From positions 2,232,001 through 2,296,000 of the forward strand of contig CP154954.1 of NCBI GenBank assembly GCA_039621445.1: 64,000 nt of DNA, in the 5' to 3' direction. The notes beneath the pieces are model-generated. The model saw only the letters and a program-made list of their open reading frames with translations. It did no database searches and was not told the origin of the DNA. This document shows, in pieces, positions 1 to 64,000 of the stretch (positions are counted from its first letter, which is position 1; the number at the start of each line of letters is the position of its first letter). This DNA comes from Euglena gracilis (taxonomy: Eukaryota). The position numbers were made by a program, and so were the translations under genes.

Positions 1-1339
1 TTTTTGGAGGAACACCCCCCTATGTGGGGTCCCCAAAAAAGCAAGGCAAACCCCTTGGGCAGGTCATCGTCTGAAAAAAATTCCAACCTGGGAAGGAGTA
101 GTGTCACTTATGGGGGGGGGGTGTTTTCCAGGGTGGTCACTTTTCTTTTTGCAAATGCATACTCCAAAGCGGCGATGCAACAGGAAAGGGATTGCATGGT
201 CAAAGAGGTGCTGAACATCTCCCTCCTTTTTGTTACGCGGCCTTTCTTTTGGGTCTGACACGGGCATTTTTTGAGATATAAGTGGGCGTATGGGTGAATT
301 TGCCGTGGGAAAATGGGCTGAAAAAAATTATATTGACTTTTCCAACATTTTTTACCATGAAAATTGCCGTCCCAACCCGAAAAATTGGCCAAAAAAAGCG
401 ACTTTTTATTCACATTTTTCGGCTTGGAGGAAGACAAAGTTTCTTCGGAATGGAAGACATGAAGCTTCAAAGAAGGTTGGGTGATAAAGCATCAAATAAA
501 AACACGGGCAAACAATTCCTTGCAAGGTCGTTCATATTTCCCCCCAAAAAATGTTTTTGGTCACGACATATAGGGGATATAGGAGATAGACATATAGGAG
601 ATATAGGAGGTGGAAAAACCTGTACCTATACCTATACCTATATCTCCTATATCCCTATATTCCTATGTGCAACCCTGGCCGACCCTCCAGAAATAAAACA
701 GAACAGGCATCTCCAAAATAAATAAAATTTTTGTCACCATTATGAAACATTTGTGATTTTCAGTTCTTGTGGTGAACGCCAAAAGCTCTTTGAAAATCAA
801 ACGGGGAGCATTCTCCAATTCATTCGAACCTGCTGTCATTTTGGGCTCTTTTCCCAAAAAGGGAACTTATGTTTTATGTCCGTCGGTTTGTGAAGGATCA
901 CCATAAATATTTGGTAGTGGATAATGGTTTTTTGACATGCAATATTTTTTGATTTTGCGATATTTGCGATACCCCCCCCTTTATTGTCCCACCGACCTGC
1001 CCCCGGGAGGCCCGACCGGACAATAAAGGGGGGGGGACAATAAAGGGGTACCAAAGGAATTTCATTGGCCGGGCCAAAAAAACCCCCCGTCGGCCGGGGC
1101 CCAGGGACAATAAAGGGGGGGGGACAATAAAGGGGGGGGGTGGTATTGTGCGACATCCAATCTCTAACCTTGCCCACTGGGAGGTTTTCAGGATGCCGCT
1201 GCTGCTTCGCGGATCCCGGTTCGACTCCTCGCCAGATTTACTATTGGAGGCTAGGCGTGCCGCTCGGGGGGCAGGGGGGGAGGTCCGCCCCCTGCAGCCG
1301 CTCGCCCCCCCCCCTCGACCCCCCCGTCAGTGCCCCATT

Positions 1340-2180
1340 TTGGGCCGCCAACTCATTGACTTTGGGTCAAAACCGGGTCAAAAAAGTCGAAAAAATCGCA
1401 AATTTTTTTTGCCCGAAACGCTGTTTTTTGGCCTCCCGAACCCAGAAAACCCGTTTTTGAGCCAAAAATGAGCGATTTTTGACCCCTTGGCCTCCCGTTT
1501 CGGGCACAAAACCCTTGCATTTCAGTCCAAAGAGCTCCACGGAGTGGCCGGGCCGGGCCAGGCCAGGCCGCCGGGCTGCTGGGCCGGGCGGCCGGGCCGC
1601 TGGCCGGGCCAGGCCGGGCCGCCAGCCGGGCCGGGCCGGGCCGGGGCGCCGGTCCGCCGGGCCGCCGGCCGGGCCGGGCCGCTGGGGCCGCCGAGCCGGG
1701 CCAGGCCGGGTCGCCGAGCCGGGGTGGTCTCCCAAAGAGCTCAGCTCTACGTCGCACGCTGGTTGAAGGGCCCGGTAGCCAAACGGGTAAGGAGGGTGTT
1801 TGGCCGGGGACCCCAGAGGGCCACTTGGGGGTGGTGTCGTTCAGGGGAAGGGGTAATACCGTTGTGGGAGGCACAGCTTCACCCAGACCGTGCCCCGGGC
1901 CCAGGGAAACGTCTCTTTTGGCCCTTGCCACAAGGGTCCTGGCCATTTAGGTCATTTAGGGAGCAACAGAGGCTAGGGTTTTCCGGGTCCGGGAGACCAA
2001 AAAACATCGTTTCGGGCAAAAAAAATTTTCGGTTTTTTTCGACTTTTTCGGCCCGGTTTTGACCAAAAGTCAATGGGTTGGCAGCCCAAAACGGGGCGCT
2101 GGCGGGGCGAAAAAATTCATTTTTGGCTCGAAAACACTTTTTTCGGGTCCGGGAGGTCAAAAACATGGTTTTGGGCCAAA
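1340..2180. repeat. Inverted-repeat element with GC-rich (GGCCG)n core
   Basis: 1340-1460 is an imperfect reverse complement of ~1975-2100 (TTGACTTTGGGTCAAAACCGGG / CCCGGTTTTGACCAAAAGTCAA); the same family recurs near 58110-58180 and 61140-61300. Confidence 0.6.
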
Positions 2181-2954
2181 ATTTTTGAGCTCCGCGGAGG
2201 TGGAGCGAGTTTTTTCAACCCTTTCATTTGTGTACGGAAACCTACGAGGGCGCCTGAGCGTGCAAAAAGCAGGCAAATTGGCGTTTATCTTCCGCTCCCT
2301 AAGGTGCACGCCTCCAATGCTCTGGGTGAAAGCGATTCTGACTCAGACTGATCCGCTCTTTTCATGCCTTGGTCCTTGCGCAGGGGGGGGGAAGGAAATT
2401 AAAAACAAAAAAAAAACAATTTTTTTGAAAAGAACGGCGGGGGGCGGCAAAGGTAAAAAAAGCCGGGGGTTTTCAAAAAAACGGGGTTTTTTCGGAAAAA
2501 ACGTGTTTTAAAACGATCGGTTAGAAAACGAGCGCCATCCCTGGCCGGCGGCGGAGTTAAAAAAAAAGTGGCAAATTTTCCGCACCGGGTTCCGAGGTAA
2601 AGGTTTTCATGTCCTTGAATAGGGTTTCAAAAGTCGTCTGCTCTGTCCGCGACGTGTGCCTTTACATTTGCGTCTCACACTGCCCTTAACGCCCAGTACG
2701 TATGTGATTTTGTTTTTCTTTTTGTGACTCGGGGCGACGCCCGGGTGGGGGGGCCAGGCGGGGGGGGGGCGGCCTGGGGGGGGAAGTAAGGGTAGGCACC
2801 AAAGGGGAGGAGGCCCCAGCCACTCCCAGCCGCGGCTAGCCGTGGCTGGTGGCTGGGAGAAAAGAGGAGGAGGAGGTCAGGCTGGTGGCTAGAGAAAAAA
2901 GGAGGAGGAGGAGGTCTGGTCGGTATCTGGCTGGCCGTGGGGACCCCAGCTCCG

Positions 2955-3480
2955 TAGCATGGCCCAGTTCCCACGCGGGTCGAGCTTGCGCACCATGTTT
3001 TGCGCGCCGATTGCAATCGATTCAGCCGCGTTGGGGAGGCTGACGCCGGCCTGCAGCGGGGCGAGTTTGGCGACTGCGAAGGAGTGCTTTCCCCACGAGG
3101 CGGCGAAGGGTCTCCCCGGCTGCGATGGGGTGGACACCGTCATCCTTTTTCCGGAGAGGTGTGAGGTTGGCAGAGCACCACCAGGCAGATGCTCTTGGGG
3201 CAGTGCACCGGTGATCCAGGCTTGGGTGAGCTTGGGGGGGCTTGCAGGGCGGAAACAAGACCGCCACTGCAAACGCCGAGACGTGCTGGAAGCCAGTGCT
3301 CATCTCCGACCCGGGAGAGGTGCCGCCATCATCAAACTGGAAAACGTGACGGACAGCCAAAAAGGCCACCCATGCCTGCCGGACCGACAAGGCCCCGCCT
3401 CCGGAATGGGCATCTGTGATGGACGTGGGAGGTAGGCGTGTCGCGGTTCGGAGTTCCGTCATCAGTGTTACGTATTGGCC
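2955..3480 (-). pseudogene. Inverted, deleted RT fragment of a CRE-like retrotransposon
   Basis: Minus-strand frames give ELRTATRLPP, WCSANLTPLRKKDDGVHPIAAGETLRRLVGKALL and NAAESIAIGAQNMVRKLDPRGNW, matching the ORF at 38354-42001. Confidence 0.8.
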
Positions 3481-3489
3481 GTGTCTGAA

Positions 3490-3943
3490 TAGTTGGATCC
3501 GCCAGATCCTTCGCAGGTTGGTTGGGAAAGCGCTGCTTCACACTGGGGCTGCCAAAGACCAGGTTGCACGGCTTAGCCCCCTGCAGACCGGGGTCGGGGT
3601 CTCTAACGCCTCTGAGTCCATTGCCATTACGGCACAAAACATGGTGAGGAAGTTGGACCCAAGGGGCAACTTGGCGGTTCTCCAAGTAGATCTGAAGAAC
3701 ACGTTCAACACCCTCGACCACACTGTCCTGCTCCAAGAGGCGCAGACGCGCACACCCGCACTTTTCAACTACCTGCGGTTCGCATATGGCCAACCCGCGC
3801 ATTTGTTCAGTGAGGGGCGAGTGCTATCATCCACAAGGGGCACGCACCAAGGCTGTCCCCTGGGGCCCATTGGCTTTGCGGTCGGGTTGCACACTATAGC
3901 CGAGACAATCAGCCAACAGGCAGAGTTACTTTGGTCCTCGTGA
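3490..3943 (+). pseudogene. RT fragment of a CRE-like retrotransposon
   Basis: RRLVGKALL...LQVDLKNTFN...GTHQGCPLGPIGFA; very similar to 41095-41520. Confidence 0.85.
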
Positions 3944-3994
3944 TCCCTGCTGCTTGCCAGGGTGCAGCCCGCACCGCGGCTCTGTGTCGATACT

Positions 3995-4404
3995 AAACCC
4001 CCCCCAAATAATACCCCCCCCGGGGTATTACTTTTTCGCCCGAAGTCCCGGCCCGAGGGGGGGGGGTATTATTTGGGGGGGTTATTTTTCCAAAATTTTC
4101 GAAATTTTCCGAAGTCCCGTAAAACCCAAAATAGCACCCAAAACCGCCCTTTGGGGTCATTTTTTGCACTTTCTTGTGAAATTTACCATTTTTGGAGGTC
4201 AGATGAGCCAGAAAAATCCATTTTTTCCATAATTTGTTGTCAGAAATTGTGATTTTTACCTACATTTTCAGGTCAAAAATCCGGGCCTTCGGCCCGAAAC
4301 CAGGGGGGGGGGGTATTATTTCGGCGGCCGAAGTCGGACCCCAAGGGGGGGTAGTATTTGGGGGGGGGGGTGTTGTTTGGGGGGCGTATTATTTGGGGGG
4401 GTTT
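3995..4404. mobile_element. MITE-like inverted-repeat element
   Basis: Termini AAACCCCCCCCAAATAATA / TATTATTTGGGGGGGTTT; non-coding. Confidence 0.6.
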
Positions 4405-4653
4405 ACCATGCCCCCCCATATAAGACCCCCCCCCGGGATTTTGGCTCCCGAGGGGGGTCTTACCCCCCTCCTTTATTGTCCCACCGACCTGCCCCCGGGA
4501 GGCCCGACCGGACAATAAAGGGGGGGGACAATAAAGGGGTACCAAAGGAATTTCATTGGCCGGGCCAAAAAAACCCCCCGTCGGCCGGGGCCCAGGGACA
4601 ATAAAGGGGGGGGACAATAAAGGGGGGGGGTGGTATATGGGGGGGGGCATGGT
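4405..4653. mobile_element. MITE-like element (ACCATGCCCC termini)
   Basis: Termini ACCATGCCCCCC / GGGGGGCATGGT; interior (TTATTGTCCCACCGACC...GTACCAAAGGAATTTCATTGGCC) also at ~970-1145, 14672-14832 and 53620-53778. Confidence 0.65.
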
Positions 4654-5108
4654 ACACCCATGGACACAAAAAGGTTGCATGCCCAGCTTACGCGGCAACC
4701 CCGGTTGATAGACTCTGCCAGCAGCCTGCCAACAACCTCGCCTCCGCACTGGGATCCCAACACCCCGAGAGCCAACAATTGCTCACCCCTGCCTCCTTCG
4801 CTTCCGCCTCTGGAAACGACACGTCACAGCGGTGGTGGCAGACCCAGCTATCACGTGCCACGGTGGACGGCCTGCTAAACCGAACCTTGCCAAGAGACCA
4901 GGCCCGCCTGATGGAACAGGCCCATGGTGTCGGTCACGGATGACCCCACGAGGCCCTCCACACGACGATTGACGCGGCAGACTACCGCCCTGGGCTGAAA
5001 TGGTGGCTGGGACTGCCCCTGGCAGACTCAACCGGCACGTGCGCAGGATGCCAGAGCGTCACTGATGTCCACGGTGACCACAAGATGTGCTGCATCCAGA
5101 ATAACTTT
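4654..5108 (+). pseudogene. CRE-like retrotransposon fragment (pre-endonuclease region)
   Basis: Encodes YR.GLKWWLGLPLADS..CAGC and CCIQNNF, homologous to 42300-42590; interrupted at 5109 by a TIR element. Confidence 0.75.
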
Positions 5109-8100
5109 CTTAGACGGCGCTACAGGGTATGATGGTTTTTTGAAAAAAATCTGCGGTTCCCAAGCCCGTTTCATGCTTTCTGGCCGCGCACTGGCTGTGA
5201 AGGGGAGACGCCGATCCAGGAAAGGGGCAAGACCGCGCAGTATTCAGAGGCATTCGGGCCCGATTCCCCGGTTTTTCACCTCCCCCTGGTGCCCACCAGG
5301 CCGATGCACCCCGCAGGGCAAACGTTGAAAATGAGGCAAATTTACGTCCCCCGTGGGGTTATGCTCTGTGTAGTGCACAGGTGGGCCAAGACACAAGGTC
5401 AGGGCCGCACCGGCAGTTGGGAATGTCAGGCACCATGTGGCACCGACCTCCACCAAGACAATAGGGGCTTTGTATAGAATGAGGGGTGGTTGGAGGGCGG
5501 AAAAACAGCGTTTTCAAGCCGACCTGCGGGACCGGGGATGGACGCCCAATTTGAAAGGAAAAATCTTGCACTGGGAAAAAAGCCCTTCCAGGGGGTGAAA
5601 AAATGCCGAAAATGGCTCCCCTCCCCGATGCAATTTATGCAGTTGGACAGCACACTTTGGGAACCACGGTTCCCAAACGAGACAGCCGATGCGTTGAGCA
5701 GGCTTGGGGACAGTGTTCACTGCCCTCCGGGGCAGAAGCTGGGGGAAACACAGCCTGGTTGAAGCAGCAGCAGCATGGGATGCTTTCTCCCCCAGGCAAA
5801 ACAATGCAAGATCTGGTTGGAAGAACGGTGGACCAAGACCTCCTTGTTCTTTGCCAGGGTCTCTCTGAGGTGATGCTTTCAGCGGGGTTTCAAACCAGCC
5901 TTTTGATTTCCTGCCCTCTGGATTATCCCACATGGAACCATGCGTCACCAATTCTAAAAATGCCCTTTTCAGGAATGGCACAAAGAGCACTTGAAGGGGC
6001 ATGTTGTGCGAAGAGTGCTTGTCGTGAAATGAAATGAACGAATTTCGGCAAAGATCCCTGTGCAACATCTTTTCATGGGAGGAAAATAAAATGTCCATTG
6101 GTAACCCATAAGAACTGGGAAGAATGAGGAACCAAACACCGATCCCATGAAGAACTTTTCAGCAGCAAGGCTAAGGGGAATGCACTCTGGAAAAGAGATT
6201 CGGAAGTTAAATTGGGATAGCAGTGATGCTGCTTCTGTTTCAACTTGCAAAACAGGGTGGATGGTGGAAAGACACTGGCGTGGGATGGAGAACAGTGGTC
6301 CTATGGTCTGGGTATTTCCTCGTGGGCCGCTTCCACTTCTCAATCCACTGTCTACAACCTTCCTTGTTGCCCTGCACATATGAATGTGAATGGGAGCCTC
6401 CTGCCCCAATTGCAATGGCAGAAGCACATGTAGAGAGGTGCATTGCTCCCGCGGTGATGAGTTTTGTCCATCACTAGACAACCATCACAGATTGATCCAA
6501 CGGATCCTCCGAGCTTCCCAGCACGCCATGGTGCACAAAACAAGCGTCAAACATAAGGCGATCCCAATAAAACTGGCGGCCTCCCACATGAGCAGATTCA
6601 TCTACTTGCCACCCGAATCCCTTGGAAGCCCTTGACTTTCGGCTGAAAGCCAAAAGAGAAGAATTTGTAATGTATCAAATGGTCAGGCTGAGCAACAACA
6701 CAAATAATATCTCAGCCCCAACCTTCACCACCAAAAAAAAATGCAAAATATCCCGCAGAAATCTTTGAGATTCTGGATTTCAAACGAGAGATCTTTATTT
6801 GATGAACACATTGAAAATCATTGGAGAAAAGTGGTCCATTTTTAATGGACAAAAAGGAAAATTCAAATTTGGGAACCGTGGTTCCTATTTTTTTTGTTTG
6901 ACAAGAATGGTCCAGATTGTGTCAGGAGCCCATGCTCCCTTAGAAAGGAAAAGGGGGGAAAGAGGAAATTGTTTGAACCTTAAGAAGGCAGAATGGCAAA
7001 AAAAAAAAAGCTTGAGAAGAAGGGGGTAGGGTCACAGGGGGGCATGGGGGGGTCAAGGGGGGAAAGAAATGGGGGTTCGCAGCAGCTTTGCAGAATTGTC
7101 AAAAAGGACAAAAAAAATGCTGGAAATTTGCTTTAGACTTGGTGTTTCCTCAACTTCTGGGGTCCCGAATCCGGGTCATTGAGGGACGGGTCACGGGTTC
7201 ACAGGGCAGGGGGAGTTACGGGGACGACACCACCAAAAGGCTTGCAGCACCCGGAAAAGTGGAGGCCTTGGTGCGCTTAGTTGTGGAGTGTCCCATGAGG
7301 TTTGCATGAAGTGAGATTCAAAGGCGCGTGGTCTTACCCTAAGCGCCTTTGTTTGGGCCCTTGCAGTCTTCAAATGTGGTCTGTACATTTTTGTTTGGAC
7401 TCCAGGAGATGAACGGCTGTATGTGCTTTTTGTCTTTTGATGAGTCAAACGAGATTTGCCTGTTGTCAACTTGTAATCCTAGTTTTGATTTGGGGTACAA
7501 CTGGCCATAGACCTTGGAGAATTTAGCAAAATCTTTTTTTGGGGGGGTCTGGGGCCAAAAAAAAAACACGAGAAGAAATATATTGCCTAACAAAGGCAAC
7601 CATTTTAAGTCCTACCAGCATCCATGATGCCACACCTTGGATACTGGACAGCAACATGAAATGTTGATTGGAGCAAAATCAGCAAAGCCACAACTGCACA
7701 GGTGCGCAATGGGGAAGAGGCTTCAAACCAAACCAACCACGGTGGATGGCCCACGCCAGGGAAAATGAATGTTGTCACCCCTCACTGTGATAGCAAAATT
7801 GGTACTGTAATAAAAACTGTTCTTTTCTCTTTATGGACACAATGGTCCCAAACCGTGATGGAATGTCAAAAATTAAGACCACGGTCCTCAAAGACTGATG
7901 AGAGAAACGTTGGTGTGTGTCCAGCATGCAACTTTTGTTTTGAGTCCTGGGGCTCACACGGTCTGACTCTTTGATGACGGGATTGTTCGCTAGTGGCCGA
8001 GAGAAAATCATGGCTAAAGCTTCTGTACAATGAATACAATTGAGGGAAAAAATCTTCCAAATTGAGAAATTCTGGGATGCCCAGAATTTCTCTGCAAATT

Positions 8101-10629
8101 TGAATGACAAAATGATTTGATGGATGGATTGGAAAATGAGCAATGGAAAAAAATCACCTTCGTTCAAATTTGTTGAGAAATCTGCTTTCTTCGGGGGGAA
8201 GACAAGGCTCTTGTCCAAATACAAATAAGTCATCCCACCACATGCTTCAGAGGACACTTCGAGGATAATAACTGGCTTGTTCAAAAAAATATGCACTTTT
8301 GAAAAAACGACTTGAGTTTTGTCATCCAAACTGCACTTTGTTAATTCCTGGGTACCAGCCAAAAATCAAATTTTTGTTCAATTGTCATGCAGACTTTGGC
8401 AGACGTGTTCCCATCTTTTTCTTGCCTATTGACATGCACATTCGTTCACATGGCGTACATCACATTAACACCCATGGAACGCACAGCCCACCAAAAATAG
8501 CACAAACTGCCTGTTCCTTGAGGTCATGACTTTCTATGTGCAATGTTCCACGTTCCCTTGTTTGATGACTTTCCAGAGTGCATACTCCGCTCCATCATGC
8601 TCTTGCGAGTGCAACAATGCCGAGGGCCACATTTGAGTTGAACGATCAAGGGCTTTAACACTGCATGTGGCAAAGGGCGATGTCTTAGCTAAAATGGCTC
8701 AGCTAAAATGTTACCAATAAAATGGAGTCCCGCGCTTTCCTTCTCCCGTGTTTCAGAGGAGTTTTCAAGCCATTCAACATCGCTTGTTTGCAAACTTAAT
8801 ACACAAAATAACAGACTTATGTCTGTTTCACCAAGGCACCACATTTCTTTGCCACGGTGGGACAAATATATTTTTGAAACAAAAAATAGTGAATTGATCC
8901 CGCAACCATTGAGCAACCCAAAAGGTGATGTGCAAAAGGACTATTTATGAGTGAACGCCTTGGGTTCACGTTTGTTAATCCCATCCTGACCAACACGGGT
9001 GCACAATGACATCTGATTGGGGGGGGGGTGGAACGACCAAAATACAAAAGCCCTCGCCCCCCCCCTGAGGTGGCCAGAGTTTTAAGAAAGACAATGGCGA
9101 AAAGGATTAAAGAAAATTGAGGTTAGAATATTTCCTGGAGTCAGTTTTGGGTTGGCCACCCTCTGGGATGCAGCTTCCAAACGACGCACATGCATGGTTG
9201 CAATTGGGTCCGATAAATCACCCACACGGGGACAGCAAGCATACTGATGGCTGGAAGCAGTTTTCCTTCTGAATATACGGCCCAAAGCAAGGTTCTTTGG
9301 AAGTGGTTTCTTGGTTTAACATTGCACAACTGACATTTCACGGCAATAAACTTTGGCGGATGTGTGTCTTGGGTGCTTGCGTCACTGTGCGTCCCAACGC
9401 CTCCCTATCGTGGAAAACCATTGTATTTTGAGGTTTCTTGGTGTGAAAAATGCCACCCTTGGCAAGCAATGGGATAACCGAACTAAAAATGTGGCTGGAT
9501 CACGCCTCTAATCCTAACCCAGTTGTTCCTACCGCAGCTAGCACCACAACCTAATTTCAGCACTCCCAAAAGCCGACCGTCGAACTTCACAATCCCTAAC
9601 AGCATAAAAAAAAATTCATTTGGTGCTTTGCAAATGGCGACTTTCCGGTTCACCCTTAATGCAAATCCTGAAGATGCGAGAGAGGAAAACAGTTGCAGGC
9701 CTTGGGGTTGCAATGACCTTCTATCACATGCACTTCTCATGTGTGTGATGTACCACTGTGCCAATGAAAACAACAAAAAAAGGTGCTTCATCCGATGGCA
9801 CCCCCCCCAAAAAGCAGAAAATGAGGAAATCAAAAGGCAGTGCAAAAAAAAATGGGAACCGTGGTTCCCAAAACTTCCCAACCATTGCCCCGATTATTCA
9901 AAGGCCAAACAGGAAATGTGACCTTCGCAAAACATTGGAAATGGGGCTATATCAAGATCATTTGCAATTCAAGGCTTGTCGCTTTCCATTGCTACACCCA
10001 TTTCTTCTAAGCACCCCCCATGACATGAAGTAGAACACCAGTACCTTGACTGCCGGATCGATCAAACAATTTGGGAACCGTGGTTCCTAAATTTCAAAGA
10101 TGACCCCCACCCTGCAAACAGGGGCTTGCAAAACGGATGGGGGGAACAAAAGGTGCGTGCTGCCAAAAAAAAACAATTCTTCATTTTGAAGCAGTGTGGC
10201 AACTTGGACTTCACTTGTTGACACCCACGGAGGGAATGAAGACACACATCAACTTTGACGCCCACCCCTACAACTTTGGCTCATTGACCCCAACCTGTCC
10301 GAGGCCCCGACCAATTTCAAAAAAGGGGGGGTTCAGACATCCAAAAAGTCTTTTGAAAAAAAGTTCAGGGGGGGAAGGAAAGCGTGTTTTACCCCCCCTC
10401 CACGAAAATGACGTTGGGCAGCGTAGGGACCCACACTCAAACCAGGGCCACAGTGGCACCGCCGCAAAACCCACACACAGCGGGAACACCCAGCCAGCGC
10501 ACAGCACCGGCCCTGGGTGAGCCATGAAAGCACGTTGCGCAGAGCCGAGGCCCCACGCCAACGCCTCGAAAAAGTGGTCATTTTTTGGGAACCGCTGATT
10601 TTCGATCATACCCTGTAGCGCCGTCTAAG
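5109..10629. mobile_element. 5.5-kb DNA transposon with 25-bp TIRs and 5-bp TSD; no intact transposase ORF
   Basis: Perfect TIR CTTAGACGGCGCTACAGGGTATGAT (5109-5133 / 10605-10629); TSD ACTTT at 5104-5108 and 10630-10634; removing it restores the NNF|ANRH reading of the host retroelement. Confidence 0.9.
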
Positions 10630-10972
10630 ACTTTGCCAACAGACACACCGCCGTCTAGGACGCTTTATTCAACCTCTTGCCCACAAACGGCCAAAGTGTT
10701 CAGCGCGAGGTTCCGGTACCCAATCAGCCACATACCTCTCTACGGCCCGCCGACCTGCTGCTGGCCACATGGCAGGATGGCAAGCCTACAGCAGTGGACA
10801 TCACCGTTGCGCACAGGTGGCAAGCAGCGGAGAGGAGTGCCTCCAGGGAGCGTTGGAGAACCTTCCTGAAACGACGTGAGCAAGCTAAGCACACCAAGTA
10901 CGACATCCCGTGTCGGAACGGTGGGTGGTCGTTCGCGACGCTGGCCATGGGCACGTGGGGAGGCCTGGACCC
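10630..10972 (+). pseudogene. Restriction-like endonuclease fragment of a CRE-like element
   Basis: LRPADLLLATWQDGKPTAVDIT...MGTWGGL, nearly identical to 42600-42930. Confidence 0.85.
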
Positions 10973-11094
10973 TCCCATCCTGATCCACCAACCCTCAATT
11001 AAACGATAGTCAGCCGAGCCGGGGGCTGCAATCAGGTGGGCCTCGTCTTTTCTTGCGTTTAAAAAACACACAAAGCATTTTTCGCAGACCTGCT

Positions 11095-11400
11095 TGTGCC
11101 ACCTGTGGCCCAAAACTGGCCACCAGTCGTTGCCCAAAACTGGCCACCATGTGTGGCCCAAAACTGGTCACCATCTGTGGCACAAACCTGGCCACCATAT
11201 GTGGCACAAAACTGGCCACCATCTGTGGCACAAAACTGGCCACCGCATTTGGCCCAAAACTGACCAGCATCTGTGGCCCAAAACTGGCCACACATTGGGC
11301 CTGAAACTGGCCCCTACATCTGGCCCAAAACTGGCCACCATCTGTGGCACAAATTTGGCCACCACCCGTGGCCCAAAATTGACCACTGCCTGTGACACAA
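11095..11400. repeat. 24-bp minisatellite (CCAAAACTGGCCACCATCTGTGGC-like)
   Basis: Tandem 24-bp units; same family at 14200-14400, 37435-37580, 43950-44160, 50825-51500 and 53150-53345. Confidence 0.9.
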
Positions 11401-11541
11401 AATTGTTCAGCACTGTTTTTTTTTGGACAAGGACATTTGTTGAACAGCAGAAAAAGAAGGCAACAAACAAAAACAAGTCTCATACCAATTGAAGCGTGCT
11501 GACTTAATAAACATTCTCCAGGTAACATGACTTCAGGTGAT

Positions 11542-11939
11542 ACCATGCCCCCCCCTTTACTGTCCCCCCCCCCCTCACTGTTCCCACTGGGGGGACGGGA
11601 ACAGTACAGTGTCATAGCACTTTTTGTAAAGGATTCTTTGAACACAAGGCAAAAAAGGAGATTTTTGGTTGGTTTTAGGTGCTTTCCATCCGACCAAAAT
11701 CCAACCTAATGCCAAAATGGATGTTGTGGAGGTGCAATTTTCAAGCATGTAAACCAAAAAAGCTTCATTTTGCCATTTTAGGTGGCCTTTTGGGTCTAAC
11801 TTGGTTGGTTGGTTCATGGCCCATGGGAACAGTAAGGGGGGGGAGCTCGTCCCCCCCCTTGCTGTTCCCCCCCCCCTTACTGTTCCCATGGACCCAAAAG
11901 GGGGCCACGGGATGGGAACAGTAAGGGGGGGGGCATGGT
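11542..11939. mobile_element. MITE-like element
   Basis: Terminal inverted repeats ACCATGCCCCCCCC(T)TTACTGT / ACAGTAAGGGGGGGGGCATGGT; no clear TSD. Confidence 0.6.
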
Positions 11940-12109
11940 AAATATACTGGTCGTTGAAGTCCTTCAGCAGCACACCACAGCAGACACCAACCTTGACTTC
12001 AACTCAAAATTGTCCACTTAAAACCAGAAATCCAATCTTGTCCTTTCATGTTACTTCTCGTACATATACCGTCCGTCCAGTCGGTGGCCACCTGTCATTC
12101 CTGTCATTC

Positions 12110-13596
12110 CTGTCCATCCTATCGGACGTTGCTACGGCTGACCGTGCCCTGACCGGACTTCACCACGGCCTAGGTCAACTGGGCTGCTCTTTGAACTTCG
12201 CCAAGACCACGCCCTGGGCCCTGGGACACGGCACATGCCTTCCCTCCCCGAGGATTCCGTACTGCGGCGGGCATCCGTCATCCCAACCATATATACACCA
12301 GATTCCGGCGTCTCGGTCCTGGGTGTCCCAATTCACCACCCGGCTTCCCGTGGCTTTGTTCGTCAGCAGTTAGACAGCTGCATCTCCAAGAATGAACAGG
12401 CCTGCACCTTGCTGGGCTCTGTACGCGACCCGCAAGTACAGCTGTCCTTGCTTCTTTTCTGCCTCGACGCTTGCAAGTTCAGCTCACTGCTTCGCAGCGC
12501 TCACTGCGTGCCGTTCACTGACCTCCTGTCCCGTGCGGACAGCTGTCTCCGGTCCACCTTCCAACAGATCCTGGATTGCTCGGTATCATACACACAATGG
12601 GCCCAGGCTTCCCTTCCCCTACGCCAGGGCGGATTCGGCATACGGTTATCCATCGACAGCGTGCTACCTGCCCGTCCGAGTGCCCTGTTGTCATGGATTA
12701 CCTGTGCACCATCCTCCTTGGGTTTGGGCAACATCTCACGGGCCCCGATTGATGGACTGCCCGAATTTCTGTCCGGTCTACAGATACGACTGGGTGACGC
12801 CTTTGAACCAGTGCGGAAATGGATCGGGGAGAGTTCCTTAAGTCCCGAGGACACTTCCCACCATGACCAAGCTTGGTGGAGTGAACAGCTCCGCCAGGCC
12901 GCACGTCCGGCATTCCTGTCTGCCCTAAATGACCGGGACCGTGTCCGCTTTGAGCATCAAAGTAATTCTATCTGCTCAAGCTGGATCGGTGCCCGCCCAT
13001 CCAAGGCTGCAGGGTTTGCCGTCGACGGCGCGTCTTTCCGCCTCATGATGAAGACTGCCTATCATCCCCCTCAGCCTGGCCGGTTCCCCCGGCCCCCTCG
13101 GCTGCGGGTCGTTGATCCTTTTGGGGACCACGCTCTGTGCTGCCACAAGAATAAATTGTGGGAACGCCACCACAGAGTACAGCACTTCCTTTGGTCCCAG
13201 CTACAGGCACGGGGTACTCCGCACGCCTTGGAAATCTCGGTGGCCGCCGATCAAAAGAGGGGCGCGGACATCTTCCTTCCCCATTGGTCCGGCGCTGCGT
13301 CCTGGGCCATCGATGTGGGCATCAACCACCCCTCTCCGCCCAGTGCCAGTTGGAGCCTCCCCGCCTCGTGGGAATTACTTCGCAGCAGAGCACTTAGGAA
13401 GACTACCAAATACGGAGGCCGCTGCCAAACCCGAGGTGCGCGATTCTCCCCCATGATCCTTAGTGTATGGGGTTCCTTCGGGGGAGAGAGCCAACGTGTA
13501 CCGGGGGTAGCCAAAAGTCGTCTGGCATTAAAGGCCGACCGGCTTTTACCCGTGCGGTTTTATGTTGCCCCCTTGCCCTCCACCCGTCGGGCTTAA
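12110..13596 (+). pseudogene. 5'-truncated CRE-like retrotransposon: RT C-terminal part plus RLE endonuclease
   Basis: LNFAKT, VLGVPI, FCLDACK, SLPLRQGGFGI, DPFGDHALCC, RGADIFL..WAIDVGI; other copies at 24144-24813 and 51695-52541. Confidence 0.85.
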
Positions 13597-13779
13597 TCCC
13601 GCCCCCCTCCCCGGAGGGGTACGACCGGTTTTATTCCGACCCTGCTATACTCCGCACCCAGCCCTTGCGGTAAAAAAGTGAATCAGTGAAAGTGAGTCGA
13701 GGCACGCAAGTGCTCACCGTTCACCGAGGCCGTGGGCCGGGCTTTACCGACGCCTCTCGCGGTCTCCCCCGCCAGGCGA

Positions 13780-14150
13780 CTAAAATTTTCGACTCACGGG
13801 GGCTGAAGATCAAGATTTTCGGACCCGGGGGGGGGGGGCTGAAAATCAAAATTTTCAGTCCCACAGGGGGGGGGCTGAAAATTGAGATTTTAACTCTCAC
13901 GGGGGGGCTCAAAAAATTTTGAGTCTCGGGGGGGGGGCTGAAAATTAAAATTGTCAGTCTCACGGGGGGGGGGGGGAAAATTGAAAATTTCAATCCCACG
14001 GGGGGGGGGAAAATTTAAATTATCAGTGTCACGGGGGGGGGGGGGGGCAGAAAATTAAATTCTTCAGTCTCACAGGGGGGGGGCAGAAAATTGAAATTTT
14101 CAGTCTCAAAAAAAAATGAAAAAATAAAAGCACGGGGGGGGGAGGGCTGA
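13780..14150. repeat. Tandem ~35-bp G-run repeat
   Basis: Units like GGGGGGGCTGAAAATTGAAATTTTCAGTCTCAC; duplicated at 52725-53100. Confidence 0.8.
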
Positions 14151-15445
14151 AAATTACCTGTGGGACAAAAAAAGGCACCGCTGGCACCAAACCGATTCCA
14201 AGAAGTGGCACAAAACTGGCCAAAATATGTGGCCCCAAAACTGGCCCCTGATGCAGCACCAAACTGGCCCCAAAATGTGGCCCCCTCAGATGTGGTACCA
14301 AACTGGTGCAAAAATGTGGCTCAAAAACTAGCCCCAAGATGTGGCACGAAACTGGCCAAAGATGTGGTTCCAAACTGGCCCCAAAACTGACCACAAGATG
14401 TGAATGTGAATCAAAAAAACTGTAAAGCAAATCACCAGATCACCATTACTGCAAACAAAATGGACAGACAAACAAAAACCTTCGAGTTTCAAGGCACAGC
14501 AACAGGAATCAGAAAACATAAACGACGGCCATTCCCAAGAAAAGGGAGCAGCCCGTTCTCCACTTCACCGCTCTTCTCTCTGCACATCGCACATCGCATG
14601 CATCTATTTGGGGCAGTTTTGGGCGACTTTGGCCCAAATGGGCCGCCGGTCAAAAATGGTAGATTCCACACTTACCCCCCCCCCCCTTATTGTCCCACCG
14701 ACCTCCCCCCGGGAGGCCCGACCGGACAAGATGGGGGGGACAATATGGGGGTACCAAAGGAATTTCATTGGCCGGACAAAAAAAACCCCCCCGTCGGCCG
14801 GGGCCGAGGGACAATATTGGGGGGGGGGGGTATGAAGCCATGTTACCCATCAGTTGAAAGCTCTTGTCAATGGCTTTCGACAGATGGCCACGGGATTCGG
14901 CCATTATGCACGCAGCTGAAAATTAGCGATCGTGCATTCCAAATTTGACCACTATGCCCAGCATAGCCAAGAAAAAAGCATTTTTTTGGGCAAAAATGGC
15001 CCAAAAAATGGCCAAAAATGGCCACTTTTTGGACCCGAAAAAGGGCCGTGTGCCGCCCGCCGGCCGCCCTCGGACCCCCCTCCCCCTTTCCCCCCCCCCC
15101 CCCCCCCCCGCCCCCCCCCCCCCCCCCCCCCCCACCGTTTCTCCTTTGGTCATACCCGGAGAGGGTGAAATTAGGATTAGTCGGTTAAGTCAAGTCAGTT
15201 GAAAGGGGACACTCTCAATTGGGCAGATGAAAAAAATGATAATGTTTTTTTATCAAATTGAATGAAATTTTATCAAATTTTCACAAGCGTCAAACATTGA
15301 ATAAGATCGGCACTTCGGCTCCCGTTTTTGGGCCGAAAGCCATCTGAGCACCGTCGGACGGCTGGCCGGCTGGCCGGAGGGGGGTCTTATTTAAATGGGG
15401 GGGGACCCCTGCGACGAGGAGTCAAACTTGAAATCCAACAAGAGA

Positions 15446-15712
15446 CGGTGGTGGGGCGAACCGAATCCACCGACCAGTGGCACAGCCTACTGGATTTGAG
15501 TGTTCAGGGGGGAGGGAGGCTATGTACAGATGGGGGAACCCCATGGATAGTCAGAGGGGTTAAGCAGAGGCTGAAGGGACTTTAGTGGCCGAGGTTCCGG
15601 GACGGGAAGGTGATGTGGACCCTTAATGTTGTGGGTCGTGGGGGCAGGGATGGGTTGGCCAAGGGCCAGGTCATAGTAGGTGGGTTTTCCTCGTCTTGTC
15701 GACGCGACGAGG
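15446..15712 (-). mobile_element. Short 3'-end fragment of a CRE-like element
   Basis: Contains the conserved 54-nt terminus (15446-15499) and a 3' UTR similar to 43320-43472; duplicated at 54409-54675. Confidence 0.75.
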
Positions 15713-16243
15713 AGTGGGGAGATTCGGATTTTCACGGTGGGTGGGCCCGGGGCACGGTCTGGGTGAAGCTGTGCTACCCACCGTGATTCCGCATCACGGT
15801 GGGTAGCACAGCTTCACCCAAACCGTGCCCCGGGCCCAGGGAAACGTCTCTTTTGGCCCTCGCCACAAGAGGAACCCCCTTGTGACTCCCTGTGCCGCCA
15901 CAGGTCGCGGGTAGATTATACTGTGGGTGAAATGTACAAAGGAGCCGAGTGAACTTGTTGTGGAGGTCAGTGGTTAGCGGAAGATGAGCAAAGGTCACCT
16001 TCAATATATATTGGGCGGGGAGGGGGGCGTGTGTACCGCTTTTGCCACAGGGGCGTGTTTGTGTCGGGTTTTGGCTTTTGTTGTGTTTTGCTTCTCTGCG
16101 TGTGTATGTGATATGTGACCCATGGATTTGTCTTTGGCTCGGCGTGTGGCTCTGCTCAGCTCAGGGGATAACTACGGGTTAAAAACTTGGCAGGTGAGAG
16201 TTCAAGGTTGGTTATTTGGTTGAGAGTTTGTGCTCAAAGGCCT

Positions 16244-19200
16244 TCAGACAGAATAGGGTGAGTGGGCAGAAGACAGGGTGATCTCATCTTTGGAAGAATA
16301 CAAGCTCCAAACGAGCTGTCTGCTGATTTCTCTGATAAGTGTGAAGGACAGGCCTTGCCAAATGTCTGCTTCTGCGGCCCGCCGCTGCCACCCTTCCCGC
16401 TGCCCCAGAAGGGCCTTGAGGAGGGTGGCCATCAAGGAGCGCGCTTCTTGTCCCATGCCCCCATAGCAATCCATGACGAATGGCGTCAACCGCCAGCCCA
16501 GTCGTTGGCATGTTGCATCATATTTGGCATGCTTTTCGGCCTCCTGACGTGTTTGCCATTGTGAAAGGCTCTCTGCACTTCGCAGCGGATGACTTTGCGC
16601 AAGGGTGTGGCGGATTGTCACATCCACTGCAACGGGTCCATCACTGTCCAAGCGAGGAATGAAGATATCCCCAGGCTGGGAACGGTCATCAGCTCGTTGT
16701 TCTTTACGGGCTGTAAATCCTGCCTTCTGTGTTGTGGTTGTCAGAAAATCTTGTACCGCCCCGTGCCGCCGGGTGATGAAGTTTGATTTGCAGCAAACGA
16801 GGTGGTGTCCGAGAAAATCTGATTGTCCAAAGCATTTGGGACAGAGGTTGGGATCGGATTCCATTGGTGTGAGAGTCATTCCAAGGGACCAACGAAGTGT
16901 GCAGCGGAATTCAGCCGTGGGCAACAGGGTGCGGAGTCCTTGAGATGGTGTCAAAGCGGCCCATGCCATAGCGTGTGGTTGGCATTGGCTTGCAAAGCGT
17001 ACAGCATCAGGTCCATTCAATGTGTCCCGAAGTGTTTTCTGGCGGGCAAACATGGTCTGCTGATTCCACCAACGTTGTGAATTGTGTGGAGACTGTGCCT
17101 GAGGGATCAAATTTTTGTCAGTGGCCCATTGTGGCAGTGGGGCTATTTGACCAAGTTCATTGAGGGCTGCCCGTAAACAATCATCAGTGTCTTTGGGAAG
17201 GATGTCCAAGGCAGCGGGCAGGCCCAAGACAGAGGGAGCTCTTCGACAGAAGTCCACCACTTGAGACAATCTGGCTGGCACACGTTGAAATAGTGGATCC
17301 GAGATCCCCAGTCCACCGCATCTGATGGCCAGGGAAACTTGCAACCATTCTTCTGGAGTGCAAGGGGAGCCGACCATGCCACTGAATGTTTCCCGAATAC
17401 CACCACCCCCCCCCCCTAATTGACCGTGGGACCTCTCCACGGGACCCCCCTTTTGGTCAATTAGGGGGGGGTGTCAATTAGGGGGGGGTACCGTCAATTA
17501 GGGGGGGGGTACCATCAATTAGGGGGTGCTTCAGCACGGAATCCCCCCGGGTAGTCAATTAGGGGGGGGGGTCGAAAAAAATTTTCCCGGGGCGATCGGT
17601 CAATTAGGGGGGGGGGGGTCAATTAGGGGGGGGGGTGGTGGTAATTCCCGACAATGTCTTGCATGCCGCTGTTGCAGAGGTGATTTTGCAGGCGCGCAAG
17701 AGGTCATTCACTTTGCAAGCAGATAAACAAAAACGAAGCAAGGTGAATTGCACATGCGATTGAGGTAGGTGCTGAAGTACTGTGCAAGAACGTCGGATGT
17801 CTGCAATGCGCTTATTCCAAACTTCGTCACAGAAGCGGTCATCTTGGGGGTGGTGGACAGGGACCCCCAAAACTTTCAAACCAGAACCAGCAACAAAGGC
17901 GGTCAGTGGTATTTGATGTAAGGGGCTGTCGTGTGGCGTGCCAGGTCTGGGAAGGCAGACAATGGTTTCCACAATACAGCTTGCTGTGTTGGGCGTAGCA
18001 CGAATCCAGTCAAGGGCACACTTCTGGGCATCGTCTACGGATGGATTGCAGGATTTTTTCCCGTGACAAAGAGTTGAAGGCATTCCTGAAATCCACTTGA
18101 AGCAGCCCCCAGCGATTGTCTCTGTCTGAGTGCAAAGTGTCCACCATTTGTTGGATTCCCATTGCGATCAGTGGACAAGCATTCGGCACACCAACGCCAC
18201 ATTGTGGAGGACTCAGTTCTTTCAAAGCGTTTACCACTGTGGGATGACGCATGAGGCATTTGCCAACCAATCGGCGAAGGGTTTCACCTGCTGCGATTGG
18301 GCGAGTGTCTTCATCACACACCGTGTTCTCCACAAGGTTTCCAAAAGCATCCTCTTCCATTGCTGTTTGTTTGTACTGTTTTCGCAGAGGTGTCAACCTG
18401 GCTGAGGAAAGAATTGGGGCCATGCCGGGGTGAACACCGTTTGTAATTGCCCGACAGATGAAGGTATCCAGCACCTCGAGGAGGTCATCTCCACAAGCCC
18501 CTGGGTAGTCTCCAACCATGGCCTTGAGGTGGTCAGGTCTCAGGCCAGAAGGACCCGGTGCGGATTCCTTTGGGAACCCGAATATGGCTTTGCGCAAATT
18601 TTGCAATCGTTCTTTTGTGCTTTCTGGGTCCGAAGGAAAGGTGATCGTTTGGGAAGGGTCGGACACCGGGATGCGCGGTGGAGGCTCTGGTGGGTGAAGG
18701 TCACGCAGCCTTTGAATCACTTTTGGGTCATTGCTGTTCTGAACCCCCCTCAGAGGTGAGCTCTCGGCAGGCTTTTGAAATAGCCCCGTGGCCAACAAGG
18801 CTTTCAATGCGGGAAAGGAACCGTTCTTCGGTGGCCTTGGCAGCGAGTGCTGTTTTTTGCCTTGTCTGTCTGCCTTGTGGCTTTTGTGGGAGACTGGAGT
18901 CCAACCAAGAATCAAACACATGACGGGTGAGATACAGGCGAGCTCGTTCTGCAATTTTTCTCCCCACCATCGCCCAGTTCGATCGCCCGCCACGCTGCAA
19001 AGGACAGAGCACCGCTTTGGGGAAGGCCCACAAGGCGTGCAGGGTTTCCCAGCCAGGTTCCCTGTTGAAATGCCTCAACAATTGCAGGTAGGTTTGATTG
19101 ACATTCAGGAGGGCTCCACGCGGCAGGTATACAAGGGTGCCCCGATCATCAAAAGAAATTTCCTCAAAAGTGGGATGAAGGGATGGTGGGCATGGAGCAG

Positions 19201-19830
19201 AGAATGGCGTAACCCCGGCAATGTGATTTTGGCCAATGGGGGTTGGTGGGGGTCTGGCTGGGGCTGGTGACGATGCTACTGCGGTTGTTGCCACCGAGGT
19301 TGGTGGGGGTCCCGCGAGGGCTAGTGACGATGCTGCTGCGGTTGTTGCCACTAAGGATGAAGAGCTGGCACCCAAAGGGAGGTTGGAGAAGTTCAGGAAG
19401 GGCGTCGCCTGATTTGCTTGCATCCAAATGGCCCCAACATCTGACGGGGGGAAGGGTCCTGGTCCTTGTGTGCCAATTGGGTTCTCCATGATGACCGTGG
19501 AGCACATTGAGGGGAGGCCTTGTTGGCCAAAGAACAATGGACCCGGCAGATTTGGGAACCAAGATCCCCTTTCCAATGGTGGCACTGCGGGTGGTGGTGC
19601 GGATGGGGGGATGGAAATTTGTGATGCTGGCGCCATGTCAACGTCCTCACCCGACACCGAAGGGTGCTCTGCGGGCGGTGGTGCAGTAGGAGTGATTGAG
19701 GTTTGTGATGCTGGCGCCATGTCAATATCTTCACCCGGAACAGATGGTGGGGTTGTAGGAGCCCGGGGTTACTCTCAATGTCCCCACAGGTCAGTAAAGA
19801 CCGACCTCGGCCTGCCCCTCCCGATGCTGG
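16244..19830 (-). pseudogene. 2A-RT-RLE polyprotein, frameshifted, catalytic RT core deleted
   Basis: GRGRSLLTCGDIESNPG (~19762-19815); LWAFPKAVL, APGPSGLRPDHL, RPIAAGETLRRLVGK, LQVDFRNAFN; QQGDP-YLDD segment missing near 17950; CPKC..GHHLVCC, QPGDIF..VAVDVT. Confidence 0.88.
17399..17642. mobile_element. MITE with 3-bp TSD (AAT)
   Basis: TIR ACCACCACCCCCCCCCCCTAATTGACC; TSD at 17396-17398 and 17643-17645; removal restores the LSGI|RET reading. Confidence 0.9.
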
Positions 19831-20896
19831 TAGGGTAGGCTGTGTGCTGTCTTTCGCAGAAACGTAAGGCAGCAGCACTTTTATTTGTGTCGCCGACGTT
19901 GGGTGGTTTCTTCCGGTCAGCGGAGACGGAACCTGGGGGTTGTCCGGTTTATTTTGCTGAGGTGGGAAGGTTGCAGCCCAGTAGAATCCGGCAGAACTGG
20001 CTGGCTGGGGGGCCAATGTTGCAGACCAAAAAGTGGATGTGCTGTCTGGGTGGGGGGCCACTGTTGCAGTCCAAAATGTGGAGGAACATGGTTTGCCAGT
20101 TTGTCGGGGGCTTTTCAGGCTGAGAGCAAAAATGGTGTCAGGGGGGGGGGGCTTTGCAGGCCCATGGCCTTTGCAGGCCACTGGGACAAAATGCTACAAC
20201 AGGACAAAAAGGTGTCATAGGGGGGCCTTTGTAGGCCCAGGGCCTTTGCAGGCCACTGGAGCAAAATGGTGTTGGAAGGGGGCCTTTGCAGGCCCAGGGC
20301 CTTTGCAGGCCACTGGGGCAAAATGGTGCAACAGACCGAAATGGTGTCACAGGGGGGCCTTTGCAGGCCCAGTGACTTTGCAGGACACTGGGGTAAAACG
20401 GTGTCACTGAGGGGTTGTGGTGGCAAAATGTTTTCCAATGTCAAGTCAAAACTGCTGCAAAGTGTCACTGAGGGGTTGGGGTGGCAAAATGTTTTTCAAT
20501 GTCAAGTCAAAACTGCAGCAAAATGTGTCAGAGCTTTTGGTGTAACATGTGCTGTGAAAACTGGGGGTTTGCCACTTCAATTGATCAGAAGTTTGGGATG
20601 CAATGCAGAACACCGAAAAGAAGACACTGGAGCTGAAAGTTCCACTTAATGGTTGGCAGATGGGGGGCCTTTGCAGGCCCAAAGGGGGGGGCCTTTGCAG
20701 GCCCAAAGACTGGGGGGGCCTTTTCAGGCCCAGGGTCTTTTCAGGCCAGTGGCCAGTGAAGGGGCCTTGTAAGGCCCTGTAGCAGGGGGGGCCTTTTCAG
20801 GCCCAATACAGCCAACAGCAGCATGGTGAAGTTCTGCAGCAGCAAGACCAATAAGGGCTGAGAAGCCCAAGGACTTGGGTTCTTGAATGTCTTGTC

Positions 20897-21989
20897 TTAA
20901 GTCCGCTTTGTCAGCACCAGGCCTCAGGACAGAGTCTGTGTTGTCAACACAGGACTCAGGGGGGGGGCCTGAGTCCTGTGTTGACAACACAGACTTTGTC
21001 CTGAGTCCTGTGTTGACAACACAGACTTTGTCCAAAGGCACAAATGAGAGAGAGAAATCCAAAAGCCATTGAAAAGCAGCCAATGACCATAAAATTGGTG
21101 GCAGGTGGCGTTCCCGACCGTTTCTTGTTTGGCCTGCAAGTTTTTCATGGTGCCACTGGTCACGTTCAATGCTGGCTTTCCATCGTTGTGTGTTTGAAGC
21201 TCAAAGTTGCCAACGCGAAGTTCCAACAACGAATCTGGGCGGTGGCCCAGTTGGAAAGCAACCAGGAGCAAATTTAGGCGCTGCTCTTCATAGCATGACT
21301 GGAAGTTCGTTTTGTCATGCAACGTGACCAGTTCATCATCCGTCAGCACAGCGACTGCCTCCTTGATGGCCAAGTTTGTCCGAGCACGAGTGTAAGATGC
21401 ATTGAAAATCCGACAAAAATTTGGAAATTGAATTTGTGCACTCGGAACGATTCCAGACGCCGGCCGTGTTTGTTTGTACATGAGCGCCAGTGCGTTCACG
21501 TTAGTCTTCAACGTTTGTGGGCTCCACTCACGCACGGGAACACCTGCTGCGGCACACAAATTTCTTCTTTGCACCAAGGCAGCATCTCTCTGAGCAGCGT
21601 CATCAAAATGGAAGATCACCGCCAGTGTAAATTTGGCAAATGCAGCCATCCAATCGTCCAAATTGGACAAAATGCAACTCTGGTAGGCCAAAACCTTCGC
21701 AAAATCCTTGGCGCGTGATAAGATTTTTTTGATTTTTTTCTGTTCCCGCAGGGAGTCCTGGTTGCTCGGCAAAGGTGTTGCCAAACAACGCGGCGTCGGC
21801 CGGGGGTGGACGTGTGAGGTTTTGGGCCTGGTCCAAAGCGGCCAAAAAAACGTCCACTGGGGGTAATGCAATTGTGCTGCCATCATTTTGTGTGGCCTGA
21901 AGAAAAAAGCATTGGTGATATATGAATCATCCGAGGTTAATAACACAGACTCTGTCCTGAGGCCTGGTGCTGTTACAAAGCGGACTTAA
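20897..21989 (-). mobile_element. Crypton-like element carrying a truncated tyrosine recombinase
   Basis: ~46-bp inverted repeats beginning TTAAGTCCGCTTTGT at both ends; internal ORF with LTDDE...RLNLLLVAFQLGHRPDSLLELRVGNF...TMKN, resembling YR box I plus catalytic Lys. Confidence 0.6.
21110..21886 (-). pseudogene. Tyrosine recombinase-like protein, C-terminally truncated (no HxxR or Tyr)
   Basis: Part of ORF 20924-21946; motif LG.R...L..L. Confidence 0.55.
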
Positions 21990-22117
21990 AGAACTGTGTT
22001 AACAACACAGACTCTGTCCTGAGTCCTGTGTTGACAACACGGACTCCGTCCTTCGGACGGAGTCCGTGTTGTCAACACAGGACTCAGGACAGAGTCTGTG
22101 TTGTTAACACAGTTCTT
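21989..22117. repeat. Perfect palindrome, 63-bp arms and TTC loop
   Basis: Arms are exact reverse complements; built from the same GTGTTGACAACAC units as the adjacent inverted repeats. Confidence 0.95.
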
Positions 22118-22313
22118 GGTGTAGAGCTTGTACGTTTGACTTCTGGTATTGCACTTGTACTTGACTTCTGCCTGCACCAGCAGGACTTCAACTTCTGCCT
22201 GCACCAGCAGGACTTCTTCTGCCTGCACCAGCAGGGCTTGTGATCGATGATAGTTGAACTCTTGGCTTGGTTTGTCCCCACCAGGGGCTTTCAATTGTCC
22301 GCCATGTATTATG

Positions 22314-22338
22314 CGAAAAAAAATAGACACTCAGAAGT
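22314..22338 (-). other. Euglenid spliced-leader exon copy
   Basis: Reverse complement ACTTCTGAGTGTCTATTTTTTTTCG; not followed by a GT donor. Confidence 0.85.
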
Positions 22339-22342
22339 CAGA

Positions 22343-22466
22343 AGTGGGGAGAGTCCTACCAGGATCGCATTTAGGATTTGCGTACTAAGGGTGTTTCCTA
22401 ACTTTCATGAACGAGCCCCACACACACACAAGCACACACAAGCCCACAGACACCCACCCACCCACC

Positions 22467-22512
<46 letters not shown>

Positions 22513-22906
22513 GACAAAAGGGCCCACGCCCCTCAGGGCAAGGCCAGCGAGAAGCGAAGTGAAACCAAAGAGTGACTGGCGGGTGCAACGGCTCGCGGTG
22601 ACCCGTCCCGACGGCAAAGAACAGCACGCCGACACGGGCGACGCGCTCGCACGGGCGACGCACGGGCACGACACGCGCGAGACATGTGCGAGCCGTGCCG
22701 AGCCGTGCCGAGCCGTGCCGAGCCGTGCCGAGCCGTGCCGAGCCGAGCCGAGCCGAGCCGTGCCTAAAAATTTTTTTTTCATGAACGGAAAATGAAAGGA
22801 AAGGTCTCACAGATTTTATCTTTCTTTCATAGCATTTTTCACGAACTGCACCACCCTAGTCCGATTTTCCTCTATTTGGCTTAAAAAGGGGCGGCGTTAT
22901 CGGAAA
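22343..22906. repeat. Repeat with (CA)n and 10-bp satellite (GCCGAGCCGT)n
   Basis: Copy at 54676-55281; inverted partial copy at 30979-31306. Confidence 0.9.
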
Positions 22907-24143
22907 CACAATTTTGTAGTATTTTATTGTGGCAAAATACGCTATTGCGACGTACTGGTAAATAAACGTTGGCTTGCTACTGATTTGCTCACATGTACTT
23001 GGGGATGCACACCACAGCACAATTTTGGTTTTGATTTCACCCAACGTCGTGTTTTTTTCCTGTCCCGCACCGCATCTAGATGCTGTGGGATTCAAGACAA
23101 AAATACAGCCCACGTTTTCCATGCTGTGCATCAGGATGTTCCAGTGCACAAGCTGAACAGACCAGTAGCACCCATGCAAAGACCTCAAATCCCCTCTGGA
23201 TATACTATACACCCTGGATATGCTATACACACTATACACACACAATCTCTCCAAGGAGATCCGCATCAAGCGCTTTTTTTCCTTTAGTGGCACAAATTGA
23301 GAATGAAAACACATTGGCAATCTCAAACAACAAGGAGCTGAGGGGTGATGGATTCTTGGTGAGCGTCAAATGAATTTGTATTTCGGGAATCTCGCGAAAT
23401 CTTACGCATATGCAATATTGAGTTTGGGCTTTCGCACGGGCAGAGGCATGGTGAAACTCGTAGTTGTTCTTGAAGCGTTGTTTTGGACTTTTTAGAAAAG
23501 TGTTTGATGACAAATGAATTAGAGTGAGTATATATGTTCAGTCCCAAGTTTAGGTGTGATTTTGAATGCTCCTGGTGGGAAGAAATACGGGGGCTTTGCA
23601 AACGTATCGCATTCCTGGTGTCGAGGACAGTGTATTTTCTGAAGAGTCCCATGGCAGTCTTTGGTCAACATCTGCTACAGTGCCTCAACTTGGCCATTTT
23701 TTGAAAAAACTTTGAAAAAGGGGAAGGGATAATCATTTTCAGACCCTCTGATTTTCTGCACTTTTTTGGCTTTGTTGCACTCTTAACCCCCTCCTTTCAG
23801 AGTTGTGGTTTTCACGGACACGTTTGGGGTGTATCTTGATGCTATTCAATTTGTGTGGCAATCTTTTGTCTCCCAAAACTGTCGTTTCCCCCCCCACAAC
23901 TGAAATGTTTTTTGTATGTGTTTCTGCATCTGCATGTTTTAAAACAGTTTTCCAAAAAGAGCTGGTTTTCATTTTGATTGGGCCTTTTTCAAGGACGATT
24001 ATTTATTACACATGTTCAATATTTCACGCAGAGTAATGTGGAACATTTCACGGGGATGCATTCATTCAATAAAATTCAAATTGGGTCAAAGTAATGGTGT
24101 TTGGGAGCCAAGGAATATATCATTTTCTCGGTGTAGTTAGTGC

Positions 24144-24813
24144 AGGTCAACTGGGCTGCTCTTTGAACTTCGCCAAGACCACGCCCTGGGCCCTGGGACA
24201 CGGCACATGCCTTCCCTCCCCGAGGATTCCGTACTGCGGCGGGCATCCGTCATCCCAACCATATATACACCAGATTCCGGCGTCTCGGTCCTGGGTGTCC
24301 CAATTCACCACCCGGCTTCCCGTGGCTTTGTTCGTCAGCAGTTAGACAGCTCATCTCCAAGAATGAACAGGCCTGCACCTTGCTGGGCTCTGTACGCGAC
24401 CCGCAAGTACAGCTGTCCTTGCTTCTTTTCTGCCTCGACGCTTGCAAGTTCAGCTCACTGCTTCGCAGCGCTCACTGCGTGCCGTTCACTGACCTCCTGT
24501 CCCGTGCGGACAGCTGTCTCCGGTCCACCTTCCAACAGATCCTGGATTGCTCGGTATCAGACACACAATGGGCCCAGGCTTCCCTTCCCCTACGCCAGGG
24601 CGGGTTCGGCATACGGTTATCCATCGACAGCGTGCTACCTGCCCGTCCGAGTGCCCTGTTGTCATGGATTACCTGTGCACCATCCTCCTTGGGTTTGGGC
24701 AACATCTCACGGGCCCCGATTGATGGACTGCCCGAATTTCTGTCCGGTCTACAGACACGACTGGGTGACGCCTTTGAACCAGTGCGGAAATGGATCGGGG
24801 AGAGTTCCTTAAG
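24144..24813 (+). pseudogene. CRE-like RT C-terminal fragment (copy of 12172-12843)
   Basis: Near-identical nucleotide sequence with a 2-bp deletion. Confidence 0.9.
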
Positions 24814-25071
24814 TAAGTAAGTCCAACACACACACCTACCAACCACAGTCCCAGGGACCCGTGGTGAACCAAGGGCTGCCCAGCAGCAACACATTCGGGA
24901 CCAAAATGTCCCCCACATTTCCCCAAATCTCCCCCAAATGGGGGGAAATCGTGGACCAAATGGCCCCCACTTTTCCCCAAATCTCCCCCAGATGGGGGGA
25001 GATCGTGGACCAACTGGCCCTCCCATTGCTGAACTACTTCGCCAGCTGCTGCAAACAGCCACATGAGCTAA

Positions 25072-26190
25072 GTGAACCGCGCCTGGACTCTTTGCCTCCC
25101 GCCCTCCCCAGCCCTGTGCCCTGCCAACAAAAGGGGGGGGGCAGAGGTGATTCCGGTGCAGAAAAAACCCCGGACGACCAACCCACCCAAAAAGCCAACC
25201 CCTACCCCACAAATCGCCAGAATCCTGGAAAAACTCAGGAATCTTACCCCCCGGGACAAGGCCGAGCTCTCACAGGTGGTGGCAAAAAATCAGGCAGACC
25301 GAGCCGCCCGGGCAAAAAATCGCCCCCCGCCAGCCAGCCCGCTGACAAATGATGTGGTGGATGCGGACGACTGGTCCGTCCTCTCCGCCACCGAAGAATC
25401 CATCGCCGGTGAGTGGGCCGGTAGGGCACGTAAGTACAAGAAGCCTCTCGTAAGGCAATGGCTTACAGAGGTGCAGACAGCCGTACCTACTCCCCCGCCC
25501 TACGCTCCGGGGCGCACGTGGTCGGACCTGGGTGATGACGACGTCGAGCTCATCCTGTATTGCCTTTGTGCTTCGGAGGCCCGGCGGAAGGAAGGGGGGA
25601 AAGCCTGCTGGGGCATTTCAGGGACCAATCTGCTTTTCCTTGCCCGGGAGAGGGAAAACCATCGGAACATCCTGAACTGCGGCGACATCGAGCAAAACCC
25701 TGGACCATCTCCCATGGGGCCAGCGAGCCAGCCGCACCTCCTCACGCCGGATGAGGTTTGGGAAGAAGTCTACTGGAACCGCCAACGCTGGAGGTGGGCA
25801 CGGATCCGCCAACCAGCCATAGACGGCCCGTCGTCTGCCTCGACCACAGCTCCTCCTCGTCATGAGGGGAGAGAATACGCCAAGTGCCTGCTGTGCGGCG
25901 AATTCTTCGGCCTAGACTCTCTTCCGGCACTGGAGTCGCACCGATGCCAGACGGGCGAACAGGTGGGAAATATCTTCTCCATCCCATCAGTGAGGGAGGA
26001 TTCATGGAGGTGGGATCTAGAGCATCTGGAATCCTTGCCAAATGGAGAGTGGTGGTCGATCCGATGCAAAGTCTGTGGGTGGTCGACAGAGACACCGTAC
26101 CCTTCACCCATTGTGGAGCACCTACGCACCTGCCAGCCACCTTCTCTGTCCGACGGTGAAGAGGAGAGCAGCGACGAATGGGAACGATGA
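25072..26190 (+). CDS. Polyprotein N-terminal part: 2A peptide plus two CxxC...HxxC zinc-finger-like motifs
   Basis: RNILNCGDIEQNPGP (core 25681-25707); CLLC...HRC and CKVC...HLRTC; acidic tract continues in the next frame. Confidence 0.7.
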   Translation: MNRAWTLCLPPSPALCPANKRGGAEVIPVQKKPRTTNPPKKPTPTPQIARILEKLRNLTPRDKAELSQVVAKNQADRAARAKNRPPPASPLTNDVVDADDWSVLSATEESIAGEWAGRARKYKKPLVRQWLTEVQTAVPTPPPYAPGRTWSDLGDDDVELILYCLCASEARRKEGGKACWGISGTNLLFLARERENHRNILNCGDIEQNPGPSPMGPASQPHLLTPDEVWEEVYWNRQRWRWARIRQPAIDGPSSASTTAPPRHEGREYAKCLLCGEFFGLDSLPALESHRCQTGEQVGNIFSIPSVREDSWRWDLEHLESLPNGEWWSIRCKVCGWSTETPYPSPIVEHLRTCQPPSLSDGEEESSDEWER

Positions 26191-26557
26191 CGACGACGAC
26201 AGCGACAGCGGCGACCCCAGCGGCCGGAGCCCTGGCTCGTTCACCCCAGCCGACAGCAGCGGAGCTGCAACCTTGGTCGTGCAACCCCAGACACCGGCCG
26301 GGGCCACGGACCTTGGCCTATTAGGTGGCAGACACTCGGCGCACGGTAAACTCCACCATCGCACACCCGCCCCACTCCCATCCCATCTGCCCGCTGCGCC
26401 ATGGGGCTCACAAGACGCCCCGAGAGGACGGTCCACCACCTCCAGACACCGTGGACACGCGGCCGGCTGCTACCCCATGGGGGCTTCCCCACGGGCACAG
26501 AGCGGCAGGGGCGCAGATATCCTCACTACGGGAGACGTGGAGAGCAACCCAGGCCCC

Positions 26558-27000
26558 ACCAACGCCGGGCGGGTTTCTGCCGACCCCTCCCTCCCGGCGC
26601 CGCGCGAAGACTTTATGCTGGACCCGCAGTGGTTCAATGCGGTGGTACGGGCACTGTCGCCCCATAACCCGCCCACCATCGACGCCTTCGCCGACTACAA
26701 CAACAGTCAACTGGATCACTTTTGGTCGCAAAGGGATGATGCCTTCCTCCAGAACTGGAACCTGCCAAACCCTCTGTGGTGCAACCCACCTTTCTCCCTG
26801 CTCCCCCGTGTTTTGGAACACGTCCTCCGCCAAGGGGGCAACATCATTCTCCTTGCACCGGAGTGGTCCACCGCACTAGCCGCCCTGCGGCGCATTTCCA
26901 CGGACTATTTGACCTTGCCGCGGTGCCCTATCTACAGGGCCCGAGGGACAGCGCTACTGCCGGCTCCCGCATGGACGACCACTGCCCTGCGGATCTGCCA
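26558..27000 (+). CDS. N6-adenine DNA methyltransferase domain (phage Dam / DIRS MT type) within ORF 26042-28405
   Basis: EDFMLDPQWF...TIDAFADYNNSQLDHFWS..DDAFLQNW...LWCNPPFSLLPRVL...IILLAPEW; SAM-binding motif followed by NPPF at 26783-26794. Confidence 0.85.
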
Positions 27001-27547
27001 CTCAGGCAGCAACCCCTCATGCGGCGCCCTGCTCCCACCGGGCCTCCACCATGGAGCCGACAGCCGGCAACGCCTGCCACGCCATGCGTGCGCCCCTTAC
27101 CCGCTCGCACCGCTCCTCTCCCCAGGGCAGCAGCGCCTTGTCAGAGCACGTCGATCCACCCATGGCGGCGAAGTCTTCCACCTCGGGGATTACGCCGGCC
27201 GGACGTTCCTTGTCTACCATAATGCCCTTTGGGACATCCGGGGTCCCTCCCCCCGTTGGTGCCAACGCTGTGGGTTGTGGCAATGGCCATGGGACTGCCC
27301 CACGCTACTCCCCCAACATTTCGCCGCTCCCAAACCACCACTCCTGCGCCCAGCTTTCCGGTTGACCCCCACTCCTCACTCCCTCCTCCACAAGCCACGG
27401 GCACCACCGGCTCAAGAGGCTGCGCCCATCTCCCTGCCAAAAAACGGCCTTGGTAGTCCACCCACGAGCGGCGTTCGCGTGCGGAGGGCACACCGCGGAC
27501 GAGGCAGCCTCCTCACCTGTGGCGATGTGGAGGAGAACCCGGGGCCA

Positions 27548-30500
27548 GCCAAGCGCCCGGCCCCCCTGTCACCTCGCGGTGCACCGGCCGCGGCAGATGC
27601 CCGGGACCACGACCACCTCTTCTTGGACCTGGCTCACCCAGAACACGACGCCGCGGTGGTCATTGATAACGCGGGGCAGGAGTCCAACCTCCGGGGGCAG
27701 CCCGCGTACAACCTTGTCGTGGGCCCTTCCCCATGCGACATCACCCACGTACTACAGCAAAAAATCCCAACCCTCATTCACCTTCCCTCCGCCTGCCAAC
27801 AACCTGTCTTTGACACCATGGCAGATGTCATCAACACATACGCACTCGCACCCTCAGACGCCGCTTTATTCGGCGTGCTCTCCTTCCCAAAGCTCGTCCT
27901 CCGGCCGGCGTCAACCACGAAACCGCCCCCAGCAGCGGAGCTGGAGTCCATCCTGATGAGGCGCACCAAACTATTCCGCGAGGGAGACTACACCACCCTT
28001 TTGACGGAAGCACTGAAGGACACGCAGACACGACATTCCATCGTAGAAACCAGGGCGGAAAAACGCTCCAGAACACGGCCGACTGCCCTCAGTGAGGCGA
28101 TAACGAGACGGGTACGCACCCTCACTGCAGAAGGGGCGTCCGCGAAGGCAGTCCAAATACTGCTCTCCGAGGGCGCGCACCAACCAGACGACCCAGACGT
28201 CTGGGTTGCCCTGGAGAAGCTGCATCCTGCCGGCATAAATGTCGACACCAACCGCCTCCCGCGACACATTAGGCCATTCCCTGAGAACCACACCCCGCCC
28301 GGAATGGGAGGACAGGCTGAAGGAGGCCATCCGCCGATTCCCGCGGGGATCTGCACCCGGACCGTCTGGACTGCGGCCCAGCCACCTCCAAGATTGTCTG
28401 CGTAGGCCGGGCCGGGGAGCAAAGCTGATCACTGCCCTGGCGCGGCTGACTCAGGTTTGGGTAGACGGCCAGATACCACCGCACCACGCTGCGGCCTGGT
28501 GCTGCGCGAATCTGACACCTCTCCGTGAGAAGGACAACGGGGTACGACCGGTGGCGGTTGGGGAAACCATTCGGCGCCTGGTGGGGAAGACGCTGCTCCA
28601 GACACGAAATGCCCGGTCTGAGGTGGCAACACTCGCCCCCACACAGGTCGGGGTAGGGGTACGAAACGCGGCCGAAGCCGTCGCCCTGGGCATGCAACAC
28701 CTCGTCATGCAGCTGGGGGATACCTCGCCCTGGGTTTCCCTCCAGGTGGACTACTCCAACGCTTTTAACACATTGGACCGCGGCGCGATCCTCACAGAGG
28801 CTGAGACACGCACCCCCAGCCTGTACAATTTCCTAAGGTTTGCATACAGTGGGCCCGTTCCCCTTTTCTGTGGCGGCCGTTCCATCCTGTCACAACGGGG
28901 GACACACCAAGGCTGCCCTTTGGGCCCCATCGGGTTCGCCCTGGCGCTGCAGCCGCTGCTGGAGCAGATTACCAGGGACGGCCAGCTGCTATGGAACAGC
29001 TGGTACCTGGACGACGGCCTGCTGGTCGGGACCCCGGACAGGATTGAACACTGCCTACGTTTCCTACTGCAAGAGTCCCACCGTGTAGGTCTGGGCCTCA
29101 ACCTGCAAAAATGCGTCATGTGGGGCCCGGGAGCGAGGAGCACGCCCAGCTGTGACAGAATGCAAGTAGTCCCTTGGGCACAAGGGGAAGGTATCACCGT
29201 CCTTGGTATCCCAGTTGACCACCCTGCGTCCTCGGACACTACCAAGACAGCGTGGGAAGACGCCGCCGCCAAAATCGAAAAGGCCTCCTCTACCATTACT
29301 GCCCTGACCGACGCCCAGGTAGCGCATCACCTGCTCCGGAGCTGCCTGGACGGCTGCAAGGTGAACCACCTCCTGCGTGCGTCCAACTCATATGGCAGTC
29401 CAGACCAAGTAAGGAGCTGATCGGAGGTGATCATGAACGCCTTCGAGGATGTTCTGGGCACTTCGCTGAATTCGCAACATCGGACCCAGGCCTCGCTGCC
29501 CCTATCCAGTGGCGGCTGCGGCCTCCGCATTCCGTCCTACACTCAGCCTGCAGCAAGGATCTCCTGCCTCGCAGACTTCTACTCCGATGGGGCCCGGCGA
29601 GTGGGTGTGCCCGACTACGCAACCGGCCCGCAACTGTCCCTTGTCACGCCCGCATTGGACGACCTCAGGGGCAGGCTGGGAGCGAATCATGCCACAGTTA
29701 CCGCTTTCCTCAACAACCCACAGCGAATTGCCTCCGCGGACCAAGAACCACGGAAACAAAAGTGGTGGAACCATGAGCTGGGCAAGAAGGCAATGGACGA
29801 CCTGGTGGACCAGGCCCGGCCCCGGGACCAGAACCGCCTCCTTGAACAGGCCACGGGGTTTGGACACGGCTGGATGGCGGCTACCCCCTCGCACAACTCC
29901 CACACCACCTTCTCCAGCGAGGAATACACCCTGGGACTGAAATGGTGGCTGGGTCTCCCGGTTTTGAATGACATCAGCCAGCCGTGCACAGGATGCGGCC
30001 AGCCCCTGGATAAGGAAGGCGACCACCTCCTCTGCTGCTGCAGGAACAACTTCGCAACCCGCCACAACGCTGTTCAGGAGGCCCTATTTTAAACCTTGTC
30101 CAACAGCGGGCAGCGGGTGCAGAAGGAGGTTTCACTCCCGACGGCCCGAGACAGCCATCTCCGCCCTGCGGACCTCCTCCTGGACTGCTGGTCTGAGGGG
30201 AAGCCGACGGCGCTGGACGTCACCGTCTGCCACGGTTGGCAGGCAACAGAACACGCCGCAACCCGGGAACGCTGGAGATCCTTCCTGAAGAGGAGGGAGG
30301 ATGCCAAAAAGCAAAAATACAACATCCCATGTCAGCAAGCAGGGTGGGGCTTCACGCCTTTCGCCCTTGGCACATGGGGCGGCATGGGACCGGAAACGGC
30401 CAAGACACTAAGCAGAGTCGCCAAACGCGCCTCGTCCTGGCAACAGGGCGCCGAGCGCGAAACCAAGGAGGCGGAAACATACCAAAATGTGGCCATCGCC

Positions 30501-30551
30501 CTGCTCCGAGAGGTATTCCACCTCCTACAACCCAAGCACTTACTTCGTTAA
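27548..30551 (+). pseudogene. RT-zinc knuckle-RLE module (frameshift ~28300, stops at 29418 and 30088)
   Basis: APGPSGL, LQVDYSNAFN, GTHQGCPLGP, WYLDDG, CTGC..GDHLLCC, RPADLLL..ALDVT. Confidence 0.92.
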
Positions 30552-30622
30552 TGACAAAAAAAAAAGAGCCGCCGCAACACAAGCACCTACTTCGTTAATG
30601 ACAAAAAAAAAAGAGCCACAGC

Positions 30623-30624
<2 letters not shown>

Positions 30625-30709
<85 letters not shown>
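30625..30709. repeat. (CA)n microsatellite after a ~48-bp tandem duplication spanning the stop codon
   Basis: Seen directly. Confidence 0.9.
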
Positions 30710-30711
<2 letters not shown>

Positions 30712-30978
30712 CCACCAACCGCCCCCGCCCGCGCCCCGTTGCCCACCTCTCCCCCACCAACCGACGACCATACCAGACGGATCGCAGCGCCGCCCTGCCC
30801 CTCACCCCAGCCCTCCCCCTGCACCTTATATTGAAGATGGGCTTTGCCCGTTTTCCTCCCTCCTAGCCCCTCGACACTTGTACAGGAGAGGCTTTTATTC
30901 CGCACGTGAAGTATTTCCGTTCACTTTTAATCCGCCGCTCTTAAACCGTTTTAGACCGCCGAAACAAGGACCCCCTGT

Positions 30979-31306
30979 CGGCTCGGCACGGCTCGGCACG
31001 GCTCGGCACGGCTCGGCACGGCTCGGCACGGCTCGGCACGGCTCGGCACGGCTCGGCACGGCTCGGCACGGCTCGGCACGGCTCGGCACGGCTCGGCACG
31101 GCTCGGCACGGCTCGGCACGGCTCGGCACGGCTCGCACGTGTCTCGCGCGTGTCGTGCCCGCGCGTCGCCCGTGCGAGCGTGTCGCCCGTGTCGGCGTGC
31201 TGTTCTTTGCCGTCGGGACGGGTCACCGCGAGCCGTTGCACCCGCCTGTCACTTGGGCGGTTTCACTTCGATTCTCGCTGGCCTTACCCAGAGGGGTGTG
31301 GGCCCT
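30979..31306. repeat. 10-bp satellite (GGCTCGGCAC)n element, inverted copy of 22518-22763
   Basis: Seen directly. Confidence 0.9.
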
Positions 31307-31360
31307 TTTCTATTTTTTTTTGCGTCGGAGATGGTGCTACCATGTCCTCTTCCGAGGGTC

Positions 31361-34300
31361 TCACCTCGGGCGGGTGCACTGGATGCGAATGGGGCCGACT
31401 AGGGTCCCATCCTCGGCGTGACGCACTCTTTGCCATCCTTCCATGTCCACCGCCGCCACTCCGGTGGCTCCTTGTATGCTCCTGGTTCTCGACGGCATCT
31501 CTTGCGGCGTGGCTGTTGGAGGTAACTCCTCTTGCCCTCTGGTTGTAGCGGCGGCAGAGAGCTGTTCCGCCACAAAGGCCATCAAGGTTGCGGATATACG
31601 TTGCCAAATGTCTGCGGCCATGTGCTGCCTTGCCCATCCTTGCTTGTCACCAAGGGCTTGCTTCACCAGACGGCCAAGGAGACCAGACCCCAATGGGCCC
31701 AGGCCTGACCACGGATGGAAGGACAGAGGGCTGAATAACCATCCTGCGGCTTCACATACCGGTTGGTTCTTCGTGACCTTCTTGTGTTCCATTGCTGCCA
31801 TGTTCTTTAAAGCAATAATCTCGTCCCACGACAAATCTTTCCGGAGGGGGTGGAACACTACGAGGTCGACTGCCAACGGCCCCACAGGGTCAACCCCTTG
31901 TAGGGCGACATCCGCTGGGCGCATCTTCCCACCGATGGCCACCTCTGTCTTGGTGTGCACACCATGTTCTCTGAGGACCATTGCCAGCGCGTCCCGCACA
32001 GCGTTGTGACGTTGCACGAGTTTGTTCTTTTTGCAGCATAGCAGGTGGTCCCCAAAGGGATCCATGGAGTCCCCACACAGGGGGCAAGGAGCACCAGACG
32101 AGCCCGGGAGGACCTTGGCGCCGAGCCACCATCGGAGGAGGAGGCGGTACGGTACTTTGTTGCTGGGATTTTGGTTCCCATGCCTTTGTTTGGTATCGTT
32201 TGGAGCCAGGCGGTTGTATGGGGCATCGATTGCAGTCGGAGGCGGCATTTGTCTCGTTGTGGCAAGATGTTCTTCAAAGCTTCTTTCCTTGCTTGGTGCA
32301 CTTTGTCTGTCCACCATTGCTGCCTTCTGTGGTCTTCTTCAACGTCCGATGGTTGATTCTTCTCAATCCAATCTGGCAGTGGCTCGAACTGAGGGCCGAG
32401 TGTGCCACGCGAGATCCACGGCCACCTTCTTGAAATCAGGGGGCAAGGCGCAGGCCTCGGGCGGAAACCGTAACATTTGTGACCGCTGTTGTGCACATAG
32501 AATCCCTGCCATTCTGGCCGGTGCTTGGAGGACGAGGGGATCCTTCACCCCGAGGCCGGCCATGCGTAGGGGGAGTGCACACTGTGTCCATTGTGCATCA
32601 TTTGATGCCGGCTGGCCCATGATGTCATCCCAGGTCTTCCGGATGATCCGCGCCGCTGCTTGGATTGGCTCCTGTAGGGTGTCCATGTTCATGGTTCGTA
32701 GGAAATGCATCACCTTGCAGGCATCAAGACAATATCGCAAGAGCACATGCTCAACCTGAGGATCTCCCACGTTGGTGAGGACGTGACATGCTTCTTGGAG
32801 CTTGTCCACTGCCCCTTGCATCTCGGCTTTGCGGAAGGATGTTGAAAGTGGGTGTTCCACTGGGAAGCCGAGGACCCGCAGCCCGTGGTCTGGCATCCAC
32901 GGTACCCGCGGAATTGATCGCAACAAATCGAAATGGCTTCCATTTGATGTCGGTGTCTGTGCAGGACCCCACAGGCGGCATTTTTGGAGGTTGAGATGCA
33001 CGCCAAGATGTGCAGAACTCACGCTGATGGATGCCAATGCTGCCGCCAAGGTGTCCATGGAACCCACCAGGTGACCATCATCCAGATACCACACGTTCAT
33101 CTTCAAATCTTTGGGCAGCGCCAGGACCACATCTTGCCACGCCAATGCAAAGAAGAGGGGACCCAAAGGGTCTCCTTGCTGCACTCCTTGCTCACTCGTC
33201 ATTCGGTGTCCATGGTTGTAGAGGGCGGAGTGCTGAGCGTAAGACAAACGTGCCCATGCCTCAAGCTCTGGGGCCCGAATGCGTACTGCTTTCAGGAGGG
33301 CTTGCCGGTCAATTGCGTTGAACGCGTTTTGTAGGTCCACTTGCAGGATTGCCCATGCATCTCCTTGGCCGTGTTCTGCAAAGGATTGCACCCCTTGGGC
33401 TATGGTCTCACAAGCCCCTTCGGTGGTGACTCCACATTGATGCGGGTGCAGCTCTGATGCCCGTTGCTTGACACACGGTGAGGTCATGGCGAACTTGCCT
33501 ACAAAGCGGCGGAGGGTGTTCCCCACTGCAATGGGGCGAATGTTCAGACTGTCATTGGGGCCGTCCTTCCTCAATGGAATCAAGGTGGCCGATGAGATGA
33601 AGGGCATTGCTTGTGATGGCAGTGACCCTTCCAGGGCCGCTTTGGAGAACGTGCGCAGCGCTGCCAACACCATTGCCGCTGCACCGGCGTCCACACGCAC
33701 TACATCCTGGAGGTGTTGGGGTCGGAGTCCATCAGGGCCTGCAGCGGCTGCTCTTGGAAAAGAGAGTAACGTCTCACGGAGAAACTTATTCAAGTCATGC
33801 TGCTCTTGAGAGGATTCCTCCTTCGGGAATGGAAACACTTTGGAGACAGGCTCCACAAAGATGACTTCTGGCCTTCTTGGATGCAGGTCTCTGAGCTTTG
33901 CCTGCACCTTGTGGTCCAACGGATCGTGCAACCCATCAGACATGAGATGGCGCACCGCCTTGCCAAATGCTCCATCTTCCATCAAGCCCCGCAGCGTGTT
34001 CAGGAATGGGGCTTCCTGCAGCCTGTCCACTTTGTCCTCTAGGGATGGGGATGCCGTGCTTTTTTGCTTCTTGCGGTCCGGCCGAGGAATGCCTTGGCGA
34101 AACTCGTCCCACAAAGAAGCCAGGTCACCTGCCTTGAAGCGATCAACTCGTGATCTGATGAGTTGGGCGGCTTGTCCCTTGTGGCCCTTGCCACCTCGAG
34201 GCGACCAGAGGGTCACCTTTTGAAACAGGGCCCAATCTCGGAGTGCCTCCCACGATCGTTCAGAGCAGAGGCGCTGTTGCAGCTCAGCCCAGGCCACGCC

Positions 34301-35827
34301 CCACAATGTGACAGCCGCACGCGGGATGTGCCGGAACAGGGGCCTTGTGGTGGACAGAATCTCGTGAATTGCTGATGACATAAGCGCATTTGGGGCGTCC
34401 AATGGTGTGGATGGAGGCATGTGGTTGCTTGACGATGAGCTCGCGGCTGCATGGGCCGGTGGTGGGTGGCTTGCCGGCGGGAGACGGGTTGGGGTGGAGT
34501 CCGGTCGCACACGGTAGCAATTCTCACTTGCACACCGTTTGCCTTCTGGGAGGAGCTTGAGGCAATGTCCACACACCCAGCGTTGTGCGTCCCGCAACCA
34601 AGCAGACGAAGGCATCTCTCCTGCGGCGACGTGGACCATTGCTACATGGTTTGTGGCGAGCCGCTTTGTGTTCCATCCTTGAAAGCTGTGTCGGAGGGAC
34701 TTGCAGCAGTGAGGAAACGGGCAATGGAAAAGGCCTGGGCCCTCTTCCTCGGAATCTGAGGAATCTGGACCGCGTTCTGCTCTTCGCTTACGTGCCCGGT
34801 GGTTTGGTCCTGCTGATGCGGAAGCTGCGGAGGAGGCGGACGGTGGTGGAGGCGCCAGGTTGATGACCGCTGCTGATTGATTCACCGCCATGAAAGCTGC
34901 CCCTGGATCTGAAGGCGAAGTCGGCCCTGGATTTGACTCGACATCTCCATCATTGCAGAGGTCCCGCATCCATGAACTTTGTGCTTGAAATGAGGACACT
35001 TGAAGACCTGGATCGCAAATGTGGAACCATGGAGGGAAAGCCAGGGAGGGGATGGAAAGGGGACGAATGGGGATGGGAGATGGGGGCGAAAGGTAGCTCG
35101 GGATCGTGGCGATTGAGGTTGGTGGGCGAAAGTGAATGGTGGTGGGTGGACCGTGGCGGGGACGGGGTTGGGCGCATCTTGGGGTGGGAGGGGGGGGCGA
35201 GCCAGCAGTGGGGACTGCGGCAGCACCATGGGGAGGGTCAGGCCCGCCCGGGCTCACCGAGGGAGAGATCCTTGGTGGCGTCTCCCTCGGATCCTCGCCC
35301 AACGTAAACCCCGTCACGGTGGGGGCCAGCCTGCTGGTGCTTTGGGGCGCTGGGGGGGACGGGTCCGCGGGATGGCCAGCAGAGGGGACTGCGGCAGCAC
35401 CATGGGGAGGGACAGGCCCGCCCGGGCTCACCGAGGGAGAGATCCTTGGTGGCGTCTCCCTCGGATCCTCGCCCAACGTAAACCCCGTCACGGTGGGGGC
35501 CAGCCTGCTGGTGCTTTGGGGCGTTGGGGGGGACGGGTTCGCGGGATGGCCAGCAGTGGGGGCTGTGGCAGCACCATGGGGAGGGACAGGCCCGCCCGGG
35601 CTCACCGAGGGAGAGATCCTTGGCGGCGTCTCCCTGGGATCCTCGCCCAACGTAAACCCCGTCACGGTGGGGGCCAGCCTGCTGGTGCTTTGGGGCGGTG
35701 GGGGGAATGGGGCTGCCCTCGGGGGGGAGGCGCAGGGAGACTCGCCCGGGCTCACCGGGGGTGGGATCCTTGGTGGCATCACCCCCGGGTCACGGCCCTT
35801 GCTACTCACTGGTTGGGCGCATCTCAT
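31361..35827 (-). pseudogene. CRE-like retrotransposon polyprotein: Pro-rich repeats, 2A, zinc fingers, RT, RLE (frameshifts near 32400 and 32190)
   Basis: DLCNDGDVESNPGP (34922-34948); CPFPHC...HVAMVH; AAGPDGL, LQVDLQNAFN, GVQQGDPLGP, WYLDDG; CPLC..GDHLLCC, RPADV..LAVD. Confidence 0.92.
35205..35700. repeat. 174-bp (58-aa) in-frame tandem repeat, about 3 copies, upstream of 2A
   Basis: QSTSRLAPTVTGFTLGEDPRETPPRISPSVSPGGP repeated. Confidence 0.9.
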
Positions 35828-36139
35828 AGTGGGGGCGTCCCCCTCTGGGGGCCCTGGGCGGCGGGCGGGGCGGGGCGCCTCTTGACAAATGGGTGGATCA
35901 GGGGCGTCCCCCTGTCCTGGGAAGGTTGGAAGGGGTGGGAAGGCGGGGCAGGGAATGGTAGGCAGGGGCGGAGATGACTGGAGGTGGACGTTCAGATTCG
36001 TATTGTGAATTCAATTCTGATGAATTAGGAATACCCAGATTCGCGGGATTCGCGGGGAAAAAACCCTGTCGGAGTTTTGGTGACCGGATTAAAACCGCGA
36101 AATTTCCGCCCTGGAAACCAAAGGCCCCTCGGCCCCTCG

Positions 36140-36877
36140 GTACAGAAAGGCACAACTGTGTTCGTGACGCCATTTTTGACCTGTGCCAGCGCTCCGGCAT
36201 CACTCTTCGCAAAGAACAGGGATGCGAGGGTGGCACCCGTGACGCTGATCTCCTTCTCCTGGGGTGGAACAAAGGGAAGCATCTCGCTGTGGATGTCACC
36301 ATTGAACACCCGCTGGCCCCATCACGGTGGCCTCTGAACTTGACCCGAGTTCAGCGCACTTTACCAGACGCTGAAATGCACAAGAGAACACAAGCTGAAG
36401 AACGGTGCGCCCGCCACCAGTGGGAGTACATCGGGGCTGCATTTAACCCCTGGGGTTGCACAGGACCGGCAGCCTCCAAACTGCTACGCGATGTCTTACG
36501 CCTCGCGACCAATTCATATTCTGGAACAGCCAAACAACGAAAACTTCAGGAATTGACCGAAAACCTGGCCATCACCCTGGCCCGTGCAGTTGCACGGCAG
36601 CTGCGGTTGGCCGAAAGAGCCACAGATCGTATGATCTTGAACTCATAAGGTGAAAATGCTCCACGTTGCACCAGCTTTCCGGAGCCACAAAGCCGGAGAA
36701 CACCACCGCGCATGCACACTTCACACCTCTCCACCCATCATTGCTCTCTGCTTGGGCTTTGCCCTTGCTCTCACCGCTCGACCCACGCTCCTTCGTTGTA
36801 TATAGCCTCGCACCCTCGAACACTCAAATCCAGTAGGCTGTGCCACTGGTCGGTGGATTCGGTTCGCCCCACCACCG
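36140..36877 (+). mobile_element. 5'-truncated CRE-like element: RLE domain, 3' UTR and conserved terminus
   Basis: RHNCVRDAIF...RDADLLL..LAVDVT to stop at 36648; 54-nt terminus at 36824-36877. Confidence 0.85.
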
Positions 36878-36888
36878 CAACTTTCTGA

Positions 36889-38181
36889 GGGGGCGTTTGG
36901 CCGGACCAACCTAGCCGGCCGGCAGACCAACCTAGCCGGCTGGCAGACCAACCTAGCCGACCAACATACCGGCTGTCCAGCCGTCCGTCCGGATGAAAGC
37001 CACTGTCGCTAGCCGCCTGGCTATCCAGACCAACGCCGCACGCAGTGATGGCCGGATAAGAAGTCAGTGTTTTCACCGGAGGGTGACCACGTTCGTCCGG
37101 GCCGAAGGTCGCACAGGTGATGTTCGGACCGAAAATACGTCCGGACAAGGCGACCCGGCCCCAAAAAAACTTGCGGCCCTTGGTTCCCTTCCTTGAAAAA
37201 ATATCGCCAATAAAACTGGCCCAAAACCTGGCCACTCATCGGTTCCAAAAATGGCCACCACAAACCCTCCAAAACTGACCCATTTGCCATACTCAGAAAC
37301 TGCACCTCCCCAATTTTTTTAGCTTTCGTGTGCAAAGTGGACTTGTTCCACAGCAAAAAAAACACTGTAAGAAACAAAAAAAAACAAGTTTCAGAAGAAA
37401 ACAAGCATCTCATGATAAAACGTTTCTGGTCAAAATCTGGCACCATCTGGCCCAAAACTGGCCACCACATCTAGCCCAAAACTGGCCAACACATGTGGTC
37501 CAAAAACTGGCCACCACATCTGGCCCAAAACTGGCCAACACATGTGGTCCAAAAACTGGCCACCATCTGGCCCAAAAATCGCCAAAATCTTCGGAATCTT
37601 CAAAATCCCTTCACATTTGGCACATTGGCACAAAAAGTTCCTCGGTTTCCTTTATTCTGCGGCTATTTTGTAAACAGAAACAAAAAGAAAAGGCAAGAAA
37701 CCAAACACAGTTCACAGAAACAGACCGACTTAAAGTCAGTTCTGCAGCAGTCAGCAGCATAAGGCCAAATAAGCCCCAGCACTAAGGCTAGAGGCATTGT
37801 CCACCAGGGAACGTATACATACTCTTGCACCAGCATTGTCCACCAGGGAACATACCCTTGCAAATAGTCCTCCACTTCACCTTGGTCCTGTACTTCGACT
37901 TACAAGTTGTACTTAAACTTGAAACTTGACAAATTGTACTTGATAATCCCAGCTTGTAACTAGAACCCCGCCAGGGGTCTCAGCCATGACATCGAAAAAA
38001 AACAAGCAGAAAAGATACAGTAATTAGGAATAAGTTCACTATCGCGATTTTGAGACCAACCTAGCCGTCCGTCCGTCCAGACCAAAATGCACCCTGTCCA
38101 GCCGTCCGTCCAGATGAAAGGAATTTTCTCTAGCCGTCCGTCCGTCCGTCCGTCCGTCCGTCCGTCCGTCCTCACGCCTCC
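36889..38181. mobile_element. Composite MITE-like insertion, 3-bp TSD (TGA)
   Basis: Termini GGGGGCGT / ACGCCTCC; TSD at 36886-36888 and 38182-38184; subterminal ACCAACCTAGCCG and (CCGT)n repeats; splits a partial SL ACTTTCTGA|GTG. Confidence 0.65.
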
Positions 38182-38196
38182 TGAGTGCTCGGTACC

Positions 38197-38222
38197 TCTT
38201 TCTGAGTGTCTATTTTTTTTCG
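38197..38222 (+). other. Euglenid spliced-leader exon copy
   Basis: TCTTTCTGAGTGTCTATTTTTTTTCG, 25/26 match to the Euglena SL as I recall it. Confidence 0.88.
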
Positions 38223-38353
38223 TTCGCATATCATGTCGGACAACTGAAAGCCCCTGGTGGGGTTCAAGCTTTGAATTACTTGAAGTTCCAACCTACAACT
38301 CAAGTCATTGAACTGTTGAAGTTTGTCTTGTTTGCTGTTCAAGTGTTTTCAAA

Positions 38354-41300
38354 TTGATCGACTGCTGTTCAAGTGTTCAAGCCTGGTGTCAGCCTTCTTC
38401 GTGGAGAGTGCGGGCCCACATTGTTTGCACCAGCAGCAGCATGTTTACCAGCTGCAGCTCCCGGACACATGGGGTCCACATCGATGGTACCAGCACCAGC
38501 ATTCCCAGCTGCAGCATTCAAGCCCTGGGAGATCCAGCCCCAGGAGAGTTGTTCACCATGGAGCCCAAGGAGCTGAAGCAAGATGCAGCAGTTGTCGAGC
38601 CCATAATGGCTCCCACTGCAGCTGCAGCAGGCACAGCCACTACAACTGGCGTAATCATGGTGAACTTTCTGATCTTCAAAGTTGCCTTGCCCAGTGTGTT
38701 TCACATTTCCCAAATTCCGATGATGCAAGAAGGGAAAACCATGCAGCGGGCTTCCAAAAGCCAGCAGCATTTGTCAGCCCCAAAATTACAGCAGGAGTTC
38801 AGCCCTGGAGTACCAGCCCAGGAGTTCGCCCCTGGAGTACCAGCCCAGGAGTTCAGCAATGGAGTACCCACTCAGCATTTCACCCCCCCGGTGCCAGCGG
38901 GGGAGACAAACCCTGAGTGGTCAAACCACAAGTTCAGCCCTGGAGGATTAACCCAGGAGACAGAGCTTAAGACATTCGGCTGGGAACATAAATGTTTTAA
39001 TTCCCATGGTTCCAAGACATTCCAACTCAAGCTGTCTGCCTTCCTGCCCCGCACCTCCCTGTCGTCACGTCGGTGTAGGTGTAGCTTTGCCATTTCACCG
39101 GGCAGGTTCAGGGAAAACAACCGTCGCAACGCCTGCTCTTATCCGAAAACAAGACAAGGATCAATGCACGTTTACGCAGAAAAGAACGCTGCGTCAGATC
39201 CGACAAAAGACCACTCGCCGCAGCGCCAAGACACCTTGGCAGCCCGTACCCATTCCCGGTCGGGGGGCGGCGCTGACCTCATACCGCTTTGGAGAAGGAT
39301 GGCACACAAAAAAGGCCACCCCCGCTGGAGGTGCTGGCGGAAATCACCAAGGCCACCACCGTTGTCTTCGACTGTTCCAAAACGGCCCCCACCCCGCCGA
39401 ATTGTGGCGGGACGCCGGAATCGGCCAGCACGAATGTTCAGGTCCCGTGGCACACGGGGACCTCTGCCCATCGGCATCGGCCATCACAGTTGCTTCATTA
39501 TGACGACCCGGTGGAGCCCGCTCAGATGTCCACAGGGGGGGTTCTCGAGGGCGGCGGACACCAAAAAGCGGTCCTCGTCCCGCCGAAATGCGGCGGGAGG
39601 CCGGAAACAGCCAGGCCGGATTCTCAGGTCTCGTGGCACAGGGGAACCACTGCCACCCGGCATCGGCCATCACGGTTGCTTCATTATGACGACCCGGTGG
39701 AGGCCGCTCAGATGTCCACAGGGGGGGTTTTCGAGGGCGGCGGACGCGAATAAGCGGTTCCCGGCCCGTCGAAATGCGGCGGGAAGCCGGAAACAGCCAC
39801 CCCGAATTTTCAGGTCCCGTGGCACACAGCGACCACTGCCTCCAAGCAGCGGCCTTCACAGTTCCTTCAAAATGACGACTCGGCGGAGCGCAGAGCTGGC
39901 TGGCAGGGGCAGCCTATTGAGGTGCGGTGCCATTCACGTACAACCGGTGCCGAAAGCGAGGTTTGGGTGCGCACAAGCACGGGCAGTGGGTAAACCGGGA
40001 AAAACGGGTCGCGGCAGTCTCCTGTCCTGTGGAGACGTCGAGAGTAACCCTGGTCCCCCCTCAGGGAAACCGGCTCCGCCGGGGGGCCGCAAACGCCCAG
40101 CTGCACCCCCGGCACCGCGGGCTGACGCGTCAACGGACAACGCCACTGACCTCGCCCACCCCGCTGACGACACCCCGGCCGCCATGGTGGTTGACCCCAA
40201 CGGCAACAACAGCGACCTCCGACACGTCGTCCTCCCGCGCATCATCGTGCCGGCAGCGCCGACTGGCCTGCAGGACATCTTGTTGAGCCGGGCAAAGACA
40301 GTGCTCCACGTGCCCGCCGGAAACCAGCGTGATGTGTCCGAGACCTTGTGCGACACCATCCTGGAGTACGTTGCCAGGCCAACGAATGACACCCTTTTCG
40401 CGGTGCTGTCTTTCCCCAAGCTGGTCCTGCGCACCGTCCCCACCGGAGGGAGAGAAGCACAGGAAGACATCTCCTCTGCAATCACGCGGCGGGTCAAATT
40501 GTTCAGGCAAGGCGACTACAGCACCCTCTGGGATGAACTACGTAACGCCACTAAACTGCCCCCTGTGGCTGTGGAGACCCGCGCCGCGAAGAAGGCTCGC
40601 ACCGTGCCAGCAGCAATCCCTGAAGCCACGCTCCGGCGAGCACGCACGCTGGTTGGGGAAGGGGCGCCAGCGAAGGCCCTCCAGGTCCTCCTCTCCGAAG
40701 GAACCCACCGCGCAAGCGACCCGGCTGTCTGGGCCAAGCTGCAAGCGTTACACCCCGAAGGGAAACCGGTAAACTTGGACACTGTCCCACGACGGGTACC
40801 CCCTTTCCCGGATGGACAGCAAGTGCGGTGGGAGGAGCTCCTCCGCGATGCCATTCTTCGCTTCCCCAGAACATCGTCGCCTGGACCGTCGGGGCTACGT
40901 CCTTGCCACCTCCAAGATGCGGTTCGTCGGCCAGGCCAAGGAGCACGACTGCTAACTGCGCTGGGGAAACTCACGTCGTCATGGGTGGATGGACAGCTCC
41001 CCAGCGACCACGCCCCGTGGTGGTGTGCCGCCAACCTGACGCCGCTGCGGAAGAAAGATGACGGCGTGCGACCCATAGCTGTCGGGGACACCATTCGCCG
41101 CTTGGTGGGCAAAGCGCTGCTCCACACCGGCCCCGCCAAGGACCAAGTGGGCAAGCTTAGCCCGTTGCAAGTGGGTGTCGGAGTGCCCAACGCAGCCGAG
41201 GCCGTCTCTCTAGCAACGCAGAGTCTGATCAGAAAGCTGAGTCCTCAAGGAAATTGGGCGGTTCTGCAGGTGGACTTCAAGAACGCCTTCAACACCCTCC

Positions 41301-43087
41301 ACAGGGGAGTGCTGCTCCGTGAGGCAGAAACCCGCGCGCCGGCACTGTTCAACTACCTGCGGTTCGCGTACGGACAGCCGGCTCCCCTGTTCAGCGACGG
41401 CCGCACGCTACCATCCACCAGAGGCACGCATCAAGGGTGCCCCTTGGGGCCGATCGGCTTTGCTGTTGGCCTGCAGTCCATCGCGGAGGCTATCAGCACC
41501 CAAGCAGAACTGCTGTGGTCCTGCTGGTATCTGGATGACGGAATCCTCGTAGGAGAGCCAACGGTTCTTCAGAAGTGCCTTGACTACCTACGCAGCGAAA
41601 GCAGTCGCACTGGGATACAGCTTAATAATAATAATAATAATAATCTGGCCAAGTGTGTCCTGTGGGGACCAGCAGCAGCCAGCCTCCCCGACCGAGAACT
41701 TCTGAAAATGGTGCCCTGGGCCGAGGGGTCCGGAATCACGGTCCTGGGCTGCCCAGTCGACTTCCCCAGCTCTGCAGACCACACTGTCGCCGCCTGGGCG
41801 GAAGCAACTGAAAAGATCGAACAAGCTGCTGACCTCGTTACTTCGGTCGCCGATCCCCAGTTGGCCCACCATCTCCTCCGCTACTGTCTGGACGGCTGTC
41901 GCGTAAACCACCTCCTGCGTGCCTCAGATTCGTACCTAGCGCAAAGCGAAGTCTCACGCTGCGGTGAGACCATCTTCAGCGCCTTCGAAGATATCCTGTG
42001 ACAGGCCCTGAACGCGGATCAGCGGCTACAAGCAGCGTTACCGCTCTCAGTGGGCGGCTGCGGCCTCCGAATTCCGGCGTCCCACCAAGGCGCCGCCCGC
42101 ACTGCAGCCTTATGTCAGTTCTACACACACGGCCACAAGAAGGTGGCATGCCCTGACTACGCTGCCGCCCCAGACGACCGCACTTGCCAGCAAGCCGCCC
42201 ATGACTTATGTTCCACGCTAGGAAATCGTCACCCAGAAAGCAGTCGCCTAGCAAACTCCGCCGCCTTCGCTTGCGCCTCAGGAAACGATACCTCCCAACG
42301 ATGGTGGCAAAAGGAGTCTGCCAAAACCACTGTGGATGCCTTGGTGGACAGGTCAGCCCCACGTGACCAAGCACGGCTCCTGGAGCAAGTCAACGGCATC
42401 GGGCACGGGTGGATGGCGGTACCTCCCCACGAAGCGCTGCACACTGTCATCGACCCGGCAAACTACCGATTGGGACTGAAATGGTGGCTGGGCTTGCCAC
42501 TAGCGGACTCTCCAACCATCTGTGCTGGTTGTCAGGCCACCGTGGATGTCCATGGCGAGCACGATCTGTGCTGCATTCGCAATAACTTTGCGAACCGCCA
42601 CAACGCCGTTCAAGACGCACTTTTCAACATCTTGTCAACGAACGGTCAAAGCGTGCAGCGCGAGGTCCCGGTGCCGAACCAACCCGACAGCTCGCTGCGG
42701 CCGGCTGACCTGCTTCTAGCTACCTGGCAGGATGGGAAGCCCACGGCAGTGGACATCACCATCGCCCATGGCTGGCAAGCTGCCGAAAGGCTGGCAACTC
42801 GGGAACGGTGGAGGACGTTCCTTAAAAGGAAGGACGTCGCCAAGCATACTAAGTACGACACTCCCTGCCAAAACGGGGGATGGTCCTTTGCCACCCTGGC
42901 CATGGGGACGTGGGGTGGCCTTGGACCCGAAAGCGCAAAGCTGCTAACCCGAATTATCAAACGCACCACCTCATGGGATCGCGGAGACATCGGTGCCACG
43001 CGCCAGGCCGAGAGCTACCAGCTTCTGGCGCTTTCACTCTTCCGGCAGCTTGCGCAAATGCTGCGCCCGAAACACATCCTACGCTGA
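38354..43087 (+). pseudogene. Leader-2A-RT-RLE polyprotein with one in-frame stop (41999-42001)
   Basis: GRGSLLSCGDVESNPGP (core 40031-40057); LQVDFKNAFN, GTHQGCPLGP, WYLDDG; CAGC..GEHDLCC, RPADLLL..AVDIT. Confidence 0.92.
39390..39890. repeat. 186-bp in-frame tandem repeat, about 2.7 copies
   Basis: ATGACGAC recurs at 39500, 39686 and 39872. Confidence 0.85.
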
Positions 43088-43949
43088 AAGCGCTTGTCCC
43101 CCCTCTTCAACACCTAGACTGAGCACGACGTCTGCCATCTTGTCGCGAGCTCCAAGGCAGCGGCAGCCAAATCAAGTCCCAGCATGCACCACGGCGGCTC
43201 ATCCCCGCATCACCGCCAAAGGCCAATCACCACCAGGACGCCACCACGAACCTTGACGCTTCTCTCCCCAACCGCCCGGCCGCGCAGCCTCCCCCTCCCC
43301 AGCATCCATCGGCCGCTAAGGCCCCTTCGTCCCCGCTTACCATTCCCTGACAATCAAACCCCTTCTGACTATCCATGGGGTTTCCCCATCTGTACATAGC
43401 TTCCCCCTCTCTGAACACTCAAATCCAGTCGGCAGTGCCACTGGTCGGTGGATTCGGTTTCTCCCACCACCGTGTTCACCCGCGACCTATCCCCTCGGTA
43501 CCGAAAATTATTCTTTACTGCAGGGAAATATTTGGGAAATATTTGGCGACGGCAAGTTTTTACTGACTTCTCTGGGCATCAAGCTCTCAGAGGTGTGCCA
43601 AACAATTCTGTCAGGGAGTTCATCTTTCCCTTCTGCAGATCACAAGGCAAGAAATTTCTGAAGTGTATCATGCAGAAGTGGATGAGGCGCTGTTGCAGAT
43701 GATTTTCACCCAGCTGAAGCTGAGACGAAGCTGAGACACTTTACACAGATGGCTTGAGATGATGGACCTGTTAGAAGGATTTGTTACTAATCTGGACCTG
43801 AGCGTGTCCGTGCTGCTCCATTTTGTTCTGTGTTTTTGCTGTTGCTGTGCCTAATAAAAGTCGAAGGTTTTTGTCTGTCCATTTTTTTTTCAACGTCATG
43901 GTAATCTAGGTCAGTCTGATTTGATTTTCAACGGTTTGATTCACATCTT

Positions 43950-44160
43950 GTGGCCAGTTTTGGGCCAGATCTGCTGGCCAGTTTTGGGCCAGATGTGCTG
44001 GCCAGTTTAGGGCCAGGTGTGCTGGCCGTTTTTGGGCCAGATGTGTTGGCCAGTTTTGGGCCAGATGTGGTGGCCAGTTTTGGGCCACAGGTTGTGGCCA
44101 GTTTTGGGCCACAGGTTGTGGCCAGTTTTGGGCCACAGATCGTGGCCAGTTTTGGGCCAC
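43950..44160. repeat. 24-bp minisatellite
   Basis: TGGCCAGTTTTGGGCCA(GAT/CAG)GTG units. Confidence 0.9.
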
Positions 44161-44807
44161 TTCAATTTTGGGAGGGTAGTTAGTTTTTTTGTGGTGTTTA
44201 CCTTGCCTTGACCCCATTTTCAGTTTTGGAAGTTAATGTCGAAATGACACCCTTTTTTTGTCATGGAGTTTGAAAAAGAGAGATTGGACACAAGGGATTG
44301 CAGTAACCCCCCTGGGGGGTGGGGGGCTGCACAGTCCAAATTTGGCCAGTTGCCACCTTTTGCACTGTCCAGCCGATTGGCCAGCCAACACACCCAGGTC
44401 CAAGCAAATGCCTGCTTGGACAGCGTGTCTTCTTCAAAGTTGCTTGTTCTGCCTTCCGTCATGCCAAGGGAGGGCAACTCGTACTCCCTCGAGGCAGACC
44501 GAGAAGGGAGGAAGGGACACCGAGGGCGAAGCACAAAGACATTGTGAGTGCGGAGCCCGAGGTGTCCACTCAGGGGCCCTTACGGTCTCCGCCGAGTAGG
44601 GGACGCTTACGTCTTCCCGGCATTGACACGTTAAAATCGGTGGCCTTATTTCTGCCGGCTTTTATTCACGAGATTTTTCGCGTCGGTATAAAGGCGCCGA
44701 ATCTTGGGGGTCGTGCGGGATAAAAGCCACGGTATTAGATTTTACGAATTAATGGGTCATCGGATTTAAAGCCTCTCCTGTACCATACCATAACCTCCTG
44801 CGGACCT

Positions 44808-44861
44808 TCAAATCCAGTAGGCTGCGCCACTGGTCGGTGGATTCGGTTCGCCCCACCACCG
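44808..44861 (+). other. Conserved 54-nt retroelement 3' terminus without an adjacent ORF
   Basis: TCAAATCCAGTAGGCTGCGCCACTGGTCGGTGGATTCGGTTCGCCCCACCACCG. Confidence 0.8.
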
Positions 44862-44929
44862 TTCCGTCCAGAACGCCTTCAATGCGGTGGATCAGCACCA
44901 GCGGCCGTTCCTTCTGAGCGTCCATGTTC

Positions 44930-44954
44930 CTTTCTGAGTGTCTATTTTTTTTCG
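44930..44954 (+). other. Euglenid spliced-leader exon copy
   Basis: CTTTCTGAGTGTCTATTTTTTTTCG. Confidence 0.88.
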
Positions 44955-44968
44955 TCTCCACATGAACA

Positions 44969-45328
44969 GGGGGTGTTCCCCCCGCAACCCCCCCGCAACC
45001 CCCCCCGCAACCCCCCCGCAACCCGACCGGAGGCCCAGTTCTGGGAAAATTTCTTTCGGGTGGGAGATGCCTAATTTTGGTTAAAATATAGTTGTCGTGC
45101 ACATTTTTGGCTCCAATCAGGGCAAATGGTCAAAATTTTGGGTTGGCGATGCCCAATTTGGAACCGAAATCCTAACTTGATGTGTGGGAATGCCTAATTT
45201 TTGGTGGCATCATCCAAATTTTGCGACTTGGTGATTCCTAATTTTGACCTGGAAAAATCGGTTTTTCCCCCGCAACCCCCCCCGCAACCCCCCCGCACCC
45301 CCCCCCCCCCGCAACCCGCCTCACCCCC
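44969..45328. mobile_element. MITE with 3-bp TSD (ACA) and (CCCCCCGCAA)n subterminal repeats
   Basis: Termini GGGGGTG / CACCCCC; empty-site equivalent CATGAACATGTCGGAC at 50218-50233. Confidence 0.85.
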
Positions 45329-45349
45329 ACATGTCTGACAAGCGGGCGG

Positions 45350-48300
45350 GTGGCCCGTAAAAGTCCACTGCAGACCCCCAAGGAGACGAAGTTTACAATC
45401 AACAATTGTCAAATTGATTTGATCGCTGCAGTTTCTGCTGTTCATCTAATCTGGAGTCAGCCTTCTTGGTGGAGAGCAAGGTCCACTGATTGCAGGGTGA
45501 GGTTCAGCCACCCAGCAGCAGCACATCGACTCAAGCCCTGGGAGATCCAGCCCCAGGAGAAGCAGGGTGAGATTCAGCCACCCAGCATCAGTACATCAAC
45601 ATCTGCGACCCAAGCCCTGGGGGATCCAGCCCCAGGAGAATTGTTCACCATGGAGCCCAAGGAACTGAAGCAAAATGCAGCAGAGGTCGAGCCCATAATG
45701 GCTCCCACTGCAGCTGCAGCAGGCACAGCCACTACAACCACAACTTGCCCAATCATGCTGAACATTCTGATCATCAATGTTGTCTTGGCCCATGTGTTTT
45801 GCATTTCCCAAATTCAAATTCACATGGTGGAAGGGAAAAACATGCAGCGGGCTTCAAACAGCCAGCAGCATTTGTCAGCCATGAATCTACAGCAGGGTGA
45901 GACTCAGCCACCCAGCACCACAGACCCCACACATTACATCTCTGTACCTGGACCTGGGACATCCTGTGCACCCAGTTCCCCCCCAGAAGAATCTTTCCCA
46001 GTCTGCCCTGGAGAGTTGGCCCAGGAATTCAGCCCTGTCGTGCCCGCCCAGGGATTCAGCCCCTCAGCAACAGCCCGGGAGCCAAACCCTGGAGTACCTG
46101 CTCAGCATTCCACCCCCTTATTGCCAACGGGGGGGGCAACCCCTGAGGGGTCAACCCAGAACTTCAGCCCCGGAGGATCAACCCAGCAGAAGGTGAGTGA
46201 AACATTCGGCCTGCAGTGTCAATGCTATAACCCTGCTGGACTCGATTTCAAAACTTTCCAACTGAAGCTGTCTGCCTTCCTGCTCCGCATCTCCTCATCG
46301 CACACTGTGGTCTTCAAAGTGGTTTTAGCCCACACCGCCTCATGCCATGTTCCTGGAGCAAAAAAGCCATATCTCTTCTCGGCACTAAGGAATTCCTTGG
46401 CCGTAAGCTACCACTGCCGGTCGGGCAGAGGTGACGACATCCTGACATCGGGCGACGTGGAAGCAAACCCGGGACCCACCCCCCCGGCGGATCCGCTAAC
46501 GGGATCCATGGATATCGACCTGACTACGGACCCCACAAGAGCGGTGGGGTTCTTACTGGCCACAACACAGGTGCCTCCTTCCGCCTTAGGCCCAGTGGAA
46601 GAGACCTCGACGCAGGACGCCCGGGACCTTCAACAACTTCTTCAGGCCCTTCTCAGCCGACCACCGCCAGAGGCCGCTCTCCCCTCCATTGATTCAAGAA
46701 CCACGACCCGCGGCCCAAGCGCGCTGCAGGACGACCAGGACATGGGGATGGATTTTATCCCCGGCATGAAATGTGGCGCCCCCTTGACTTCTCCTTGCCC
46801 GGATTTGTACCCGCCCTGGACCGAAATTTCTTTGGACTCCCGTGGGACGGTTTCGAACATCCCGAAGGGGGCCCTCCCAGCGGTCTCGGATGCGTATTCC
46901 ATGATCCTGCGCGCGTTCAATGACAAGCCCACGTGGGAAACTCTGCACGCGCTTTGGGCATTCCCGAAGGCTGTGCTGGCCCCTCTAGGAAAGGGCGGCC
47001 GAGGGCATTGGGCCCGCTTGGGCCGGGTCATTCGCGGCAGGGCGGAGGCATTTTTGAGGCGGGCGGTGGCGGAGAGTTGGAAGGACTCCATCCGTTTGCC
47101 ACAGTTGAGCCAAACGATCCGCACGCGGGGCCAGGCTCGCCGTGAGGAGGAAGTGCAGGAGGAGGGGTTTGTTCGCCGACTTGAACACCTGGTGGGCAAG
47201 GGTGCAGTTGGCAAAGCGTGCCAATTCCTGCTGTCTGATGGGGTGCAGGACAACAAAGACCCCATTGTTCGCCAACGCTTGAAGGATCTCCACCCTTCCG
47301 AAGAGCCACCCGGCCGAGGGCCACCGGACAAGCGGAAAGGTGTGCCGCCGCCTTCCGATGAGGACGAAAGGAGGGACCGGCTGTCTTTGGTGCGCAAGGC
47401 AGTCTTTAGCTTCGGAAAGGAGTCCGCGGCGGGCCCATCTGGGCTAAAGCCGGATCACCTGAAAGATATGCTGAGCAAAGAGGCAGGAGGCCAGGCACTC
47501 CTGGAGGGACTCACGACCTTCGTGTACAGGTGCATCAACGAGGGATGGCCTGCCGGTGCGGCCGAGATTCTCACATCCGCACGCCTCACGGCCCTGCGCA
47601 AGGTGAAGCCGTCGACTACCGTAGACAACGCGGGAAATCTCATCCGCACCTCACTGGATCCCGCCCAAGAAGGCACCCGCCCCATCGCCTCGGGCGAGTG
47701 TCTAAGGCGACTCGTGGGCAAAGTCCTGATGCGCCAACCCGCTGTCCGGAAATTCACGCTGGAAGGGCTGCCAGGACAGTTCGGTGTGGGCTGTCCGGAC
47801 GCATATGGGCTCATCGGGATGGGCCTTCAACACGTTGTCACAACACTGCACCAAGGAGGGTCCCGAGATTGGGGAATTCTGCAACTCGACTTCTCCAATG
47901 CGTTCAATTGCATCCGACGAGAAGCCCTCTTGGAGGCATCGCGAGAACGATGTCCCGAAATGGTGACATGGTTGGAGACCTGCTACGCTGAGCACTCCAG
48001 CTTGTTCCTTAGTGATGCGTGCCTTCGAAGCGAAACGGGAGTTCAACAAGGGGACCCGTGTGGACCAGCTGCCTTCTCTCTCGCAATCCAAAGCCTTGTG
48101 GAGGAAATACATGCAGTGTGCGGATGGCAAGCATGGTATTTGGATGATGCCCACGTCGTGGGGAACCTGCGCCAACTTGAAGCGGTAGTACACCTCGTGT
48201 TGGAGAAAGGACCCCTCATTGGTGTTGCCTTGAATGCCGAGAAGTGCACACTGTGGGGCCCCGCCTTCAACCCAGACTGGGCATCTCTCCCGCCCGGGAC

Positions 48301-49861
48301 AAGTGTGCTGCAGCGTATCCCTGTCACTCCCTACGTACCAGGGTCAGGCCTCAAGTCGTTGGGAGTGCCAGTCTGTCACCCAGAAGATCACACCTTTGCA
48401 GATCGAGTGTGGTTTGGACGGTGCGAGGCAGCCCTGAAAGCGTGTTCTCTTCTACAAAAGGTACCTTCTGCACACATCCAGTTCACAATTCTCAGAATGT
48501 GCTTGGATGCTTGCAAAGTGAACGATCTCTTGAGGACCACACCAATCACCGTGGCGACCGCCCAGTGCACGTTGCTCAGCAAAACCTTACGAAACACGAT
48601 GAGTGTCATCGTCGCACGGCCTCTAGAGGAAGATCAATGGAGCCAGGTCACACTTCCTGTCCGCCTCGGTGGATTGGGCATCCGAGATCCAAGCACCGAA
48701 CGTACCATCGCAAGGTGGGCTGCCACACTGGATTTCCTGGTTCGCGGTGAACGCATCCTGGACTTGCCACCACTCAACGGAGCGACCCCCTTGCCAACGG
48801 ATTTCGCGAAGCTAGTTGGGGCCATCAGCGCATCATGTGACCTCCCACCGGCTGTCAAGACATTCCTGGAAGATCCCCGAAGGCACGAGACACTTCCTCA
48901 CGATGTGATCCCCCAGAAATTCTGGGGCCAGCAGTGCGCAATGGCGCGCCAAAAATCATTGCACGACTCCCTCTCAGGAGTGGATAAACTGAAGCTAACT
49001 TGCCAAATGAAGCCCCACGCTATGGCGTGGGCATCCGTGATGCCCTCTGCTGCGATGAAAACCCTCATCCCAACCAGGGAATTCCAGGCCCTGATCCAGT
49101 GGTCCGTTGGCGCACCTGTGGTTACTCCCGGTGATGGATTGCCTGGCTGCCCGCGATGCCACAACCCCCTTGATGTAAGAGGCCACCACCTCGTCTGTTG
49201 CCACCGAAATAACATTGTGAGGCGACACGGGGCGGTGCAGTCTTATCTCTTGGGCCTGGCCCAAAGAGCGGGATTCCCGGCCAGAAGAGAAGAAAGTGCC
49301 CCGGATGGTTCTCGTCCAGGAGACGTGTTTGTGATGCGATATGACGCCAATGGCCCAGCAGCCATCGATGTGACTGTCCGCCACCCCCTTGCCCCATCCC
49401 GTGTGCGACCTGGGACGGAAGACCTTGGGAAATGGCACGAGTCACAGGAGGCTGATAAAATCAAGAAATATGGCGATGGTTGCAAACGGAGGGGATGGAC
49501 GTTCATTCCCTTCGTTCTTGATTGCTACGGAGGCATGGGAGATTCAGCTCTCAGCTTCGTTGGCCAGTGCGTACGTTTGCTGGTGGGACAGCACGACTCA
49601 TGGGAAAGGAGGGCTGCAGAGGCAAACTGCTGGCAGGGCCTCAGCATGGCCCTGGCCAGGGAGCTAGCGAAGCAGCTGGCTTGGGGTCAATGCGCGGAAC
49701 AAGTGACTGATGGGGGTGGAAGCAGCGCACACCACCCGTACACTCTAGAAACGCCCTCGGTGCTGAAAACGCACCTGCTGCAGAAAAATTGCTGCCGCTC
49801 CGGCGGCATTAACGTTTCTGAGTTCATGGCCAAGCCTCACTGGACACAAGGCATCGGCTGA
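45350..49861 (+). CDS. Leader-2A-reverse transcriptase-zinc knuckle-RLE endonuclease polyprotein (1503 aa open; first in-frame ATG at 45650)
   Basis: GRGDDILTSGDVEANPGP (core 46451-46477); LQLDFSNAFN, GVQQGDPCGP, WYLDDA, CPRC..GHHLVCC, RPGDVF..AAIDVT. Confidence 0.95.
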   Translation: MARKSPLQTPKETKFTINNCQIDLIAAVSAVHLIWSQPSWWRARSTDCRVRFSHPAAAHRLKPWEIQPQEKQGEIQPPSISTSTSATQALGDPAPGELFTMEPKELKQNAAEVEPIMAPTAAAAGTATTTTTCPIMLNILIINVVLAHVFCISQIQIHMVEGKNMQRASNSQQHLSAMNLQQGETQPPSTTDPTHYISVPGPGTSCAPSSPPEESFPVCPGELAQEFSPVVPAQGFSPSATAREPNPGVPAQHSTPLLPTGGATPEGSTQNFSPGGSTQQKVSETFGLQCQCYNPAGLDFKTFQLKLSAFLLRISSSHTVVFKVVLAHTASCHVPGAKKPYLFSALRNSLAVSYHCRSGRGDDILTSGDVEANPGPTPPADPLTGSMDIDLTTDPTRAVGFLLATTQVPPSALGPVEETSTQDARDLQQLLQALLSRPPPEAALPSIDSRTTTRGPSALQDDQDMGMDFIPGMKCGAPLTSPCPDLYPPWTEISLDSRGTVSNIPKGALPAVSDAYSMILRAFNDKPTWETLHALWAFPKAVLAPLGKGGRGHWARLGRVIRGRAEAFLRRAVAESWKDSIRLPQLSQTIRTRGQARREEEVQEEGFVRRLEHLVGKGAVGKACQFLLSDGVQDNKDPIVRQRLKDLHPSEEPPGRGPPDKRKGVPPPSDEDERRDRLSLVRKAVFSFGKESAAGPSGLKPDHLKDMLSKEAGGQALLEGLTTFVYRCINEGWPAGAAEILTSARLTALRKVKPSTTVDNAGNLIRTSLDPAQEGTRPIASGECLRRLVGKVLMRQPAVRKFTLEGLPGQFGVGCPDAYGLIGMGLQHVVTTLHQGGSRDWGILQLDFSNAFNCIRREALLEASRERCPEMVTWLETCYAEHSSLFLSDACLRSETGVQQGDPCGPAAFSLAIQSLVEEIHAVCGWQAWYLDDAHVVGNLRQLEAVVHLVLEKGPLIGVALNAEKCTLWGPAFNPDWASLPPGTSVLQRIPVTPYVPGSGLKSLGVPVCHPEDHTFADRVWFGRCEAALKACSLLQKVPSAHIQFTILRMCLDACKVNDLLRTTPITVATAQCTLLSKTLRNTMSVIVARPLEEDQWSQVTLPVRLGGLGIRDPSTERTIARWAATLDFLVRGERILDLPPLNGATPLPTDFAKLVGAISASCDLPPAVKTFLEDPRRHETLPHDVIPQKFWGQQCAMARQKSLHDSLSGVDKLKLTCQMKPHAMAWASVMPSAAMKTLIPTREFQALIQWSVGAPVVTPGDGLPGCPRCHNPLDVRGHHLVCCHRNNIVRRHGAVQSYLLGLAQRAGFPARREESAPDGSRPGDVFVMRYDANGPAAIDVTVRHPLAPSRVRPGTEDLGKWHESQEADKIKKYGDGCKRRGWTFIPFVLDCYGGMGDSALSFVGQCVRLLVGQHDSWERRAAEANCWQGLSMALARELAKQLAWGQCAEQVTDGGGSSAHHPYTLETPSVLKTHLLQKNCCRSGGINVSEFMAKPHWTQGIG

Positions 49862-50824
49862 CTTCAACGGCGCTGCTTCGCTGTTCCTACGACCCGCCTC
49901 CTTCCCACATAGCTTCGTGCACCTGTCCGGCACGGTTTCTCGTCGCATCATTTGAGTCTGACACGTGTTGGTGGACCTCGTGACTCAAGCCCTGCACCCG
50001 GAGCAACAATGCCACCCCACCCCGCCTGCTCCCTGCCACCTCACCCCTCGGGCCCTGGCCCCCACATGGCCGATTCTGGGTTCACCTGACCGCCTTACCC
50101 CTGAGACTGTCGCTTCTGTACATAGCCTTACCCCCTGAACACGTCAAATCCAGTAGGCAGTGCCACTGGTCGGTGGACTCGGTTCGCCCCACCACCGTTT
50201 AGTGTCCATTTTTCTCTCATGAACATGTCGGACAAGTGGGCGGGTGGCCCGGAAACGCTCATTGCAGGTCCTCAAGGAGACGGAGGTTCAATTCAATTGT
50301 TGCCACAAATGTTTGTTGCAATTATTGTTCACTGGGATGATGTACAGAAGGCATCTGGAGGATTGAAAGAGTGGCAGTGGAGTTCAACTTCATGAACAGT
50401 TCGACCTTGTGTTATCTGACGTTATTGGGAAAGCCATTGGCTTCATACTTTGTGGACAGCCTGCTGCAGATGCGAAAGAAAGTGTACCGGTGAAGACTTT
50501 GTGTTGGATTTGTATTGCCAAGCTCCCCATGACAAAGGTTTGCCAAACAATTCTGTCAGAGAATTTTCATTTTTCTCTGCTTCAGGTCTCACAGTTGTTG
50601 AATTATATGCTTGGGAATGAGATCATTGGAGGACATGATGATGAGCCATTGGAATTGATAATCTGGACCTGAGCATGTCCCTGCAAAACTGCTCCATTTT
50701 GTTTTTATTGCAGCCATCCGAAACAATGCGTGTATTTTCTGATTCTGCTGTGATTGTTGTGACTAGGATCTTAAATTGTCTGTCCAAAATGGTAATCTGG
50801 TGCGCTGTGATTTTGTTGTTTTGG

Positions 50825-51500
50825 TGGCCAATTTTGGGCCACAGGTGGTGGCCAGCATAGGTGCTGGCCAGTTTTGGGCCACAAAAGGTGGAGCCAGTTT
50901 TTGGCCACGGGTGCTGGCTAGTTTTTGGCCACAGGTGCTGGTCAGTTTTTGGCCACAGGTGCTGGCCAGTTTTGGGCCACAGGTGCTGGCCAATTTTGGG
51001 CCACAGGTGGTGGCCAGTTTTGGGCCACAGTGGCCAGTTTTTGGCCACAGGTGCTGGCCAGTTTTGGGCCACAGGTGGTGGTGGCCAGTTTTGGGCCACA
51101 GGTGGTGGCCAGTTTTTTTTGGGCCACAGGTGCTGGCCAGTTTTTGGCCACAGGTGCTGGCCAGTTTTTGGCCACAGGTGCTGGCCAATTTTGGGCCACA
51201 GGTGGTGGCCAGTTTTGGGCCACAGGTGCTGGCCAGTTTTTGGCCACAGGAGCTGGCCAGTTTTTGGCCACAGGTGCTGGCCAATTTTGGGCCACAGGTG
51301 GTGGCCAGTTTTGGGCCACAGGTGCTGGCCAGTTTTTGGCCACAGGTGCTGGCCAGTTTTTGGCCACAGGTGCTGGCCAGTTTTGGGCCACAGGTGGTGG
51401 CCAGTTTTGGGCCACAGGTGGTGGCCAGTTTTTGGCCACACGTCCTGGTCAGTTTTTGACCACAGGTGGTGGTCAGTTTTTTGGCCATGAGTGCTGGCAA
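50825..51500. repeat. 24-bp minisatellite, longest array
   Basis: (TGGCCAGTTTTGGGCCACAGGTGC)n. Confidence 0.95.
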
Positions 51501-51694
51501 ACTTAAACATAGATTCGTCTCAGACACGGCTGATGAACGCAAATCTTCTTTACATTCAATAGGGACAACGAAGGAAATACGTGTTCCATACTAAGGACGA
51601 GTGAAATTTTTGAAAAAATGCGTGAAATTTTCAACGGCCGGCCATAAATTTCACGATGGAAAATTTTCACGAGCGGATTGAATGCCCAGTCTTG

Positions 51695-54600
51695 TGATGG
51701 ATTGCCCGAATTTCTGTCCGGTCTACAGACACGACTGGGTGACGCCTTTGAACCAGTGCGGAAATGGATCGGGGAGAGTTCCTTAAGTCCCGAGGACACT
51801 TCCCACCATGACCAAGCTTGGTGGAGTGAACAGCTCCGCCAGGCCGCACGTCTGGCATTCCTGTCTGCCCTAAATGACCGGGACCGTGTCCGCTTTGAGC
51901 ATCAAAGTAATTCTATCTGCTCAAGCTGGATCGGTGCCCGCCCATCCAAGGCTGCAGGGTTTGCCGTCGACGGCGCGTCTTTCCGCCTCATGATGAAGAC
52001 TGCCTATCATCCCCCTCAGCCTGGCCGGTTCCCCCTGCCCCCTCGGCTGCGGGTCGTTGATCCTTTTGGGGACCACGCTCTGTGCTGCCACAAGAATAAA
52101 TTGTGGGAACGCCACCACAGAGTACAGCACTTCCTTTGGTCCCAGCTACAGGCACGGGGTACTCCGCACGCCTTGGAAATCTCGGTGGCCGCCGATCAAA
52201 AGAGGGACGCGGACATCTTCCTTCCCCATTGGTCCGGCGCTGCGTCCTGGGCCATCGATGTGGGCATCAACCACCCCTCTCCGCCCAGTGCCAGTTGGAG
52301 CCTCCCCGCCTCGTGGGAATTACTTCGCAGCAGAGCACTTAGGAAGACTACCAAATACGGAGGCCGCTGCCAAACCCGAGGTGCGCGATTCTCCCCCATG
52401 ATCCTTAGTGTATGGGGTTCCTTCGGGGGAGAGAGCCAACGTGTACCGGGGGTAGCCAAAAGTCGTCTGGCATTAAAGGCCGACCGGCTTTTACCCGTGC
52501 GGTTTTATGTTGCCCCCTTGCCCTCCACCCGTCGGGCTTAATCCCGCCCCCCTCCCCGGAGGGGTACGACCGGTTTTATTCCGACCCTGCTATACTCCGC
52601 ACCCAGCCCTTGCGGTAAAAAAGTGAATCAGTGAAAGTGAGTCGAGGCACGCAAGTGCTCACCGTTCACCGAGGCCGTGGGCCGGGCTTTACCGACGCCT
52701 CTCGCGGTCTCCCCCGCCAGGCGACTAAAATTTTCGACTCACGGGGGCTGAAGATCAAGATTTTCGGACCCGGGGGGGGGGGCTGAAAATCAAAATTTTC
52801 AGTCCCACAGGGGGGGGGGGGGCTGAAAATTGAGATTTCAACTCTCACGGGGGGGCTCAAAAAATTTTGAGTCTCGGGGGGGGGGGGCTGAAAATTAAAA
52901 TTGTCAGTCTCACGGGGGGGGTGAAAATTGAAAATTTCAGTCCCACGGGGGGGGGGTGAAAATTTAAATTATCAGTGTCACGGGGGGGGGCAGAAAATTA
53001 AATTCTTCAGTCTCACAGGGGGGGGGGGGCAGAAAATTGAAATTTTCAGTCTCAAAAAAAATGAAAAAATAAAAGCACGGGGGGGGGGGAGGGCTGAAAA
53101 TTACCTGTGGGACAAAAAAAGGCACCGCTGGCACCAAACCGATTCCAAGAAGTGGCACAAAACTGGCCAAAATATGTGGCCCCAAAACTGGCCCCTGATG
53201 CAGCACCAAACTGGCCCCAAAATGTGGCCCCCTCAGATGTGGTACCAAACTGGTGCAAAAATGCGGCTCAAAAACTAGCCCCAAGATGTGGCACGAAACT
53301 GGCCAAAGATGTGGTTCCAAACTGGCCCCAAAACTGACCACAAGATGTGAATGTGAATCAAAAAAACTGTAAAGCAAATCACCAGATCACCATTACTGCA
53401 AACAAAATGGACAGACAAACAAAAACCTTCGAGTTTCAAGGCACAGCAACAGGAATCAGAAAACATAAACGACGGCCATTCCCAAGAAAAGGGAGCAGCC
53501 CGTTCTCCACTTCACCGCTCTTCTCTCTGCACATCGCACATCACATGCATCTATTTGGGGCAGTTTTGGGCGACTTTGGCCCAAATGGGCCGCCGGTCAA
53601 AAATGGTAGATTCCACACTTACCCCCCCCCCTTATTGTCCCACCGACCTCCCCCCGGGAGGCCCGACCGGACAAGATGGGGGGGACAATATGGGGGTACC
53701 AAAGGAATTTCATTGGCCGAGCCAAAAAAAACCCCCCGTCGGCCGGGGCCGAGGGACAATATTGGGGGGGGGGGGGTATGAAGCCATGTTACCCATCAGT
53801 TGAAAGCTCTTGTCAATGGCTTTCGACAGATGGCCACGGGATTCGGCCATTATGCACGCAGCTGAAAATTAGCGATCGTGCATTCCAAATTTGACCACTA
53901 TGCCCAGCATAGCCAAGAAAAAAGCATTTTTTTTGGGCAAAAATGGCCCAAAAAATGGCCAAAAATGGCCACTTTTTGGACCCGAAAAAGGGCCGTGTGC
54001 CGCCCGCCGGCCGCCCTCGGCGCCCCCTCCCCCCTTACCCCCCCGCCCCCCCCGCCGGCCGCCCCCCCCCCCCCCCGCCCCCCCCACCGTTTCTCCTTTG
54101 GTCATACCTGGAGAGGGTGAAATTAGGATTAGTCGGTTAAGTCAAGTCAGTTGAAAGGGGACACTCTCAATTGGGCAGATGAAAAAAATGATAATGTTTT
54201 TTTATCAAATTGAATGAAATTTTATCAAATTTTCACAAGCGTCAAACATTGAATAAGATCGGCACTTCGGCTCCCGTTTTTGGCCCGAAAGCCATCTGAG
54301 CACCGTCGGACGGCTGGCCGGCTGGCCGGAGGGGGGTCTTATATGGGGGTTCTTAAATGGGGGGGGGACCCCTGCGACGAGGAGTCAAACTTGAAATCCA
54401 ACAAGAGACGGTGGTGGGGCGAACCGAATCCACCGACCAGTGGCACAGCCTACTGGATTTGAGTGTTCAGGGGGGAGGGAGGCTATGTACAGATGGGGGA
54501 ACCCCATGGATAGTGAGAGGGGTTAAGCAGAGGCTGAAGGGACTTTAGTGGCCGAGGTTCCGGGACGGGAAGGTGATGTGGACCCTTAATGTTGTGGGTC

Positions 54601-54801
54601 GTGGGGGCAGGGATGGGTTGGCCAAGGGCCAGGTCATAGTAGGTGGGTTTTCCTCGTCTTGTCGACGCGACGAGGAGTGGGGAGAGTCCTACTAGGATCG
54701 CATTTAGGATTTGCGTACTAAGGGTGTTTCCTAACTTTCATGAACGAGCCCCACACACACACACAAGCACACACAAGCCCACAGACACCCACCCACCCAC
54801 C

Positions 54802-54847
<46 letters not shown>

Positions 54848-55281
54848 GACAAAAGGGCCCACGCCCCTCAGGGCAAGGCCAGCGAGAAGCGAAGTGAAAC
54901 CAAAGAGTGACTGGCGGGTGCAACGGCTCGCGGTGACCCGTCCCGACGGCAAAGAACAGCACGCCGACACGGGCGACGCGCTCGCACGGGCGACGCACGG
55001 GCACGACACGCGCGAGACATGTGCGAGCCGTGCCGAGCCGTGCCGAGCCGTGCCGAGCCGTGCCGAGCTGTGCCGAGCCGTGCCGAGCCGTGCCGAGCCG
55101 TGCCGAGCCGTGCCGAGCCGTGCCGAGCCGAGCCGTGCCTAAAAATTTTTTTTTCATGAACGGAAAATGAAAGGAAAGGTCTCACAGATTTTATCTTTCT
55201 TTCATAGCATTTTTCACGAACTGCACCACCCTAGTCCGATTTTCCTCTATTTGGCTTAAAAAGGGGCGGCGTTATCGGAAA
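51695..55281. repeat. Segmental duplication copy 2 (includes RLE fragment 51695-52541 and the empty insertion site)
   Basis: Equals 12750-15722 joined directly to 22353-22906. Confidence 0.95.
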
Positions 55282-57544
55282 TTTGTATTTTTGTCTTCGA
55301 ACCAATTTGTTTTTTTTCCATTTTGCATTTTTTCAGTTCCTTTGCTTTTTTGGGAAAATAATGCCCATTGTGCTCTTCTTTACACAGGTTCTGCTTTATC
55401 CCCAAAAAGTTGTTTCTTTTTCATGTCAAACATATGGGTCTTACTATTTCTACTTGTATGTTGTGTTTTTGAAAATCTTGGACCCATCTGCTCTTTATCT
55501 TTGAAGGGATATGTCCTCCCCACATTCGAGGTGAAGATGAATTTGCAAGGGAGCAGTGACTGCTCCACCAAGCGACCACTCTGCCTTGACCCTCAGCTGA
55601 CTGTCGCAACTGGCTGGGGTGTTGGTCTCGGTAACGAGACCGGCGTTCCCCTAAATAATCAAGGTGTGTTCCTTTTGTTTTGTCAGGGCTGCAATGCTCT
55701 CCAAGATGGAAACAGGCAGGGCATTGCTCAAGGAAATTTGCCCCCTGGGATGGGGGTCCAGCCACCAACAGCTTTTTCCCCTCCTGCTCCCCCCCCCTCA
55801 AAGAGTTTTACTTATTTTCCAGCTGCCCTTCTGGGGGCTGGATGGCAACGGATTTTTGTTTTGGGGTGCAAAAATGGGTGATCTATTTTCTTTTGCATTA
55901 TTGGCATTTTTTTGGGAGCATTTTTTACAATTTTTTTTGGCAGCCGGTTCGATACCGGGTCGGGTCGAGGTCCAGTCCGGGACCCCTGTGGGGGGGGAGG
56001 CCGACATCCTTTTTCCAGCCAGCCAAAATTTATTTACCAGCTTTTGAACTGGACCCCCCCCCCTGAGAGGGGTTCCTTGAGCAACGCCCTGGACTAGAGT
56101 GTCTGGGGGTGGGGGTTGTCTGGGCACGATGGCATTTTGACAAAAGGTGTTGGAAGTGTCAAGGCCAGAATGCGGATTTTTTTCAATTCAAGACAACTTC
56201 CCAACAAACGTTGAAAAGTCGCTAACCATGCCTCCCTCCCCCATAAATGCCCAGGTTTTGAATAGTTCTGAGTTCTCGATGGCCCATTGTTGGGTCAAAA
56301 AATCGATGTTTCCAAAGTATCTCGGAAATGAAGCAAAATCAAAGGATATGTCCGGAGACCTAAATTGAAACTCTTAAAATGCCCCATCTCATTATTTTGA
56401 TTTCCACACAACTCCCCGCCCAGCCCAAAATATGGCCGATTTACAGTCCAGAACAGCGCAGCAGGCTTGCGATTTGGCGGTTTTCGGCCCTTTTTGGGGT
56501 AAAAAAAAATCAACCTTTTTAAAATTTCTCAAATAATGGTGGGAGGCGGGCTGGCCCTCGCTATCCCTGGGCTGTCTTTCTTACTGCAGGTGTGGCCCTG
56601 GGGATGGTGGTTGGTGGTTTTCAGGACTTGGGCTGGTTGGCGGGGAGCACTCATCCCCTTGGGGGGCGGGGGCTTGCGAGGACCCACTTTTGGGGAGAAC
56701 AACTTTGAGGTGCAAAAACTTTTGGCGCTTCACGCCAAAAACAAAAAGGAAAACGTCCCGCTCCGGAGGTCGTACACTCAGCCCAACAGCCATCCTCAAG
56801 GGGAGGCTCGGATTAAAAGAAAACCTCTGGCAGTGGTCCGGGACTCCCAACTGCCGACCTCGGGACTCAGTGTCCCCTCAAATCCCTGAGTGACCGTCGG
56901 ACCATCGTTGCGGACCGACCGCCTGGACAGGAGGTGACCCACAGCACAGGGTGATTCACCGCAGGTTGGAGGAAGGCGGGCGTCGGCCCACAGGCAGACC
57001 TCTGGGAGTCAGTCACTTCGAAATCGCCTGTCCCTCGGTGGCATGGCAGTCGTGGCGGGGTCTTGTTTCTCAAGAGAGGTTGTATTGGAGGATTAAATAC
57101 TGGGGCTGGAGGGAACCCCCCCACAAGGGGGGGAATGGAAGCGGTGACAATGACCCGGTCAGCAATGGTGGTATGGCAGGTTCCAACCCAAAACAAATGC
57201 AATGAAATCACATGTGGGGAAATGGTGTTCACCGGGCGCAGTGGTGTGCCTGCCGTGCCGCCACGCGCAGGGTTGGGCAACACAGCCGCCACTTGCTGCC
57301 CAACCTCCGCCAAGAGGGCCGTAACCCGCCGCGGGTCCGTCCGCAGGAGGTCACTGACCTGGGTGACGACGTCGTCCAGCCCTGGCACCATGGCTGCGCA
57401 GGAGTGACCAAAGGGGTGGCGGTGGGATGCACAAGACCTGTAGTTTCAGAATCCATGTCAAAACGCCACCTGTAACACTATGAAGGAGAATCTGCGATGA
57501 ACACACACACACACACACACAGCAGCAAAATGTGTGTGTGTGTT

Positions 57545-57575
<31 letters not shown>

Positions 57576-60500
57576 CTGTAAACTGTTCGCATCAAAGCGC
57601 ATGAGTGCTTTTGCACATGAGTGTATCGTATTGTGTGTATACACAAATGTTGGGCACCTGAATGTTTGCAGTTGTGAAATTATGAGAGTCTGCGGGTGTC
57701 CCTGCGGCTGTCTGTTTGTGTGTACGGCGTGATCTGTGGGTTGCACCGGTGAAGCCCCGGGCAGGGTGGCCCACAGGGAGTCGAAGTCCACCGCCGCCAG
57801 GAATTCCGCGGACAGTCCGCCGGAGGGCAGCAGCGCCTGCAACTGGGCGGCGACCTGGGCAGGCTTCTTCTTAGGACCGTGGGGGGGGGAATTAAAGGAA
57901 ATGCCCGACCTAAATTGAAGCCCTTGAAATGCTGTATCTAAGGGTATTTTGATTTCCCCGCAACTCCCCGCCTGGCCCGAGTTACGGCCATTTTTCAACC
58001 AATTTTGGCATATTGTACAGTTTTGGTTTGTTTTGGCTTGGCCATTTTAGGCCATTTCTGGTTTAAAAAAAGGCGGAAAAAAAACCAACGAAAATCAAAT
58101 AAATAATTGGCCACAACGATGTTTTTTGGCCTCCCGGACCCAGAAAAGCTTTTTTCGAGCCGAAAATGAGCGTTTTTCGAGAATTTTGAACCCCCCCCCC
58201 CCCAACGCCGGTTTTTGGCCCGAAACCCGGCCGAAAAGCTGGCATTGCAAATGTCGCATGATTTATGATTTACAAAATACACTCCAATTTACCCTCACCC
58301 CCCCCCTATTTGGCTAATGGCCAGGCTCCTTCGGACCCCCAATTAGCCAATTAGAGGGGGGGGGGACAATTAGGGGGGGGTTACCCCGGCCAATGGCCAA
58401 TAAGCTTGACCCCCCTACCCCCCTAAATGACCCCCCCCCCCCCTAGATGACCCCCTGGGGGTCATCTAGGGGGGGGGGTCATAGAGCAGAGCAATTTTTC
58501 AAGTGGGAAAAGTATCCCCCCCTTAATAACCCCCCCCCCCCAGATGACCCTTTGGGGGGTCCTGATGCAAAATTGATTGGGTCATTTAGGGGGGGGGGTG
58601 GTAATTGGCTAATGGACCGTCCAACGGGACCCCCAATTGGCCAATTAGGGGGGGGGGGCAATTAGGGGGGGGGGTGAGGGAACATTACTTGCAGTAATTT
58701 TTGGGGGAGCACGCCGTCGGCCAGCCGTCGGCCAGCCGTCGGCCAGCCGTCGGACAGGAAAATGACCCAAGCCACAGCCTTGCAATGCAGAAACAATTTC
58801 GCCACCAATCTCCCTTCAAGGTCATGTTCATCGTTAGTGGAGGCTGCATTTTTTCCCATTTGAAGTCATTTTTCGTCAATTTTTGTCAATTTTGCCATTT
58901 TTGGACTTTTTTTTACCAATTTTGACCATTTCAGCCTTTTTTGGGGGATCATTCTACAGTGATTGTGAAGGGTTATTTGCCTACATTTTATTTGAATGAT
59001 TATAAAACGCTCAGCTGGTGTCCCACCTAATAATGGACGAAGGTACCTAATAATGGACAAAAAAGGCTCAAATATTGTGTGAAATGGTCTCAAATGACTC
59101 AAAATTTTACACAAAATTAGGCATTTGCCACTCAAAAATTAGGAATATACACACGAAATTAGGAATTTCCTCCTCAAAATTAGGAATTTGCCACTCAAAA
59201 TTCGGAACTGGCACGCCAAATTAGGCATTTGCTTCCCATATGAGATAGACAACCCGACCCGGCTTCCGTCACGCCGTCGGCCAGCCGTCGGCCAGCCGTC
59301 GGCCAGCCGTGTGCTCCCCCTTTGAAATGTTAAGAGCTCAGACCCCCCCACACCCCCCATACCCCCAATCCCCTTTCTTCGATTTTTTTTCGACTTTTTT
59401 TCCACCCAGAAATGACCCAAAATCCATGCGTCCATTAAGTGCAATTGGCTGAAAAATGGCCATAACTCGGGCTCCATGAAGAGTTGGAAGAAAGGTAAAC
59501 CATGGCTGGATAGGGTGTTCCAAGAGCGGGTGCCCGGACCTACTCAGGGGGGGGGCGGGGGGGGGGGGGGGGGGGGGGCGGGGCGGGGGGGGGGTCCGAC
59601 CCCCCCGTCGCCGGGGTGGTAAGCTTCGCTCTTACTCTAAAGAGATAAGAGCTCAGCGACCCCCCCATATAAGACCCCCCCAGGGTTCGATATAAAGACA
59701 GGTGGGGGGTGGTCCGGACCCCCTGCGGGCCAGGAGGGGGGGGGTGTGGGGGGGACCCCCCCCACCTAAACAGTGGCGCGGTCAGGGTGACCGAAAATTT
59801 TTGACCCCAAAAACGACCAAAAGTGCCATTTTGGGCACTTTTTGGGGAAAAATGTGCCAAAAATGCAAAAAATTACGGGGCGAAGCGCCGGAGGAAAAAA
59901 TTGACCCTTTTTGGGGGGTCCCGGGACCCCCCCCCCCCCGAGGGTTCATTTTTGCTGTGGACATTTTCTTTGACTTTGCGTCATTTCCAGATTTTTTCTT
60001 TTGGAAAAATCTATTTTTTTAGCAAAAAAAAACGGCCCAGAAAACACCCCAAAATGGCCGTTTTGGGCCACAAAAGCGTGCTGGAACACGGGCCAGGCGT
60101 GTCGGCGGCCAAAACGACGAACGGGGGGTGACAAAGGGCCTCCGGGGGCACATTTTGTCAGAATGAAATTTTCGGAAATAATCCACGTTTTCTCAAGATA
60201 TTTTCAAAAAATCGATTTTTTTGACCGAGTTTAGGACCCCGTCGAAATGGCAGAGTCTGATGAGGGGGGGGCGGGCCAATGGGGGGGAGGAAGGGGGGGG
60301 GGGGGGGCGGGGGGGGGCCGCGGGGGTGGGGGGGGGGGTGTGGGGGGGTGGGGTCCGAGGGCGGCCGCGCGGGCGGAACGCATCCTAAAATCGGTGATTT
60401 TCGGGTCCAAAAAGTGGTCATTTTTTGCCATTTTTGGGCCATTTTTGACCAAAAAAGTGCTCATTTGGCCGCGCGCAGAGCGCGCGGCCCCCAAATTTGC

Positions 60501-61660
60501 CATTTTGGGTCCAAAAATGGTCATTTTTGGTCATTTTTGGGCCTCAAAAAATCGCGATTTTTTACCAAAATTTTTTTTCTTGGCTATGCTAGGCACAGGG
60601 GGGGGAGGGGGGGTCCAGGGGGGGGGCGAGCGGCCGCGCGGGGGGGGGGGGGGGGGGGGGGGGGGGTCCCGGACCCCCCCGAGCGGCGCGCCTAGCCTCC
60701 AATGTCTACCTAGTTTGGACCCCTTCGCGGGTGAATAACTCGGGCCTGGCGGAGTTGGGGGTCAAACGGAGGTGTCAGTCACGACTGAAAAAAAATTCCG
60801 GGAACCGGGCCAGGATGATGGTGATAATCCGCCGGTTCCCGAGGTGGGTCGGGGGGGGGGGGGGGTGTTAGACCCCCTTTTGCCCAGGGGTAGCTTCACT
60901 CTTACCCATGAAGGGATAAGAGCTCGGCGACCAGGTTTTGAATAGTGCTGAGCTCTTAATGGGACGTGCATGTAGCGTCGGAGAAGAGCAGCATTGCAAA
61001 TTTCGCATTGCAATGCAGAATTCATGTGCTTCGAACCTGGGCCAAAAAAAAACAAATGGTTCGAAGCCCATGAATTCTGCAATGCAATGCGAAATTTGCA
61101 ATGCTGGTCTTCTCCGTCCTACGTGCAAGTTTTTCTGAAAATTTTCGACATTTTTGACCCGGCTTTGACCCAAAGTCAATGGGTTGGCGGCCAAAAACGG
61201 GTCGCCGGCGGGTCGAAAACACTTATTTTTGGCCTGAAAACAGGGTTTCCGGGTCCGGGAGGCCAAAAATATCGTTTCGGGCAGAATTTTTTTGCATTTT
61301 TTTGACTTTTTGGCCCAAAAATGGCCGAAAAATCAAAACAGGCCAAAACTGCACAAAATGGCCAAAATTGGCCGAAAAATGGCCGTAACTCGGGCCAGGC
61401 GGGGAGTTGCGGGGAAATCAAAATACGGTTAGGTAGGGCATTTTAAGGGCTTCAATTTTGGTCTCCCGGACATTTCCTTTGATTCCCCACAATTTTTGAG
61501 CAATTTTAGAAAAATTCGATTTTTTTTTTACCCCAAAATGATGGCCAAAAACGGCTAAGTCGCAAGCTTGCCACGTTGTTTTGGGCCGTAAATCGGCCAC
61601 ATTTCGGGCTAGGCGGGGAGTTGCGGAGAAATCAAAATAATGAGATGGGAGGTTAGGCAC

Positions 61661-61878
61661 CAGGACGGCGGGGCGAGCACCGTGGGTACCGTAGTGTCCT
61701 TGGATTTCGAGGGGCCGGAGGTGGTGCGCGTAGCGTGGCCCCATGCCCCTGCCCAGCGGCGCCACCGCGACGGCAGCTGTGCGGTGGGCAATTTCTTTCC
61801 TCCTCCGTCCTCTCCCCAAACGTAATGGTCAATACCCGAATCCTCCCCCCATTGCCACGTGGGGCCCCGCACCACCCG
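61661..61878. pseudogene. MIB/HERC2 domain relic split by an inversion
   Basis: Minus 61878-61846 reads RVVRGPTWQWG; plus 61661-61775 reads QDGGASTVGTVVSLDFEGPEVVRVAW. Confidence 0.6.
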
Positions 61879-62674
61879 ATCTGCCCCGGAATCCTGCCCA
61901 TGTCTGTGTGTGAGAGCGCGCGCGTGTGTTGTTTTTGTTGCTGCTGCTGCTGTTGCTGCTGCTGCTGTTGTTGTGGAGTGGATGCGTGAGTGGGCGGGTG
62001 GGTGGGAGGGTTGGTATACGTTCTTGCGTCCTTTCGCGTCCATCCGTCCGTGCATCTGTCCATATATGCATGCATGACTCTGGCCCGGGAGGTTGGACGA
62101 CAATTGGTTTGTGGACAATGCCCCGAAGAGCTCGCTGACCATGGCCTCCCTGAATCTTATAAACCCTATTGTACTTCATAGCCCCGAGGCTGAGCACCAC
62201 AACCAAACACCCGAAATTGAATACCAAAAGCCGAGAACTCTCTCCGGACGTCCACCATGGAGGTGCAGAAGTCACACACAATCGAAGGGGGGCTGAACCC
62301 CCGCGAGGGACCTAGTCAGTTGGCACTGGTTCCAGGACGCATGCCAGTCCGGCCCAGGCTTCTGACACAAGTGGAGGAGAATCATGTGGTCCAAGCCTTC
62401 CGAACACTTTGGCAGAACGGTGCCATTGTTGACACAGAGGTACTCCTTGTCCTTGGCAGGACTGTTTCTAAAGGATATATGAGGTTCGACAGTCCCTCTA
62501 CCAACTTTGACCCAGCACTGGGTGAAGGTCATGCCATTGCTCAAGATTGCCTTAATGTTGCCTCCCCAATGGAAGGATCTGTGGTTTTTTTTTTTAGAGG
62601 AATGATTGTCATGTAAAACTTGTAAAACCCCGCGGTAATTGTCGTCACGGCATTATCCACCCACGGTAATTGTC

Positions 62675-62815
62675 GGCCCCCGGTATTGGCAAGTGGCATG
62701 AGGCACAAGAGGAGGACAAAATAAAGAAGTATGGTGACGGTTGCCAACAAAGAGGCTGGACATTCATTCCCTTTGTGTTGGACTGTTATGGTGGCATGGG
62801 GGATGGTGCGCTCAC
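62675..62815 (+). pseudogene. RLE C-terminal fragment of the 45350-type element
   Basis: GKWHEAQEEDKIKKYGDGCQQRGWTFIPFVLDCYGGMGD, matching 49425-49550. Confidence 0.85.
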
Positions 62816-63369
62816 TTCGGGCCCCCAACGACGGGGTCGGAGGGGTTGCCTGCTATGGGAAGTTACCCCAAAAACCCGACCCCTCTGGAGAGGTCGGATG
62901 GGGTGCTATTGGGTGCCTGCCCCTAGCACTCCCCCCCCACCGTTGGGGTTGGCACCCGATGTTGTGGAAAAGTGAGAAAAGAAGGAAGAGGACAGGGGGG
63001 GGTGGGGGGCTCCGCCCCAAAAGGAATTTCATGGAGAAACTTCACTGGTGAAGCTCACCGGTGAAGTTCACCGGTGAAGTTCGTCCATGTATTTCCAATG
63101 AAGAGAGGGGGGGTGGGGGGGGTCCCGCCCGAAAAACCCAAAGTTCACCGCCTGATCTCCATGGGGCATTTTAAGAGCTTCAATGTAGGTCTCCGGACAT
63201 TTCCTTCAAATTTGCTTCATTTCCGAGATATTTTGAAAACGATTTCTTGACCCCGAAAACAGCCAAAATCGTTTGTGCCATTTTTTTTTGGTCAAAAAAT
63301 CAATTTTTCAAAATATCTCGACAATGAAGCAAAGTCAAAGAAAATGTCTGGAGAGCAAAAATGAAGCCC

Positions 63370-63830
63370 TTGGACAGGGCTGGATAGAGGTAGAGGTAGA
63401 GGTGAAAGTCCTCTACCTCTATCTGACCCACCTCTACCTCTACCTCTACCTCTATGTCACCTCTATGTCCATAAAGTGTCATAAATTGGCACCAACAAGG
63501 GCCACAAAAAGCTCCAAATGCCTCAAATTTGGCAAATTAGTGTCTCAACGCATCTTATTTAGGTTAGGAATGAGAAAAAAATATCCGGATGGGTGGTTTC
63601 AAAAATTGCCATGAGAGATTTGTGACAAGAATGGCCAATTTCTGATTTTTTCCCATAAAACCCATAAAATTGCCTTCATTTGGCATAAATTTTCTTTGAT
63701 AAGCCACTTTCCTTAAAAGTTTCACATTGAGGTGACATAGAGGGATAGTAGAGGTAGAGGTAACCTCTACCTCTACCTCTACCTCTACCTCTACCTCTAT
63801 CCCTCTACCTCTATCCAGCCCTGCCTTGGA
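63370..63830. repeat. Inverted (GTAGAG)n/(CTCTAC)n repeat element
   Basis: GGGCTGGATAGAGGTAGAGG... mirrored by ...CTCTACCTCTATCCAGCCC. Confidence 0.7.
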
Positions 63831-64000
63831 GTGCTCTATCCAACCATGGTTTACTTTTCCCCCAGCCCGAGTTATTGCCATTTTTCGGGCAATTTTAGCC
63901 CGTTTCAAACGCCCCGAAATGGCCGTTTTGGTCCGCAAAAGCGCGCCGGAACACGGGCTAGGCAAGTCGACGGCCAAAACGGCGAACGGGAGGTGACAGA

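What the first reader, a model, noticed from the sequence alone, without database searches (positions are those of the whole stretch)
15713..22352. Retroelement whose 5' end is the spliced leader, with filled and empty sites both in the window
Seen: a 6.6-kb minus-strand insertion flanked by AGTGGGGAGA, with the duplicate locus at 54676-54685 carrying one copy and no insertion. The insertion starts with the SL exon (22338-22314), and the empty site has no SL. Inference: the SL came in with the element, so the RNA template was trans-spliced and copied to its capped end, or the element encodes its own SL mimic. This differs from trypanosomatid CRE/SLACS/CZAR and nematode NeSL, which target SL genes.
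Basis: partly seen in the sequence, partly recalled or inferred. Interest (0 to 1): 0.85.

Follow-up and report, generated by a model that had tools for sequence, protein, structure and literature searches.

The report
Euglena retrotransposon headed by spliced leader
A defective 6.6-kb jumping gene of an R2-like type sits between 10-base target duplications and begins with the Euglena spliced leader, which shows that the RNA it was copied from already carried that leader at its 5' end.

Summary
AGTGGGGAGA flanks a 6,620-bp minus-strand insertion (15723-22342), and a 3.6-kb paralogous locus carries one copy and no insertion. The insertion starts with four extra bases and then 25 of the 26 bases of the published Euglena gracilis spliced leader (SL).

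The element is a decayed non-LTR retrotransposon with a 2A-like peptide, a reverse transcriptase (RT) lacking its YLDD core, and a C-terminal CCHC plus restriction-like endonuclease (RLE). The RLE fold best matches R2 proteins. It has no poly(A) tail.

Two more members in the window carry SL bases 2-26 without a mismatch. Copy 2 has a perfect 9-bp TSD. Copy 3 has an intact 1,403-aa ORF. Two older heads carry decayed SLs.

In true euglenid SL RNA genes the exon is followed by GTAT (8 of 8). In all three window copies it is followed directly by the element's 5' UTR. That is the trans-splice junction, so the SL arrived on the RNA template.

Open question: was the SL re-acquired by trans-splicing at each cycle, or is it now an inherited, DNA-encoded head? 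Two of six insertions lie in SL-like DNA. I found no published description.

The parts
22343..22352 (.). Target-site duplication, copy at the element's 5' side (AGTGGGGAGA on +)
22339..22342 (-). Four extra bases (TCTG in sense) between the TSD and SL base 1. The last is a G directly before SL base 1, which could be a copied cap (inference; recalled precedent).
   Evidence: L009 also has a G before its SL
22314..22338 (-). Spliced leader, 25 of 26 bases of the published E. gracilis SL from base 1, with one T missing
22276..22313 (-). Start of the 5' UTR, conserved with copy 2 (CAT..CATGGCGGACAATTGAAAGCCCCTGGTGGGG). It does not begin with the GTAT of the SL RNA intron.
21936..22117 (.). Nested palindromic repeat (63-nt arms, 100% complementary), MITE-like
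20990..21886 (-). ORF1, 299 aa. Language-model features place it near tyrosine-recombinase / Crypton / Ndc10-DUF3504-like proteins. No Pfam hit and no homologue elsewhere in the window.
20918..21039 (.). Second nested palindromic repeat of the same kind, cutting the end of ORF1
20120..20404 (-). Internal degenerate tandem repeats (GGCCTGCAAAGGCCCC-like). By eye they extend to about 20860.
19762..19815 (-). 2A-like peptide, ..LLTCGDIESNPG-L. The final P of NPGP is replaced, so it is probably dead.
17944..19237 (-). Conserved N-terminal region and first half of the RT (through the motif DFRNAFN), with a frameshift
17649..18032 (-). RT distal part. The stretch matching copy 3 residues ~797-861, which includes YLDD, is missing, so this copy cannot encode an active RT.
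16238..17443 (-). C-terminal region with the CCHC finger and the PD-(D/E)xK restriction-like endonuclease (RPGD..VDVT..K..KY), 42% identical to copy 3
15742..15838 (-). 46-bp-arm hairpin at the 3' end (dG -110 kcal/mol, z -13.8). Its inner arm is native 3' UTR (shared with 1871-1934). Its outer arm is an inverted duplicate.
15723..15741 (-). 3' terminus ..CCCACCGT plus GAAAATCCGAA. No poly(A). CCCAC(C)ACCGT is the family's shared 3' end.
15713..15722 (.). Target-site duplication, copy at the element's 3' side
54676..54685 (.). Empty paralogous site: one copy of the 10-mer, no insertion, no SL
38197..43493 (+). Copy 2: one T, then SL bases 2-26 with no mismatch, then the 5' UTR. Interrupted ORF (RT at 40004-43081). 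3' motif ends at 43473, followed by a 20-nt tail. Perfect 9-bp TSD CTCGGTACC at 38188-38196 and 43494-43502.
44930..50198 (+). Copy 3: SL bases 2-26 with no mismatch. The 5' UTR is interrupted by a ~360-bp insert. Intact 1,403-aa ORF at 45650-49861 (2A GDVEANPGP, RVT_1, YLDD, CCHC-RLE). 3' motif ends at 50198. Flanked by SL-like 13-mers that match each other at 10 of 13.

Best explanation
The insertion is a decayed member of a family of R2-like non-LTR retrotransposons, probably in a Euglena genome. These elements have one polyprotein ORF: variable N-terminal modules set off by 2A peptides, then RT, a CCHC finger and a restriction-like endonuclease (RLE). The 3' end is structured, ends in ..CCCACCACCGT and has no poly(A). 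Shown: the domain order, the RLE fold, the 9-10-bp target duplications, and an SL sitting exactly at the 5' end. Inferred mechanism: the endonuclease nicks the target and the RT primes on the nick (target-primed reverse transcription). It copies the element's mature mRNA from its 3' end to its very 5' end. That mRNA had received the host spliced leader by trans-splicing, so the leader, and possibly one cap-derived G, became the first bases of the new DNA copy. I hold 'the SL was on the RNA template' at about 0.9. I hold 'it was put there by trans-splicing of that very transcript, not inherited as DNA from the parent copy' at about 0.55-0.6. This copy lacks the RT catalytic core. It was therefore either mobilised in trans or damaged after insertion.
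For: The filled and empty sites have a perfect 10-bp TSD. The SL matches 25 of 26 bases from base 1. The junction is exactly at the exon end: 8 of 8 true SL RNA genes in public contigs read ..TTTTCG|GTAT, and 3 of 3 window copies read ..TTTTCG followed by the element UTR. Copy 2 has its own perfect 9-bp TSD one base from the SL, and that 9-mer occurs only twice in the window. Copies 2 and 3 match SL bases 2-26 at 25 of 25, although their RT-RLE proteins are only 29.5% identical. All 5 recognisable 5' heads of the family in the window are SL or decayed SL, so unselected heads do decay. The RT-RLE profile finds R2 proteins first in the PDB (E 8.7e-8), against 0.82 for L1 ORF2. The AF2 model of the C-terminal domain (pLDDT 83) has R2 proteins as its top 7 Foldseek hits (E 4e-6 to 1e-3), followed by Prp8 and Hjc resolvases. 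Two of 10 exact SL-core matches in public contigs (L003, L009) are also followed by open, non-intron sequence rather than GTAT. SL-headed retrocopies therefore occur in euglenid DNA outside this window.
Against: A copy that starts with the SL has lost its outron and has CG, not AG, at the SL/UTR junction. It cannot be trans-spliced again at the same point. Use of the AG inside the SL, or of the first AG in the UTR, would leave relic or shortened heads, and 0 of 3 intact heads show that. No outron-type source copy is in the window (0 of 5 heads). The first ~40 bases after the SL are conserved between lineages. This would also fit an internal promoter that starts transcription at a DNA-encoded SL. 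No RNA data were available. The host genome is not held, so its own SL genes were not seen. The cap-G reading rests on 2 cases.
Confidence: 0.6

Rival explanations
1. Inherited, DNA-encoded SL head (SL mimic). An ancestor captured the SL once from a trans-spliced transcript. Since then the SL plus the conserved first ~40 bases of the UTR act as an internal promoter or translation signal. Transcription starts at SL base 1, and the head is copied from parent to daughter without new trans-splicing.
For: This solves the propagation problem, because SL-headed copies have no outron or AG. All 5 heads in the window are SL-type, including copy 3 with its intact ORF. The UTR stretch directly after the SL (CATG.CGGACAA.. 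and a small stem-loop) is conserved between the focal copy and copy 2 although their proteins are far apart. Internal 5' promoters are the rule in LINEs. In trypanosomatids the Pr77 head of L1Tc/ingi binds factors TBP and SNAP50 (title and abstract seen in the search listing only, PMC8190864).
Against: It needs purifying selection on every one of 25 bases across lineages that share 29.5-50% protein identity. Trans-splicing gives that identity for free. Junctions differ between lineages (SL|CATAAT, SL|TTCGCATAT, SL|TCTCCACATG), as expected for different acceptor sites. The extra G before SL base 1 suggests a copied cap rather than a DNA-templated start. The folding energy of the UTR hairpin is not better than shuffles.
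Confidence: 0.28
2. SL-gene hitch-hiking, as in SLACS/CZAR. Master copies sit inside SL RNA genes and are transcribed from the SL RNA promoter, so the transcript starts with target-derived SL. The focal copy would be an off-target insertion of such a co-transcript.
For: The family has the RT plus RLE architecture of the SL-gene-specific CRE and NeSL clades. Two of 6 independent insertions in the window lie in SL-like DNA, each at under 1% of background.
Against: The insertion point would have to be exactly the exon-intron boundary in three divergent lineages, because 0 of 3 copies carry any GTAT.. intron bases. Copy 3 lies in an SL-like target and shows both the partial target SL and its own SL bases 2-26 in tandem, so the element's SL is not target-derived. 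No SL RNA gene lies in the window: 0 of 3 SL cores are followed by GTAT, and Rfam found no family.
Confidence: 0.06
3. Template switching. At the 5' end of an SL-less element RNA, the RT jumped onto an SL RNA or an unrelated trans-spliced mRNA and so added the SL.
For: R2-type RTs are known to jump between templates (recalled, not checked here). Tail-to-head junctions between family members occur in the window: 36868-36889 and 50198-50216.
Against: A jump onto SL RNA would bring the intron (GTAT.., Sm site), and none is present. A jump onto another mRNA would bring that mRNA's UTR, but the bases after the SL are family-specific and shared by the focal copy and copy 2 and by copies 3 and 4.
Confidence: 0.03
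4. No insertion happened. The 'empty' site arose when 6.6 kb was deleted between chance 10-bp repeats.
For: None beyond the formal possibility.
Against: The deleted segment would have to match, to the base, a complete retroelement running from SL head to family-specific 3' terminus. Copy 2 shows the same architecture with an unrelated 9-bp TSD. The 10-mer is expected 0.12 times in the window.
Confidence: 0.02

Closest known systems
CRE clade of trypanosomatids (SLACS, CZAR, CRE1, CRE2)
   Same: Non-LTR retrotransposons of Euglenozoa that encode an RT and a restriction-like endonuclease and have a link to the spliced leader (passage read in PMC12278014; RLE shown here).
   Different: CRE elements insert at one fixed position in SL RNA genes and end in poly(A). 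This element lies in a non-SL target, has no poly(A), and carries SL bases 1-26 (25 of 26 matching) as its own first bases. Its position in an RT tree relative to CRE was not tested.
NeSL-1 of Caenorhabditis (features recalled, no paper read)
   Same: An RLE-bearing non-LTR element tied to a spliced-leader sequence.
   Different: NeSL targets SL1 genes. Here the SL is cargo, and the target is SL-like only in 2 of 6 insertions.
R2 elements of animals
   Same: Best sequence and fold match: RT followed by a CCHC finger and a PD-(D/E)xK endonuclease. No poly(A); a structured 3' end. Short TSDs from target-primed reverse transcription.
   Different: R2 targets 28S rDNA and frees its 5' end with a ribozyme after co-transcription (recalled). 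Here there is no rDNA target and no Rfam ribozyme or R2 element hit, and the 5' end is defined by the SL. 2A peptides and variable N-terminal modules are present.
DinoSL-tagged retrogenes of dinoflagellates
   Same: A DNA-encoded spliced leader at the 5' end marks a copy made from a trans-spliced mRNA (abstract start seen in the listing for PMC6050394; passages read in PMC12014239 and PMC3942190).
   Different: Those are host-gene retrocopies, often with arrays of truncated relic SLs, and their mobilising element is unidentified. Here the tagged RNA is that of an autonomous retrotransposon family, and 0 of 3 intact heads show relic arrays.
L1Tc/ingi of trypanosomes
   Same: Euglenozoan LINEs with a conserved functional 5' head (Pr77). 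The N-terminal 2A peptide is recalled, not checked here. (Title and abstract start seen in listings only, PMC1874656 and PMC8190864.)
   Different: L1Tc/ingi have an APE-type endonuclease (recalled), and their Pr77-driven transcripts are reported as unspliced (title of PMC1874656). Their head is not the SL.

Membership tests
RLE-type (R2-like) non-LTR retrotransposons | Reverse transcriptase of the non-LTR type | tested here: met
   RVT_1 hits copy 3 at E 3.5e-12 and 6 of 6 relatives scanned. The profile finds R2 RTs first in the PDB. The focal copy itself gives no Pfam hit (0 of 6 fragments) and lacks YLDD.
RLE-type (R2-like) non-LTR retrotransposons | C-terminal CCHC finger followed by a PD-(D/E)xK restriction-like endonuclease | tested here: met
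   The C..C..H..C, RH, RPGD, (V/I)D(V/I)T and K..KY columns are invariant or nearly so across 27 sequences. They align to the R2 RLE. The AF2 model has R2 proteins as its top 7 Foldseek hits.
RLE-type (R2-like) non-LTR retrotransposons | Insertion with short target-site duplications and no LTRs | tested here: met
   10-bp TSD plus an empty site for the focal copy. 9-bp TSD for copy 2. No long terminal direct repeats appear in the self-BLAST.
CRE clade (SLACS/CZAR/CRE1/CRE2) | Insertion at one fixed position in SL RNA genes | tested here: not met
   The empty site has no SL. Flank SL-likeness scores of 3-4 are at background level. Only 2 of 6 family insertions lie in SL-like DNA, and none of these lies in a true SL RNA gene.
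CRE clade (SLACS/CZAR/CRE1/CRE2) | Poly(A) tail at the 3' end | tested here: not met
   The 3' ends read ..CCCACCACCGT with or without a short non-A tail, at 6 sites (5 exact, 1 with one mismatch).
CRE clade (SLACS/CZAR/CRE1/CRE2) | RT groups with CRE references in a phylogeny | not tested
   No named CRE, NeSL, R4 or Hero reference sequences could be brought in. The protein libraries used carry no names for these hits.
R2 clade | 28S rDNA target and a 5' self-cleaving ribozyme | tested here: not met
   The target is an older family member's 3' UTR region. Rfam at gathering threshold finds no family in the window.
SL-tagged retrocopies (dinoflagellate type) | DNA-encoded SL ending exactly at the exon end, at the 5' end of an RNA-derived copy | tested here: met
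   Met by 3 of 3 window copies, against 8 of 8 SL RNA genes that continue with GTAT.
SL-tagged retrocopies (dinoflagellate type) | Truncated relic SLs directly downstream of the full SL | tested here: not met
   0 of 3 intact heads have one. The SL-like stretch near copy 3 lies upstream of its SL and is matched by one after its 3' end.

The most novel reading that the evidence does not exclude
The family has made the host spliced leader a heritable part of itself. The DNA-encoded SL and the conserved UTR behind it would serve as an internal start and translation signal. The same SL heads would also be preferred landing sites for new copies. One lineage would then both carry and target the SL, which would bridge SL-gene-specific elements (CRE, NeSL) and dispersed LINEs and explain the dense nesting in this window.
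Probability: 0.2. Interest if true: 0.8.

Novelty: new variant of a known kind. Interest (0 to 1): 0.62.

Why it matters
Where most mRNAs are trans-spliced, a retrotransposon faces a problem. A full-length copy of its mature mRNA has lost the outron and acceptor site that earned it the leader. This family shows the problem in DNA. Three divergent lineages, one with an intact ORF, all start with the host SL (25 of 26 or 25 of 25 bases).

That makes two long-standing questions testable in Euglena:
- How do retroelements get expressed in genomes with little promoter-level control?
- Which enzyme makes SL-tagged retrocopies, a question still open for dinoflagellate retrogenes?

The SL also works as a built-in marker of full-length insertion, useful for annotating a repeat-rich genome. 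Because the family is built like the SL-gene-specific CRE and NeSL elements, it may show how site-specific and dispersed lifestyles interconvert.

Tried and rejected
- Own-genome census: not possible, because no genome is held for this window. Earlier notes of this scan returned nothing.
- Pfam on the six focal ORF fragments: no hits. The family had to be identified through relatives.
- Relatives with flanking DNA: none in prokaryote genome contigs or viral contigs.
- ESM Atlas on the RT-RLE part: only unnamed RVT_1 clusters, uninformative.
- Rfam: no family in the window.
- Other elements in the window (25651-30533, 31517-35014): no SL within 6 edits (read by eye). They are probably 5'-truncated or of another subfamily.
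- The 5' UTR stem-loop after the SL: predicted in 4 of 5 heads, but folding energies are no better than shuffles. I kept it only as a remark.
- Copy 2's target as SL-like: score 7, reached by 12% of background, so not significant.
- Rejected explanations: read-through from an SL RNA gene, and a jump onto whole SL RNA (no intron bases); deletion as the origin of the empty site.
- Literature: four searches found no report of an SL-headed retrotransposon. They were Euglena + spliced leader + retrotransposon; Euglena gracilis + genome + transposable elements + LINE; spliced leader + non-LTR retrotransposon + trans-spliced; and DinoSL + retrotransposon + LINE. A 2026 preprint on E. gracilis methyltransferase-bearing retroelements notes LINE-like RTs and has 0 occurrences of 'spliced leader'. 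Its supplements are closed and might list this family.

Full report
**Observation.**
The 10-mer AGTGGGGAGA occurs three times in the window: 15713-15722, 22343-22352 and 54676-54685. Shuffles gave a mean of 0.12 matches. Self-BLAST pairs 12750-15722 with 51695-54685 (97.9% over 3,005 columns). It pairs 22340-22906 with 54673-55281 (92.8% over 609 columns). The second locus is therefore a paralogue of the flanks with one copy of the 10-mer and nothing between. The 6,620 bases between the two copies (15723-22342) read as an element on the minus strand. It begins tct, G, ACTTCTGAGTGTCTATTTTTTTTCG (22338-22314). The published E. gracilis spliced leader is ACTTTCTGAGTGTCTATTTTTTTTCG (passage in PMC6242988; primer in PMC5654406). 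The match is 25 of 26 from base 1, with one T missing.

**What the element is.**
Pfam finds nothing in the six focal ORF fragments. The 409-aa C-terminal frame has relatives at 42-55% identity in public assemblies: 19 of near length and 6 longer. The long relatives P0020, P0024 and P0025 are polyproteins cut by several 2A peptides (GDVE(S/A)NPGP). They carry variable N-terminal modules:
- an SLBP-type RNA-hairpin-binding domain (E 2e-13 and 2.6e-20);
- a weak Dam-like methyltransferase match that falls below Pfam's cut-off.

After these come RVT_1 and a conserved C-terminal domain. A profile of nine family proteins finds R2 retrotransposon proteins first among solved structures (E 8.7e-8), against 0.82 for L1 ORF2. 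A weak third stretch aligns the CCHC finger and the RH, KPD, DVTV and K..KY positions of the R2 endonuclease. An AlphaFold model of the copy 3 C-terminal domain (246 aa, 27-sequence alignment, pLDDT 83, pTM 0.81) has R2 proteins as its top seven Foldseek hits (E 4e-6 to 1e-3). Prp8 and archaeal Holliday-junction resolvases follow. The family is thus an R2-like, RLE-type non-LTR retrotransposon. It is large: 704 cluster representatives at E<=1e-30 and 4,157 at E<=1e-10.

**State of the focal copy.**
The copy is decayed.
- Its 2A reads ..DIESNPG-L.
- The RT is frameshifted.
- The stretch matching copy 3 residues ~797-861, which includes YLDD, is missing.
- Two palindromic MITE-like repeats are nested in it. 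A third repeat-rich insert lies at about 17400-17650 (read by eye).

A 299-aa ORF near the 5' end has no relative elsewhere in the window. Language-model features place it near tyrosine-recombinase / Crypton / Ndc10-DUF3504-like proteins (a lead only). It has 48-75% identical relatives in public assemblies. The 3' end has no poly(A). It ends ..CCCACCGT plus 11 bases, preceded by a 46-bp-arm hairpin (dG -110 kcal/mol, z -13.8). The inner arm of the hairpin is shared with a one-armed copy at 1871-1934, which also reaches a CCCACAACGGT-like end. The outer arm therefore looks like an inverted duplication of the native 3' end.

**The rest of the window.**
The window is packed with this family. The focal target itself lies in the 3' UTR region of an older minus-strand member. 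That member's 3' motif is at 15445-15549, duplicated at 54408-54512. The 21-base SL core occurs twice more, with none expected by chance.
- Copy 2 (38197-43493) starts with one T and then SL bases 2-26 with no mismatch. The perfect 9-mer CTCGGTACC flanks it and occurs nowhere else in the window.
- Copy 3 (44930-50198) starts with SL bases 2-26 with no mismatch. It holds an intact 1,403-aa ORF with 2A, RVT_1 (E 3.5e-12), YLDD and CCHC-RLE.

Copy 3 is 42-50% identical in protein to the focal copy and 29.5% identical to copy 2 over RT-RLE. The focal copy and copy 2 nevertheless share the first ~40 bases after the SL (86% over 65 columns including the SL). Copies 3 and 4 share theirs (80% over 81 columns). 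Two further heads carry decayed SLs in front of the same UTR types: copy 4 at 50200 (+) and copy 5 at about 38012 (-). All five recognisable 5' heads of the family are therefore SL or SL relic. A search allowing six edits found no other convincing SL.

**Where the SL came from.**
I scanned public metagenome contigs for the exact SL core. There were nine matches in eight contigs. Eight continue with GTAT(A/G).. and an Sm-like AATTTTTGG/A site, and are preceded by ACA(C)(T/C)TT. These are true euglenid SL RNA genes. One match (L003), and the single match in prokaryote-labelled contigs (L009), continue with non-intron sequence. In L003 an ATG follows soon after the SL and opens a frame that stays open for 264 codons to the contig end. 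So 2 of 10 matches are SL-headed retrocopies.

In the window, 3 of 3 SLs are followed directly by element UTR: CATAAT.., TTCGCATAT.. and TCTCCACATG... The junction is therefore the trans-splice junction. This excludes read-through from an SL RNA gene into an element lying in its intron. It also excludes a jump of the RT onto whole SL RNA. The shared UTRs exclude a jump onto unrelated mRNAs. In the focal copy and in L009 the base before SL base 1 is G, whereas SL RNA genes have C there. That fits a copied cap (recalled precedent, two cases only). With TSDs 1-4 bases from the SL in two copies, the SL was the 5' end of the RNA template.

**What stays open.**
An SL-headed copy has no outron, and its SL/UTR junction reads CG, not AG. 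It cannot regain the same head by trans-splicing. None of the three intact heads shows the relic or shortened forms that re-splicing at other AGs would leave. There are two possibilities.
- Rare outron-bearing masters feed the family. None is among the five heads here.
- The head is now inherited as DNA and transcription starts at it.

Identity at 25 of 25 bases across lineages that share under 50% protein identity favours renewal from the host SL RNA. The propagation problem and the conserved UTR favour inheritance. I put these at roughly 0.6 and 0.28.

**SL-like targets.**
I scored 40-base flanks against the SL and compared them with 20,000 random 40-mers from the window.
- Both flanks of copy 3 score 11, reached by 0.2% of background.
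- The flank after the 3' end at 36877 reads CA plus SL bases 1-10. It scores 10, reached by 0.7% of background.
- The flanks of the focal copy (3-4), copy 6 (5), copy 2 (6-7) and the fragment ending at 44862 (3) are at background level.

Copy 3's two flanking SL-like 13-mers match each other at 10 of 13 and share a C that the SL lacks. This fits a TSD made in the decayed SL head of copy 4. Two of six independent insertions in SL-like DNA is far above chance. It could mean a residual SL preference like that of CRE and NeSL, or it could mean template jumps. I could not separate the two.

**Comparison and novelty.**
The CRE clade inserts at one position in SL RNA genes, has RT plus RLE, and ends in poly(A) (passage in PMC12278014). 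This family shares the enzymes but fails the target and poly(A) criteria. R2 is the best structural match, but the rDNA target and the ribozyme are absent. The closest phenomenon is the DinoSL tag on dinoflagellate retrogenes. There the tagged RNAs are host genes and the mobilising element is unknown.

Four literature searches found no report of an SL-headed retrotransposon. A 2026 preprint on E. gracilis retroelements does not mention the SL (its supplements could not be opened). I rate the finding a new variant of a known kind.

Noticed in passing
window 44930-50198: Copy 3 is an SL-headed member with an uninterrupted 1,403-aa ORF (2A, RT with YLDD, CCHC-RLE). It is a candidate active element. 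Its 5' UTR carries a ~360-bp insert (about 44965-45325) flanked by CACATG.
   Followed up: partly
window 36868-36889: A 5'-truncated member ends ..CCCACCACCG and is followed by CA and then ACTTTCTGAG (SL bases 1-10). Unrelated sequence follows. Either the insertion landed at an SL head or the RT made a template jump.
   Followed up: partly
window 50199-50300 and 37935-38012 (-): Two decayed SL heads (copies 4 and 5) sit in front of recognisable family 5' UTRs. This shows that genomic SL heads drift once they are inactive.
   Followed up: partly
window 22290-22305, 38230-38245, 45330-45358, 50224-50235: A short upstream ORF starts right after the SL in four heads (M-A/S-D-N/K...). A small CCCC/GGGG or GGGC/GCCC stem-loop follows. 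The sequence is conserved, but folding energy is no better than shuffles.
   Followed up: partly
window 15742-15838 versus 1871-1934: The focal 3' hairpin appears to be an inverted duplication of the last ~46 bases of the native 3' UTR. A related copy at 1871-1934 has one arm only. This may be a snap-back product of reverse transcription.
   Followed up: partly
window 20990-21886 (-): The focal copy carries a 299-aa ORF with tyrosine-recombinase / Crypton / Ndc10-DUF3504-like features. Copies 2 and 3 lack it. N-terminal modules upstream of the 2A differ between lineages.
   Followed up: partly
relatives P0020, P0024, P0025 (public assemblies): Full-length relatives have three or four 2A peptides. 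The 2A peptides separate an SLBP-type RNA-hairpin-binding domain and a weak Dam-like methyltransferase match from the RT-RLE. An SLBP-like module in an element with a structured, non-polyadenylated 3' end is suggestive.
   Followed up: no
window 21936-22117, 20918-21039, about 17400-17650: Palindromic MITE-like repeats, with arms up to 63 nt at 100% complementarity, are nested in the focal element.
   Followed up: no
window 11099-11416, 37427-37584, 43950-44160, 50822-51498: A ~24-bp satellite (GGCCAGTTTTGGGCCACA-like) recurs on both strands, often just downstream of family members.
   Followed up: no
L003 (minus strand, 812-832) and L009 (789-816): Two public contigs carry the SL in DNA followed by non-intron sequence. 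In L003 the frame after the SL stays open for 264 codons and has no Pfam hit. SL-tagged retrocopies are therefore not confined to this window.
   Followed up: partly
window 25680-25705: Another subfamily (25651-30533) has a 2A peptide NCGDIEQNPGP and a Dam-like stretch at 26594-27001. No SL head was found for it.
   Followed up: no

Follow-up and report, generated by a model that had tools for sequence, protein, structure and literature searches.

Five long elements (E1 to E5) lie in the 64-kb window, the whole stretch of DNA analysed here. Our comparisons suggest, with a probability of roughly 0.8, that they form one old clade of non-LTR retrotransposons with a single ORF and a C-terminal RLE, and that this ORF is a predicted polyprotein punctuated by StopGo (2A) peptides. 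RLE-type elements, the oldest non-LTR lineages, are usually credited with a single multifunctional protein. The clade described here would use ribosome skipping to obtain several proteins from a single ORF, among them an adenine methyltransferase and an RNA-binding module with a possible ORF1 role.

2A peptides in the window

A six-frame scan of the window for D[VI]ExNPG gave seven matches, six with the trailing Pro, at exactly the positions listed in the first-pass annotation (Table 1). Chance is excluded as their origin because not one match turned up in 200 mononucleotide shuffles of the window. All seven motifs lie upstream of the RT in E1 to E5, and the scan together with the ORF and RT positions agrees with the earlier observation that each of the five long elements has a 2A ahead of its RT. 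The 2A-bearing ORF runs on downstream in the same frame in E2 to E5. The exception is the frameshifted E1, where the frame that carries RT homology starts at 19768 and is two bases off the 2A register; a frameshift at the Gly/Pro codons or immediately after them would account for this, and the first-pass annotation had placed one there.

The class A core D(V/I)ExNPG is found at 7/7 sites and is followed by Pro at 6/7. A GRGxxLLT/S-type upstream part is common to the 2As of E1, E4, E2b and E5, and this part deviates in E2a (NILNC) and E3 (W-type). Positions 27497-27547 (E2c) translate as GRGSLLTCGDVEENPGP, whose 17 residues match all but the first of the 18-residue string EGRGSLLTCGDVEENPGP, which we take to be the T2A of Thosea asigna virus; the 17/18 match reported at first pass is correct. 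By their core, upstream part and ORF context these are class A 2A/StopGo peptides, with skipping itself predicted. The GDVExNPGP core with GRGSLLTC upstream is what links them to T2A and other class A members (Cell Rep 2025, PMC12338488), and unlike T2A they are cellular and borne by retrotransposons. The 2As of E3 and of two relatives (P0009 and P0157) combine a class B-like N-terminal part, Trp-x3-Leu, with a class A core.

Each invariant 2A residue is encoded by two to four different codons among the seven copies. RT-RLE identity is about 30% between E5 and E2, E3 or E4, and about 42-51%, depending on the segment, between E5 and E1, and the motif is kept in all. It is therefore conserved as amino acids while its codons turn over synonymously, and the amino-acid-level conservation between copies on which the earlier claim leaned is upheld.

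Table 1. Coordinates of the elements, 2A peptides and other features in the window. Residue strings of the 2As end at the Gly of NPG, and the residue that follows is named.
Feature	Position	Strand	Details
E1	16238..20193	-	decayed, several frameshifts; leader remnant, 2A, RT-RLE remnants
E1 2A	19759..19812	-	GDIESNPG 19762-19785; GRGRSLLTCGDIESNPG then Leu, not Pro; six-frame scan
E2	25072..30515	+	decayed multi-2A copy; at least 2 frameshifts and a stop
E2a 2A	25654..25707	+	GDIEQNPGP from 25681; ENHRNILNCGDIEQNPG then Pro
E2b 2A	26504..26557	+	GDVESNPGP from 26531; SGRGADILTTGDVESNPG then Pro
E2 predicted Dam-type N6-adenine methyltransferase module	26555..27544	+	330 aa; NPPF motif; 2A on either side
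E2c 2A	27494..27547	+	GDVEENPGP from 27521; HRGRGSLLTCGDVEENPG then Pro
E3	31550..36010	-	repeat-bearing leader, W-type 2A, N-terminal zinc-finger region, RT, RLE
E3 2A	34922..34975	-	W-type; GDVESNPGP 34922-34948; SSWMRDLCNDGDVESNPG then Pro
E4	38312..43473	+	composite leader, 2A, RT-RLE, 3' box at 43357-43473
E4 leader, decayed E5-type 2A relic	39257..39316	+	RSGGGADLIPLWRRMAHKKG; DNA alignment to E5 2A
E4 leader, second partial 2A relic	from 39902	+	GRGSLLRCGAIHVQPVP
E4 2A	40004..40057	+	GDVESNPGP from 40031; TGRGSLLSCGDVESNPG then Pro
E5	44930..50198	+	5' UTR, leader, 2A, RT-RLE, 3' UTR ending in conserved 3' box
E5 leader	45650..46474	+	275 codons, conserved ATG (ACCATGG context) to Gly of NPG
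E5 2A	46424..46477	+	GDVEANPGP from 46451; SGRGDDILTSGDVEANPG then Pro
E5 RT-RLE protein	46475..49861	+	1128 aa from the skipped Pro (predicted); Pfam RVT_1; profile match to R2 structures
E5 YLDD motif	48137-48154	+
E5 CCHC motif	49148-49201	+
E5 RH motif	49220-49237	+
E5 PGD motif	49313-49330	+
E5 IDVTV motif	49364-49387	+
E5 K motif	49457-49471	+
Conserved 3'-terminal box	50115..50198	+	about 85 nt, ending ...CCCCACCACCG; contig joints, alignment
Further 3'-box copies	43357-43473, 36797-36877, 44775-44863	+
Further 3'-box copies	15445-15561, 54408-54524	-
Six other RT/RLE fragments	3503-5117, 10629-13509, 24210-24838, 36142-36627, 51735-52454, 62676-62816

RT-RLE identity and distribution of 2A

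Pfam RVT_1 was found in E2, E3, E4 and E5. When a family profile of 20 sequences was compared with the PDB, the best matches were R2 proteins (E=1e-41), with similarity running from the RT through the CCHC/PD-D-K nuclease; the same profile matches LINE-1 ORF2p over the RT only (4e-14). The R2 match comes only from this profile, and the E5 sequence alone gave no match in the PDB. The alignment to 9nl3_A spans CxxC...H...C, RHN, PD and DVTV..K, and C895, H905, C909, R917, H918, E939, D965 and K995 are invariant columns in the 20 sequences. No APE (Exo_endo_phos) domain was found by Pfam in any ORF of the window or in the 12 relatives scanned. From these domain and profile matches we classify E1 to E5 as non-LTR retrotransposons with a C-terminal RLE, in agreement with the RLE-type assignment made at first pass, and they are R2-like at the level of architecture and profile rather than by clade placement among R2, CRE, NeSL, R4 and Hero; the first-pass label 'CRE-like' is a candidate placement. 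The APE-type 'SymbioLINE' (de Mendoza et al. 2018) was considered and set aside as having a different architecture, with Exo_endo_phos, two ORFs and a DNMT.

The five copies differ in their state of preservation. E5, whose limits (5' near 44930, 3' near 50198-50200) were set from contig joints and the 3'-box alignment, is the sole copy with an uninterrupted ORF, which extends over 45248-49861 and contains no stop. The RLE of E3 is in another frame, below 32363, and the RT-RLE of E4 has one in-frame stop (41999-42001). As E1 to E4 carry frameshifts or stops, conservation within them reflects the recent ancestors of those copies. Six other RT/RLE fragments match only from query residue 817 on, and they were left out of the 2A scoring because their 5' part is missing. 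Nine other ORFs of the window gave no host gene by Pfam.

An RT tree of 39 rows contains a clade of 14 rows (SH-aLRT 96) in which 13/14 have a 2A and which includes all five window copies. The 2A label changes 5 times on this tree against a mean of 12.6 when shuffled, and 0/500 shuffles gave as low a number. P0019, within the clade, has 169 residues ahead of its zinc finger and no 2A. Beyond the clade 2A is sporadic: among 35 relatives of the wider family with enough N-terminus, it is present in 12 and absent in 23. The view that 2A is a feature of the family is right for the window, where it holds in five of five elements, but 2A is not universal in the wider family.

Accessory modules bounded by 2A

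E2 consists, in order, of an N-terminal module, a first 2A, a CCHC zinc-finger module, a second 2A, a Dam module, a third 2A and RT-RLE. A 2A-bounded Dam domain is found in E2 and in six relatives (P0006, P0007, P0025, P0030, P0031 and P0168). In E2 the Dam domain scores 29.5 bits against Pfam PF05869 (cut-off 28.1), over part 26-72 only of the 169-position profile. It aligns with the modules of P0006, P0007, P0025 and P0031, and NPPF is invariant in seven aligned Dam sequences; AlphaFold2 modelled the E2 module with low confidence (mean pLDDT 46.9). An SLBP_RNA_bind domain is found in relatives only, namely P0006, P0007, P0009 and P0168. The metagenomic relatives P0006, P0007 and P0009, which are 40-48% identical, have three 2As each. 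In the predicted products of E2 and its metagenomic relatives, up to three 2As separate an SLBP-like module (relatives only), a zinc-finger module, a predicted Dam methyltransferase and RT-RLE. Because the upstream part of E2 and of the six relatives consists of putative accessory proteins delimited by 2A, polyprotein processing looks to be the primary role of 2A; the orphan leaders of E3 to E5 look derived.

Alternatively, the 2As might act mainly as translational attenuators, giving less RT-RLE relative to the upstream products, or less protein in total. This overlaps with our explanation, and we consider it unlikely as the main role, while granting it real weight. One 2026 preprint reports that most of the retrotransposon 2A-like peptides it assayed cut protein abundance instead of giving clean skipping, with a lowering seen for 59% of ORF2p-associated and 70% of ORF1p-associated peptides (bioRxiv 10.64898/2026.06.17.732966), and three serial 2As would compound any drop-off ahead of the RT. 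However, E2c has 17/18 residues of T2A, a peptide in wide use for efficient separation, and the sites in E2 and the six relatives lie exactly at domain boundaries, which fits separation.

Leaders of E3, E4 and E5

Searches of Pfam, homologues and the Atlas found no relatives or domains for the leaders of E3 to E5; that of E5 had no homologue among 6112 candidates, no Atlas match and no Pfam family. The E3 leader contains 174-bp (58-codon) repeats at 35201-35705 (-). These leaders are open in the 2A frame only, over 362-581 codons, and the numbers of stops in the three frames, 2A frame first, are 0/15/9 for E5, 0/12/11 for E4 and 0/11/5 for E3. Mononucleotide shuffles of the E5, E4 and E3 leaders were stop-free in 0, 0 and 2 of 2000 cases.

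The leaders of E4 and E5 have a part in common. Past their shared ATG, and as far as column 935 where close similarity ends, the indels between them are 6, 3, 129 and 6 bases long; the poorly aligned tail past this column has gaps of 1 and 21 bases. Ahead of the shared ATG there are internal gaps of 13, 5, 14, 11 and 1 bases and a 28-base end gap. The differences number 40/44/41 at the three codon positions. Of the codons that differ, a share of 0.208 is synonymous, compared with a neutral expectation of 0.216. In neutral simulations the leader stayed stop-free in 199/5000 runs. There is moderate support for neutral amino-acid change in the shared part with the frame kept open; these statistics come from the single pair E4/E5, with a stop-free probability of 4% and an indel argument of about 1% (4/4 indels).

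It could be supposed that the leader of E3 to E5 is untranslated, that RT is made by internal or downstream initiation, and that the 2A is a relic of multi-module ancestors. The absence of detected relatives and domains and the neutrality of the shared E4/E5 part at the amino-acid level would be compatible with this. It is nevertheless improbable given that the leaders are open in the 2A frame only, that the indels are multiples of three from the shared ATG to the end of close similarity and not before the ATG, and that E3 to E5 have complete 2A cores, in contrast to the decayed 2A relics upstream in E4. That the motifs are inactive look-alikes or captures from RNA viruses, with no role in the element, is very hard to credit: they resemble a viral 2A closely and RNA viruses are where 2A is commonest (PMC12338488), but they share the reading frame of RT in five diverged copies as well as in 13/14 clade members, their protein sequence is conserved while their codons vary, and Pfam detects no viral domains flanking them.

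The first-pass annotation had proposed that a defined N-terminus of RT frees the leader to vary. The leaders do differ radically, and the shared E4/E5 part is neutral yet open, so this part of the proposal is supported. In E2 and the six relatives, however, the upstream part carries accessory proteins and there is no free leader.

A model for StopGo-punctuated expression

In the polyprotein reading, ribosomes would initiate at the 5' AUG and translate whatever precedes the RT. Wherever D(V/I)ExNPG precedes a Pro, the nascent chain would be freed without a Gly-Pro bond and translation would resume from the Pro. The last 2A always stands ahead of RT-RLE, which would make RT-RLE a separate chain with an N-terminal Pro. 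In full-length members the upstream 2As would also free a CCHC zinc-finger module and a Dam-type methyltransferase (E2), and full-length relatives would additionally free the SLBP-like RNA-binding module. In E3, E4 and E5 the accessory modules appear to have been swapped for orphan, repeat-rich leaders, the sequence of which drifts neutrally where this is measurable, in the shared E4/E5 part. Such leaders, being the ribosomes' only route to RT, would have to remain open and in frame. Ribosome skipping in the host and a start at the conserved AUG are both steps that we infer from the sequence.

A more far-reaching version of this model is possible, although we would give it somewhat less than an even chance. 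The elements may belong to an ancient R2-like clade with a picornavirus-style polyprotein, having predicted cuts at up to three StopGo sites to give SLBP-like, zinc-finger, Dam-type and RT-endonuclease proteins. Stripped derivatives, such as the intact E5, might then keep the last 2A only, with a leader selected solely for openness and frame. Neither a 2A-using RLE-only lineage nor a Dam-carrying non-LTR lineage would have been described before. The clade would also be a natural case of StopGo uncoupling an enzyme from upstream coding sequence that evolves neutrally.

Relationship to other systems

E1 to E5 resemble R2 (9nl3_A, 9dou_A, 8gh6_A) in the architecture of the enzymatic protein. R2 frees its RNA from an rRNA co-transcript by means of a ribozyme, and it is not known to carry a 2A. 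Unlike R2, E1 to E5 have a long leader, which would be translated under our model, as well as StopGo.

The use of 2A in retrotransposons is already well documented, and what is new here is the RLE-type setting. Among APE-type non-LTR elements 2As are known from L1Tc and ingi of trypanosomes and from CR1, L2, Crack and others in animals, where a role in separating upstream from downstream products, or in tuning them, has been proposed (Odon et al. 2013, PMC3708506). As in E1 to E5, the ORF of those elements has D(V/I)ExNPGP in frame close to its 5' end, before the enzymatic protein (PMC3708506). In contrast to those elements, which have an N-terminal APE, E1 to E5 have a C-terminal CCHC and PD-D-K endonuclease, no APE, and up to three 2As per ORF. 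Several NPGP sites per ORF, with successive proteins freed, are also found in picornavirus multi-2A polyproteins (PMC11512398); the predicted products here differ from those of picornaviruses and comprise an RNA-binding and a zinc-finger module, a Dam methyltransferase and an RT-endonuclease.

Two preprints of 2026 show a wide occurrence of 2A among the non-LTR-like elements of protists and algae. One reports 2A-like peptides in the Dualen/RandI ORF2p of Haematococcus and in a Symbiodinium ORF2p (bioRxiv 10.64898/2026.06.17.732966), and the other 330 class A 2A contigs with RT (bioRxiv 10.64898/2026.09.24.754024). These surveys may already list relatives of the E1 to E5 family, although they are not known to describe an RLE-only clade, an SLBP/zinc-finger/Dam series or a leader that is neutral but open. 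Retrotransposon-borne Dam domains have been reported from DIRS and from Ty3/Gypsy-like LTR (DAM-LTR) carriers (bioRxiv 10.64898/2026.05.21.726589). A prokaryote-like Dam domain within a retrotransposon is common to these and to E2; the carrier here is instead an RLE-type non-LTR element, and its Dam would be set free by the flanking 2As.

If the model is correct, 2A use would be extended from APE-type LINEs to RLE-type elements, and retrotransposon Dam enzymes would have a new class of carrier. It would also offer an evolutionary test of the benefit of 2A, in that upstream sequence could be swapped, duplicated or allowed to drift provided that the frame is open. The suggestion that these motifs are a natural panel of new 2A variants has more modest value. 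Their practical worth as a source of variants is small because thousands have already been catalogued in surveys of 2025-2026, hundreds of them on RT-bearing contigs (PMC12338488; bioRxiv 10.64898/2026.09.24.754024).

3' box and surroundings

The RNA fold of the 3' box was no better than that of shuffled sequences (z = 0.48). Elements of the CRE clade (CRE1/2, SLACS, CZAR) target spliced-leader RNA genes for site-specific insertion. Within the window Rfam detected no RNA family, ARAGORN gave no match, no rDNA target of E1 to E5 was seen, and a dinoflagellate spliced-leader motif, which may differ from that of the host, had 0 matches. The elements adjoin each other's 3' boxes. In one RNA run, sampled at about 5%, no reads fell on the E5 ORF and reads were found on 3'-box regions only; two further runs, presumably of RNA, yielded a small number of contigs from related copies across the leader.

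Elements and 2A sites

The five long elements (E1-E5) were delimited from long stop-free frames and their translations (see table). In E2-E5 Pfam detected RVT_1, and none of the window ORFs had an APE domain. A PDB search with a single sequence gave zero matches. With a profile built from 20 members of the family, solved R2 proteins were matched (E=1.2e-41) from the RT fingers to the C-terminal CxxC...H...C, RHN, PD and DVTV...K nuclease; the same profile matched LINE-1 ORF2p in the RT region only (4e-14). E1-E5 are therefore RLE-type (R2-like) non-LTR retrotransposons (RLE, restriction-like endonuclease); the first-pass annotation likewise took them for an RLE-type family and called them CRE-like, a putative assignment. 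RT-RLE identity of E5 is ~30% to E2, E3 and E4, and ~42-51% to E1 depending on segment. The window holds six more RT/RLE fragments, all truncated at the 5' end and uninformative about 2A. Two recent segmental duplications, both including RT/RLE fragments, were also observed (12750-15725 vs 51695-54688, 97.7% over 3 kb; 12172-12843 vs 24144-24814, 99.4% over 672 bp).

Coordinates of elements, 2A sites, 3' boxes and satellite arrays (window positions)
Feature	Position	Strand	Remark
E1	16238-20193	-	several frameshifts
E2	25072-30515	+	at least two frameshifts, one stop
E3	31550-36010	-	RLE in different frame below 32363
E4	38312-43473	+	single in-frame stop, 41999-42001
E5	~44930-50198	+	ORF 45248-49861 uninterrupted
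2A of E1	19762-19785	-	Leu after NPG, not Pro
2A sites of E2	25681, 26531, 27521 (starts)	+	six-frame scan
2A of E3	34922-34948	-	six-frame scan
2A of E4	40031 (start)	+	six-frame scan
2A of E5	46451 (start)	+	six-frame scan
Box copies	43357-43473, 50115-50198, 36797-36877, 44775-44863	+	
Box copies	15445-15561, 54408-54524	-	
24-bp satellite arrays	11099-11413, 37425-37585, 43942-44160, 50822-51498, 14201-14384		

The 2A (StopGo) motif D(V/I)ExNPG occurs at seven sites in the window, six of them followed by Pro, against none in total over 200 mononucleotide shuffles, and the scan recovered all seven at the positions listed in the first-pass annotation. In E1 the frame with RT homology starts at 19768, two bases out of register with the 2A frame. 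The stretch 27497-27547, said to match T2A at 17 of 18 residues, does so: it translates as GRGSLLTCGDVEENPGP, identical to the C-terminal 17 residues of the published 18-residue string EGRGSLLTCGDVEENPGP, which we take to be T2A. Each invariant 2A residue is written with 2-4 different codons across the seven copies, showing that conservation lies in the peptide and not in the DNA; the expectation of conservation at the amino-acid level holds for these copies.

Two types of peptide were recognised, one T2A-like, (S/T)GRGxxLL(T/S)xGD(V/I)ExNPGP, and one with Trp, WxRxLxxDGD(V/I)ExNPGP, found in E3 and in the metagenomic relatives P0009 and P0157. The Trp-x3-Leu of the latter resembles the class B motif as presented in a 2026 preprint, and the core that follows it here is of class A. 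Sites inside one relative usually share a type, GRG or Trp (P0006, P0007, P0009, P0157), which hints at duplication or homogenisation of a 2A cassette within the element; E2 partly breaks this pattern because its first site (NILNC) matches neither type.

Distribution of 2A and the modules it delimits

A word-indexed search, in which 8000 candidates were scored, returned 11 proteins at E <= 0.001; the best four are 40-48% identical, and three of these (P0006, P0007, P0009) have three 2A sites apiece. In a full HMMER scan, E <= 0.001 was reached by 10377 cluster representatives and E <= 1e-30 by 702. NPGP is present in 11 of 161 database relatives. Thirty-five relatives reach 20 or more residues past the predicted 2A position; a 2A is present in 12 of them, among which are the near-duplicate pairs P0006/P0168 and P0031/P0171, and absent from the other 23. 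The clade-wide and copy-number statistics derive from metagenomic proteins that others had called. A quick IQ-TREE analysis of the RT (SH-aLRT support only) comprised 39 rows: the five window copies, 31 of the 35 relatives and three distant matches, with the cluster mates P0171, P0181 and P0184 and the 272-residue fragment P0136 omitted. All five window copies fall in one clade of 14 rows (support 96), 13 of which have a 2A, the exception being P0019, with 169 residues ahead of its zinc finger. The 2A label requires 5 changes on the tree; shuffled labels required 12.6 on average, and none of 500 shuffles came down to 5. Beyond the clade 2A occurs sporadically, with one site in P0133, GIHPNPGP and GVHPNPGP in P0120, and in P0091 no more than a decayed DLETNPGI, counted as 2A in the tree labelling under a looser pattern. 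2A is thus an old trait, mostly retained, of one clade rather than of the family at large. In P0133 and P0120, which are RLE-type but more distantly related, an MLLE (PABP-type) domain accompanies the N-terminal 2A-like sites.

The three 2As of E2 delimit a 211-codon N-terminal piece, a zinc-finger module (CxxC...H...C), a 330-residue module and the RT-RLE. The 330-residue module (26555-27544, + strand) matches Pfam Dam at 29.5 bits (cut-off 28.1) and aligns full-length to 2A-bounded modules of P0006, P0007, P0025 and P0031, with NPPF invariant in the alignment; its AlphaFold2 model (mean pLDDT 46.9) was too poor for use. Dam was also found in P0030 and P0168, and SLBP_RNA_bind in P0006, P0007, P0009 and P0168. 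That modules are bounded by 2A in E2 and its relatives argues for a polyprotein as the ancestral layout of the clade, in the order RNA-binding module, 2A, zinc finger, 2A, Dam, 2A, RT-RLE. In E2 and the six Dam-bearing relatives, an RLE-type non-LTR retrotransposon carries a predicted Dam-type N6-adenine methyltransferase module with 2A at both ends.

Leaders upstream of 2A

In E3-E5 the accessory modules are absent, and no Pfam family was found in their pre-2A regions (leaders); the E5 leader had zero homologues among 6112 candidates and no Atlas neighbour. These leaders are stop-free in the 2A frame only, for 409 (E5), 581 (E4) and 362 (E3) codons, the stops per frame, 2A frame first, being 0/15/9, 0/12/11 and 0/11/5; of 2000 shuffled leaders each, 0, 0 and 2 were free of stops. 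Tandem repeats in E3 (35201-35705; unit 174 bp, 58 codons) and E4 (39379-39889; 186 bp, 62 codons) have units that are multiples of three, and therefore the frame is preserved when copy number changes. E4 and E5 have ~700 leader bases in common at 74-85% identity, despite RTs only ~30% identical, and share an ATG (38558 in E4; 45650 in E5, context ACCATGG). Internal alignment gaps are 13, 5, 14, 11 and 1 bases 5' of this ATG and 6, 3, 129 and 6 bases 3' of it within the closely similar part, which ends at column 935; the poorly aligned tail has further gaps of 1 and 21 bases. Differences are even over codon positions (40/44/41), the synonymous share among differing codons is 0.208 vs 0.216 expected if neutral, and of 5000 simulations under neutrality only 199 kept the frame free of stops. 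Taken together, these results suggest that the leader is translated but its sequence is unconstrained, except in staying open. The E4 leader also holds, upstream of its complete 2A, a decayed E5-type 2A copy (39257-39316) and a partial duplicate of E4's own 2A (from 39902), and a decayed 2A appears to be tolerated when a predicted working one comes after. The earlier proposal that 2A frees the leader to vary is therefore supported, subject to a correction: the leaders are open and, in the part shared by E4 and E5, neutral, but the free leader looks to be a derived state, and the original role of the 2As looks to have been the processing of a multi-protein ORF.

Proposed expression and relation to known systems

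On the established mechanism of 2A, ribosomes would begin at the 5' AUG and at each NPG/P the chain would be let go and synthesis would restart at Pro; the RT-RLE would thereby be produced as a separate protein (1128 residues in E5), with upstream products in equal or larger amounts than downstream ones. It seems rather unlikely that the 2As serve mainly as attenuators, a role compatible with such processing, and in line with which most of the retrotransposon 2A-like peptides tested in one preprint (10.64898/2026.06.17.732966) reportedly lowered abundance.

The presence of 2A in L1Tc, ingi and APE-type non-LTR elements of animals is established (Odon et al. 2013, PMC3708506); the same paper lists REL-endo clades apart from the reported APE types. 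A 2025 survey (PMC12338488) describes ~2,200 predicted 2A peptides, eukaryotic genes with up to three 2As, and class B peptides in dinoflagellates. One 2026 preprint (10.64898/2026.06.17.732966) reports 2A-like peptides from 16 species, in ORF2p-like proteins among which are Dualen/RandI of Haematococcus and a Symbiodinium ORF2p; another (10.64898/2026.09.24.754024) counts 330 contigs on which a class A 2A occurs together with RT, most of them non-LTR-like. Dam domains are described in DIRS and LTR retrotransposons (10.64898/2026.05.21.726589), whereas the carrier here is an RLE-type non-LTR element. In the literature searched we found no RLE-only clade with 2A, no account of the RNA-binding/zinc-finger/Dam/RT-RLE series and no Dam in a non-LTR element, although the survey supplements, outside this scope, may list such proteins.

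Element ends and repeats

The 3' ends of the elements share a box of ~85 nt, terminating in ...CCCCACCACCG, which is ~90% identical although the RTs are only ~30% identical. Summed contig depth in a DNA run was ~250,000-286,000 for the box vs ~1,000-12,000 for the ORF. The box had no Rfam or tRNA match, and its RNA fold was not better than shuffles. Contigs of a DNA run connect the box end (~44861) to 44930 via 12-36 differing letters, and one connects 50200 to 44930 with 15 letters between; therefore copies often lie head to tail, or are inserted directly after the 3' box of another copy. In the 5' region of E5, ~365-381 bases (44954-45334) are skipped in other copies (contigs, runs X1 and X18), meaning that either the window copy gained them or the other copies lost them. 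A 24-bp satellite (GTGGCCAGTTTTGGGCCAGATGTG and variants) forms arrays that are found repeatedly at some hundreds of bases downstream of the 3' ends of elements. The window also contains a C homopolymer of 59 bases with 89% matches (15075-15133) and a perfect (AC)43 microsatellite (30624-30709).
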